NCBI RefSeq assembly: GCF_052425735.1
Contig: NC_135760.1
Coordinates: forward strand, 8,680,001 to 8,744,000
Source: Oculina patagonica
Lineage: Eukaryota
Length of the DNA: 64,000 nucleotides
Direction: 5' to 3'
Below are positions 1 to 64,000 of this stretch, in pieces; within the stretch, counting starts at the first letter, position 1; the number at the start of each line of letters is the position of its first letter. A program made the translations under genes and the position numbers. Under the pieces are notes generated by a model. The model was not told the origin of the DNA and ran no database searches. It was given only the letters and a program-made list of their open reading frames with translations.

Positions 1-579
1 AGTGAAGTTAAGAAATTGATTTTCCGAAACTAGGTACTAGTCTCGGGCAACTGTAAAACCCGCAAAGTGGTATGCGGTTATGTGTGGTAGTGGTACCAAT
101 CAATCTAAAGACTTCTGACATGAAGTTGAAAACAGGAAGCACTTAGGGGTAAAATTAATGTACATAGATAGCACAAATACTGTAACAAGTTTTTACGTTG
201 GTTCATTTTCTTAGAGTATCGCTTGGAGAACGTCTTCAACACGAGCAAAGGTCTGGAGTAATCAAATCAACAGGCTCAGCGTTAGGCGAAAAGGAGATTA
301 CTTTCCAACTGAAAAAGGTACGAAGAATGTTTATTTTTTATTATTTTTTTTCATTTTCACATTCCAGTGGCTCGCTGTCCCAATGGTTAGAGCGCTGGCA
401 CTGATAAAGTCTTTTTGCCTGGCCAGAGTCTTTTTGACAAAATGCAGGGGAGGGGCTAGGAGTGATAAATAACCTGTTGTGGACTGTACAGGACGCTTTG
501 AAATACTGTTTGTTGTCACTAGGTTTATGTAATAACTAAATACTCCTGACAGATTTCTGGGGAATCAAGTAATACATGT

Positions 580-707
580 ATATATCAAACACCGGAGACA
601 GTGTTTTATCAGACAAGAATAAAAACACGACACGCAGTGAAGTGTTTTTGACGAAATTTAAGGTGTTTAGAAATGTGATGAAACACTTTTTCGAGTGTTT
701 TATATAT
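580..707. repeat. Short palindromic repeat (MITE-like); paralogue at ~29555-29670
   Basis: atatatcaaacac..gtgttttatatat inverted ends. Confidence 0.45.
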
Positions 708-2013
708 CTCCTCAATCAAAACTAAACTAAGGAGTGAACGGAGAAATATAATCGTAAAGAGCTACTAAATTATATCTAAACACCGGTGCCGTCATGGTTG
801 TAATTTTCCTGTGTTCTGTAACTTGATGGATTACTAAATAAATGAGTTTCATAACGTGGGGAAAAAGATCTGAATTGACTCATGTGAAGTTGAGCCTTAT
901 TTGCTAAAAATCCTGATGCAAAATATAATGTCAATGGTTAAGTTACTGGTTTCTGTTTTCTCGGTAGAGTAACAAAGAGACACAAAGAAACGAGGAGATT
1001 CGTGCTCATGTCAACGAAAGAAAAAAGCTTCGTCGGTCAGCCAGTAGTGTTCTGGGAAAGGAAAAACGACGGGGACCAGTGTTTTGGAGAGGAAAAAGAG
1101 TTAGATGACAGAGGAGGAGATTGAAGAAATAGGATTATTGTCGAGAGGAGAGGAGATTCATGCGCATGAGAACAAACAAGTTATTAGACTTTGCGTGTAC
1201 ATGCGAGAATGAAGGACTGAAATTAAATGCGGGATAACGAAAACTAGGATCGAAACATGAAAGTGCGAAGAGTTTTCAATCACTTAAGAGAATGACAGAG
1301 GCAACACTGCCTCCACAGGCAGTGTACAAGTATGGCTTAGTGGCTTCGTAGCTCGCTTTAAAGCATTTGTATGGGATTGGATTAGTATATCTCTTCCCGG
1401 GCGTTCCGGTTCACTATTGCATTACTTGCACCACAGAGCTGCGAAGATCAATTTCAATTTTATTATCTGAGAAACTGTACTTAAAAAATCATTAAAAGAA
1501 TAAAACAAATAACTAGTAGCAGAACATTTTATTGCATGGTAAAAAACAACTACATTTACAATCATTAATAAATTTATAAAAAACCTCCAAAAGTAAAAAT
1601 TCGGATTACAGCAGTAGCCATCTGAGCAATCGCCTCATGAGTGTTATATTTTACTCAAAAAATTTCGATATTCGATTTTTTTCGGTTCTGTGCAATAATT
1701 AAGGCACAGTCTGGCACAGCAAAGAGAAAAATCTCCCTGATGTAATAAGTTGTTATGATGGCTTCTGTGCAACTATAACCTAACCCTCGCAGTATTAATT
1801 CTGTTTACAGTATTACGTAGCGTTATAACAGTCCCAGCACAGAACGAAAACGTTATTTATTATTTTGTCAAATACACTTTGTTTGATACAAGTATACATT
1901 TTATTGCCCCGAGAAATGATCTCGTGCTTTGTGTTACGACCAACTCATCAGCTTCATTGTTACAGTCTAGGGATCAAGTACTGTTTGTGAAGCTCATGAC
2001 TATTGCAAAACAC

Positions 2014-5000
2014 TTAGTTTGTACAATAACGAAGATTACAGCCTGGAGTGGGTTTCAGTTTGTAGACATAGAATGAGCCACAGTTGCGTACCGTTATGTA
2101 TGTGGAATAGGTACAAGGATAAGATAAATACGAATATGAACTCGATTTATAGCCAAAACACACTTTTCGAGTGACCCTCCCCTGTTCAACTGACGGATGC
2201 CCCCCAGTTAACCACCCAGTGTAATATGTGTTACAGTTGTTTTTATAACCACACACGGTACTCATTTGTTTTCCGTTTAGAAACTTGTACCAGCCCTCTT
2301 CGAGATTGTTGTCACATCTGTCAGAAGTACCTGGGCTATATGTCCTATATGACACTCGCCTTGTGTCATCAACTATCACTGTATGATCGACGCATTCCGG
2401 ATAAGTACCTAAAAAAGTCAGTTCAAAGATTAGAAAGAGAATTTTAACCATACAGGCAAGTGTTAGATGGAGAGAGCATAAATTTATCGGCAATTAACTG
2501 CAAATTGGGGCAGCTGCCGGTTAACTTGAAAGTTTGGCCATAACTGATCACGCAGTTATCTCTTCGTTTCATAGCAAGGTGAAAAACAATTTAACGAAGA
2601 CCAAACTGATAAGTTCGAAAGAAACCGTGCTTAGTAAGTCATAAAATCACGTCGTGGTTAAAGGAAGTAAAATATCATTTCTTTTAATTGTTTTATTACC
2701 CTAAGCCTTGGAGCCAAGCTAGCCACAACGGTTAGCTGTTGAACTTTCCAATTCTGTGCTATTTGTCTTTTGTCAGTTGAAATTGAACCATTTGCCACGT
2801 TCCAATTAATTCTTTAAGCAATGCATTTGTCAACTACCTGCAGCTTCTATATACTCGATTTGAATTCCATTTGAGTGAAAATCAAAAAAGAACCCTGACT
2901 CATTTTCACTGTATCAAATTCTTACATTGTACTGCATTTCCGCTCCAGTTACCGCTGGGTAAGCATCGTCTGACTGCGGGACCAAACATTGTATATCCCG
3001 GATGACAGAGATATCTGACGTATTCCCCTACCCAGTGGTTGCTGTCGATAAGCACCGCATTCTCTGGCCTACCTGGGTTGCCACAGTTAATTAAAGCTGC
3101 AGGAAAAACAACAGTAACAACAACTAAACTTTGAGTTACTACTCGATTAATAATATTGCTTAGTGCCGTCATTGGTGATGGGGATCTTATTTCGTTTTTG
3201 TCATTACTAAATGTGTAAGGCTAAAGAAGCATCTGGCGTAAAAATTACAGTCGAGACACATCTCTTTTGTTATACGAGAATGATGTAAACACCGGACTTG
3301 GAGAGGGTTATCTCCAAATTTATCCAAACGGTCCGGAACAAGCCCTCAAACGAAAACGGGTATCCAAAATTTTTAAGCCGTGCGAATGCGTAGTACCAAG
3401 CGAAAACGCTATTCTCCAGCCTCTTTCTGATTGGATACAACTGAACAATGGTCGTTAAAGATTTTGTTTCGTGGATAGGGAGGCAAAGGCAAAAGCAATA
3501 CTCAATAGTATAGGGAGTGATGTCAATGGTGCGTCACAACCTTAGGACCCTCGCGCAAATGACAATTACGACGGCGATGCCAAAAGCGACGCATTGTTAT
3601 TATTTTAATGTGCGTCGTTGTAACTTGTATGCGTCGAAGTAATTATGAAATATTCATACTGACTTAAAAAACAAACGGCGCATCGTTGGGGAATAGCGAT
3701 TCCCTTTGGCACCACAAATTGGTGCTACGCATTCGGACGGCTTAAAAATTTTGGATACCCATTTTCGTTCGAGGGCTTGTTCCGGACCGTTTGGATAAAT
3801 TTTCGATCAAATGATACGAGAAGATTCGTCAAGCCTTCCTCTTTTCTGGTGCGTAGTTTAAAAGCTGTGCGATGGGATTATCAGGCCGAAAATCGGCTCG
3901 GCGCTGGAAGTGTTCTACTTTGGAGCTGTTGGAGTTTCCACCCTTTCCATATAATTAGATGTATAGTAAACAGCAAAAGCAAAATACCCTTCAATCGACT
4001 CCAATTCGCCACTTCGAGCCGGAGCCAACAGAACGACACTACATAAAAGGTAGGAAACTTAACATTTTTTCAGAACAAATTTGTTAATGTTTTGCAGCAT
4101 TATACGCAATTCTACAAACCATTTAGTAAATTCCATACATTCTCTATAAAAATGTAAATGTGCACAGTCCATACACAAACAGTTTGTCTGGGCGCCCTGT
4201 GGGCCCACCTGGAAATATCACCAAAGTCCGATCACCACTAATCTTTCTTAAAGCTTACTTACAGCGCCAGTGTGCAAAAATGGCACTAAAGTTGTTGTGG
4301 TATTATTGGGCCATAAAACAGGCAGATGCGAACAGCAACACAACAGTTTTAATCAAGCGAGTAATAGAACATTACATGGTCGACCACGAGGTCGCAACAC
4401 CGTGCCGCAAAGACTACTGGGAAATATTGTTACATAACAGATTACACCACATCTCCCCTTAAGTTAGAAATAAGCTAAATCCTAAATAATCAAAGTTCGC
4501 TCTCAAGTCTGGAGACAATCAGTTCAAATCATTAACTCATGAATAACTGCAGTAAATGAACAAAGTTTACAAGATCAACGCTTAGGTTCACAGTCACAAG
4601 TCTCTAAAACGCTCCGGGGGTCTTATCTCACGACCACTTCGGGTGGTTCTTGAAGGGGCTACAGGGGTCGAGGCAGCTGTAGCTGGGACATTTGGGTCTG
4701 GGCACTTAGCAGTCTGAACATCAGGAGAAGACAAGCTAAGGGCTGTGCTGGTATCTGCATGAGGTGTTTCTGGAAGACGATTCAGGTGGCGCCTGTTTCT
4801 CCTTAGTTGTCCCTTGGGAGTTTCGACTATGTAAGAACGTGGGGGACCAGCTCTGTCCACCACAGTCCCTTCAACGTTTTTGCCCGGTAACCAGACACGC
4901 TCTCCAGGAAGGAGGTCAGGGAGGGTTTTTGCAGAATGACGCCTGTCAAAGTCTCTCTTCTGTCTTTCTTTCAGTGAAGCGTCTTTCTCTCTAAACTGCT

Positions 5001-8000
5001 CAAGGTATGGCCAAGAGGGCTTCAGGTTACTTGGTGAAGTAGGGACTCTAGTGCGGATCTTCCTTCCCATCAGCAGTTCTGCTGGACTTAAGCCGCTTTC
5101 AAGGGGTGTGGCACGGTAAGCCATGAGTGCTTTGTAAGGATCTGGGGATTTCTTGAGTAGATTCTTTACGGTCTGAACTGCGCGTTCGACCTCGCCATTC
5201 GCTTGCGGGTATCTGGGGCTAGTAAGAATGTGAGTAAATCCATAGTCCTCAGCAAATTTGGAGAATGAGGTTGATGAAAATTGCGGCCCATTGTCCGAGA
5301 TGAGTTGCTCAGGAATACCATGTCTTGCAAACATAGACTGAAGGTGCACAGTCACATCTGGTGAAGTAGTATGTGAAAGTTTCGCCACCTCGACGTAACG
5401 AGAAAAATAATCTATGACAAGCAGGTAGGGATGACCTTTTAGTTCAAATAGGTCAGCTGCCACTTTCTGCCAGGGTCGATCTGGTAATTCGGATGGGATC
5501 ACTGGTTCTGCTGGATTTATGCGTTCCTTGATGCAGGTAGGGCATTTCTTGACCACTTCGTCAAGTTGTTGGCTCAGGCCAGGCCACCATACAGATGCTT
5601 TGGCTCTCTCACGGCATTTCGTAATACCCTGGTGTGCCTCATGTAACCTTTCAAGGACATCTATTCTCATGGACAAGGGGACAACCAGTCGATTTCCCTT
5701 CATCAACAGGCCATGTTGTACTGTGAGGTCGCTCCTTTCAGGCCAGTACACTTTAAGTGGACCAGGAAGCTGGGATTTCTCTGGCCAACCTTCAGAACAA
5801 TAAGTGATGAGTTGTCTTGTAATCTCGTCCTGTTGTTGCTGGGACTTGAAGTCTTCCAGTCGGTCGTCAGTTGCTGGTAGGTACTTAACGATCGAGTCGA
5901 CATAAGCTCGTACCTCCGCCTCAAACTTCTCTTCGTCTCGGTCAAGCGGTCTAACTAAGGGTGCCCGGGAAAGGGTGTCTGCTGTGTAAAGGGCCTTCCC
6001 AGGTACATGCGAGATAGAGTAGTTGAATCTCATCATTCGCATACGGAATCGTTGCACCCTAGCTGGTAGATCCTCAAGGTTTCTGGTACTCAGCAGGGGT
6101 ACTAAAGGCTTGTGGTCGGTCTCAACATGGAATTCCAGGCCAATTAGGTAGTCTGCGAAGCGCTCACTGGCCCAGGTGATCCCCAAAGCTTCCTTTTCTA
6201 TCTGAGCGTAACGCTGCTCAGTGGGGCTCATGGCTCGCGAGGCGTATGCGACGGTGCGCCACTCGCCATCATCTTGCAGTTGCATTAACACCGCTCCAAG
6301 TCCATATGACGACGCATCAGACGAAAGTTTCGTTTGGCGACCTGCGTCATAGTGGGCTAGGGTTGGGGTGGAGGTGAGACTCTCTTTCAGGGCTGCAAAT
6401 GCTTGCTGTTGGGCATCACCCCATAACCAGTGACTTTTCGAACTCAGTAGGTCTCTCAGTGGCTTGGATAGCTCTGCAATTTGTGGCTGGAACTTGCTTA
6501 GTTGGTTTACCATGCCGAGGAATCTTCTTAATTCTGTCTGGTCTTGAGGTGTTTTCATCTTCAAAATGGCTTCAATTTTCTTGGGGCTAACATGCACTCC
6601 TTCAGCGTCGACGAGTGTCCCCAGAAATTCAACTGACGGTTTTGAGAATTCACATTTGTCTTCATTTAGAGTAAGGGGAGCCTCCTGTAACTTGTGAAGA
6701 GTTGCTTCCAAATGCTGATTGTGGTCTTTCACTGATTTGCCATACACGAGGATATCATCCATCTGACAAAGAGCACCATCAGTTCCTTCAAGAACTTGCG
6801 AGATTCGCTTCTGGAAGTGTTCAGGGGCTGAACTGATTCCAAATGGTAGGCGGTTAAAACAAAACCTGCCAAATGGCGTGATGAAAGTGGTGAGTTTAGC
6901 TGACTCTGGTGATAAGCCGATTTGCCAGAATCCTGAATTGGCATCAAGCTTACTGAAAATGGTTGCTCCAGCGAGTTGAGCTAAGGTGTGGTCGACACTG
7001 GGAAGGGGATGATACTCCCTCAGGATGCTTTCGTTAAGCTTGGTTAAATCCACGCATATTCGAACTTTGCCATTGGCTTTTGGGACCACTACCATCCCGG
7101 CGCACCATTCCGTTGGCTCATCCACTTTAGAAATAATTTGCATTTGCTCCATCCGGGAGAGTTCTTCTTTGACTTTCGAAAGAAGAGGAACAGGTACTCT
7201 CCTTGGGGTACTAATTGCGTGTGGTTTCGCGTCAGGTTTGAGCTTGATGAGGTAATCGGGACCATCAAGTTTTCCAAGACCTTTAAAGAGATTTGGGAAT
7301 TTTTCTTTAACTTCCTCTGCTTTCACTGCATTGACCTTTTGGACGATTTTTAGCGTCTCTATAGCTGGACGGCCAAGGAGAGCTATGCGTGCTCCAGTCA
7401 CCACAAATATTTCCTGCAATGAAGATTCTTCTCCTCTCTTGATCACTCCCATAAAGCAGCCAAGAACGGGAAGGGATGTATGGGCTGGGCAAAACAGGGT
7501 CTTGCTGGATTGAATGAGGGCCGGAGTTGGTTTCAGCTTTTTGTAGACGCTCTCGGGGATGACAGTGACGTCAGCTCCGGTGTCAATTTTAAAGCGGACA
7601 AGAGAGCTATTTAGAGTGAGGTCTACAGACCAAATGTCTTCGTTTCTCTCAGTCCCAATAGCTCCGAGAAAGGCATAATCTTCTTCGATTTCTCCGACAG
7701 TGTGCGTGGACTTGCAAACAGATGACCAGTGACCTTTTTTCGAGCACTTGTGACATGTCGCGGAGCTAGCCGGGCAGTATTGTCGCGCGTGACCCGGCGA
7801 TCTCCCACAGCGGTCGCAGCGGTTCAATGGTGGACGAGTCGGCGGTTTCTTGGGAGTTTCGCTCGGACTTCCAGACGAGTCGTCTTTTCTAAATTTCGGC
7901 GTCTTCTCCGCTTTCACCGCATCGACTTCATTCTTTGTTCCCGAAGATTCCTTGAAGTCATTTCGCATTAGGATTTGTTGCTTCTTGACGGCTTCGCTCT

Positions 8001-11000
8001 GTCGCGCGTGATCGATTGCTTTTTGCAGCGTTAATTCGGGGTCGAGCTGAAGTTTCTCCGACAATTTCGCGTCTAGAAGGCCTACCACAATTCTGTCTCG
8101 GATCATCTCGTCTGTCAGAGTACCAAAATTGCAGCGTTCGGCGAGCGTATGCAGTGCTGTGATGAATGTGTCAACTGTCTCGCCTTCTTCTTGGCGGCGT
8201 TGATTGAACTTTGCCCGCTCGGCGAACCACGAAATGCTCATCAAACTTCGTTTTAACGGTGTGGTACTGCTTCAATTGTGAAGCACTCAGCTTGAAGGAG
8301 TTTAGAATATCGTCAGCTTGATCTCCCATCGCGTAGATCAGCGTGTTTATTTGACTCTCTTCGTCTTCTTTCACCAGACCAGATGCTTGGCGAAAGCGTT
8401 CGAATCTTCTGCTCCATTTCGGCCACTCTTCTTGACGACTAAAGTCAAACTTTTCTGGTAACTGCACTCGAAAAGACGTCATGGTTCGTTGGAAACCGCT
8501 TCTGACACCATGTGGTATTATTGGGCCATAAAACAGGCAGATGCGAACAGCAACACAACAGTTTTAATCAAGCGAGTAATAGAACATTACATGGTCGACC
8601 ACGAGGTCGCAACACCGTGCCGCAAAGACTACTGGGAAATATTGTTACATAACAGATTACACCACAGTTATAATGGCAATAAAGGTATCGTTTGGATTCT
8701 CTCAGAGGGCGGGCCATTTTCTTAGTAACGTTCGATCGCCAAAAGCGAACGCGAAACAGAAACGCGAAAGAAGAACAAACTAAGGAGGTGAGTCTCGGTT
8801 GCCATGAATTGTTTTGCCTAAATGCCGCTGTTCATAAGGACTGCTGGTTTAATACTGGACGAGAGATTTTAAGATTTATCAAGGTGAATAAACAGACAGT
8901 CTAATATGTACTTGTAATGGCGACTTACATATTCTTGAACTTGCTTCCACTGTGTCGTTGTACACGTTACGAGCAACGCATTTGTAGGTGGCCTGGTCTG
9001 CGGGTTGAAATTCACCAATCACAAGCTCGCTGGTAAACTCGTCTTCGGTGACGTTATCGATGACGTGCATGCCGACGTTATTCTTATACCACGTGACTGT
9101 TGGTAGAGGTGATCCTTTAGCGGAGCAGCTGACTCGGAGCGATTCTCGAATACCGGATACATTGATTGAAGACGGCGGTGTTGTGGAGAACATAGGGAGC
9201 ACTAGGAAAAGCAGAAATACAACTGCTAGTGTTGAATACCAATTGAACTCTAACCATATAGAATAAGACCAAATTTTGAAAATGCTTGTCCCGTAGGCAT
9301 GAATAAAAATTACTAATTTGCACTTTCAACTAAGATTTGTACAGATATACTTTGGTCGTAAATCACACGGGATGTTAAAAAAACACCAAAAGACGAATTG
9401 CTTGCAAGCTTTATGAGCGTCTTACAACATCCCAAGTTGATCTGATAGCGCCAGTAAGGTAGTTAAGAACTGGAAGACGAGAACTGTGTCCCGGGGGGGG
9501 GGGGGGTACTCGAAAAAGTTTTGTACGGGGAGGCTCTGCCCGGAGATCCAACCCCTTACCCTTTTTATATACCATTTTGATAGAAAAGGTACCCCTTTTG
9601 TATACCTTTTATTGCAAAAAGGCACCCCTTTCATATACCTACACGACATCACATTTACCTAAAACGGGACGCTTTCTTGTTATTTTTATGTAGCGCTTAA
9701 TAAATTAAGACAATACAACCAAAAGTTGCGTCTGCTAGAAAGGCCTTTAGAAATATAATTATGGCAGATTTCACTACCCTTTCATATACCTAAATTTATG
9801 AAATCCCTTCCCTTTTATATACCTGGAGCCTGAAAAAGGTACCCCTTTCGGGCGGAGCCTCCCCGTATAGGCCATTATAGGGAGAACCCCCCCCCCCGGG
9901 AACTGTGTGTAAATCTCAAACCAAGCTAGCATAATATTATTATAAGAAAAAAAAACTAACTTTAGATAATTAGGGTTCAGACTTCTGACTGAATGTGACC
10001 GAGTTTCTGCGCCTTCCGCTTAAACGATTTGCTGTATATTGGCCACCTTATAAAAGTACCGAAACCATTGTCAGTAATATACTGTAAATAAACGCAACAG
10101 CAAATAAGGTTACGACTGATAAATACATTTAAACACAAGTCTTTCATATTAAGTTATTTACATTTTTCCATGATTCTGTTCCAATCGCTTTTGTATTCAA
10201 ATAAAGTGAAGTTTCTACCATATATCTGACGAATTCCTATTGTGCGGCTGTTGGCTATTTTCAGTCAACAGCCTCGAGCGTTACCGCTAAATGGAAATTC
10301 GACGATTATTCTAAAAATAAAAGGGAAGCGACAACCTCTAGTTCGAGAAACACCGAAAAATTCAGTTGCATCTGCCCAAGTACTGAGTAGCTGAATCATG
10401 ACTTACCAATAGGCTCGACTTTCAGGAACGTCCCATGAATGATCATTCCATGTTTGTTCGTCACAGTACAGATGTAAACTCCGCCATCGCCGTTTTCAGT
10501 GTTGTTAATATAAAGACTGTCTTTATTCAACGCACTGCGACTCTCGGGGAGTGGTGCGGCTGGCGTCCTGTTCCATTTGATCTCAGGGGTAGGGTAACCT
10601 ACCACATTACATTGCAGTTTTGTTACTTTTCCCAAAAAGCCGATTACTTGCCCTGGAGGTGAGGTGGCGAATCTTGGTGGTCCTATAGTCACGACAAGAA
10701 TGATTAATAATCTTTTGATTGAGGCTAGACCAGAGCTGAGACAAAAAAAGCATCGGGGGGATATGACAAGGGGTATGTCCTGACCAACCAACCAACCAAT
10801 CAATCCTTCAGTCAGTCAGTCAGTCAGTCAGTCAGTCAGTCAGTCAGTCAGTCCGTNNNNNNNNNNNNNNNNNNNNNNNNNNNNNNNNNNNNNNNNNNNN
10901 NNNNNNNNNNNNNNNNNNNNNNNNNNNNNNNNNNNNNNNNNNNNNNNNNNNNNNNNNNNNNNNNNNNNNNNNNNNNNNNNNNNNNNNNNNNNNNNNNNNN

Positions 11001-11044
11001 NNNNNAGCCAGCCAGCAAACCAACCAATCAATCGGTCAGTCAGT

Positions 11045-11075
<31 letters not shown>

Positions 11076-14000
11076 TCAGTCAGTCAGTCAGTCAGTCAGT
11101 CAGTCTAGTCTAACAGCCAGTCAAGCCGGCAGGCAGGCAGTCATCTCAAACTTACCAAAAACAATAACTTTCACATGTGCCACTCGAATACCAAACAAAT
11201 TCTCTGCATGACACGTGATCTTTCCTTGATCCTCGAAGCGGACTGCCATGATCTCAAAAGTTTCAGCGGTAGCCTTAAATCGGCTTTGGTTACCATGGTT
11301 TCTAGTTTTTAAAGACCACGTAATCTTTGGAACGGGATTTCCAAATGTAGAAAGGTTAAGTGACAGCTTGCTGCCCTCTCTGATGGAGATGGACTGTGGA
11401 ATCTTGGACGTGAAACGAGGAGGAGCTGGGGACGAGAGAAAGTATGTGTGATAAGTTCTGAGAAAGTGCACGACTGGTTTCACGGAGACATGTGTCTACA
11501 GTTTTACACGAACCAAAACCATATAATTGGTAAATAAACAAGGTTCAAAAGGGCTATAACTTAACAGTCACTGTTATACATACCCTTTTAAAAAAGAACA
11601 GCTTAAAAGCCCCATTACTTTTGGGGGAATAGAGTTGAGTTTGGACGTACTTACCAAATTTTGTCATCTCTCTCTGGGTATAAGCCTCTAATTGTTTGGT
11701 AAGCTTCTCGATGAATGTTATGTTCAAGCTAGAGCTCTTTCCTGGAGACCCACGAGGACCTCTTCTTCCAGGTGGCCCAGTTTTACCAGCGGGGCCTGGA
11801 CGGCCACGACGTCCGCGGGGTCCTTGTTCACCAGGTGGACCCTGAGGACCTAAATTTTAAAAGGGATCCAATTATTAATAACTGTGTTCAAGTTTTTGGT
11901 ACCATGTTCTTCACTGGTACATTCTTAAAAAAGATTAATAGAAAGGTTATTATGGAAGGCAGAAGGAAGTACTGCTAATTCTCCAATAACAAGGTGGGAG
12001 TCTTGTCATTTGCACCTCCCCACCCCCCGTGGGGGGGGGGGGGCACTCACAAGTATGAGCTATATAGGTATGTGCCGCTGTGAAGGGTATGGTTTTCAAG
12101 CAGTTTAGTGTGGAATAGGGTATAGAAATCAGAGAGTTTTGGTCTAGAATAGGGTATCATTTGCCGAATAACTGATTAGTAGTATGAGGAATTAAGTCCA
12201 AAATCATCACACCAACGTTGTTGACAGATGGTTTTCCATTAAAAACACAAATAGTGGCACAGTTCTGAAAACGGCAGGTCTGGGATAGGGTAGGAATTTC
12301 CGGTGTTTAGTCTAGAAAAGGGTTGCAAAATTAGCTGAACAGGGTCTAGTATAGGGTAAGGGTTTCAGAGTCCTAGCGGCACACCACCTGACCCCAAAAA
12401 TATAGAGTACCCCCTTCTTCCCGCCAACCCAGGACCAACGCTAGTATTTTTACGACTGAATTTTCAATTCAGGAGTATAGTGAGTAGCCCAACTTCACTC
12501 ACATGGTTGGTCGGTCGGTTGGTTGGTTGGTTGGTTGGTCCATCAGCTGTAAACATTTTGCTAAGAGAAGTAAGAGTGTAGCAAAGCGACCGTAATAAGG
12601 CTATTTTTAAGGTTTAACAAGGAAGACAAAAGGAAAGAAACAAAATGCGGCTGAAAATTACATGGAGAAGGTACTTGACCGCCGAAAAAGTGGACATTAA
12701 GAGCCGCAAAAGCGTTGCAACATGCGATATTTGCATACATTACAGCTGCTTGTAACGCACGCAAACGCTTGATAAATAAAACTGACACTCGCATTCCTCG
12801 CATAAGATAAATTCCTATTGCAAAGATAACGCCAGAATTTTCAACTACGATAAACAAGTTTATCTACCACATTAAGAGCCGCAAAAGCGATGCACCGATC
12901 GATCTCTTTCGTATACTTACCTGAATCAGTCTATATGTTCTGATATATTTATTTACAGCGTTATTACTGTACGGCTTACATGTAAATGCTTTTATTCTCC
13001 AATGTATCCCTATGGAGCGATATAATAAACAAACCATTTCACTGCTATGGGGTAAAAACAGAAAAAAAGGGGGGAAAAGCACAGACACCTGAGTTTTAAA
13101 CTCACGACCTCTCTCGCTCCATCCTGAAACCTACACGACTGAGCTAATCCGACAATCTCAGTCACGTGGAATGAAAAGATCTTATTTCAATGTAATAGAC
13201 ATTGTGGGGTCAGCCGCCGATTGTCTGCAATTGTCACGCAAGTTCCTCGTTTTTTGCTTTTTTAATTGCATCAAAGAAATGTTTGAACATTTGCTGCTCA
13301 TATATATTCAAGATATGAAAACCAAACGTAAAACTTGGTGAAAAAAAATTCAGTCGTGGCTCGAAGAGCTCTTTGATTTCGCTCAGGTTTCTCGATACCC
13401 ATTTATGCTTATCTGGTTGCAGAGAGGCATTGTGCGAGTAAGATGTTCTTCCCCAAGAACACAACACAAGTGTCCCTCTAACAAATACCAAATTCCCCCG
13501 ACTTCTGCGGGAATCCAATTCACTACCCCAGGTGTTAGGCCGCATTCGCGCCATTCTTGAAACCGACCCCGATTAGGTGAAAACCGGCGTTCAATTTCCT
13601 TATAAGGAAACAGCTGATCTATACTGACCTCTCATGCAGACAAGCTTGCCAGTTCCGTTCACTGTGTTCTTTACCTTTAGCAATAAAAAGAAGACATTAA
13701 ATAATTTCAGAGTAAATTTGCTACAAAATTGCTACAAAATTCTCAATCAGCTCTTCGCCGTTTGAACAGCCAAGAGAGACTTTTCAATAGACTTTTTACA
13801 AGTCGACCTTTGCTTAATCAATTATATTAATGCCCTCTCATGGGAACATAATTGATAAAGTCGGAAATATTCCGAATATTATTAGAAATGACTTTTAAAA
13901 AACTCAGTGACTCGCCTACCTGAAAATAGTTTAGCGCCTTCTGAAGGCAATCTTCGTTTATATTTTGCTTTGTTGCAGTTGTTTTAGACGTTTTCTGGCT

Positions 14001-14249
14001 GAGGCGACCATTTCCATCACTTCTGCGATCACGAGAATGCTTATCAACAGTCGCAGCTGCAGAAGATGGAATCGTCTCAGTCATGACATTGTTACTGTCA
14101 CGAGTGGACAATTCGTGTCGAATAAGCGACAGCTCACTCTCAAGGAAGTAAACTTTGTAAGAAAGAACCGCAATTGAGAGGATCGTGAAAACAAGATGCA
14201 GACTTTGCACGACACTGGAGGATTTTGTAGAAGCTTTACTCGCCGCCAT
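2014..14249 (-). CDS. Array copy 1: type II TM-collagen-3xIg-CCP/Sushi-D8C/D10C (UMOD/GP2/OIT3-like) protein, 8 exons, ~651 aa
   Basis: Exons in transcript order: 14249-13920 (TM, coiled coil, RDRR), 13674-13629 (46 nt, [16 protein letters not shown]), 11849-11655 (13 Gly-X-Y), 11425-11156 (Ig1), 10682-10407 (Ig2), 9201-8929 (Ig3), 3096-2926 (CCP), 2408-2014 (D8C: [29 protein letters not shown]). All introns GT-AG with phases 0,1,1,1,1,1,1; total 1956 nt, no internal stop. N gap in the Ig1-Ig2 intron; Gypsy element in the Ig3-CCP intron. Confidence 0.88.
3316..3802. mobile_element. MITE-like element with ~84-bp inverted repeats
   Basis: 3316-3399 is the near reverse complement of 3719-3802. 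Absent from the matching intron of copy 2. Confidence 0.6.
4296..4451 (-). repeat. 3' LTR
   Basis: 156 bp, identical to 8511-8666. Confidence 0.95.
4594..8482 (-). pseudogene. Gypsy gag-pol polyprotein, frameshifted near 8221
   Basis: ORF 8482-8171 (gag N-terminus ..KFDEHFVVRR) and ORF 8244-4594 (ERAKFNQR.., two zinc knuckles, protease DTGA, RT QMDD, RNase H SDAS, integrase HHCC and DDE) are in different frames. Confidence 0.85.
8511..8666 (-). repeat. 5' LTR
   Basis: 156 bp, followed on the minus strand by PBS TGGTGTCAGAAG. Confidence 0.95.
9490..9900. mobile_element. MITE with CCCGGG-polyG / polyC-CCCGGG termini
   Basis: 8-bp TSD AACTGTGT (9482-9489, 9901-9908). Same insertion present in copy 2. 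Confidence 0.85.
10784..11141. repeat. Compound tetranucleotide microsatellite (CAAC/CAGT/CAGC)n spanning N gap 10857-11006
   Basis: Directly visible. Confidence 0.9.
12026..12433. mobile_element. Poly-G/poly-C MITE in intron 2 of copy 1
   Basis: CCCGT-polyG-CACTC .. GAGTAC-polyC. Also at ~24052-24463; not seen in copies 3 and 4. Ends approximate. Confidence 0.65.
12452..13378. mobile_element. Copy-1-specific ~0.9 kb insertion with short inverted ends
   Basis: Absent from copy 2 (ctagtattttttcgctcagg at ~24471). Inverted ACGACTGAATTT / AAATTCAGTCGT. Contains a (GGTT)n tract. Confidence 0.55.
13397..13570 (-). mobile_element. Old SINE remnant in intron 2, present in all four copies (also ~24501-24680, ~36255-36450, ~44300-44480)
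   Basis: Minus strand tgtgttgtgttcttggggaagaacatcttactcgcacaatgcctctct..ataaatggg resembles the SINE core at 63935-64000. Confidence 0.55.
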
Positions 14250-14302
14250 GTTTCGTTCAGCAGTGTTGTGAAGAACTAACCCTGTGAACTATGTTGTCTT
14301 AT

Positions 14303-14341
14303 ATAACAGTGGCGTAAAGCCAAGGTGAAATTCTAGACTCA
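14303..14341 (-). promoter_or_regulatory. Invariant 39-bp upstream block (also 25402-25440, 37147-37185, 45227-45265)
   Basis: ATAACAGTGGCGTAAAGCCAAGGTGAAATTCTAGACTCA (plus strand) is identical in all four copies, 54-67 bp upstream of the ATG, while its flanks carry indels. Confidence 0.55.
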
Positions 14342-15075
14342 AGCGTACTTTACATGCCTCAGAACGGTTCTCAGTTTAATATGTCAGCTTGAATCTGAAA
14401 TCTATATCAACGAAGTATTCAAAGGTGGCCTTTTATGGGGAAGGGGGCATCACATAAGATTACCAACGCAGCTGGACTCAGTAATAGTATGAGACTGATT
14501 GATTGATAAAAAAAGTTTAAAAATATGACAGAGTATAAAGTTCTCTTTTGAGTTTGTCGTTTGTCATCCGTCTCAATTTCCTTACCCATCTCCTCGTTTA
14601 CTTTCAGGTTATCATTTCGACGTTGGTGATTTTCTTCTTTAGAAAACTACCTCTTTAAGGCTTCCTCAATTTGAAAATACTTTTAATTATTTGCCTCTTG
14701 TTTTTTCGGCATCGAAATGATCACAGTTGGGAAAAATGATCACAGTTGGGAAAGGGGCCGAGGCATTAAATCCGGATATCACTATCAGAAGTTGAAAAAC
14801 GTAACCTGAGGGAAAAAAAAACATGTTTTCTTTTTCTACATTTTTTTATTTTGTCAGGCTGTGTGTGGTCTATTTACATTATGATACGTTTACCGGCTGG
14901 CCTTGCAGACAGGAAATAACAATTTTTTTTTTTAATTTGTGGCGGGTAGACATATAAACGAGAGGCTACATCACGCAAAAAAAAATCTAAAATGAAATAA
15001 AGTTTACTGTTTTTGCTACTCTGCTCAAAACATGTTCTCCTTTTCTTTCTGTCAACCTCAATATGTATGGTATGT

Positions 15076-15220
15076 TAGCCCAGTCCCTGAACTCTCCCTT
15101 TCGCGCCCTTTATAGGGTTTGAACCCAGGTGCGAGAAGATTTTCGCGCCTTTCTTCTCGGGACTGGGTTCAACCCCTATACTAGTATTGGGCGCGAAAGG
15201 GAGAGTTCAGAAACTGGACA
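15076..15220. repeat. Small hairpin MITE; paralogue at ~26163-26307
   Basis: ccagtccctgaactctccctttcgcgccc .. gggcgcgaaagggagagttcagaaactgg inverted pair. Confidence 0.6.
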
Positions 15221-15315
15221 ACTGGCATGTGAGGCCAAGCAAGGAGTTGTAAACATACCTGAACATGTGTTGATGTGAAACATTGCTTAAGTTAATTTTA
15301 AAACTGTTATGCTCT

Positions 15316-15504
15316 TAGCCTGTTCCAGACGTTCGCTTCGTTGGGGAGCACCGCGAAAGACGGCGTTCGGCGAGTGCCGGAAAAATAAGGGGAGGGGCGG
15401 ACTCTCTCGCCCCAAGCCCCCCTTGCCACTTTTCAACTCGTCTTGCCTTTTCTAGTTTTTCGCTCTGCTCCCCAATTAACTAACCGAATGACTGGAATAG
15501 GCTG
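15316..15504. repeat. TAGCCTG-terminated MITE; paralogue at ~27572-27756
   Basis: tagcctgttccag .. ctggaataggct inverted ends. Confidence 0.55.
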
Positions 15505-15767
15505 TTACGCTCTATTTAATCATTCCAAACATTATTCTTTTGCTAATTCATTTGTTTTGTTTTTTTTTTTAACTTCAAAACGTAAGCCTTCAGGCGATTA
15601 CGTCTAAGAGTAAGGAAAGTTAAATAGTAGGGTACAATTATGCGAGAAACACGCGTGCTTACCTCTCGCGCCGCGCTTGCCTCGCGTACCACGCGAGTTC
15701 TCGCGTCCCTTTTGTTTTGCTGGCCTGTTTTGCTCGTTTTAATAGAATTGTGGGAAATCGATTCAAG

Positions 15768-15844
15768 ATGGCGGACAAAAGAACGTCTGTAAGGATTTTA
15801 TATTCAAGATTCTTGCTGTATTTGACGAGGCTTCTTTCATACTG
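15768..15844 (+). pseudogene. Duplicated orphan first exon of the beta-propeller gene
   Basis: Aligns without gaps to 45900-45976 (MADKRTSVRILYSRFLLYLTRLLSY). Keeps the AAGATGGCGG start context and GTAAGT donor. Flanking homology runs to ~16108 (= ~46230). No downstream propeller exons nearby. Confidence 0.75.
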
Positions 15845-16147
15845 GTAAGTTTGTAGATGCACAGAAGGCAATTTTAATAAGACCACAGAAGTTTTGAAAA
15901 TATTTATTGGGTATAAATTTACGATTTCAAAAAACTTGCTGTGATTTGTTGCTGGCTTAATCTTACATGAAAACTGCAAGCTGAGTGAATGATCAATAAA
16001 ATCCATGATTGCTTGAAATCAACCAGAAATCAACAGAATAATTATAAGTGGTGGGAAACTATCCATATACCCTAAAAAGGTTCTCTCAAATATCCAAACT
16101 TGATAGAAAAGTATACCAACTTAAAATGAAAAGCTTAAGCTTGCGGT

Positions 16148-16295
16148 CAGTATAAAATACGGACTGCGGACTACGGACTACGGACGACGGACTGGGAATA
16201 AAACACGGACTGAGGTATAAAATGCGGACTCAGTCCGCGGAATAGGTATAAAATACGGAATACGCTATAAAATGCAGACTAAGCATATTAAATGC
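16148..16295. repeat. Short tandem repeats (GTATAAAATRCGGAC / CGGACTA); paralogue at ~28378-28525
   Basis: Repeated gtataaaatacggac and cggacta units. Confidence 0.6.
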
Positions 16296-16469
16296 GTTTA
16301 AAAGCGAACCAAAACTGTGCAGGTGACCGTATGTAAACGTAACGCAACGGCTGTATAAGACCTTTTTTTATTGTTGTCGGTTCGTATTACGTTGATGTTT
16401 GTTATCTCATCGGGATATCGAAGAGAGTGAAAAAAACTTAAAAATGTTTGGGTTGTAGCCAGGCATGTT

Positions 16470-16650
16470 AAAAATTCGAATTAATAAGTTGATACTGGCT
16501 AAAAATATTGTTTTTGGACGTTTCGGCCACTACTGTTGCCTTCTTCAGGCAACAACTACTGTTGCCTTCTTCAAGGCAACAGTAGTGGACGAAACGTACG
16601 TCCAAAAACAATATTTTTAACCAATGTCAACTTATTAATTCAAATTTTTG
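16470..16650. repeat. ~180-bp palindrome; paralogue at ~28700-28875
   Basis: aattaataagttgatactggctaaaaatattgtttttggacgtttcggccact pairs with its reverse complement around internal ctactgttgccttcttca repeats. Confidence 0.65.
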
Positions 16651-17339
16651 AAAAAAACTTGTTCAAAGTTTACCGTTTCGAACAATTATAATTATGATCT
16701 TCCTCGGTAAAGTACCTTTAATACAGTCAAGGAGATTACTTTCCAACTGAAAAAGGTGTGAAGAATGTTATTTTTTTTTTTTTTTGCTTTTCACATTCCG
16801 ATGGCTCGGTGCCCTAAGGGAGGGGCTAGGAGTGATAAATAACCTGTTGTGGACTGTACAGGACGCTTTGACATACTGTTTGTTGTTTTGGCAGATACAC
16901 TGTAACAAGTTTTACTTTGGTTCATTTTCTTAGAGTATCGCTTGGAAAACGTCTTCAACACGAGGTTAAAATTTGGAGTAATCAAATCAACATGCTCAGC
17001 GTTAGGCGAAAAGGAGATTGCTTTCCAACTGAAAACACAAAGAAACGAGGAGATTCGTGCTCATGTCAACGAAAGGAAAAAGCTTCGTCGGTCAGCCAGT
17101 AGTGTTCTGGGAAAGGAAAAACGGGGACCAGTGTTTTGGAGAGGAAAAAGAGTAAGATGACAGAGGAGGAGATTGAAGAAATAGGATTATTGTTGAGAGG
17201 AGAGGAGATTCATGCGCATGAGAACAAACAAGTTATTAGAATTTGCGTGTACATGCGAGAATGAAGGACTGAAAGTAAATGCGGGATAACGAAAACTAGG
17301 ATCGAAACATGATAGTGCGAAGAGTTTTTAATCACTTAA

Positions 17340-18140
17340 GGTCGCGCAGGACCCTTGCAATCATTAGTATGTATTTATTTAAAGAGTATGCACGAACTGC
17401 CGGACGACTGAAGCCGACAACAAATGAAATATTCATGAGAATGTTTGTTTCTAAACTCTTTTGTACAAGTAATTACTAGTAATTGTTTTCAGCTTTGTGC
17501 ACGTGCGCTGGAACATAGGGAATTATCATAATTAGATTCACAGCTTTGAATATATCACACGTTGTTGTAAACATTGACTCGGAAGGTCTTCGGAAGCCTC
17601 AAAACCTGCAAATTTGTGTCCAAGTTTTCTCCGTCGATATACAATTTCAAGAGTTGATTCACGAGGAACATAAACTTGGTGTACTCTATTGTGCTATGAC
17701 TAGAGCGAATTTTTAAATTTCCTTCTCAAAATGAAGATAGCACGATTTAAAGTTTAGATTTCACATTTTTGCTCTCTTAGAAGCGATTAACTTGTAGCAG
17801 TTTTTGAAATCGAACATTTCGTTCTAGTGGTAGCACAAAAGAGGTTCTGATTTATCACTAAGCTATACAATCATTAAATTTGGTGTGCTGTTCTAGCTGA
17901 AAACTTGGACACAAAATCGCATTATCTGCAGTTAAACTTTTAAGGGCTTGTAACATCACAGACAACGGTCATCTCTTAGTAAAAGGACAATCATGATGTA
18001 ATTCTATCATCCCCGAATATCCTTGTTAAATTTTAGAGGAATCGATGTTCAAAATGTAGTGAATTAAAGCTATACAAGATAGCACTCCGTCAAGAAATTT
18101 GGCTAACGAATTTATTAATGAGCAAGGGTCCCGCGCGACC
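17340..18140. mobile_element. Kolobok-like non-autonomous element, 801 bp
   Basis: TTAA duplication; TIRs GGTCGCGCAGGACCCTTGC / GCAAGGGTCCCGCGCGACC with RR..YY ends. Empty site cacTTAAgagaatgac at ~1284. Confidence 0.85.
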
Positions 18141-18872
18141 TTAAGAGAATGACAGAGGCAACACTGCCTCCACAGGCAGTGTACAAGTATGGCTTTGTGG
18201 CTTCGTAACTCGCTTTAAAGCATTTGTATGGGATTGGATTAGTATATCTCTTCCCGGGCGTTCTGGTTCACTATTGCATTACTTGCACAACAGCTGCGAA
18301 GATCAATTTCAATTTTATTATCTGAGAAACTGTACTTAAAAAATCATTAAAAGAATGAAACAAATAACTAGTGGCAGAACATTTTATTGAATGGTAAAAA
18401 ACAACTACATTTACAATCATTAATAAATTAAAAAAAACCTCCGAAAGTAAAAATTCGGATTACAGCAGTAGCCATCTGAGCAATCGCCTCATGAGTGTTA
18501 TATTTTACTCAAAACATTCGATATTCGATTTTTTTTCGGTTCTGTGCAATAATTTTAAAAGGCACAGTCTGGCACAGCAAAGAGAAAAATCTCGCTGATG
18601 TAATAAGTTGTTATGATGGCTTCTGTGCAACTATAACCTAACCCTCGCAGTATTAATTCTGTTTACAGTATTACGTAGCGTTATAACAGTCCCAACACAG
18701 AACGAAAACGTTATTTATTATTTTGTCAAATACACTTTGTTTGATACAAGTACAGATTTAATTGCCCCGCGAAATGATCCCTTGCTTTAGTGTTACGACC
18801 TATAGATGAGCTTCATTATTACATTCTAGGGATCAAGTACTGTTTGTAAAGCTCATGACTATTGCAAAACAC

Positions 18873-21800
18873 TTAGTTTGTACAATAACGAAGGTTACAG
18901 CGTGGAGTGGGTTTCAGTTTGTAGACATAGAATGAGCCACAGTTGCGTACCGTTATGTATGTGGAATAGGTACAAGGAAAAGAATATGAACTCGATTTAT
19001 AGCCAAAACACACTTTTCGAGTGACCCTCCCCTGTTCAACTGACGGATGCCCCCCAGTTAACCACCCAGTGTAATCTGTGTTACAGTAGTTTCTATAACC
19101 ATACACGGTACTCATTTGTTTTCCGTTTAGAAACTTGTACCAGCCCTCTTCGAGATTGTTGTCACATTTGTCAGAAGTACCTGGTTTATATCCCACTCGC
19201 CTTGTGTCATCATCTATCACCGTATGATCGAAGCATTCCGGTTTATCAGTACCTAAAAAAGTCAGTTCAAGGATTAGAAAGAGAATTTTAACCATACAGG
19301 CAAGTGTTAGATGGAGAGAACATTAATTTATCGGCAATTAACTGCAAATTGGGGCAGCTGCCAGTTAACTTGAAAGTTTGGTCATAATCACGCAGTTATC
19401 TCTTCGGTTCATAGCAGGGTGAAAAAATAATTTCACGAAGACCAAATAATTTCGAAAGAAACCGTGCTTAGTAAGTTATAAAATTACATCGTGGTTAACG
19501 GAAGTAAAAGATCATTTCTTTTGTTTTATTCCCCTAAGCCTTGGAGCCAAGTTAGCCACAACGGTCATCTTTTGAACTTCCAGTTTTGTGCTATTTGTCT
19601 TATGTCAGTTGAGACATTTTGAACCGTTTGCCACATTCCAATTGATGATTTAGTAATACATTTGTCAACTGCCCACGGCTTTTATATACTCGATTTGAAT
19701 TCGGCCTGAGTGAGAGTCGGATTAGAACCCTGACTCATTTTCACTGTATCAAATTCTTACATTGCACTGCATTTCCGCTCCAGTTACCGCTGGGCAGGCA
19801 TCGTCTGACTGCGGGACCAAACATTGTATATCCCGGATGACAGAGATATCTGACGTATTCCCCTACCCAGTGGTTGCTGTCGATAAGCACTGTATTCTCT
19901 GGCCTACCTGGGTTGCCACAGTTAATTAAAGCTGCAGGAAAAACAACAGTAACAAAAAACAACTAAACTTTGAGTTACTACTCGGTTAATAATATTGGGT
20001 AGTGCCGTCATTGGTGATTGGGATCTTATTTCCTTTTTGGCATTACTGAATGTGTAAGACTAAAAAAACATCTGGCGTAAAAATAACAGTCGAGACACTT
20101 GAAAGATCATTTCATTTGTTATTCGAGAATGATGTGAAAAGTTCAGAGGAAAATAAACCATGAATTATAAATAAATAATATCTAAATGTACTCTGATGGC
20201 TCTGTGATCTGTAATTGAAATAGGAGAAGGACGCTTATTGTTGAAGGGGGCACTTGTTAGAATAGGGGCATTTATTGGAAATAGCGCCCTAAAGTGAACC
20301 TTTTTTTTAACTATGATATATAATGTCCGAAAATATCAGCCCACCCGGGCATATCACCAAGCATGCATAACTTATTTTCGATTACAATGTAACCTAAAAT
20401 GTCCGATCACCACCCATATTAAAACTCATTTCAGTACAGCGGCAGTACCAGTGTGCAAAAATGGCAGAAACAGGGCAGTAATAATGGTAATATAAAGTGG
20501 CATCGTTAGGATTTTCTCAGCGGGCGGGCCATTTCCTAAGTAACGTATGATCGCCAAAAGCGAACGCAAAACGGAAACACGAGAGAAGAACCGTAGTAAG
20601 GAGGCAAGTCTCGGTAGTCAAAATGCGTTGAAATTTCCAAACATTCTTAATAACCCAATATCTAGGTTGGTATGAATTGTTTGGCCATAAGGACAGTGGC
20701 ATTTAATACTGGACGAGACATTTTTCTTGTAAAGCCTAGTAAACGAGAAGCGATATTACGCACGAAGCCGGAGAATATTAAAAAACTAAGTCGGTTTTGT
20801 TAATTACTTGATCATGATATCAAGGTGATTAAACGGACAGTCTAATATGTACTTGTATTGGCGACTTACATATTCTTGAACTTGCTTCCACTGTGTCGTT
20901 GTACACGTTACGAGCAACGCATCTGTAGGTGGCCTGGTCTGCGGGTTGAAATTCACCAATCACAAGCTCGCTGGTAAATTCGTCTTCGGTGACGTTATTG
21001 ATGACGTGCATGCTGACGTTATTTTTGTACCACGTGATTGTTGGTAGAGGTGATCCTTTAGCGGAGCAGCTGACTCGGAGCGATTCTCGAATACCGGATA
21101 CATTGATTGAAGACGGCGGTATTGTGGAGAACACAGGAAGGACTAGGAAAAGCAGAAACACAACTGCTATAGTGTTGAATACCAATTCAACTGTAACCAT
21201 ATAGACCAAATTTGAAAATGCTTGTCCCGTAGGCTATGTAGAAACGAATTTTAATAAAGCTGTGACTTCATTGAGAAAAATAATTACTAATTTGCACTTT
21301 CGACTAAGATTTGTACAGGTATACTTTGGTCGTAAATCACACGAGATGTTGAAGAACACCAGAAGACGATTTGTTTGCAAGCTTTATGAGCGTTTTACAA
21401 CATCCCGAGTTGATCTGATAGCGCCAGTAAAGTAGTTAAGAACTGGAAGACGAGAACTGTGTCCCGCGGGGGGGGGGGGGGGACTCGAAAAAGTTTTGTA
21501 CGGGGAGGATCTGCCCGAAGATCCAACCCCTTACCCTTTTATATACCATTTTTATAGAAAAGGTACCCCTTTTGTAAACCTTTTATTGCAAAAAGGCACC
21601 CCTTTCATATACCTACACGACATCACATTTACCTAAAACGGGACGCTTTCTTGTCATTTTTATGTAGCGCTTAATAAATTAAGACAATACTGCCAAAAGT
21701 TGCGTCTGCTCGAAAGGCCTTTTGAAATATAATTATGGCAGATTTCACTACCCTTTCATATACCTAAATTTATGAAATCCCTTCCCTTTATATACCTGGA

Positions 21801-24800
21801 GCCTGAAAAAGGTACCCCTTTCGGGCGGAGCCTCCCCGTATAGGCCATTATAGGGAGAACCCCCCCCCCCCCCGGGAACTGTGTGTAAATCTCAAACCAA
21901 GATAGCATAATATTATTATAAGAAAAAAAAAACTAACTTTAGATAATTAGGGTTAAGACTTCTGACTGAATGTGACCGAGTTTCTGCGCCTTCCACTTAA
22001 ACGATTTACTGTACATTAAACGATAACTCTGATATTGGCAATCTTATGAAAGTACCGAAACCATTGTCAGTAATATACTGTAAAAAACGCAACAGCAAAT
22101 AAGGTTACGACTGATAAATACATTTAAACACAAGTCTTTCATATTAAGTTATTTACATTTTTCCATGATTCTGTTCCAAACGCTTTTGTATTCAAATAAA
22201 GTGAAGTTTCTACCATATATCTGACGAATTTCGATTCTGCGGCCGCTGGCTATTTCCAGCCCCGAGGGTTACCGCTAAATGGAAATTCGACGATTATTCT
22301 AAAAATAAAAGGGTAGCGACAACCTCTAGTTCGAGAAACACCGAAAAATTCAGTTGCATCTGCCCAAGTACTGAGTAACTGAATCATAACTTACCAATAG
22401 GCTCGACTTTCAGGAACGTCCCATGAATGATCATTCCATGTTTGTTCGTCACAGTACAGATGTAAACTCCGCCATCGCCGTTTTCAGTGTTGTTAATATA
22501 AAGACTGTCTTTTTTCAGTGCACTGCGACTCTCGGGGAGTGGTGCGGCGGGCGTCCTGTTCCATTTGATCTCAGGGGAAGGGTAACCTACCACATTACAT
22601 TGCAGTTTTGTTACTTTTCCCAAAAAGCCGATTACTTGCCCTGGAGGTGAGGTGGCGAATCTTGGTGGTCCTATAGTCACGACAAGAATGATTAATAATC
22701 TTTTGATTGAGGCTAGACCAGAGCTGAGACAAAAAAAGCATCGGGGGGATATGACAAGGGGTATGTCCTGACCAACCAACCAACCAATCAATCCTTCAGT
22801 CACAGACAGTCAGTCAGTCAGTCAGTCAGTTAGTCAGCCAGCCAGCCAGCTAACCAGCCAGCCAGCAAACCNNNNNNNNNNNNNNNNNNNNNNNNNNNNN
22901 NNNNNNNNNNNNNNNNNNNNNNNNNNNNNNNNNNNNNNNNNNNNNNNNNNNNNNNNNNNNNNNNNNNNNNNNNNNNNNNNNNNNNNNNNNNNNNNNNNNN
23001 NNNNNNNNNNNNNNNNNNNNNNNNNNNNNNNNNNNNNNNNNNNNNNNNNNNNNNNNNNNNNNNNNNNNNNNNNNNNNNNNNNNNNNNNNNNNNNNNNNNN
23101 NNNNNNNNNNNCAGTCAAGCCGGCAGGCAGGCAGGCGTTTTAAAGGTAATCAGTATTCCGTTCAGCATTCCGTACACTTCAATCCAAGTATATTTACCGT
23201 AACTGCAAGTGAAACGGACTCACCAAAAACAATAAGTTTCACATGTGCCACTTGAATACCAAACAAATTCTCTGCGTGACACGTGATCTTTCCTCGATCC
23301 TCGAAGCGGACTGCCATGATCTCAAAGGTTTCAGCGGTAGCCTTAAATCGGCTTCGGTTACCATGGTTTCTAGTTTGTAAAGACCACGTAATCTTTGGAA
23401 CGGGATTTCCAAATGTAGAAATATTCAGTGACAGCTTGCTGCCCTCTCTGATGGAGATGGACTGTGGAATCTTGGACGTGAAACGAGGAGGAGCTGGGGA
23501 CGAGAGAAAGTATGTGTGATAAGCTCTGAAAAAGTGCACAACTGGTTTCACGGAGACATGTGTCTACAGTTTTACACGAACCAAAACCATATAATTGGTA
23601 AATAAACAAGGTTCAAAAGGGCTTTAACTTAACAGTCATTGTTATACATACCCTTTTAAAAAAGAACAGCTTAAAAGCCCCATTCCTTTTGGGGGAATAG
23701 AGTTGAGTTTGGACGTACTTACCAAATTTTGTCATCTCTCTTTGGGTGTAAGCCTCTAATCGTTTAGCGAGCTTCTCAATGAATGTTATGTTCATGCTAG
23801 AGCTCTTTCCTGGAGACCCACGAGGACCTCTTCTTCCAGGTGGCCCGGTTTTACCAGCGGGGCCTGGACGGCCACGACGTCCGCGGGGTCCTTGTTCTCC
23901 GGGTGGACCCTGAGGACCTAAATTTTAAAAGGGGTCCAATTATTAATAATTGTGTTCAAGTTTTTGGTATCATGTTCTTCACTAGTACATTCTTAAAAAA
24001 GATTAATAGAAAGGTTATTATGGAAGGCAGAAGGAGGTACTGTTAATTCTCCCCGTGGGGGGGGGGGGGCACTCACATGTATGAGCTATATAGGTATGTG
24101 CCGCTGTGAAGGGTATGGTTTTCAAGCAGTTCAGTCTGGAATAGGTTATAGAAATCAGAGAGGTTTGGTCTAGAATAGGGTATCATTTGCCGAATAACTG
24201 ATTAGTAGTATGAGGAATTAAGTCCAAAATCATCACACCAACGTTGTTGACAGATGGTGTTCCATTAAAAACACAAATAGTGACACAGTTCTGAAAACGG
24301 CAGGTCTGGGATAGGGTAGGAATTTCCGGTGTTTAGTCTAGAAAAGGGTTGCAAAATCAGCTGAACAGGGTCTAGTATAGGGTAAGGGTTTCAGAGTCCT
24401 AGCGGCACACCACCACCCAAAAAATATAGGGTACCCCCCCCCCCCCCTTCCCGCCAACCCCGGACCAACGCTAGTATTTTTTCGCTCAGGTTTCTCGATA
24501 CCCATTTATGCTTATCTGGTTGCAGAGAGGCATTGCTCGAGTAAGATGTTCTTCCCCAAGAACACACCACAAGTGTCCCTCTAACAAATACCAAATTCCC
24601 CCGACATCTGCGGGAATCCAATTCACTACCCCAGGTGTTAGGGCCGCATTCGCGCCATTCTTGAAACCGACCCCGATTAGGTGAAAACCGGCGTTCAATT
24701 TCCTTATAAGGAAACAGCTGATCTATACTGACCTCTCATGCAGACAAGCTTGCCAGTTCCGTTCACTGTGTTCTTTACCTTCAGCAATAAAAAGAAGACA

Positions 24801-25348
24801 TTAAATAATTTCAGAGTAAATTTGCTTCAAAATTGCTACAAAATTCTCAATCAGCTCTTCGCCGTTTGAACAGCCAAGAGAGACTTTTCAATAGACTTTT
24901 TACAAGTCGACCTTTGCTTAATCAATTAATGCCCTCTCACGGGAACATAATTGATAAAGTCGGAAATATTCCGAATATTATTAGAAATGACTTTTAAAAA
25001 ACTCAGTGACTCGCCTACCTGAAAATAGTTTAGCGCCTTCTGAAGGCAATCAGCGTTTACATTTTGCTTTGCCGCAGTTGTTTTAGACGTCTTCTGGCTG
25101 AGTCGACCATTTCCATCACTTCTGCGATCACGAGATTGCTTGTCAACAGTCGCAGCTGCAGAAGATGGCGTCGTCTCAGTCATGACATTGTTACTGTCAC
25201 GAGTGGACAATTCGTGCCGAATAAACGACAGCTCACTCTCAAGGAAGTAAACTTTGTACGAGAGAACGGCAATTGAGAGGATCGAGAAAACAAGATGCAG
25301 AATTTGCACGACACTGGAGGATTTTGTAGAAGCTTTACTCGCCGCCAT
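18873..25348 (-). CDS. Array copy 2: TM-collagen-3xIg-CCP-D8C protein, 8 exons, ~646 aa
   Basis: Exons 25348-25019, 24778-24733, 23917-23723, 23493-23224, 22670-22395, 21142-20870, 19931-19761, 19252-18873. GT-AG, same phases as copy 1, 1941 nt open. N gap in the Ig1-Ig2 intron. Confidence 0.88.
21463..21876. mobile_element. Poly-G/poly-C MITE (paralogous to 9490-9900)
   Basis: Same sequence and AACTGTGT TSD in the Ig2-Ig3 intron of copy 2. Confidence 0.85.
22771..23136. repeat. Compound tetranucleotide microsatellite spanning N gap 22872-23111
   Basis: Directly visible; same intron as in copy 1. Confidence 0.9.
24052..24463. mobile_element. Poly-G/poly-C MITE in intron 2 of copy 2
   Basis: Near-identical to 12026-12433. 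Confidence 0.65.
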
Positions 25349-26368
25349 GTTTCGTTCAGCAGTGTTGTGAAGAACTAACCCTGTGAACTATGTTGTCTTC
25401 GATAACAGTGGCGTAAAGCCAAGGTGAAATTCTAGACTCAGTCGTAATTTACATGCCTCAGAACGGTTCTCAGATCAATATGTCAGCTTGAATCTGAAAT
25501 CTATATCAACGAAGTAATCAAAGGTGGCCTTTTATGGGGAAGGGGGCATCACATAAGATCATCAACGCAGTTGGACTCAGTAATAGTATGAGACTGATTG
25601 ATTGATAAAAAAAGTTTAAAAATATGACAGAGTATAAAGTTCTCTTTTGAGTTTGTCGTTTGTCATCCGTCTCTATTTCCTTACCCATGACCATCTCCTT
25701 GTTTATTTTCAGGTTATCATTTCGACGTTGGTGATTTTCTACTTTAGAAAACTACCTCTTTAAGGCTTCCTCAATTTGAAAATAGTTTTAATAATTTGCA
25801 TCTTTAAGATCTGTTTCTTCGGCATCGAAATGATCACAGTTGGGAAAGGGGCCGGGGCATTAAATCCGGATATCACTATCAGAAGTTGAAAAACGTAACC
25901 TGAGGGAAAAAAACATGTTTTCTTTTTCTACATTTTTTTATTTTGTCAGGCTGTGTGTGGTCTATTTACATTATGATACGTTTACCGGCTGGCCTTGCAG
26001 AAAGGAAATACCATTTTTTTTCAATTTGTGGCGGGTAGACATATAAACGAGAGGCTACATCACGCGCAAAATTCTAGAATGAAATAAAGTTTACTGTTTT
26101 TGCTACTCTGCTCAAAACATGTTCTCTTTTTCTTTCTGTCAACCTTAATATGTATGGTATGTTAGTCCAGTCCCTGAACTCTCTCTTCCGCGCCCTTTAT
26201 AGGGTTTGAACCCAGGTGGGAGAAGATTTTCGCGCCTTTCTTCTCTGGACTGCGTTCAACCCCTATACTAGTATTGGGCGCGGAAGGGAGAGTTCAGAAA
26301 CTGGACAACTGGCATGTGAGGCCAATCAAGGAGTGGTAAACATACCTGAACATGTGTTGATGTGAAAC

Positions 26369-27530
26369 CACAGGGAGACCACAACAGTAAAAAAAAAATA
26401 AATAAATAAAAGAATATTATTCACGTGGTTTCGTTCGTTTTCTGCGTTGTTTTTCTTTATGCGTAGTCGATAGACACGACAGCACTGTTGTCGTATGCTG
26501 AGCTGTCTTGTGCGCGAGCGGATTTCAGATATGCAAATTTTCTCTTTTCTTAATAATAATTGACAAGGGTGGCAACTCTTTCACCAAACGATTTGAACAC
26601 GCTTTACGAAATCGCTTTGAACTCTTTTCTTTCTCGCCTTTTTGCGACAAAAATCGACACAAAAGAATGCTGGATAAATTTTGAATACGCTCACCTGTCT
26701 GTTTCCTGAAAAGAAGCGTTTTCCAGAGAGAATTTGAGCTCCCTTTTAGATGTTTTCCTCGGGGGTTTTTTTCGTCACAGCTGCGGCCAGTTACCTTGGC
26801 ACATTCGTCAGCGATTTACGCGCCATCAAGTGCGAATCAACTACGCTCCCTCCCTCGCAGAGATTTTTTGCGCGAACACTTACTTTTCCCGCTCGGTTCA
26901 AAATTTTACCCGATCGAACAAACAATCTATTTAATCGTTTGTTTTGTCCATTAGTAAAATAAATATATAAAAAATAAAAGCTTTGACCGTGTAGTTCTTA
27001 AGTTATTAGCCTCGAATGGTTCGCGCAAAAAATCTCTGCGAGGGAGGGAGCGTAGTTGATTCGCACTAGATGGCGCGTAAATCGCTGACGAATGTGCCAA
27101 GGTAACTGGCCGCAGCTATAACGAAAAAAACCCCCGAGGAAAACATCTAAAAGGGAGCTCAAATTCTCTCTGGAAAACGCTTCTTTTCAGGAAACAGACA
27201 GGTGAGCGTATTCAAAATTTATTCAGCATTCTTTTGTGCCGATTTTTGTCGCAAAAAGGCGAGAAAGAAAAGAGTTCAAAGCGATTTCGTAAAGCGTGTT
27301 CAAATCATTTGGTGAAAGAGTTGCCACCCTTGTCAATTATTATTAAGAAAAGAGGAAATTTGCATATCTGAAATGCGCTCGCGCACAAGACAGCTCAGCA
27401 TACGACAACAGTGCTGTCGTGTCTATCGACTACGCATAAAGAAAAACAACACAGAAAACGAACGAAACCACGTGAATAATATTCTTTTATTTATTTATTT
27501 AATTTTTTTTACTGTTGTGGTCTCCCTGTG
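26369..27530. mobile_element. Foldback-type non-autonomous DNA transposon (Galileo/P-like), 1162 bp
   Basis: Near-perfect ~510-bp inverted arms (26369-26877, 27019-27530) around a 141-bp spacer. Termini CACAGGGAG..CTCCCTGTG. Direct repeat GTGAAAC on both sides. Empty paralogous site at ~15275 (tgatGTGAAACattgc). Confidence 0.9.
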
Positions 27531-27996
27531 GTGAAACATTGCTTAAGTTAATTTTAAAACTGTTATGTTCTTAGCCTGTTCCAGACGTTCGCTTCGTTGG
27601 GGAGCACCGCGAAAGACGGCGATCGGCGAGTGCCGGAAAAAATAATGGGAGGGGCGGACTCTCTCGCCCCAAGCTTGCCACTTTTCAACTCGTCTTGCCT
27701 TTTCTAGTTTTTCGCTCTGCTCCCCAATTAAATAACCGAACGACTGGAATAGGCTATTACGCCCTATGTAATTATTCCAAACATTATTCTTTTGCTAATT
27801 TATTTGTTTTGTTTTTTTAACTCCAAAACATAAGCCTTCAGGCGATCAGGTCAGGTACAGGTACAATTATGCGAGAAACACGCGTGCTTACCTCTCGCGC
27901 CGCGCTCGTCCCGCGTACCACGCGAGTTCTCGCGTCCCTTTTGTTTTGCTTGCCTGTTTTGCTCGGTTGAATAGAATTGTGGAAGATCGATTAAAG

Positions 27997-28073
27997 ATGG
28001 CGGACAAAACAACGTCTGTAAGGATTTTATATTCAAGATTCTTTCTGTATTTGACGTGGCTTCTTTCATACTG
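27997..28073 (+). pseudogene. Second duplicated orphan first exon of the beta-propeller gene
   Basis: MADKTTSVRILYSRFFLYLTWLLSY plus GTAAGT donor, 77 nt, colinear with 45900-45976. Confidence 0.75.
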
Positions 28074-30886
28074 GTAAGTTTGTAGATGCACAGAAGGCAA
28101 TTTTAATAAGACCACAGAAGTTTTGAAAATATTTATTGGGTATAAATGTACGATTTCAAAAAACTTGTTGAGATTTGCTTGATGGGTTAATCTTACATGA
28201 AAACTGCAAGCTGAGTGAGTGATCAATAAAATCCATGATTGCTTGAAATCAACCAGAAATCAACAGAATAATTATAAGTGGTGGGAAACTATCCATATAC
28301 CCTAAAAAGGTTCCCTCAAATATCCAAACTTGATAGAAAAGTATACCAACTTAAAATGAAAAGCTTAAGCTTGCGGTCAGTATAAAATACGGACTGCGGA
28401 CTACGGACTACGGACGACGGACTGGGAATAAAACACGGACTGAGGTATAAAATGCGGACTCAGTCCGCGGAATAGGTATAAAATACGGAATACGCTATAA
28501 AATGCAGACTAAGCATATTAAATGCGTTTAAAAGCGAACCAAAACTGTGCAGGTGACCGTATGTAAACGTAACGCAACGGCTGTATAAGACCTTTTTTTA
28601 TTGTTGTCGGTTCGTATTACGTTGATGTTTGTTATCTCATCGGGATATCGAAGAGAGTGAAAAAAACTTAAAAATGTTTGGGTTGTAGCCAGGCATGTTA
28701 AAAATTCGAATTAATAAGTTGATACTGGCTAAAAATATTGTTTTTGGACGTTTCGGCCACTACTGTTGCCTTCTTCAGGCAACAACTACTGTTGCCTTCT
28801 TCAAGGAAACAGCAGTGGCCGAAACGTCCAAAAACAATATTTTTAGCCAGTGTCAACTTATTAATTCGAGTTTTTGAAAAAAAACTTGTTCAAAGTTTAC
28901 CGTTTCGAACAATTATAATTATGATCTTCCTCGGTAAAGTACCTTTAATACAGCCAAGGAGATTACTTTCTAACTGAAAAAGGTGGGAAGAATGTTATTT
29001 ATTTATTTATTTTTTTTTTGCTTTTCACATTCCTATGGCTCGGTGCCCTAAGGGAGGGGCTAGGAGTGATAAATAACCTGTTGTGGACTGTACAGGACGC
29101 TTTGAAATACTGTTTGTTGTTTTGGCACATACACTGTAACAAGTTTTACTTTGGTTCATTTTCTTAGAGTATCGCTTGGTGAACGTCTTCGACACGAGGA
29201 AAGGTTTGGAGTAATCAAATCAACAGGCTCAGCGTTAGGCGAAAAGGAGATTACTTTCCAACTGAATAGGTACGAAGAATGTTTATTTTTATTTATTTAT
29301 TTATTTTTTTATCATTTTCACATTCCAGTGGCTCGGTGCCCTAATGGTTAGAGCGCTGGCACTGATAAAGTCTTTTTGCCTGGCCAGAGTCTTTTTGACA
29401 AAATGCAGGGGAGGGGCTAGGAGTGATAAATAACCTGTTGTGGATTGTACAGGACGCTTTGACACACCGTTTGTCCTTTCATGCTGAAACTGTTGTTGTC
29501 ATTAGGTTTATGTAATACTCCTGACAGATTTCTGGGGAATCAAGTAATACATGTATATATCAAACATGGAAGACAGTGTTTTATCGGACAAGAATAAAAA
29601 ATACGACACGCAGCGAAGTATTTAAGGTGTTTAGAAATGTGATGAAACACTTTCTCGAGTGTTTTATATATCTCCTCAATCAAAACTAAACTAAGGGGTG
29701 AACGGAGAAATATAATCGTAAAGAGCTAATTATAACTAAATCATATCTAAACACCGCTGCCGTCATGGTTGTAATTTTCCTGTGTAATTTAACTTGATGG
29801 ATTACTAAATAAATGAGTTTCATAACGTGGGGAAAAAGATCTGAATTGACTCATGTGAAGTTGAACTCTATTTGCTAAAAATCCTGATACAAAATATAAT
29901 GTCAATGGTTAAGTTACTGGTTTCTGTTTTCTCGATAGAGTAACAAGGAGAGACAAAGAAACGAGGAGATTCGTGCTCATGTTAACGAAAGAAAAAAGCT
30001 TCGTCGGTCAGCCAGTAGTGTTCTGGGAAAGGAAAAACGGGGACCAGTGTTTTGGAGAGGAAAAAGAGTTAGATGACGTAGGAGGAGATTTAAGAAATAG
30101 GGTTATTGTTGAGGAGGATTGGAGATGCGCATGAGAACAAACAAGTTATCAGACTTTGAATGTACATGCAGAAATGAAAGTCTGAAAGTGTGGGATAACG
30201 ACATCTAGGATTGAAGCATATGAAAGTGCGAGGAGTTTTCAATCACTTCAGAGAATAACACGGGCAAAACTGCTTCCACTGCTGGCGTTGTAGAAGTATG
30301 GCTTAGTGGCTTTTGAGCTCGCTGGTAGAGCATTTGTACTGATATCTCAAGGATCATGAATTCAAAGTCCGTTAAGGGATTCGTATTCTCTTTTCTGGGC
30401 ATTCCGGTTTGTTACTGCATTACTTGCACCAGCGTTACTTGTTTTATTATCGAAGCAACTGTACTAAAAAAACTGAAAAATAAAAATAAAAAATATTTTT
30501 AATGGTATGATGTTTATTAAATGGTAACAAACAGTACAACTACATTTACAAGCATTAACAATATAAACAAGAAAAAAAGAAACACGTACAAAATTAAATT
30601 ATAAACACTGAGCAGGAAAAGAAAAAAAAAGAAAAAATTAAAAAAAAATACGGGATACATTGGCTACACTGTTTTACCCAGAAATCTGATTTTGCCCTGT
30701 TAGCCATGTGTTGCTGATAATGAAAAGTTATATACTTGCCAAATACAGTTTCTTTGAAACTAGTAGACAGTCTTATACCCCGTGAAGTTATGATTTGTAT
30801 TGCTTTTTAAGACCTACATCTCACCGAGTTGCGTTTTAGTCTGAAGAGCAAGTGCCGTTTGTGAAGCTCAAGGCTATTAGACACAC

Positions 30887-33800
30887 TTAGTTGGTACAAT
30901 AACGAACATTACAGTCTGGAGTGGGGTTCAGTTTGTAGACATAGAATGAGCCACAGTTGCGTACCGTTATGTATGTGTGATACATGCAACAAGATGGACC
31001 CGATTTTCGGCCAAAACACACTTTCCGAGTGACCCTGCCCTGCTCAACTGACGAATGCCCTCCGGTTAACCACCCAGGAGAATCTGTGTTGCATTTGTGG
31101 ACCTCAGCACACTGGGTACTCATGTATCTTCCGTTTAAAAACCTGTACCAGCCTTCAGCTAGATCTTTGTCACATTTGTGATCAGCGAGTCCATAGGTCA
31201 CTCGTCTTGTTTGATCAGTTATCACCTCGTGATGGAAGCATTCTGGCCATGGTTTAGTGCTGCCTGAATTAGTAAATTTAAGATTAAAATTAAATTTTAC
31301 ACTGCAAGTGGGTTATGCCAAAGTTAACATATAGCAAACATTAAGAAGAGAATTGATGCGCAGTGCTGTCACGAGGAACTTCGAGCTGTTCGAGAACGTG
31401 ATGAATTCTTTCTCGTGTTTGATACATTATAATTTCCTAATCAAAACTGAAACTACGGAGTAATTGCTAATTTCGATCAGATGTCTAAACCACCGTCAAA
31501 TGTCGGGGATTGAGAAAGGTGGGAGAGGGTGTTTACTTGCCGCCAGTCAATGATTATCTAACACAATTACCGTCATTTTTTGGTATTTGTATGTTAGCCA
31601 TGATAATGACTTTTTTCACCCAGTATTGTTCAAGAAAGTTTGCCGTAAATGATCTAATAAACGCCCACTCTCAAATAAACGCCTCGTATGTAATAAACGC
31701 CTCCCCTGAAGTGTAAAGTTTGTATTAGACGCCCCTCTCTAATAAACGCCTCGTGTCTAATAGACGCCCCACTCCAAGAATCATCTCAAAAACCAAGGAA
31801 ATGGTCCATAGAGTAAAATCACGCAATAAAGTTAGTTTTTTGCTTGACTCGGACATCGAAGAGGCCAACAACGCCAACATGGTTGACCCCGATGACGATA
31901 AAAACGTTGATATCGAACTATGAACGACATCTTTAGACTTTGCATTAGCGCAGATTAGATTATTCTCCTACTCACAAACTCTGTTATGTATCTTACTCCA
32001 CTAGAAAACAACCCATCCTATTTGTTGTTTTGAAGTTGTTACTGTTAAATTGAAATAAACGTCTCTCTCTAATAAACGCCTCATATCTATTTAACGCCTC
32101 CCCTAGGACCCTCAAAATATAATAGACGCCCGGGGCGTTTATTATATCATTTACGGTAAGTTGTATCAAATTCTTACATTGTACTGTATTTCCGCTCCAT
32201 CTGCCGCTGGGCAAGCATCTTTTAACTGCGGGACCAAACATAAAATATCCCGGTTTACAGAGGTACCTGACGTACTCCCCTACCCAGTAGTTGCTGCCGA
32301 TAAGCACCGCATTCGATGGTTTTCCTGGGTGGCCACAGTTGGGTAGAACTAAAGCATGAGAACAATGCAATGAGTTACATACACCTAATTGAAGAAACGT
32401 TGACCATGTGAAAAGCGTAAACAATGAGGAGTATGATCCAATGGTATTCTGGGTAGACGGCTTAGCTAAGTCAGTAATCAAGATATTTTCTTTCTTTGAG
32501 AGCCTTAAGAGCATGATTTATGCAACCTGTCACTATAATGTTTATTCTGTCACAGAGGACTATTAATTTTTTTCTGATTTCCCAGTAAACACTTGCGTTG
32601 TATCGTTCATGGTTTATGCTTTTAATGGGTCGACGATTTTTCAATCAGGTGTATGTAGTGTTCTGTCAGTAGTTAATCTGAGTATCATTAATGCCCGAAA
32701 ACAGACCCACCCGAGAATAAGCACATCAAAAAAGCGTTTTGAACAAAACTGAGCTCAGGACTTGGAATTTAGGTAAACCAAGCATAGCTGGTTTTCTTCC
32801 GATTATTTAGTAGGCTAAAACGTCCGAACAACACTTATCTTTCTAAAAGCTGAATGTACAATTATGGAAAACGGTTCATAGTGGGCAAGATTGTTTTGCT
32901 TCCTACTTGACTCTCAAGATCAAGGTGAGGGAAAAAGGACGGACTGCTAACAGTCTGGTTAATTTATACAATGGTGACTTACATATTTTTGAAGTTGTTT
33001 CCACTTTGTCGCTGTACACGTTACGAGCAACGCATCTATAGGTGGCCTGGTCTGTGGGTTGAAATTCACCAATCACAAGCTCGCTGGTAAACTCGTCTTC
33101 GGTGGAGTTATTGACGACTTGCACTGTGACGTCATTCTTGTACCACGTGACTGTGGGTAAAGGCGAGCCTTTGGCGGAGCACTTGACTCGGAGCGATTCT
33201 CGAATACCCGACACAGAGATTGAAGATGACGGTGTTGTGGAGAACATAGGAAGTACTAGGGAAGGTAAAGTAACTGTCAATGGTAGTGCACTGTAATTCA
33301 ACTCTGTCAAATTTCGTGCCAAATCAAGTGGGTAACGCCTGGGTACTGGCAGTTACTGGCATTATAAACCATTAAGAATAGAAAGCACTTCTAAAGTGCC
33401 TGTACTATAGGCTACAAAGAAACGGACTCTGATCGAGCTTTGACTAAACACATTTGCATTGTGAAGTTAACGATTCTTTTCATACTAGGCTTCGTTCTTT
33501 CATTTTTCGAGGTTTTCAGCATATAGTCGAAGCACAAGTATACTAAGTTTAATATTGACTACATTCAGTAGCTCACCAACAGGCTCCACTTTTAGGAACG
33601 TTCCATGAATGATCATTCCATGTTTGTTTGTCGCAGTACAGATGTAAACTCCTCCATCACTGTTTTCAGTGTCGTTAATATGAAGACTGCCAATTCTCAC
33701 TGCACTGCGATCTTGGGGGAGGGGTGACGGGGGAGACCTGTTCCATTTGACCTCAGGGGTAGGGTAACCTACCACGTCACAATGCAGTTTTGTCGCTTTT

Positions 33801-36800
33801 CCCAGGAAACCGATTACTTGTCCCGGAGGAGTGGTGGGGAATCTTGGTGGTCCTATACAGCACAGCAAGAACAAATATAATCAACGGCTAAATTAATTGA
33901 GGTAAGACACAAGGCACAAATAATTCAGGGCCTAAAATGTTCTACCCGAGAGGTCTGGCCCTGACTGATATCGGCATATGTTGGGTANNNNNNNNNNNNN
34001 NNNNNNNNNNNNNNNNNNNNNNNNNNNNNNNNNNNNNNNNNNNNNNNNNNNNNNNNNNNNNNNNNNNNNNNNNNNNNNNNNNNNNNNNNNNNNNNNNNNN
34101 NNNNNNNNNNNNNNNNNNNNNNNNNNNNNNNNNNNNNNNNNNNNNNNNNNNNNNNNNNNNNNNNNNNNNNNNNNNNNNNNNNNNNNNNNNNNNNNNNNNN
34201 NNNNNNNNNNNNNNNNNNNNNNNNNNNNNNNNNNNNNNNNNNNNNNNNNNNNNNNNNGAAACCAACAAAAGAGCAGTCAACCAACTAACTGCACGTGATG
34301 TCGGCTTCTAAATTCAATTTCCTCGAAGTTTTCTCTGGTAGCCTAGTCCCCCGCCCCCCCCCCCCCCAAAAAAAAGGAAAGTGAGGGAAAAATAGCCGTT
34401 GGTGGCTAAAAAAATTGATTTCAGTGTTAAAACCATGTCTCCATTCGCTTACTAAACTTAAATATGCTCCGTTAGAGAGACCTCAGTATGCTCTTTTCCT
34501 TGCTTTTTAAAGGTAATCAGTATTTTGTTCACCATCCCTTACACTTCCTAATTATATCTAAAGTAACTGAAAGCGAAACAAACTTACCAAAAACAATAAG
34601 TTTCACATGTGCCACTCGAATACCAAACACATTCTCTGCGTGACACGTGATCTTTCCTTGATCCTCGAAGCGAACTGCCATGATCTCAAAAGTTTCAGCG
34701 GTAGCCTTAAATCGGCTTTGGTTACCATGGTTACTGCCGTGTAAAGACCACGTGATCTTCGGAGCTGGATTTCCGGAAGTAGAAACATTAAGTGACAGCT
34801 TGCTGCCCTCTCTGATGGAGATGGACTGTGGAATCTTGGACGTGAAACGAGGAGGAGCTGGGGACCAGAGAAAGTTTGTATGACAAGTTCTGAGAAAGTA
34901 CACAACTATACCTTATATGAACTGATAAATGCAAGGGATATTTTAGCTACTAATTTCACGAAAACGATATATACCCCTAAAATGTTAATATTTATACAGT
35001 TCCACACAAACCAAAACCACACAATTAGTAAATTAATAAACATGGCTCAAAAGGGCTATAAGAGTACAAAAATGTTCCCCGCGAATCATTTCCTAAAATT
35101 CTATATTCGCTATTTTCACCGTTCCTATACTACAGCTTGTTTTCCCCGAAAAATTTTTGCATAAGCATTGTTTTCAATTTCTCTTGGGATTTACAATGAC
35201 CTACAATCGTCCCAAGAGAAATTGAAAACAATGCTTATGCAAAAATGTTGGGGGTAAACAAGGTGTATTATGGGATCGTGAAAATAGCGAATCGGCCATG
35301 TCGGCGAGAAAACTTGAACAGAAAATTGCAGGTTTTAATGCTTCCAAAGACCTTCCGAGTCATTAGAGAGATTAAGCATAACGTTATACGGCAAACGGCA
35401 AACACGAGCTTGCCTTTCATTTTGTTACCTAATTATGGAATTCTAAAATTAATCCCACATAAAAAAAGGGAAAAACTCCCCCATTCACGACAAATACAAA
35501 ACTACTCATTTCCGCGTACGAACGCTAAAATGCAGACGGCAGACTTTGATTTTTTGCCATTTGCGGGAAAAATAAAGGTCATGTTTAATGTCTCTAATGT
35601 TTACAACAATGTGTGCTATATTCAAAGATGTGAATCTAATTATGATAATTCGCTATGTCCAGCGCACGGGACACAAAGCCGAGAACAATTGCTTGTAATT
35701 ACTTTTACAAAGGACTTAAAAATAAAACGGAAACTTCGTGCCCTTCTCTTTGCGAATAGTGTGTGGGTTCTTTAATGTCCACTTCTATCAGACTGAACCA
35801 TCTTTAAACAACAGCAACAACAACAAAAACAAGAACAAACGAAAGCCTCCGTTCCTCTTTAAATAAATGGAAGCAAGGTTCTGAGTTTGTACGTACATAC
35901 CAAATTTCGTCATCTCTCTTTGGGCATGTTGGGTGTAAGCCTCTAATCGTTTGGCAAGCTTCTCGATGAATGTTATGTGTACGCTAGCGCTCTTTCCTGG
36001 AAACCCACGAGGACCTCTTTTTCCAGGTGGCCCGGTTTTACCAGAGGGGCCTGGACGGCCACGACGTCCGCGGGGTCCTTGTTCACCGGGTGGGCCCTGA
36101 GGACCTTAAAGTGTCCATGTATCAATTGTGTTTAGATTTGCGTTTAGGATTATAGGAGTGGTTTTTAGGGAAGCTAGAAGGAAGTTTTGCGTATCCTCCT
36201 GAGTGGGAGACTAGCCTTTTGCAGCCACTTCCTCACCCAGCCCGAGTTTCACCCGTCTATACCGATATGGTTGCAGAGAGGCATTGTGGAAGTTAGATTT
36301 TCTTTCCCAAGATCGTAACACAACACAAGTGGCTATCAAACATTTAATACCAAAGTTCCACATCTGCGGGAATCCAATGGATTGCGCTACCCCAGATCGA
36401 GAAGTTAGCCGCATTCGCGCTTTTTTTGAAACGGATCCCGATTTAGGTAAAAATTCGACAGCAAAACAGCTGATTGATACTGACCTCTCATGCAGACAAG
36501 CTTGCCTGTTCCATTCACTGTGTTCTTAACCTTCAGCAATAAAGAGAAGACCATGAATCATTTCAGAGTAAGCGCACAGTAGTAAATAAAGAGCGTTCGC
36601 CGTTCGAACAGCCACGAGTGACTAGACTTTTTCTATAGACATTTTACAAGTCGATCTTCGCTTAATTATTGCAATGCCCTCTCACGGGAACATAATTGAT
36701 AAAGTCTGAAATATTATTAGAAAGGACAATAACCTCAGTGACTCACCTACCTGAAAATAGTTTAGCGCCTTCTGAAGGCAATCTTCGTTTATGTTTTGCT

Positions 36801-37080
36801 TTGTTGCAGTTGTTTTAGACGTCTCCTGGCTGAGGCGATCATTTCCATCACTTCTGCGATCACGAGAATGTTTGTCAACAGTCGCAGCTGTAGAAGCTGG
36901 AATCGTCTCAGTCATGACATTGTTACTGTCACGAGTGGACAATTCGTGTCGAATAAACGACAGCTCACTCTCAAGGAAGTAAACTTTGTACGACAGAACC
37001 GCAATTGAGAGGATCGTAAACACAAGATGCAGAATTTGCACGATATTGGAGGATTTTGTGGAAGCTTGACTTGCCGCCAT
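30887..37080 (-). CDS. Array copy 3: TM-collagen-3xIg-CCP-D10C protein, 8 exons, ~648 aa
   Basis: Exons 37080-36751, 36530-36485, 36104-35901 (9-nt in-frame insertion, YTQHAQRE), 34857-34588, 33852-33577, 33255-32983, 32348-32178, 31263-30887. GT-AG, 1947 nt open. N gap in the Ig1-Ig2 intron. Confidence 0.88.
31643..32156. mobile_element. Tc1/mariner(pogo)-type MITE
   Basis: CCGTAAATGATCTAATAAACGCC .. GGCGTTTATTATATCATTTACGG followed by TA; internal AATAAACGCC repeats. Sits about 20 bp from the CCP donor of copy 3. Confidence 0.75.
33988..34257. other. Assembly gap (270 N) in the Ig1-Ig2 intron of copy 3
   Basis: N run. Confidence 0.99.
35105..35597. mobile_element. Two adjacent small MITEs (35105-35292 and ~35363-35597)
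   Basis: attcgctattttcac / gtgaaaatagcgaat and tagagagattaagcat / atgtttaatgtctctaa inverted ends. Confidence 0.6.
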
Positions 37081-37396
37081 GTTTCGTTCAGCAGTAGTAG
37101 TAGTACGTGTTGTAACAAACTAACCCTGTGAATTAAGTTGTCTTCAATAACAGTGGCGTAAAGCCAAGGTGAAATTCTAGACTCAGCGCATGCCTCAGTG
37201 AATGCCTCTTGAATCCCTCTGTTCTCAGTTCAGCTTTTCAGCTTTTGGCAGTCAACGAATTAATAACAAAGCTTGCCTCTCATGGAGAAGGTGACATCAC
37301 ATAAGATGACCATGACCAACGCAGTAGACTCAAAAGTAGTGTGACACTGACCGGATTGATAAAAACACTCCTTGTTTTCCCTTTTTCTTGAAGTTT

Positions 37397-38346
37397 GTCG
37401 TGGGGGATACCTACAGCATGAATAAATTCATGAAGGGAAATTTTGCTTGACCTGCATCTTTTAAAACGCTTATTTCTCAGCTGTTATGGTGCGATTAAGC
37501 TCAAATTTTACAGAGACATAAAGAAATGATGAAAGATTGTGAATGTCGTATTTTATTTGGTAGATTGCATTTAACGTCGATGTTATAGCCTCGTGAGTGC
37601 CAAATTGGGAAAAACATGATTTTGTGGCAGAGTTTGCGGAACGAGTAGGAGACAGCACACTGGGATCTTGTCAAAAACTAATCAGTCAATACCTGTAGAG
37701 TGTAATTTAAGTTGAGTGTAAGTTAATTTAAAGTTTGCCAGCAAACTACGGCGGTTTAAGTGCGCAAATTTGAATTTAATGTCTTCTACCTCTTTCTAAA
37801 AGCGCTCTTTTAAAATTCCGCTTCTGTTATGACATACTACAGTATTCATAGTTTACCTATCTGCAGTGGCAAGTCATGAAGTTCTGTATCCGTGCTGTAT
37901 TCTCTGCCACAAAATTGTCGGAAAAGTCAAAACTTTGAGATTTCCGAAGGTGTCCCGACCTAAATACGATCATTTTGCCAAGGATAGATGTAATTATGGT
38001 AATTATATTCCACGCTTTTATGGCGAGAACAATGCGTTTTTAAATAGGACACGATTGTTTATGCCGAATATTTTTGTGATTACTCTGAGTTGCAGAAATA
38101 TTCAAATTTAAATGAAAACAAGCTCAAAGACTTCCTGCAATCTATATGAACGTATATCGCTAAGTGTTGTTTAAATTGGTTAAAATATCAAGGAAACAGG
38201 ATTTTTTTACAAATCACGCGCACGCGCCCATATTTTTATCCAGTCATAAATATCTCGTAAAGTTGTCGATGTCAGTCGTTGTACGTACTTCGTGCATACG
38301 CTTTAAATAAATGCATAATGATGAGCCTAAGGTGTCCCCCGCGACC
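37397..38346. mobile_element. Related Kolobok-like element with clipped left end
   Basis: Right end AGGTGTCCCCCGCGACC followed by TTAA. Left end GTCGTGGGGGATACCT matches it but lacks the terminal G and the TTAA. Confidence 0.65.
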
Positions 38347-39143
38347 TTAAGCCAGTGAGCAGCACCTCTGCGAACTACTTGAGTTGAAAAACTTTGTTAT
38401 TCTCATTTACGTGTTTCGTGTGACAAACCCGAAAACTCGAACTCCGTTGATGGATTAGTATTTTTCCTGGGCGTTCCGGTTGGCAACTGCGTTACTTGCA
38501 TCACAACTGTGAAAATCAATTTCAATTTTATTATCTGAGCAACTATGCTAATAACCAGTTGTATTTAAATGGTAGAATATTTTATTGAATGGTAACAAAC
38601 AACACAACTACATTTACAAACATTTACAATATCAACAAAAAACTGAAAAAGAAATTCATACTAAATAAATAACAACAGCAAGAAAAGAAAAAAAAAAATC
38701 AAAAAGTAAAAATGTGGATTGCAATAGTAGCCATCTAAGCGGAATGTAAATATGGGTATGACTCTATCACTCCAAAAATCTTTTTCCCTGTACGCCATGT
38801 GCTGTTAATAATGAATAAAATAGAATTAATTTTGTTGTGGTTCGGTGTAATAATTAAGGCAATGTTTGGCATAGCAAAGAACAAAATCTCCCTGATGTAA
38901 TACGATGTTCTGATGGCTTCTGCGCATCTAGATCCGGACGCACGCAGTGTTCTGTGTATTGTAAAAGTAACATTAAAAAAGTCCGATCTCACATTGTAAA
39001 CGTTATTTGCCAAATGCATTTTTTTACACTAGTTGACAGTCTTATACCCCTAAAGTTACGGCTTGTTTAAAGACCTGCACATTAGTTGCATTATAGTCTG
39101 AAGATCAAAAACCGTTTGTGAAGCTCAAGGCTATTAAACACAC

Positions 39144-42100
39144 TTAGTTTGTACAATAACGAAGAGAACAGCCTGGGGTGGGTTTCAGTTTGTAGACATA
39201 GAACGATCCACAGTTGCGTATCGTTATGTATGTGAAATAGGTACAAGGACAAGATGAACCAGATTTTTTGCCGAAACACACTTTTCGAGAGACCCTGCCC
39301 TGTCCAACTAACGGATGTCCTCCAATTAACCACCCAGGGTAATGTGTGTTGCATTTGTGGACCTCGGCACAACTTTCGCTCAAGCGTCTGTTTAAAAACC
39401 TGTACCAGCCCACAACTAGACCACTGTCACAACCGTCGTAAGTATGTTTAATGTTCACTTGTCTTGTGTAATCATCTATCACTGTGTGACGGACGCATTC
39501 TGGTTTATTGGTACCTAAAAAAGTTCAATAGAAGAATTAGTATATTTTAAAGTGGGAGGTGCAGGGTCATACATAGCCTCCTCCGCAGGCAATTCCCTTT
39601 GTTACAGAAGGGAGACTGGGACTCAGCAAAAGAGCAAAAAAGGCAAGGGGGAGCGACAATCTCGAGCCCAGAATGTCCCACGGCTCCTCCGTCAGCGGTT
39701 GGTCAGCAGTAGCGCCGGGACACAGAGTCCATTCCTTACCGCTGACCGACGGACTCTGGGCTCAAGATTGGGGGGAGCGAGAGAAAGAAAACTCCCTCGT
39801 CCCAGTCTTCCTCTCTACAAGTCCCAGTTTTCTCTTTTTTCTCTGCTACCCCAGGAAACCCAATATTAAGGATTACAAGAAGTAGCCTGCGAAGGAGGCT
39901 ACGGATCATACAGTGAAATGTATTGAAGGGGAGTTTTATCGTGTATCAAATTCTTACATTGTGGTCCAGCATATCCACTCCATCTACCACTTGGCAAGCA
40001 TCGTCTGACTGCAGGACCAAACATAGTATATCCCGGATGACACAGGTACCTGACGTACTCCCCTACCCAGTAGTTGCTGCCGATAGGCATCGCATTTGAA
40101 GGTGTACCTGGTTTGCCACAGCTGGGTAGAACTAAAGCATGAGGACAATACTGTGAGTTACATATGTAGTGTACTGTTGTTAATCTGAGTATCATCAATG
40201 TCCGAAAATAGACCCACCCAAAAATAAGCCCACAAAAAAGCGTTTTGAACAAAACTAAGCGCAGGACTTAGAATTTAGGTGAACCAAGCATAACTGGTTT
40301 TCTTCGATTATTAAGTAAGTTAAAGCGTCCGATCAACACTATATCTTTCTAAAAGCTGAATTCCCACCCGAGTGTGCAAATATGGCATACGGGTCATTTA
40401 CTAATGCTGTATCACGAAGCGAACGATAAATGATAACACAAGGAAAACAAAGTAAGTTTCTGTAGTCAAAATAAGTTTAAATTTTCATCATTCTTTAGCA
40501 ACCCACTAGCTTGGTTGCTACAAATTATTTCAATAAAACAGTAGACTGTCCGTAAGCTCGACAGGAAAACGAAGCGGCGAAGCGTGTTTTGCTTCCTACC
40601 TGACTATCATGATCAAGATGAGGGCTAAAGAACGGACTGTTAACAGTCTGGACTCATTTGTTTGAAGGGCGGATAATGGTATCCACCGGATAGCGTTATC
40701 AGACCCTTGAACAACTGGGCCCTGGTTTGTGCAATGGCGGCTTACATATTTTTGAACTTGTTTCCACTGTGTCATTGTACACGTTACGAGCAACGCATAT
40801 ATAGGTGGCCTGGTCAGCGGGTTGAAATTCACCAATCACAAGCTCGCTGGTAAACTCGTCTTCGGTGGAGTTATTGACGACTTGTACTGTGACGTCATTC
40901 TTATACCACGTGACTGTGGGTAAAGGAGAACCTTTGGCGGAACACTTGACTCGGAGCGATTCCCGAATACCCGACACAGAGATTGAAGACGACGGTGTTG
41001 TGGAGAACATAGGAAGCACTAGGAAGATAAAGTTATTGCCAATGTCAGTACACTGTGTAGCGGCCAGTGCTCGAATAAACACGAAAACGACGACTACTGG
41101 AGTTTACTCGAGGTATTAAAGGCACCAAGAGGAATTAAGTAGTTTACGGACAAGAGTTTTAAATTGATCGGAAGTTTGTTGTCAGCAAAATCCAAGATCC
41201 TATGGTAAACTGAGATCAACAATACTAGAAAATCAAACCTAATATTCCGATCATTCCACGAAAAAGTTGCAAGACGATAGAAACCTCGAGCTTACCGTCT
41301 AATTGTTAATTAGCTAACATCCAGGGCACCGTCGTTACACACTGTAACTCAACTCTGTAAGATTTCGCGCCAAACCAAGTGAATACCGTATATACTCGAA
41401 TAAGCGCTTATTAAATTTTTGGCGCCTCAAGTGCGGCGCTTATTCGGGTGCGGCGCTTATTTGAGGGCGGCGCTTATTTAAAATTTGGACGCCACAAAGA
41501 ATCTTATCTTTTACAGTTATTGAAAAGAGCGTCTTTTGACCGTCAGTATTTGTCTCTTGCTGAGACAGAAGTGGCGCTAGCTGTCGTGGCAAAGTTTGCG
41601 GCCTTCACAACATTTACAGAACTACGTATTGTAAGAGTGTTGAATAGAAAAACTAATGGGCGAGCGATTAAACAATCACTCATACCTGCAAAACATCGCT
41701 TTTGATGCAAAGAAATGTTCAAGCTTGTTTTAGAGTTGTTTTGTAGTGCCGTTTAAAGTTAAACGAAATAAGAGCGCCGCATCGGGACTGCCGCGCTTAT
41801 TCGGGGGCGGCGCTTATTCGAGTAAATACGGTAGCTGAGGAAGGGAACGTCTGATCGAGTACTGGCAGTAACAATTAAGGATGAAAAGCACTTCTAAACT
41901 GCCTGTACTATAGGCTATAAAGAAACGGACTCTGATCGAGCTTTGACTAAACGCATTTACATTATAAAGTTAACGATTCTTTTCTTACTAGGCTTCTTTC
42001 TTTTACTTTCGTAGGTTTTTAGCATATAGTCGAAGCTCAAGTATATTAAGTTTAATATTGACAACATTATAGCTTACCAACAGGCTCGACTTTCAGGAAC

Positions 42101-45100
42101 GTTCCATGAATGATCATTCCATGTTTGTTCGTCACAGTACAGAAGTAAATTCCTCCATCGCTGCTTTCAGTGTTGTTTATGTGAAGGCTGCCATTACTTA
42201 CTGTACTTCGGTCCTGTGGGAGTGGTGCGGGGGGAGACCTGTTCCATTTGACCTCAGGGGTAGGGTAACCTACCACGTCACAATGCAGTTTTGTCGCTTT
42301 TCCCAGGAAACCGATTACTTGTCCTGGAGGAGTGGTGGGGAATCTTGGTGGTCCTAAACAGATAGTCACAGCAAGAATGATAATCAACGGGTGTTGATTT
42401 AGGTTAGCCCAGCGGCAAAAAGAGGTGCTTAAAATTTTCTAACCCGAGAGGTCTGGCCATGACTGATATCCTTGAAAGATGTAGCCAGTTGGGTATGATA
42501 ACACGTATGTCCAGGATTGAACGTACGCAAATATTGTTTATTTAGTACTTCATGTTTCACTGGGGTATTTGACATTTTATTATTACTTCATATTTGACAG
42601 AATCTTGTGTTTTGGTGAGCTTTTATCAGTGAGGACACCTTGTGATGCCTATCATAAAGAGCGTGCATCTCATTAGTGTTAAGCGTTAGGGACAAAGAAA
42701 GGAGAGTGGAAAAAGAAGCGAGGTATGTGGCGGCTATAAAAAAATAAAAAAAAAATTAATAACTTCAGTGTTAAAACCATGCCTTAATTCGCGCACTCCA
42801 CTTTAGACCTCAATGTGCAATTTTCTAGCTTTTTTAAGGTAATTCTGTACAGCACTCTGCACAGCACCATTTACCCTCCCCTATTGTATCTAAAGTAACC
42901 GAAAGCGAAACGAACTTACCAAAAACAATAAGTTTAACATGTGCTACTCGAATACCAAACACGTTTTCCGCGTGACACGTGATCTTTCCTCGATCTTTAA
43001 AGCGCACTTCCATTATCTCAAACGTTTCAGCGGTAGCCTTAAGTCGGCTTTGGTTACCATGGTTTCTGCCGTGTAAAGACCACGTGATCTTCGGAGCTGG
43101 ATTTCCGGAAGTAGAAATATTAAGTGACAGCTTGCTGCCCTCTCTGATGGAGATGGACTGTGGAATTTTGGACGTGAAACGAGGAGGAGCTGGGGACCAG
43201 AGAAAGTATGTGTGATAAGCTCTGAGAAAGTACACAACTATACCATATATAATGTAGCCTGCACAACAGGCGGTTTATTTTGCGGGTCGCGAGACACAGC
43301 GAACGCGAAGCGCGAAGGAAAAATACTTTTCATTAAACTGATGGGTGCAAACGATAGTTACTCGGCTACTAGTTTTATTGTTAATATTTCTACAGTTCCA
43401 GACGAACCAAAACGATACAATTATTGTTCAAAAAAAGGTGATAACTGACACGTTAGTTCCTTTACAGAGGTATCTTCAAACCGCTATAACTAGTATTAGA
43501 ACAACAGTGACTATAACATCTCACATCATCAGCAAGAACAACAGCAAAACCAACAAAAACCAGTGAAAAACAGTAACAGCAGCAACAACAACAACAACAA
43601 CAACTGGAAACCTCCACCCCTTTAATTTGTACTGTAATGGACGTACTTACCGAATTTCGTCATCTCTCTTTGAGTGTAAGCCTCTAATCGTTTGGCAAGC
43701 TTCTCGATGAATGTTATGTTCATGCTTGAGCTCTTTCCTGGCGACCCACGAGGACCTCTTCTTCCAGGTGGTCCAGTTTTACCAGCGGGTCCTGGACGGC
43801 CACGACGTCCGCGGGGTCCTTGTTCCCCAGGTGGGCCCTGAGGACCTAAAATTAATGATTGTTCAATTACTGTCAATTATTAATAATTGTGTTTAGGATT
43901 TTAGTATCATATGATTCACTGGTACATCCTTACAATAGCTTGCAAGCTAACTATCTTTCATCCATCTTCAGTTCGACATCGTCTTTCGATGTGCTGTTTG
44001 AATTGAGCCAATCAAAACCGATGCATACCGCGGCGGTGTTGGTTAACCCACAAGTTGGAAAGGTCATGCTTGTGGGCTGTGATTGGCGGATTTCAATCCG
44101 TCTTGTTTGTTTAGCACGTTGAAAGATGGATGTCGTTCAAAAACCGCTAAGCACGTAACACTGAAAGTGGGTGAAATTAAAAGACAGGTTATTAGGGAAG
44201 AGAGAAGAAAGTATTGCCTATTCTCCTAGGTGGGACTAAGTCTTTTCCAGCCACCCCTCTCCCCCCACCCTAGTATTTTTTATTCAGGTTTCCCAAAACC
44301 CGTTTATGCTTATCTGGCTATCTGGTTCAAGAGAGGCATACATTGAGGGAGTGCGTGAGGTTTTTTGGGGCAAGAATCCAACACAAGTCTCTATCGAACA
44401 AATACGAAATTCCCCGACATCTGTGACTACCCCAGGAGTTAAGCCGCGTTCACGCAATTCTTGAAACCGATCCCGATATAGGTACAAATCGACATTCAAT
44501 TTCCTTATAAGGAAACAGCTGATCTAAACTGACCTCTCATGCAGGCAAGCTTGCCAGTTCCGTTCACTGTGTTCATAACCTTCAGCAATAAAGAGAATAC
44601 CATTAATTATTTCAGAATAAGCGCACAACAGTAAGAAAATAGTGTTTTAAAACAGACTTAAAGTCAGCTTTTCGCCGTTTGAACAGCCACGAGTGAATAG
44701 ACATTTCTACAGACATTTTACAAGTTGATCTTCGCTTAATCAATGCCCTTTCACAGGAACATAATTGATAAAGTCGGAAATATTCCGAATATTATTAGAA
44801 ATGACTTTTAAAAAACTCAGTGACTCGCTTACCTGAAAATAGTTTAGCGCCTTCTGAAGGCAATCTGCGTTTATATTTTGCTTTGTCGCAGTTGTTTTAG
44901 ACGTCTTCTGGCTGAGTCGGCCATTTCCATCACTTCTACGATCACGAGAATGCTTGTCAACAGTCGCAGCTGTAGAAGATGGAATCTTCTCAGTCATGAC
45001 ATTGTTACTGTCACGAGTGGACAATTCGTGGCGAATAAACGACAGCTCACTCTCAAGGAAGTAAACTTTGTACGAGAGAACCGCAATTGAGAGGATCGTG

Positions 45101-45162
45101 AAAACAAGATGCAGAATTTGCACGACACTGGGGGATTTTGTAGAAGCTTTACTCGCCGTCAT
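39144..45162 (-). CDS. Array copy 4: TM-collagen-3xIg-CCP-D10C protein, 8 exons, ~644 aa
   Basis: Exons 45162-44833, 44579-44534, 43845-43651, 43189-42920, 42353-42078, 41018-40746, 40131-39958, 39514-39144. GT-AG, 1935 nt open. The only gap-free copy; I see no extra exon between Ig1 and Ig2. Confidence 0.9.
39574..39901. mobile_element. MITE with TAGCCTCCTCCGCAGGC termini
   Basis: tagcctcctccgcaggc .. gcctgcgaaggaggcta; present only in the CCP-D10C intron of copy 4. Confidence 0.7.
41386..41831. mobile_element. Tc1/mariner(pogo)-type MITE
   Basis: TA+CCGTATATACTCGAATAAGCGC .. GCGCTTATTCGAGTAAATACGG+TA; internal GCGGCGCTTATT repeats. Confidence 0.8.
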
Positions 45163-45899
45163 GTTTCGTTCAGCAGTGTTGGGAAGAAGTAACCTCAAAC
45201 TAACCCTGTGAGCTGAGTTGTCTTCAATAACAGTGGCGTAAAGCCAAGGTGAAATTCTAGACTCAGCACTTCCTCATAATTTAAATGCCTCAGATCTGTT
45301 CTCTCAGCGTGTCGGGATGAAAAGCAAAGAGATAATCAAAATTGGCCCCTCATGCATGGGAAAGTCAGGAAAGAGGGCATCACATAACAGTTCAGCGCTG
45401 CCAACGCAGCTGGACTCAAATAACAGGGTAGAATAAAACCATTAAAATTTCAGACTGATCATGAGTATGAAGATCTCGTACATGCATGGCCATTTTTTTT
45501 AGTTTGTCGTTAGTAATCTGTCTTTATCTAATTCCCTTAGTCATAATGATCTAGGCTATCATTACATCATTGGAGTTTTTTGTTTAGAAAACAATCGTTT
45601 AGGGGTTTTATCCAATTTGAAAAGAATTTTGCGCGACAAATAAATTACGTTTTGACAACTTTCCAATTGTTAGCATTTTTGCTAATTTATTTTCTTTTTC
45701 CTTGTAGTAAATTGAAATCAGATTCAATTGCAAACAAGTTCAAATAAACTCAAGGAAAGTACAATAATTGGTTTCCACAATCAGCGCGAGAAACACGCGT
45801 GTCCTCTCGCGCCGCGCTCGTACCGCTTATATTACCACGCGAGTTCTCGCGTCTCTTTGTTTTGTTCGTTTGAATAGAATTGTGGGAAATCCATTCAAG
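45163..45899. promoter_or_regulatory. Candidate bidirectional promoter
   Basis: 737 bp between divergent ATGs; CpG-rich acacgcgtg/ctcgcgccgcgc patch and a YY1-like AAGATGGCGG at the plus-strand start. Confidence 0.45.
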
Positions 45900-46814
45900 A
45901 TGGCGGACAAAACAAGGTCAGATAGGATTTTATATTCAAGATTCTTTCTGTACTTGACGTGGCTTCTTTCCAATTGGTAAGTTTTTTAGATGCACAAAAG
46001 GCAGTTTAAATGAGTTAACAGAAATTTTCAGAATGTGTATTTGCTACATATTTTCGATTTCAAAACTTTCCGGGATTCAGCTTGCAGACTGAGTCCCGGG
46101 CCGGGAGTCGGAAATATGAGATCTGCAAGCGATCAATAAAATCCATGATTGCTTGAAATCGACAGAATCAGTGGTGGAAAACTACCTAATATAACCAAAA
46201 ATGTTCCTCAAAATATGCAAAATTGATAGAATCATAGAATTTTGCATGCCCATTGCCCAAGAGTGTCGATTCACGAAATCGTGCCCTTCATAGTGGGGTT
46301 AAAAAAAAATGGACTGTCCCAATAAAGCAGATAAAGACGAGCTTCTCCTTACGGTCACCTCTCTAATACGGATACCTACTTATTACCTACAATTTCCTAT
46401 GTCACAACAAAATTCTCATATATTTTCTTTTAAAAAGAAAAACCTCTATAATGCGGACCCTTTACACTAGGGGAAGGGGGTACATTACAAAACAGTAACA
46501 ACTAGAAGCTCCATTTAGGATCCCAAGGGAAGCAATACTGCTCTTAAGTTGGCTTGAAAGGGTATTCAGCCACATGTGTGTCAACCTGATTTTTCTATCG
46601 AAAAGTGGTGACTGCTATGACGTCATAATCACCATGTTTTCCTAATAATTATAGTCTCGCATAGATATTCTTGAGTTGTCTGTATCTGTTGCACTAGTTT
46701 TCAATCTTTTATAATATTGGAACCATTATTGGGGAAAACTCTTTCAAGCCTGGTTGAGAGTCACTCCTTACAATCCATAAGATTGTAACCATAACCTTAT
46801 AAACTTAATTTTAT

Positions 46815-46855
<41 letters not shown>

Positions 46856-49800
46856 ACAATGGCGAGCCGATAGGCGAGCCATTGTAAACGGCCATACAGA
46901 TCGGACGCGAATATTTTATTCTACTTGTGAAACGAAAACAATAAATTGAATGCAAAGTATTGTTATGTGAATCAGTACAGATCTGTATCAAAAGTTAATG
47001 AATACTAATTAGCTGAGCAGGAGTTTGTATCAAAAGTTAATTCTATTGTTTGATTTGTATTGGGGTTTACAGTTGTGTACATGTGATCTGAATACTGTGC
47101 TGGGATTGGTTTGCACGCGCATGAATATTTAATGAATTTTACAAGTCATATATATTGTTTATTTCAGTTGTTATGTAGGGCCTCAAGAAATTCCACTTCC
47201 TGATACATTCATTAATCCCTCATTTCAAGTTGCGCATTATTTATGGTGAGTCAGAAGTGATCTTTACTTTGTCTGTGGTAATATCCTTCATTTATTTATC
47301 AATCATGTAATTTAGCATCCTCGGAGACCCAGGAGCAGTTAGTGGGGCAAATCGAAGGAATAAATTTCTGCCCGGTTATTCCTTCGTTTCGCCCCACTAT
47401 CTGCCCCTGGGTCTCTGAGGATGGTAATTTAGATGTATGTTGACCAATACTTAATCATCATGAATTTAAGGAAATTATGAACTGGTTCTCCCCTCTCTTT
47501 AAAATTAATGATTTTTTTTGTATAAAATTATATCGGGTCTGACCATTTCTCTTTAAATGAAGTACCAGAAGTGAAAGCTCTCATACATGTATTTTTTTAG
47601 GGAAGGAAAAACAACCCAAATAATAAAAGAACTTGACAAGGTACACAAGCCCTCATACATTTTGGCAACACCACAACACACGTTATACATATCAAGGTAA
47701 GAGAACATTGAAATAAAATAAGCATATTCAATTTGACTCAATGACTTATCTCTTTATGCTCCTAATTATAATAGTTATTATAATTTCAATTTCCTGTTCT
47801 TGAATTTAAGTATAATTATATATTTCTGCAATACCACTGTGTTGGCAATCCACACTTTCCCTGGTTTTGTTAATTCCTGAACAGCTTTTGTTTGTGAAAC
47901 CCCTAATATCTCCTGTGCATGCTTTCCTTGCCCCTCAAAAATCCACTGTTGCTCCCTGCAGTTCGCAGAAAATCAAATTTGTTCCATTCAAAAATGGGGC
48001 CCTTTATTTCCCCTTCTTCTTAAATAAATAAGCGCTGCCAGTTCAACCACCATGAATTTGGTTTAATCATCTTAAAGCATTTAAACATCCACATTGATTT
48101 AAACATCTTACAAAAATAAACAAAAACTAGACATGTGAAATTTTCATATGAGTAAAGTATGTTTGGGAGATTTCACAACCTTTCTGGGTGACTGGGAGAT
48201 TTAGTCCATATCCAGCAGATAGCCATTGAGAGTATCTGGGAGATTTGGCACTACCATCTAAAAGAACCTTACTTGAATGTATAACTCTGAGTTATATAGG
48301 CTGGACTAACATCTCTGAATTTCATTTCTTTCTTTTTTCATGCAATGGTGATTCAATGACAGCTTTTTACTCGACCAGGTAGGCAAATTGTTTTGATCAT
48401 GTATTTAATCTTCCCTTGGACTGGAAGAGTTATGATCATGATCACTTTTAAATTTAACTCACAAGCCAGGTGATGCTGTACCCTTTGCACACATTGCAGG
48501 CCTACATGATGACTGTCGTGGAGTTGCTGTGATAAACTGGAAACGAGTTAGAAGGCTAGGTTACCTAAAAAACTTGTGACTTTAGAAAATGTGTTGAGCG
48601 TACTTTTTGGACATTTCGTAGTTAAATATGGACTTTTTGTAGTAAACTTTGGACCTTTATAGTTAAATTTGGAAATTCCAGAAAATGTCCATACTCCCCC
48701 CACAGAAGTGGGGAGGACCAACAAATTTTAAGAAATTTTTTGAAGTTAAATTGGAATTTTCCCGAGGGATGGGGGGTTCTTATAAAAAATCCCTTCCTTG
48801 GAGGAGGTATGGATATTTTATGGAACTACACATTTGTATGTTTTAATATTCTGCAGGTTTTGTATGTGGCTGACACCAGACAAAAAGGAAGTCCAGCTGT
48901 TACATTTACTCAGGGTCACGGGCTTGATGGGCCATGGGGGATGGTTGCTGGTAAGAAACTGGACTGACTGTCTTAATTTGTAAATTATATGCAAAATGTA
49001 CTTACTGTTTAATAACAGTATAACGGTTACAATCATTCGACTATATATGCCTAAGTTTTTATGACACCATGTCTTCGCGGCCGTGTAAGAAAAGATAATC
49101 CTTCATCGACTTTTAGGGCCACTTAAAAATTTATTGTCTCTCCTTTTCTTTTTAAGCCCCAGAGATGGAATTTTCCATTTTCAGAATGAAAACCAAGGCC
49201 ATGGAAGTTTGAAAATTTGTGCCGTGGGAAGTCTATGACGTATTTGGTATATCTGGTTCTTCAATGACCGTCCGTCCACAAAATCCAGTTTTCATTCTCC
49301 TAAATGTTCGGCCCAGGCCTCTTGTAGGTTGAGTTTGGGTTGTGTTCTCCTAATGGTGAACACAATGATTATTATTACAAAGCTCTTTTCATGGCCTTCC
49401 TATAAACAGATGTTAGCCAATTTATTTATTATTAATAATAGGTAATAAAGATCATCAGGTTCATAAATTGTACATGATTTATCATGGTTCTATTTCAGAT
49501 GACAAGTACCTGTATGTAGCGAGTTTTACAACAGATCAGATACACAAGTATGACTTAAATACAAAAAGGTAAAAATTGAATATAATTTATGTCATTTACA
49601 AAGCTACAGCTGTACTAGCCTGAATCTGCAATTAGGGCACTTTAAATGACAGGTCTATGGCATAGGAAAACTGGATGTTTATTCTGCCTTATTCCACTGA
49701 AAATAATTTAACAAAGTCTGAGTCAAAGGGAGGTACTAAACCATGTTTAATTGGCTAGGTAATCAATAGTTTATTAATTAGCACTCTAAATTAGCCATTT

Positions 49801-52800
49801 ATTATGAACACAAATCTTGTATGTCTCTCTCATGGGGGTTGGAAATGATAATTCAATGAGTTAATGTCAGAGAAGAAAATTTTCTCAAGTTTGCCCTTGG
49901 CTTCACCAGCAACCTTTAGCTTTGTTATGTGCCCGGGATTCTATGAATTCAAGCTCTTTTAAGTTCTTTCCATGTATAATTTATCATGGCTGACTGTTCA
50001 CATGGTAAGCCAGTTGACACTAAGTTCCTAAAAAATGTGTTGTGTGTTGTATCTGTTGTAGTTTTGTAGGTGCGTTTGGTAATGAGAGTTATCTTGATTG
50101 TCCAGAGGGCATGGCTGTTGGTCCTAACAACACACTTTATGTAGCAAGCTTTCTGAATGATAAAGTTGTAAAATTCTCAATCCCTGATGGAGAGTATCTT
50201 GGAGTGGTGAGTAGTGACTAACAATTGATGTGTGCAGAATGAACGGTCAATTTAAGGGGCTAATCAAGTAAAAAGTTTAGAAAATACAAGTAGGTGCAGT
50301 AGGCATGTACTAAAACTAGAAATAACAAAATGAAACAACCGAAACAACTGAAACATAGTGTACCTTTCACTCCCGTTAGCCTGAGTAGCACTCCGGTTAG
50401 CCTATTTACGTTTAGCCCTCAAAAATTGAAATATGTTTTGCTTGTTTCAGTGATTTTGTTTCGTTTCGGCGGTTTCGTTTCCGTCGTTTCGGTGGTTTCG
50501 TTTCGTTCACTCATGTTTCGGGTTTTAGTACATGGCGGTGCAGTATCCCATTTGTGTGAAAGGGCCACCATTTTCTGTTGAAGGTATATGAAAGGATTAC
50601 CTTTCTGTCAAAATTGGTTCACCAAAAAAAAAAATAAAGAAAAGAATAGAAAGAAAAAAAGAAAAAAAGGTTAGGACCTTGAGACAGAGCTTCCCCATAA
50701 AATGTATTTAAGTAGACCCCTCCCCCCGCGACCTTTAATAATTAAGATTACTTTGGTATACAATTATATTTCTTCCTCTTGTGATTAATTCTTGATATTT
50801 TGCAGGTTGCTGATAAAAGCCATGGCCTAAAGGGGTATGGATATTTTTCTGTATTAATTCATTTTATCAAACAGTGTTTACCTGTACTACAGTTTAGACT
50901 AAACACTGACAAGAGAGTTGAAAATAATTTGGTGCACAGAGGCCAGAGTATTTTTGACGAAATTGAAAACTCGGTTTTCTCAATTGAAACTTACATTATG
51001 GAGCGAACGCCAACGGTAGCGTTTGGGTAACGCTAGGTACATTGTAAGTTAATTTTAGCATTGTCAGTAGTTTAAGTAGTGTAAGCAGTAAAATAGTGAT
51101 TGTATAGTGATTGTAAAAATATATGCAGTGATTGTAAGAACGAATAAAAAGTTGATTAAGACGGAATCCACTAGGAAGTCGAGTAATATTTATAAAAGTT
51201 GGACAAAAATCAAGTACCAGAATAATTTAAATCCTATTGCGTTATTTCCTACCCTTAATAAAAGGTAAAGATGTAAGTAATTATTCGTGATAACACCAAC
51301 AACAATTTCTTATCAGAGTCTGAGAAAATGAATTTCAAAGTTCACAAGGTATAGGCAAAATCTCACGTGTAGCCATTTTGTAAATTCGTCTTAAGGGATT
51401 CAGTAGAATTCAGCGGAACTTCGAAGTTTGTTTTCGATGTTTGGTGTTGTTAGAAAAGATTTCTTTTAGTAAGATATTTGAAGCAGTAACACAAACGTTT
51501 GCAATAAGGTGTAAATGATTCTGGTACAACAATTTCTTATCAGAGTCTGAGAAAATGATATTCAAAGTTCACAAGCTATGGGCAAAAGCTCACATCTTTT
51601 AAGCGATTCATGGGAATTCAGTGGAACTTCGAAGTTTGTTTTCGATGTTTGGTGTTGTTAGAAAAGATTTCTTTCCATAAGATATTTTAAGCAGTAACAC
51701 AAACGCTTGCAATAAGGTGTAAATAGTTTTGGTACATAATTTTGTCCAATAACTACTCGAAGTCCTGGCGGATTTCCTCTTAAAAAAAAAAGGTAGCGTT
51801 TGTGTATGGCTTTGACCAACTGGTACTGTTTGATTTTCAGGCCTGAAGACGTTGCCTTTCTAGAAGATGGTACCCTCCTTATCTGCAGCCATTACACAGA
51901 TGTCGTGTTGAAATTTAACTCTTCTTCTGGTCAGTAAGAAAACGTTATCTACAGCACCTGTTACATTAAGGTTTTTTGTTCCATTATAGAGAAACAGTGA
52001 TAGGTTTTACCAAGAGGATGTACTGGTCTATAACCCCAGGGGCCACTCCGGCTTGTAAATGACGGGGATGATCGAATGGAGGCAAAATTCAGGACCCAAA
52101 AAAATCCCTAAGTCTTCCGACATTACCCAAAAAAATCCCTGAATCAAAAATAACCCCTAAAAAAATCCCTTGTCAAATTACCCCTAAATTGCCAGGAGGT
52201 GCAATAAAATAACACAAAGAACGCTCGTTTTGTTTATTCATCATACCATAAATACGCCAAGGCTGCGCCAAGGCACATTAGTTCGTTTATAATAACCCAA
52301 AAAAATCCCCTATCTGAATCAAGATACCCAAAAAAATACTAGCCAAATTTTCCAACCCAAAAAAATCCTTTGATCATCCCCGTCATTAACAAGCCGGAGT
52401 ACCCCCCCCCCCCCCCCTTGGGTCTATAACATGTGGTTAGGTTGGCAAAAACGTCTAACGCCCGTGCGCGAAAATAGCGAGGAAAGTGCGCTCGCCGCTC
52501 GTTTCTCGCACTGTCCTCGCTATTTTCGCGTTTGTTCCCACAGATTTTAAAGCAAAAGACAGACTGCTCGCAGTCTAGCATTGCAAAGCAATAGGCAGCT
52601 TTAACTAGTGGGTGGGGAGGGAGAGACAGGGGAGTCTGTACTTTCTGCTTCCCAACCCCTCCATATTGGTTCCAACCTCTCTGTGCTATTTGTATTGCAA
52701 AGTATTACAAAAATAATGTTGCAAAATTTTTCCCAATTTCTCCAGTTCCCGCCACTTAGGGCATCCCGCTTCTCGCCCTCTCTTATTCCACCCCCCTCCC

Positions 52801-55800
52801 GTATCCCTTTACCCCTTCTGCCCCGTGTTTCCTAGCTAGCCCCCCCCCTCCCCCCTGTACAATTCTTATTCATCCTCTGCAAAACATCAATAGTCCATTT
52901 TACAGTTGCCTGCCAAGTGACATGGGCTTTGAATGGTAGTGAGGCTGGAGGTGACCTTGCATTGATACAAACCTTTCTGCTTTATTATGTAAATGCAAAC
53001 TAGTTAACATCAGAACAACATGATTAACACAACAAAAGCAGTGAGGTCTGTATCAAAACAAGGTCACCTTCAGCCTCACTTCCATTCAAAGGCCAGGTCA
53101 CTGAGCAGACAACTGTAAAATGGCCAATTGAAAGAGAACTGCCCAGTGTTTATCTTCATCTACATCTGCATTTAAAATGTCGGTAAAAAGTCCATACGGA
53201 TATCACACCAACGTCTAAAAAGTAAAAATACAATATGTACATATATAATAACTGAAAAATTCTAAATTAATTCTAAAAATCTAAAAATTCTAAAATTATA
53301 TGGGTAAACCACTAAATTAATGAAAATGCTTGCGCAGTCCAGACTGGAAAGACGGAAGAGAGTCGGACTCAACAATCGCCGCAGGGAGTGCATTCCACTC
53401 TCTTATGGTCCTCGGAAAATACGAGTGAAAATACGCGTTTTTCGTCGCTCTATATTGCGTATATTTGAAATTATGGCTGCCGCAAGTTCTGTATTCATTA
53501 TGTCTACTAAAAACGATATGTTTATGGATTCAGAGCAAAGGTTATTATACGTATTTTAGAGAACGTGAACATGAATACAAATGTTAAGTTCCAATGGCGA
53601 CTTAAAGCTTATATATTTTTTAAATGCCTAGCTAGGATATTGATTATAAACAGGTCAGGTTTTGTGGGTTACTAAATTAGTCACGTTATACATTTCACTG
53701 TAGGTGAACAGCTTGGCGTCTTTGCTAGAGTGGAAAAACCAGTTGGTTTGACTGTTGGTTCAGATGGGTGAGTGTTGCACTGAGTTTCTACTCACCTCTC
53801 CTCTCGTCGATCGCCTCGCCTCGCCTCGCCTCTCCTTGCTAACACTCCCTTCACTTTTCCTTCCCTGCTTTGCTCTGTCCCACCTGGAGAGGTTTGACCA
53901 GTCGGTCCTATTTTTTAACTTATTTTTATTTTCTCATTTACAGAAACGTTTATGTCACAAGCTACGTCTCAAATAGCATTCTTCGATTTGATGGACGAAC
54001 AGGTACAACCATGTAACAAAATGTAAACTACAAGAAATCTCTGTAGGTCTTACGGTAAAACCGCGTTAGTGACGCGTCACCGTGAAAGCGTCGCAGAAAT
54101 ACGCTTATTGTAGTAGGTACTGTACTAACAATGGCGGGGCGCTCTTGGACTGCTCTTTTTAGGTATATCGTTATTACGTGACTTACAAACGAGCTCTGTA
54201 GTTCTGCCCACTATTAAAGGAAGACCAAAATACGCTAAGCTGTGCAGTCTTAGCTTATATTTAGTATGATTTATTCATCTTTTAACATATTTATTCTGCA
54301 TACGTTAGTTATTCATATTCTATTATTTCTAGTAATTTATGTGTCTTGTCTGTTTTTTTGAACGTGTCAGTGACCAACACGATAGCATATGCTTCTTTGG
54401 TCACTGAGCACATTTTATTTTGGTTTTGTATGTACTGTATATTTTCCTTATTTTAATTATTGCATTTTCTGTTAATAGTGTTAATATTGTTAAATTTTTG
54501 TAAATAGTGTGAAATAATAAAAATCTAAAAATCTGAAATCCATGTAGTTCTGAGGAGTTATCACGGCGTAATTGTTTCGCATAGTGTTAAGACGCTCAAC
54601 AAGTTTCAGAACAAAGAAAAATCTTTGATATTACCGTGACTTTTTTTATTTATTCACATATCTATTAATGCTCACAACAATTCAATACAAACAAAGGACA
54701 GAAATGTTTTTAAGGGTAAATAAATAAATAAAATAAAAAGAAACGATGCGTTACAAAACTCTACACTGCTTAGCAATAAAAAATAAGTGAACCATTTCGC
54801 GGCGGAAACCTCTCTAAGGCCCCGTCCACACTGACCCGGGAAAATTTGAAAACGCCGCGTAAAATGTTTTCCGTCCACATTAACCCGGGTAAATTTGAAA
54901 ACGATACGCTTCATTAGTAAGTAAAAGTAAAAGTAAAGTCTTTATTTAACGAGGGTAGCACTAAAATAACATAAAAATACTAACAAACCAGTGGCCCTCT
55001 AAAATTATTTACAATAAAATATAAAAAATACACTATTTCACGCTCCAAGTCCAAACGCTCATTGGTGAGCGTTTTTGAAAAGCTCCGTTTTCGGTGACCG
55101 AAAACGCCGTTTCAGTGTGGATGGTTGGCCTAACCGGAGAAAAAAAGATGCGTTTTCAAATTTACCCGGGTCAGTGTGGACGGGGGACTAAGAGGGACAT
55201 ACGGCGCTGGTTCCAGCGTCACACAAACGTAACATTCTGTGAATACGTCTTTTTACTGTGAATGTGTTCGTGCTTTTTTCAGGTAATTTCATCGACGTTT
55301 ATGCAGCGGGTGGTGGCCTTGAAGGACCTTCTAGCGTGAGGTAAGTTAAAATGACCACGCTATGATTTTATAGACAAATTTGATCAACAGCGTTCTCTGT
55401 TTGGCAGATTTTAATTATTAAAATCGACGATTTTAAGTTCCTTCTTGCTCTGAGAAGTTAGTCCTTTGTCGATACGAGCGGTGGGACTCTGTTTAAACGC
55501 AGCTTTAGATTCAGGAACGGACAGCTCATTCGGTCTTATATTTCGACACCTTCTTTGAAGTAAGACAGTTTCCTCTGCTTTGTATACAGCTATTTCGAGA
55601 AACGTTGTCGGAAAAAAGCACAAAACTGCACAAGCCAATCCCTAAAGGTAGTATGGGTAGACGTATTGAGCTACTGCACGTGTTGAATACTAATGAGATA
55701 TAACAACAAAATAAGCGCATTTAGAAACAAGGTACGTTTAGACCCTCTGAAGTTCAGAAGAATTTATTCTCACTCAAAGACATGCCACAGTAAATGTAAA

Positions 55801-57531
55801 GCTACAGATATAGGCCTGCTGAGAAGAAAAACAAATTCTCCACGTGCAAAAATACAAACTTGTAAATTTCCTCTAGGCCAATATGCAAAACTCCAGTGAA
55901 TACCCAGACCACATTTCGGTCTTGTCTCGTGCACTTTGAAGTTTTTTTTCCGACAACGTTTCTCGAAATAGCTGTAGAGCCAGACAGTGGTGTCAACTAA
56001 CAAACAGTTATGCTGCAGAAGTAGCTAGAAGGTTAACCCTCACCTTTATCAACCATTGTTTTTGTTTTGCACAGTTTTGCTGATCTTCGAACACTGTACG
56101 CAGCCAGTTACGATAGTGACCGAGTTGTGTTGTACAACAGTACGTCAGGGCTCACCTACACTCTCCCAGGAAAACGAAACGAACATCCTGGGGATGGTAT
56201 GTATAGAGACCACTGATAGTCCATCTCGCTCGTTTGCTCACGCACTAGAATAACACTGGGTGAAATGCGAACTACTCATAGTCTGTGTAACTAAGGCATC
56301 ATGTGCGCTTTGTTCACTTTTGTAGGAAAAGCGAGGCTGTTGTGCAGCCCAAGAGGGGAGGGGGGGGGGGAGGGAATTGGTACTCGGAATTTCAAGTGAC
56401 GGGGATGATCGAAGAATTGTTTGGGCTTGAAATTTTCGATTCGGGGATTTTTGGGGTAGGAAAATTTGGCAAGTATTTTTTTTTTTCATTTAGGCAGGGA
56501 TGTTTTTGGGTGTTATAAACAATCTGAAGATTCGTGTTAGTGCCTTGGCTGCGTAGTTTTGCAAATAAAGCACCAACTAAAGTGTTTTGTTGTTGATTTT
56601 TGAAGAGTCAATTTTTGATCTAGTAGGGATTTTTTGGGGTTATGTTGGAAGCCCTGAGGATTTTTTCGGGTCTTGAGTTTTGCGCCCATTCGATCATCCC
56701 CGTCACTTGAAATTCCAAGTACCCTCAACCCCCCCCCCCCCCCCCTTGCAGTATGGCCTAGATGTAACGGTTCGCAACCAAGAGTTGTGTATAAAGGGAT
56801 GGATCGACAGAAATATTTCGAGTGTGAGAGATTTTTTTCTGTGTTGGGCTTTTTCTATCCCATAAACAGTGGGGTACAAAGTGCTTGAAGGCATTTAAGC
56901 CTGGTTTTCACTAGCGACGCAAGAACAAGCGTAAGAACAAGCGCGATCACGCAAAAAGGACAAATTTTGACCCTTGTGCTTGTGCTTGCCGCAAGCACAA
57001 ATGCAATGCGCTTGTGCTTTTGCTTGAGTCGAAGCCTTTTTCACGGGGAAATAAGAGCCGTTATCCTTGCGCTTGTGCTTGCGTTTGTGCTTGCGTCGCT
57101 AGTGAAAACCAGGCTTTAAGGATTTTTTGGGCGTATGAAGTTTCAGAGGGATGGTATTTCATTGGTCTGGTGCATCGATATTTACAGTTTTCGGTTATAA
57201 TCCCTGTAACTGTATTTGTGACTTTTGTGACTGGAAGTTTATAGATTTTTTTTAACAATAATTATGGAGTATTTACAGCAAGGCGCCCAAAAGTGTGACC
57301 ACTTTTACTTTATTCACATTCTTTTCGTGCAGATTTATTCCAATCAGAAGTCAACTGCAAGCTATCCACGGCTTTTGATTGGATTAAATCTGCACGAAAG
57401 AATGTGAATAAATTAAAAGTGGTCACACTTTTGGGCGCCTTGCTGTAACTCTAAATTCCTACTTTTAGTTTCTTTTTTTTTTTTTTTTTTGCGTTTCAGG
57501 TTCTTTCAGGAATTTAACACTAGATAGATAA
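45900..57531 (+). CDS. Probably secreted six-bladed beta-propeller (NHL-repeat / Vgb-lyase-like) protein, 14 exons, ~342 aa
   Basis: Exons 45900-45976, 47168-47245, 47601-47696, 48363-48378, 48857-48950, 49499-49568, 50062-50206, 50806-50834, 51841-51929, 53704-53767, 53944-54002, 55283-55340, 56075-56196, 57500-57531. All GT-AG and phase-compatible, 1029 nt. Six repeats of P-x-G-hydrophobic-x(4-5)-LYVAS (KPSYILATPQHTLYISS, GPWGMVADDKYLYVAS, CPEGMAVGPNNTLYVAS, GPEDVAFLEDGTLLICS, KPVGLTVGSDGNVYVTS, GPSSVSFADLRTLYAAS). Hydrophobic N-terminus. The last exon is least certain; exon 13 could instead read through to a TGA at ~56214. Confidence 0.8.
47313..47426. repeat. Hairpin MITE
   Basis: catcctcggagacccagg .. 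cctgggtctctgaggatg inverted arms. Confidence 0.6.
51301..51736. repeat. Imperfect tandem duplication, ~227-bp period
   Basis: aacaatttcttatcagagtctgagaaaatga recurs at 51301 and 51528 with colinear downstream sequence. Confidence 0.75.
52035..52422. mobile_element. Poly-G/poly-C MITE
   Basis: 8-bp TSD TCTATAAC (52027-52034, 52423-52430); actccggcttg / caagccggagt inverted ends; internal cccaaaaaaatccc repeats. Confidence 0.8.
52888..53130. mobile_element. Palindromic MITE
   Basis: ~90-bp arms ccattttacagttg..ggtgaccttg / caaggtcacc..caactgtaaaatgg. Confidence 0.7.
54818..55188. mobile_element. PIF/Harbinger-type MITE with a nested probable LINE/SINE 3' tail
   Basis: TAA+GGCCCCGTCCACACTGACCCGGG .. 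CCCGGGTCAGTGTGGACGGGGGAC+TAA. Interrupted at ~54918-55030 by an (AAGTAA)n-tailed segment. Confidence 0.7.
55587..55974. mobile_element. TA-flanked MITE
   Basis: TA+CAGCTATTTCGAGAAACGTTGTCGGAAAAAA .. TTTTTTCCGACAACGTTTCTCGAAATAGCTG+TA. Confidence 0.8.
56348..56750. mobile_element. Poly-G/poly-C MITE related to 52035-52422
   Basis: gaatttcaagtgacggggatgatcgaa / ttcgatcatccccgtcacttgaaattc inverted pair bounded by G and C runs. Confidence 0.7.
56897..57116. mobile_element. Harbinger-type MITE
   Basis: aagcctggttttcactagcgacgcaag .. cttgcgtcgctagtgaaaaccaggctt; internal (GCTTGT)n. Confidence 0.75.
57276..57445. mobile_element. TA-flanked hairpin MITE
   Basis: ~75-bp near-perfect arms cagcaaggcgcccaaaagtgtgaccacttt.. 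around a short loop. Confidence 0.8.
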
Positions 57532-58005
57532 CAATGGAATAACAGACAACCATATCAATTTTCTGAGATGTCAGATAATTTTTAGTATGGGAACATTTTT
57601 AAAATGCACATTTGCGAGGGATGCACATATTTTTGAAACATACATCAACTTAGTGGATTGGGAAATGTTGTAGAGAATACGATGTAAATACAAAATAAAG
57701 GCAAATCTTTATGCAAGTTGTCGTTTTATTAGGTCATTGCTTTGTCTCTGCTGAAATTTCAGACTAGCGTCCAGAACATTTTCCACTGTTTAACAGGCAG
57801 CGGCCAGAATTTGATATACAGTCGAACCTCGTATTACGACAGCCGCCTTTAAAAAAAATTTGGTCGTATTCACAGGTTAGGCATCAAATAATAACACTAG
57901 CACCAACCACATTTACCTGATGTCATGTCTTGTATGATTTAAATCTGACTTCCAATTCTTTTTTTTTTCTTTCTTTTTTTACGAAGAACTATGTCCACGT
58001 ATTGC

Positions 58006-58249
58006 GGGGACGCGGTGGCCTAATGGCCCCATGTGTTCTTGGGCAAACCACAAGTTTTTATCTCACAATTCCCCCCGCCACCCAGGTGTATAGATGGATT
58101 TACTGCTGGCAGTTAACCCTGTGATGGACTAGCATCCCATCCAGAGCGGGGGGGGGGGGGGGGGGAGAGTAGAAATACTCCTAGTCGATTCATGCTACAG
58201 AAACCGGGATAAGCTCCGGTCTGATGAGCCATTTGGCTCGAACACAGAC
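58006..58249 (+). mobile_element. tRNA-derived SINE (internally deleted head)
   Basis: gggacgcggtggcctaatgg A-box-like start; tgtgttcttgggcaa..cacccaggtgtata core shared with 63849-64000. Confidence 0.7.
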
Positions 58250-60147
58250 GTGGCTGTTCCTGTTACCGAATCTTCCGATTAGGTCGCGCATTCGAGAGCA
58301 CCTATCATAACTTTTGGTCCCGCCAATACATGTAGCACAAAACATTACACTAACAATTGATGTGAAATAATTTATTTTTTATTCATTCCACTCATTTGAA
58401 AATAACTATTAAATAAATATTCCATCATGACGTATTGAGGTGCTTTATATTATTTATTGCAGTTTTACAACTGCTCCATGGTACCACGTGTACTTCAATG
58501 AATTTTGCTTTTCTTTACTGGCAACCGATTTGCTTACACGAGCTGGGTCATCAGTCATAAACTGTAATACGATTCAAAGGGCTTTTGGGTAGCATGCCGG
58601 AAAAAAATGCATAGCTTTGGTTCTCGTTTCTAATTGGTTTAGAAAGTGCATCGCGTTCAAACAATCGAAAAACACGGTTTCTTTTAACCAGTCAGGAGTA
58701 AAATCAAAAGCAAGATGCTTGTTTTCCCGCTCTTTTTACCAGTGATATTTCCCGCGCTTATTAAACGATGGTTGCATGCATGTTTTCCCGCTCTTTTCAC
58801 CGGTTACACTGATATTTCCCGCGCTTGACGCTGGTTGCATGCTTTTGCTTCGAGTTTTGATTGGTCCATTGTATATTTGCTTTTGATGTGATTGGCCAAA
58901 TGAGATTACTTTGATTAGTTTTGGTTTTATATGGCCTTGGTAAACCGAGCTGCAAGTAGTCGCAAGTTGAACTTGCATACAGAATTGTGCTGGGTGGCTA
59001 AACGGCCTCGCAAGTTTACTCGCAAGTTGAAAAAAAAAAACATTTCAAGGATGTCACTATGTAGCCAAAATGCGACCGAACTTGTGCTATCAGTTTTGTG
59101 TATGTGTTGCAATAAAAATTGAAAAAAATATCTTGCGTTGATTTGCGTTGGGTGGCCAAACGGTGAACAACTTCTGTCGACTTCTGTCGACTGAAAATTT
59201 GATCACGGCCAAGCCCCCTCCTATCATACGCTTACGGTTTGGAGGATGTTTCAAAGTTTTTGTGTGAAATTTTAGGACGTTAATGAATGACTCAGCCTAT
59301 TGTAAACTGATTGGTGAAGCCTTCCTCGATGTTTTTAAGAATATTAGCTCCTTCAGTTTTAACTTGACCATATCTTAGACGTATTATTTAACTTAAATCT
59401 CGCATGTTACCGGGGCGTTACATATCGATGGTTTTTGACAAAAAAGTTTCGGTTTTGATTTCGATTGACAATATACTCGAAAAATGTTAATATTTCGTAC
59501 TGATATAATGTAAACAATAACTGTAGGTTTTTTCCCATCTTTTTTGATGGTTTGTGCTTGCTTCTCCAGGCAGAGTTCTCGCATCACATTGATGCAAAAT
59601 TAAACTCGGCAGTTAAACATTCTGTGATTATCGACTTTTATCGACAGATAATATACTTGTCGCGATCGATTGCCAACAATCTACAAATATTGAGTACTGT
59701 CGACTTCTAGACTAGCTTTTATCGATTTCGATCGATATGTAACGCCCCGGTATTACACTTGCTGAATCATAGAGGTGAGGATACACCAGTTAATTTGTCC
59801 AAGCGTGTTCAACAAGTAATCTCTCCGTACAATTTCAATAGATTGCCAAGGAGGCAGGTGGGGAGAAAAAATAAATCAAGTGTACTATGTATTAAGTATA
59901 ACACGACTTTGGCGTGTTTCGGTACTGGTTTGGTTCTTAGTCGATGATCATCAGAGCAGTTGATAAATGGGTAACTACATCAGTTGGTGAAACTAGAACG
60001 GAGCTTGGTTATCTAGGCCTTCTTCACTCTGATTCCTGGCGCCTCGGCCTTCGTCTCATATGACGGTACCTTTTTCGAAGAAATCCTCGTGGTCCTCAGA
60101 AGGGTCATTATCTATTTCGCACCTCTAGCATGATGGACCAGCCGTCG

Positions 60148-60281
60148 TTAAGGATCGTCTGAGTGGCCCTGTTCTACAAGATCTTTAGGATCGGACTGGA
60201 TCTCCGCACAAACTGGCGCCTCAATGGGTCCCGGTAGATCTGGGTTATTCTGAGCCACTTGTTTGTACGTATGGGCGGCGG
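60148..60281 (-). other. Possible terminal or decayed exon of an unidentified gene
   Basis: GC-richer island after the acceptor ttttttgtcttag. Phase-1 reading AAHTYKQVAQNNPDLPGPIEAPVCAEIQSDPKDLVEQGHSDDP*. No partner exons found. Confidence 0.25.
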
Positions 60282-60351
60282 CTAAGACAAAAAATATAAA
60301 AACTTCCCTTAATGAGATATACACCTTTAAACGCTATGTTTTTTCATATGT

Positions 60352-60570
60352 TTCATAAATAAAAATAAATAAAATAACTTTATTTAAGTGTCAATGTATT
60401 TAGCACTGTTGTGCTAACTGTGGACATTGTAAATAAATAAAAAAATATTGCAAATCGAACATAAACTTGTTAAAAACCCCAACTGGAAGAGGCTAACCAG
60501 TTGGCTATTTACAAAGCATGGAGGAGTCCATCTACTGGCAGGGAGGTGGATTTGAACCCTGGGCCTCCGC
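60352..60570 (-). mobile_element. Probable SINE on the minus strand
   Basis: Minus-strand B box GGTTCAAATCC at the 5' end and a (TATT)n-type tail. Confidence 0.5.
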
Positions 60571-63500
60571 AATCCCGATCGAAAAGGATCGCCTCCTTTT
60601 GTTTCGTTTTGTATCTAGGTCACTCGTATCCCGCGCAGGGTGAGACTTGGGTACGAAATTAAGCAGAGTCTCCCACTAACCTCAAATCTAAAAATGCCGT
60701 TATTGGTGGGAAGTGGAAGGTTCCAGAAACTTTTAAAAACTTTGGTTGTTTTAAACGATGTTAATAGAAGAGGAGAAAGAGATGAGGGATTATAACATTG
60801 AAATCAACTAGGGAAGATGGAGATTTGAAATTTGATTTTTAAATTAATAATTCAAAAGACGTCGAGAATTATATTTTTTATAACATTTTATCAGTTTCCA
60901 CCGAGTTCTTGATTCAGGCGAGTACGTTTCCCGAAAATACGTTTAACGAAGCATTAAGTTCCAATGTGACTCGACGAATAATTTCGCAGGTTATTAAAGG
61001 TTATAACTAAGAAAAAAACGGTCTGCGCGCCAAATTGCTTAGTGCTGACGTTTGTTTCGCGTGATACCACTATGGTGGTTAAATATTTATAATAATCATG
61101 AAACTATCGTAAACAAAAATCACGAAAGCTCAATGTAGTGTGCTTATAGCTATATCCCACGATATTTGTACAATAAAAAACCTTTTTTAACATGTTTAAT
61201 TTTCTGCAGAGTCTTATTCGTTTAAATGGCACGAAAGTGTAAGACATAGTTTTTAGTCTTGATTTCGGGAAAGAGAAACATTGAATGATGAATATGTTAT
61301 TAGAATTTTTTAGTGTGAAGTATCGCTCTATGTTTTGTTTGTCATTTGCACTTTGACTCGCTTGTATTTTGGCTCATAAACACGACACTGTAAAACCCGT
61401 TATAAATACAGCGACTGCACACTAAAATGCCTAATAACTAAGATGTAAAACTGATCAACATGGAAAACTCTCCCAACTACAAAGATACGAAATGCGCGTA
61501 AACCTATAAAGAGAATCTGTTTGTGAATCAGTATCAGGTCTTGCTAAGGCTACAAAACAACCAAAAATTAATGAGTCTTGTGAATAGTTTTGATGGCACA
61601 ATCTATGATATGAAACCGCGATAATAAAAAGACGCGAGTAAAAATGCTCAAGGAAGGAAGTTGTCTTTACGTATACTGAAAAAAAAACTGCTATCTATAA
61701 AATCTTTTGGAAGATAATGTCAACATTTGATTAAAGAAGAAAAATTGATCAAACTCACGAAGAGATTAAACTCGCACGAGAAATATTAAACAAGCTTAGC
61801 GTTTTTAATAAACGTTAAGTAATCTAAGGCGGCCTTATAATCGAGTGGTAACCTACTCTTTAACGCTAGCATGTTGCAATGTAAACAAAGTGTTCCATTT
61901 TAAAATTTCAAAATCAATTATACACTTTGCCTAGAAAATCTATCGATGCTAAATGGATTGTAAAAAAAGAGAAATGCCGGAATTCAATGCGAGCTCAGAT
62001 ATAGCATTGGATGTTTGAACGTTTTGCATCTATGTTTGGCGCCGTGGTGATAAATCACTCGACGGTCTGACACAAGATTTATTGACTTCGAAGTCGAGGG
62101 GAGGTAAACAGGTGAAATACTGCAATTATCAATACTAACTAAAACCGCACACAAGGAGATAATTAACGAGTCAGGTCAGTGGGGAGGTAAATTTTAATTT
62201 CGATGATGCACACAGCGGCGAGCCGACGTTATGTCGCCAGTTTGGCGCGAAATATCTTTCCAGGCAATTTTCGTGCTAGTGATCTTCAATTTTCACATAG
62301 TTAGTCTGCGTTAATTTTCGTGAAAACTGAAAAAAAAAGTCGACGGTATTCAGTCGAAAACGTCAATAAGAGGCCTTGAAAGTACTCAAGCATCACTCAC
62401 TTTATCTTGAATAAACTGTGTACAAAACATTATACAGATAGCTTATTCCAGGTGTTCTGCAGTAAGTTGGAAAGCAGTGGATTGCGAATGAGTCATCTTT
62501 TTTCTACTCGCCGTTCTTTATGAATCCCGTTTTTGCGCTGTTCCACAACAAACCGAACGCTTGGAACAGGCTAAAAAAGACGTCAATGGCAGATTAAGGA
62601 GAAAAAATAAGACTAAAACTTTTCGTGTTGAACCACTCACCACGCGTCTCACGGATAAGGTCTATAATGTTTATTAATCGATAATTTTTCTCTTTCTTTT
62701 TCCAACTCATCACGCAATCCGATCTTTCTAAAATGTTTTCCACATCACAAAGCACAAAGGTTTGAAACATTAAGATGCCGGCGTTTATTACATCCTTTAG
62801 CTTACGAATTTTCTTTGATGACAACATTCTAGTTATATCGGTGGTCGGAAAACGCCGAATGGGCTAGAAATAAAACCATATGTAAAAAAGGCCATTAAGG
62901 TTTATATTAAACGGTTAATGGTCGGTCAAAAAACGGTTTTTTTCGTGGCTATTATAAAAAATAAAATAAAATAAAATAAAATAACAAAAAACAGAGCTAA
63001 AAACGATTCAATTCATGAACCTTCTTGAAAGAATAAAAAACAGACTGGATTTTAGATCAGAATTTAACTTTTTATTTTATGAAAATAGCAGAGCTTTTAT
63101 AGGAAAACGGAACCGGTTTGCTAATAAAAATAGACTGATTAATAAATGGCACATTTGCGGGTTCGACAGTGGATCTGTAAAAAAAGGTAATTCTTAAAAT
63201 AGCAAACTGCTTATTATCCGAGAAAATTCACCGCCCAGAGAACAATATCCTACCAAATTTGAATTTAAAATTGCAGCTGTAAAGTCGTTCCGTAAAAGCG
63301 TCGTAAAGACGATCCTCGCAAATTTTATTTTTTCACACCAATAAAAGAAAGATTTTTTTACTTTTCAGAAACTTGCTAAGTCATTCATCAGCTAATAGAA
63401 CTTACGCATTTTTCAAGCCATGAATTCTTTTTAAATAGTTAAATTATTTCAGTAGTTTTCGACCATGTTACTGCCATAGGTCGGCAAGGTATGATCGATA

Positions 63501-63848
63501 CATGAAAACGTTGCAAACGGAAATTTAGTTCATAGATGGTGAATCGCGAAAAATTCGTTTTGTGTTCGCAATCCATTTTAATCTCACTTAATCTTTAAAC
63601 ATCCTTGTTCCTGTTCGGCTTATTGCTAATCCTTTGATGTTTCTACGCCTTACAGAACTATTATTTTTAAAGTTTCCTCTTTTTTATCTGTCACAAAACG
63701 ATTTAAAAATTCAATGCAACTTTTCTTTAAATTATTTTGAACTGCAACGTCAGTTGTATCTTCTTTCCTTGACCTAGACCATGCGTATTGGAAGTGGAGA
63801 CGACTAAAAATACAGGCTAAAAATATTTACGTTATGTAAATATAAAGA

Positions 63849-64000
63849 GAGGCGCGGTGGCCTAATGGTTAGTACGCCGTACTCCGGATCGAGCGGTCCG
63901 GATTCGAGCCCTGGCCGGGGCGGCACTGCATGCGTTGTACTCTTGGGCAAGACACTTTACTCTTATAGTGCCTCCCTTCACCCAAGTGTATGAATAGGTT
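63849..64000 (+). mobile_element. tRNA-derived SINE, cut by the window end
   Basis: A box TGGCCTAATGG, B-box-like GATTCGAGCCC, then core cttgggcaagacactttactc..cacccaagtgtat. Confidence 0.75.

Follow-up and report, generated by a model that had tools for sequence, protein, structure and literature searches.

The class A scavenger receptors MSR1, MARCO and SCARA5 and collectin-12 (CL-P1), together with the soluble collectins and ficolins, resemble the architecture predicted for the coral proteins described here in their anchor, collagen and three-head design. Moreover, the snail FREPs, the amphioxus VCBPs and the sea-urchin Sp185/333 proteins form germline-diversified multigene families whose variability lies in the outermost binding domain. 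The coral genes analysed here end in a domain of the kind found in GP2 and uromodulin (UMOD). In GP2, the disulfide bridges of this domain are C1-C8, C2-C9, C3-C6, C4-C10 and C5-C7, and the disulfide-rich end faces away from the groove (PMC8930769). Furthermore, the omcin genes of teleosts represent a lineage-specific tandem D10C expansion that was tied by its authors to resistance against bacterial infection, with no mention of positive selection in that paper (PMC11415648).

The window considered here was a stretch of 64,000 nt from Oculina patagonica (NC_135760.1, positions 8,680,001-8,744,000 of the forward strand, GCF_052425735.1), in which the gene models gave four neighbouring intact paralogues on the minus strand, with 8 exons and 644-651 aa each. 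The reading that we favour, with a probability of about 0.5, is that they encode trimeric, probably furin-shed, collectin-like recognition proteins, in which most of the loop change would be drift and few positions would be adaptive.

The four-gene cluster and its products

To begin with, copy 1 (2014-14249, minus strand as in all coordinates hereafter; 651 aa) presented an intact open reading frame in 8 exons with AG/GT borders at every exon, and Pfam matches to Collagen, I-set (three times), Sushi and D8C_UMOD. Its exons were EX1 (14249-13920; tail, membrane anchor and spacer), EX2 (13674-13629), collagen and coil (11849-11655), Ig1 (11425-11156), Ig2 (10682-10407), Ig3 (9201-8929), CCP (3096-2926) and D10C (2408-2014). 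In the same order, the exons of copy 2 (18873-25348, 646 aa) were found at 25348-25019, 24778-24733, 23917-23723, 23493-23224, 22670-22395, 21142-20870, 19931-19761 and 19252-18873, this gene model being 100% identical over 646 aa to an independently deposited hypothetical protein of O. patagonica (ACROYT_G009185, P0091). Those of the gene model of copy 3 (30887-37080, 648 aa) appeared at 37080-36751, 36530-36485, 36104-35901, 34857-34588, 33852-33577, 33255-32983, 32348-32178 and 31263-30887. Finally, the gene model of copy 4 (39144-45162, 644 aa), which is gapless, comprised 45162-44833, 44579-44534, 43845-43651, 43189-42920, 42353-42078, 41018-40746, 40131-39958 and 39514-39144, and was 100% identical to another independently deposited hypothetical protein of O. 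patagonica (ACROYT_G009187, P0092). Copy 4 or a near copy of it is transcribed and spliced: the joints 41018-42078, CCP-D10C and EX1-EX2 were present in spliced contigs from RNA-like runs. The cDNA-like contigs of relatives showed the same architecture as the window genes. The other three copies had N gaps in the Ig1/Ig2 intron (10857-11005, 22872-23111 and 33988-34257 in copies 1, 2 and 3, respectively), none of which interrupted a coding frame. As Ig1 was joined straight to Ig2 in copy 4 and in the cDNA-like contigs of relatives, an exon hidden in these gaps is unlikely.

Each gene product would be a type II membrane protein with a cytoplasmic tail of 15 residues, followed by a signal anchor and a spacer; the hydrophobic stretch began after these 15 residues, with Lys on its N side and acidic residues behind it. 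After the spacer, which carries a conserved furin-type site (RDRR), the predicted chain would continue with 13 Gly-X-Y triplets and a short helical segment, and further out would come the three I-set Ig domains, a single CCP domain and, at the C-terminus, the D10C head. The triplets were uninterrupted and scored 29.8 bits with Pfam Collagen (cut-off 27.2). When the collagen exon product was modelled in three copies, it scored 0.58 compared to 0.02 for the best control, the runs having at least 90% of contacts in common and a partner pLDDT of at least 76. The mark for this score was reached by 21 out of 30 proteins solved as one-chain pairs and by none of 23 solved as single chains; as this calibration refers to two copies and microbial proteins, and as the pass may reflect memory of solved collagen helices, the score supports a trimer rather than demonstrating one. 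According to these models, the protein is most likely a trimer formed via the collagen stretch. Furthermore, each of the 14 D10C-headed members that were checked had a motif RX[KR]R about 50 residues ahead of the collagen stretch; these members came from Oculina, Porites, Montipora and Acropora, with a further contig in addition. Going by this motif, the ectodomain is probably shed by furin, and cleavage at RDRR would free a collectin-like or scavenger-receptor-like molecule bearing three heads. In other coral proteins, the same stalk is topped by a head of the pentaxin, TLDc or Sushi/cEGF type, and in each of the four copies it contains 7-11 NXS/T sequons. The CCP domain immediately precedes D10C, with a split Cys codon common to both, and the stop codon comes right after RYCTN.

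Fold and variable loops of the D10C head

All four terminal exons matched Pfam PF23283 (D8C_UMOD), with E-values from 5e-11 to 1e-12 and scores of 43-48.5 bits, above the curated cut-off of 27 bits. The AlphaFold2 model of the head had a pLDDT of 92.5 and, as modelled, the head adopts the GP2/uromodulin D10C fold: Foldseek matched it to the GP2 decoy module 7p6r (TM 0.79, E 1e-11) and also to UMOD, while the next unrelated match had an E-value of 0.25. The ten cysteines were complete in copies 3 and 4; copy 1 had lost Cys6, and copy 2 both Cys3 and Cys6. The pairings of the coral heads were transferred from GP2 (PMC8930769), their own support being that Cys3 and Cys6 are lost jointly, as both were missing from four sequences belonging to two clades. 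With these pairings, the bridges Cys2-Cys9, Cys3-Cys6 and Cys4-Cys10 would tie three loops (A, B and C) and the surroundings of Cys9 at a disulfide-rich pole that would point away from the stalk link, and length and sequence at this putative pole differ among paralogues and species.

Loop A ends at Cys2 and reads SYRTYSPGTSDR in copy 1 (2317-2352), GYKPGTSDK in copy 2 (19193-19167), TYGLADHK in copy 3 (31198-31175) and NIKHTYDG in copy 4 (39455-39432). Loop B, between Cys3 and Cys4, includes TVCGYKNN (2236-2259), TVYGYRNY (19109-19086), TQCAEVHK (31117-31094) and ESCAEVHK (39377-39354), respectively. Loop C, between Cys5 and Cys7, reads YKSSSYSYLSYP (2116-2151), YKSSSYSFP (19001-18975), RKSGPSC (31009-30989) and KKSGSSCP (39269-39246); it usually houses Cys6, the residue gone from copies 1 and 2, and it varied mainly by indels, with low-complexity Ser runs making up a large part of it. 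The loop strings, the core motifs (RYCTN among them) and the in-frame indels of an initial annotation of this DNA were all present in the four copies. A total of 59 out of 126 D10C columns were variable, including 29 of the 32 loop columns compared to 30 of the other 94 (odds ratio 20.6, Fisher P-value of 4e-9); thus, the proposed concentration of divergence in the loops holds as an enrichment, although half of the variable columns lay elsewhere. All D10C indels were multiples of three and, as had been described, three of them (-3, +9 and +9) separated copy 1 from copy 2, with exon lengths of 395 and 380. The Tyr/Ser-rich character ascribed to the loops of copies 1 and 2 was also recovered, as these two residues accounted for 47% and 42% of loop residues, respectively, compared to 13% for D10C residues outside the loops; the proportions were 13% in copy 3 and 21% in copy 4.

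None of the four heads carried an NXS/T sequon; the equivalents of UMOD N275 and GP2 N65 read K116 (VYKLK) and C-V-D-H-T. Moreover, neither a beta-hairpin before D10C nor a ZP polymerisation module after it was present in the four genes. The glycan-decoy mechanism of UMOD and GP2 was ruled out, since without an N-glycan site the head cannot act as a glycan decoy. Any binding would more likely occur through the protein surface of the head itself.

Selection, drift and sequence exchange

In each of the six pairs of copies, the ratio of replacement to silent changes was higher for D10C than for the remaining exons (Fisher P-values from 0.03 to 3e-5). Among nine taxa, the M0 omega of D10C was 0.63, while it varied from 0.32 to 0.41 for Ig1-3 and CCP; overall, the domain-wide omega of D10C (0.53-0.63) exceeded the values of the Ig and CCP exons by a factor of 1.5-2 and was significantly lower than 1. 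Thus, of the per-exon comparison proposed in the initial annotation, the excess over the Ig exons was found but not a value above 1. When sites were modelled (M1a/M2a, run with home-made code on a fixed topology, branch lengths being kept proportional), a positively selected class appeared on the nine taxa in D10C alone (LRT 19.8, P-value of 5e-5), with none in the Ig and CCP exons (LRT 0-0.5). With 35 D10C sequences, the LRT was 70.6, with an omega2 of 3.5 in 5% of the sites; it was 71 after gappy columns were dropped, and 30.4 and 14.9 for the two halves of the domain with their own trees. It should be noted that the D10C trees were long (11.5 substitutions per codon) and that paralogues exchange sequence, both of which can inflate such tests. 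The diversifying selection that had been proposed for this domain is thus seen as a codon class with omega above 1 beyond the null models (with home-made code, fixed trees and recombining paralogues), and not as an omega above 1 for the whole domain or the whole loops.

In this subfamily, the sites selected by M2a were in loop A (S28 of copy 1, 2325-2323), in loop B (K55, 2244-2242) and beside Cys9 (G122 and N124, within 2035-2043, with posteriors of 1.00 and 0.98, respectively). K55 was the best supported and, in a stricter test with synonymous-rate variation, survived with G122 (0.985) alone. G122 and N124 lie outside the three loops initially described; Cys9 would be paired with Cys2, at which loop A ends. 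In a second subfamily, represented by 45 coral D10C exons (LRT 83), the selected sites fell in the last part of loop A, in loop C and just ahead of Cys9, the homologous pre-Cys9 position being selected in both subfamilies. The selected sites would cluster at the one disulfide-rich pole, as deduced from the GP2 disulfide map and not from distances.

These results have to be weighed against relaxed constraint acting alone, an explanation that is possible, if somewhat doubtful, in which permissive surface loops drift after duplication while the conserved function of the head bypasses them (e.g. adhesion or matrix assembly), and recombination, alignment beside indels or saturation produce a spurious signal of selection at a few sites. 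It fits the 31 relatives analysed without the window's copies, where the loops together had an omega of 0.94 (1.34, 1.15 and 0.49 for loops A, B and C, respectively), so most of the loop variation looks like relaxed constraint; the loop omega inside the cluster was 3.0 (P-value of 0.011) for loops chosen as variable in these very sequences. It also fits the share of D10C sites with an omega of 1 (about half), the Ser runs of loop C, the two sites left by the stricter test and the divergence between copies 1 and 2, which for D10C (about 4.6%) equalled that of the local introns. However, M2a was strongly preferred over M1a even without gaps and with separate trees, no such class was seen in the Ig and CCP exons when the same genes and taxa were analysed, the region around G122, which is among the two best-supported sites, is well aligned and free of gaps, and the end of loop A and the pre-Cys9 position were selected independently in the second subfamily.

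For the young pair (copies 1 and 2), the Nei-Gojobori method gave 14 replacement and 3 silent changes in D10C, where 8 and 2 had been counted before, while the earlier counts for Ig2 (2 and 3) and CCP (1 and about 4, here 1 and 4) were reproduced. The D10C ratio of this pair was indistinguishable from neutrality. A mosaic history, in which gene conversion homogenises the 5′ exons and stops short of the 3′ end so that D10C has merely been separated for longer, would agree with a dS of 0.08-0.18 for EX1 in every pair compared to 0.31-0.40 for D10C between the older copies, with 5′ introns that could be aligned in all copies (K 0.08-0.19) while those around CCP and D10C were barely alignable except in the young pair, and with tree topologies differing by domain. 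Nevertheless, the dN/dS ratio, which is corrected for age, still peaked in D10C, and in the young pair D10C had the lowest dS (0.038) and the highest dN (0.050) of all exons. Such a history would account for some of the raw divergence while leaving its concentration in the loops unexplained, and as a full explanation it is quite improbable.

An allorecognition role, in which the heads would show high polymorphism within the species and those of different colonies would bind to one another, would recall the Alr complex of Hydractinia, which the coral cluster resembles in outline (genes in tandem whose products are anchored in the membrane, contain Ig domains and vary in the outer domain). The contigs of other runs differed from copy 4 by 3-5%; however, this level was the same in other exons and in the flanking non-coding DNA, so D10C is not specially polymorphic, and its replacement to silent changes against the counterparts in other runs (7:3 and 3:4) showed no clear excess, which leaves this role most improbable.

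Returning to shed trimers with mostly drifting loops, most of the variation at the pole would be tolerated drift, while a handful of positions, replaced repeatedly and outpacing silent sites, would fit an arms race or the tracking of a ligand, the likeliest targets being microbial or symbiont surface molecules. A few positions in and beside the loops would thus have changed adaptively, in the manner of a recognition surface, whereas the bulk of the variation in the loops is no faster than neutral drift. A more far-reaching proposal, which we consider unlikely, is that stony corals possess an undescribed class of trimeric pattern-recognition proteins, secreted or membrane-bound, with exchangeable D10C, pentaxin or TLDc heads on a collagen-Ig3-CCP stalk, whose heads, earlier glycan presenters, would have turned into antibody-like protein binders. 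The pole would have diversified by point changes, by indels and, independently in two lineages, by loss of the Cys3-Cys6 staple with gain of Tyr/Ser/Gly-rich loops. If so, the D10C exons of the O. patagonica genome (at least 150) would form a large germline repertoire for telling microbes or symbionts apart.

Coral proteins and known systems

The likeness to FREPs, VCBPs and Sp185/333 is conceptual, as their domains are unrelated to D10C and the coral case shows no sign of somatic diversification or extreme polymorphism. Closer in design, the scavenger receptors and collectins have in common with the predicted coral proteins a type II anchor, a spacer, a collagen helix with a helical segment and C-terminal heads in threes, but the sequence relationship is limited to the collagen repeat; the coral head is D10C instead of SRCR, C-type lectin or fibrinogen, and three Ig domains and a CCP are interposed between collagen and head. 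Colmedins and membrane collagens (gliomedin, collagens XIII, XVII, XXIII and XXV, and ectodysplasin) are likewise type II proteins in which a collagen stretch is combined with a site of furin type for ectodomain release, although they end in olfactomedin or TNF-like domains; in the coral proteins, the conserved RDRR would be the putative cleavage site. In the omcins, as in the coral cluster, genes bearing D10C have expanded in tandem within one lineage, while omcins keep the ZP/EGF architecture, a GPI anchor and one to several D10C copies (PMC11415648).

Finally, compared to GP2 and UMOD, the coral proteins have no ZP module, EGF domain or preceding beta-hairpin, a CCP appearing instead; they would be type II and collagen-stalked, not filament-forming, their heads have no sequon at the N275 or N65 positions, and the Cys3-Cys6 bridge is gone from copies 1 and 2. 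In contrast, the modelled fold is that of the decoy module of GP2 and UMOD (PDB 7P6R and 7PFP; PMC8930769), with a TM of 0.77-0.79 and 32-33% identity, and the ten-cysteine pattern is retained in copies 3 and 4. Moreover, the coral loop A is the counterpart of the flexible loop ahead of Cys2, and loop C that of the betaE/loop/betaF stretch of UMOD bound by Bence-Jones proteins (PMC8930769).

Gene models and architecture of the collagen-stalked proteins

Self-comparison of the window returned four paralogues in tandem on the minus strand, each with one occurrence of every one of the four motifs listed in the initial annotation. No exons beyond those of the four genes were found when the window was searched by tblastn with copy 1, and a fifth RYCTN, on the plus strand at 54115, was rejected as a chance match with stops throughout its frame. 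Exon borders were drawn from four-way alignments and then corrected by read evidence. In particular, contigs from RNA-like runs aligned to copy 4 fixed the splice between Ig3 and Ig2 at precisely 41018|42078; the CCP-D10C splice was contained in one contig, and a further joint connected the exon 1 end with approximately 44575. As the latter implies an additional exon, a 7-exon model was rejected; the joint revealed a 46-nt exon 2, conserved in all copies (minus strand; 13674-13629, 24778-24733, 36530-36485 and 44579-44534 in copies 1 to 4, respectively), and a collagen exon acceptor 8 nt upstream. The 16-residue product of this exon, easily overlooked by eye and conserved also in distant relatives, holds a conserved Cys that immediately precedes the collagen helix and could link the chains by a disulfide. 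The final models comprised 8 exons with all borders AG/GT and intact open reading frames of 651, 646, 648 and 644 aa (copies 1 to 4). Moreover, copies 2 and 4 matched, with 100% identity along the entire length, the hypothetical proteins ACROYT_G009185 and ACROYT_G009187 of Oculina patagonica, which independently confirms the gene models and marks their source as a stony coral, in line with the labels of the sequencing runs. The three N gaps all lay in the Ig1-Ig2 intron of copies 1-3 and were crossed by no reading frame, Ig1 being spliced straight to Ig2 in copy 4 and in cDNA-like contigs of relatives.

The introns also carried mobile and repeated sequence. An uninterrupted pol-like open reading frame of 1216 aa (4597-8244, minus strand), with reverse transcriptase, RNase H and integrase domains and a weak aspartyl protease under the Pfam cut-off, is an LTR retrotransposon insertion in the Ig3-CCP intron of copy 1, which explains its length of 5.8 kb vs. 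0.6-0.9 kb in the other copies. High-copy repeats occupied 41144-41943, 43144-43343 and 43944-44343 in the introns of copy 4; in each of the four runs, contig depth there ran into the thousands or tens of thousands.

In exon 1, a tail of 15 residues precedes a hydrophobic anchor and a spacer that bears a conserved RDRR; 13 Gly-X-Y triplets (Pfam Collagen) and a short helical segment are encoded by exon 2 and the third exon, with three I-set Ig domains, one Sushi/CCP and the terminal D8C_UMOD (D10C) head downstream. The joints between domain exons were in phase 1 from collagen through D10C, and the CCP/D10C junction split the codon of the last Cys of the CCP across exons. Each of the 14 D10C-headed members checked, ten of them relatives and four the present copies, had an RX[KR]R motif about 50 residues N-terminal of the collagen. 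When the collagen exon product was modelled as three copies, a staggered three-chain bundle was obtained over residues 1-39, with a score of 0.58 vs. 0.02 for the best control, at least 90% of contacts common to the runs and a partner pLDDT of at least 76. Of proteins solved as one-chain pairs, 21 of 30 attained the mark used, as against none of 23 solved as single chains, in a calibration made with two copies and microbial proteins vs. the three-copy coral collagen modelled here. Furthermore, with collagen helices so common among solved structures, the model may owe this pass to memory of them.

The same domain set was found at full length in relatives from Porites, Montipora, Acropora, Stylophora and Desmophyllum, the D10C-headed collagen-stalked family being present in these scleractinians and in Oculina. 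The database names of the relatives were mostly hypothetical or uncharacterised, and the few automatic ones ('protogenin A-like', 'roundabout homolog 1-like') are misleading. The collagen stretch differed in length between the close relatives L064 and L059 (loci on cDNA-like contigs) and ranged from 13 to 22 Gly-X-Y triplets across species, so that the stalk is variable in length too. Four further database proteins (P0111-P0114, from Stylophora, Oculina and others) had the same stalk of anchor, collagen, three Ig and Sushi at about 33% identity, and their C-terminal ends were pentaxin, TLDc or five Sushi plus cEGF, with D10C absent; judged from sequence, a common stalk with swapped heads is thus found in coral proteins. 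Across the 529-Mb Oculina genome, at least 150 D10C/D8C exons were scored among 320 candidates, mostly in tandem clusters (e.g. contigs C1:26.48-26.72 Mb, C5:28.9-28.97 Mb and C9:13.37-13.59 Mb), the nearest exons outside the four-gene array being only about 52% identical.

Divergence and selection in the D10C head

The claim that divergence among the four heads is concentrated in three loops (A, B and C) was borne out, as 29 of 32 loop columns were variable vs. 30 of 94 other columns (p 4e-9), half of the variable columns thus lying outside the loops. Copies 1 and 2 differed in 17 columns, of which 12, including six indel columns, fell in loops. Nei-Gojobori dN/dS ranged from 0.55 to 1.31 for D10C vs. 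0.21-0.37 for the rest of the gene over the six pairs, and in each of these pairs D10C had the higher ratio of replacement to silent changes (Fisher p 0.03 to 3e-5). The predicted excess over the other exons was therefore seen in every pair, but a D10C value significantly above 1 in none, and two older pairs were nominally below 1 (p 0.03-0.04). In the young pair (copies 1 and 2), 14 replacement and 3 silent changes were counted in D10C, with a total divergence of about 4.6% that equals the local non-coding divergence (K 0.04-0.10), so that this pair alone cannot tell selection from drift. Comparison of copy 4 with contigs from other runs gave replacement:silent counts in D10C of 7:3 and 3:4, overall divergence being alike in D10C, other exons and flanks. 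Moreover, the 5' exons and introns were more alike than the 3' part among all four copies, and a mosaic history, as read from these alignments, accounts for part of the raw excess of divergence at the 3' end; gene conversion is a caveat on all site tests of paralogues.

For the site models, DNA of relatives was added from coral metagenome and metatranscriptome contigs. With nine full-domain taxa, the M0 omega was 0.63 for D10C, compared to 0.32, 0.38, 0.41 and 0.33 for Ig1, Ig2, Ig3 and CCP, and the likelihood ratio (LRT) of M2a over M1a was 19.8 for D10C (p 5e-5) and 0-0.5 for the four control domains. For 35 D10C exons of the subfamily of the copies, where the likelihood code matched the IQ-TREE value (-5884.33), the LRT rose to 70.6, with site classes of omega 0.08 (45%), 1 (50%) and 3.5 (5%). 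Posteriors above 0.95 were obtained for S28 (loop A), K55 (loop B), and G122 and N124 flanking Cys9 (copy 1 D10C numbering). On removal of gappy columns the LRT was 71, and with separate trees for the two domain halves it was 30.4 and 14.9, this run adding further loop A and B sites and two sites directly after Cys2 at 0.87-0.99. K55 and G122 were retained (P >0.98) when a FUBAR-like grid that lets the synonymous rate vary, with a minimum replacement rate of 0.01, was used as a stricter test. A second subfamily of 45 more distant coral D10C exons gave an LRT of 83; its selected sites were located before Cys9, within loop C and where loop A ends, and four of them passed the stricter test.

The loops as blocks were not above 1: among 31 relatives, taken without the copies of the window, omega was 1.34 for loop A, 1.15 for B, 0.49 for C and 0.94 for the three together, vs. 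0.41 for the core. A loop omega of 3.0 (p 0.011) in the cluster and its nearest relative is biased, as the loops were defined from these very sequences. Diversifying selection on the loops, as initially proposed, is thus right in kind and overstated in extent: it is supported at a small number of loop A and loop B positions and at the Cys9 flank, which had not been listed, but not for whole loops. The loops are mostly free to drift, the codon models pointing to a repeatable signal of adaptive replacement at those few positions, which loop C positions join in the sister subfamily by the same kind of modelling.

Fold, disulfide map and glycan sites of the head

The AlphaFold2 model of the copy 1 head (75-sequence alignment) had a pLDDT of 92.5 with dips at loops A and C only, and Foldseek matched it only to the GP2 and uromodulin D10C structures (TM 0.77-0.79, E 1e-11 to 4e-9), the next match having an E of 0.25. 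The ten cysteines of GP2 pair as C1-C8, C2-C9, C3-C6, C4-C10 and C5-C7, and the GP2 molecule is described as having a disulfide-rich end on the far side from the groove (PMC8930769). On this map Cys2 closes loop A, loop B spans Cys3 to Cys4, and loop C includes Cys6 and ends at Cys7; consequently, C3-C6 staples loops B and C to each other, C2-C9 ties the end of loop A to the surroundings of Cys9, and C4-C10 ties the end of loop B to the C-terminus. Both Cys3 and Cys6 were kept at aligned positions in 29 of 35 sequences and, with Cys3 shifted by one column, in L048; both were absent in four (copy 2, L046, L062 and L066, from two separate clades), and copy 1 missed Cys6 alone. This joint keeping or loss supports the C3-C6 pairing within the family. 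The bridge was lost twice independently, each time with B and C loops rich in Tyr/Ser/Gly (0.57-0.93 of their residues in unstapled sequences vs. 0.06-0.50 in the others), copy 1 being an intermediate with Cys3 unpaired.

All four heads had no NXS/T sequon, vs. 7-11 per stalk, and none stood at the positions aligned to UMOD N275 and GP2 N65. Other D10C subfamilies of the same genome had CxNYT or FNGT at these places, the CxNYT sequon at the GP2 N65 position occurring in many D10C exons outside the four-gene family. The vertebrate glycan-decoy mechanism is therefore closed to the coral collagen-stalked D10C family, and GP2/UMOD was rejected as a functional template, both sequons and hairpin being missing. 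By the disulfide map, the selected positions would converge on the pole opposite the N-terminal stalk link, where a head that is stalked, trimeric and glycan-free would be expected to have its binding surface.

Lacking adaptive immunity, corals still have to tell symbionts, commensals and pathogens apart, and few receptors for this task are known. Exact gene models and a confident fold now come with a short list of sites (S28, K55, G122 and N124) that is directly testable by exchange among the four natural paralogues. Taken singly, the D10C fold, trimeric receptors on collagen stalks and diversifying selection acting on recognition domains are already known. In the literature on coral D8C/uromodulin only ZP-type 'uromodulin' mentions were found, with no description of the collagen-Ig-CCP-D10C architecture; a paper on tandem duplication in Porites and Pocillopora did not mention the family, and no publication was found that describes a glycan-free D10C or selection at particular sites of coral D10C heads. 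Vertebrate D10C is known only as a glycan-presenting decoy, whereas the coral collagen-stalked heads have the same fold without the glycan, and their variation, which by the disulfide map would sit at the pole away from the glycan side, suggests that the fold is used in a second manner.
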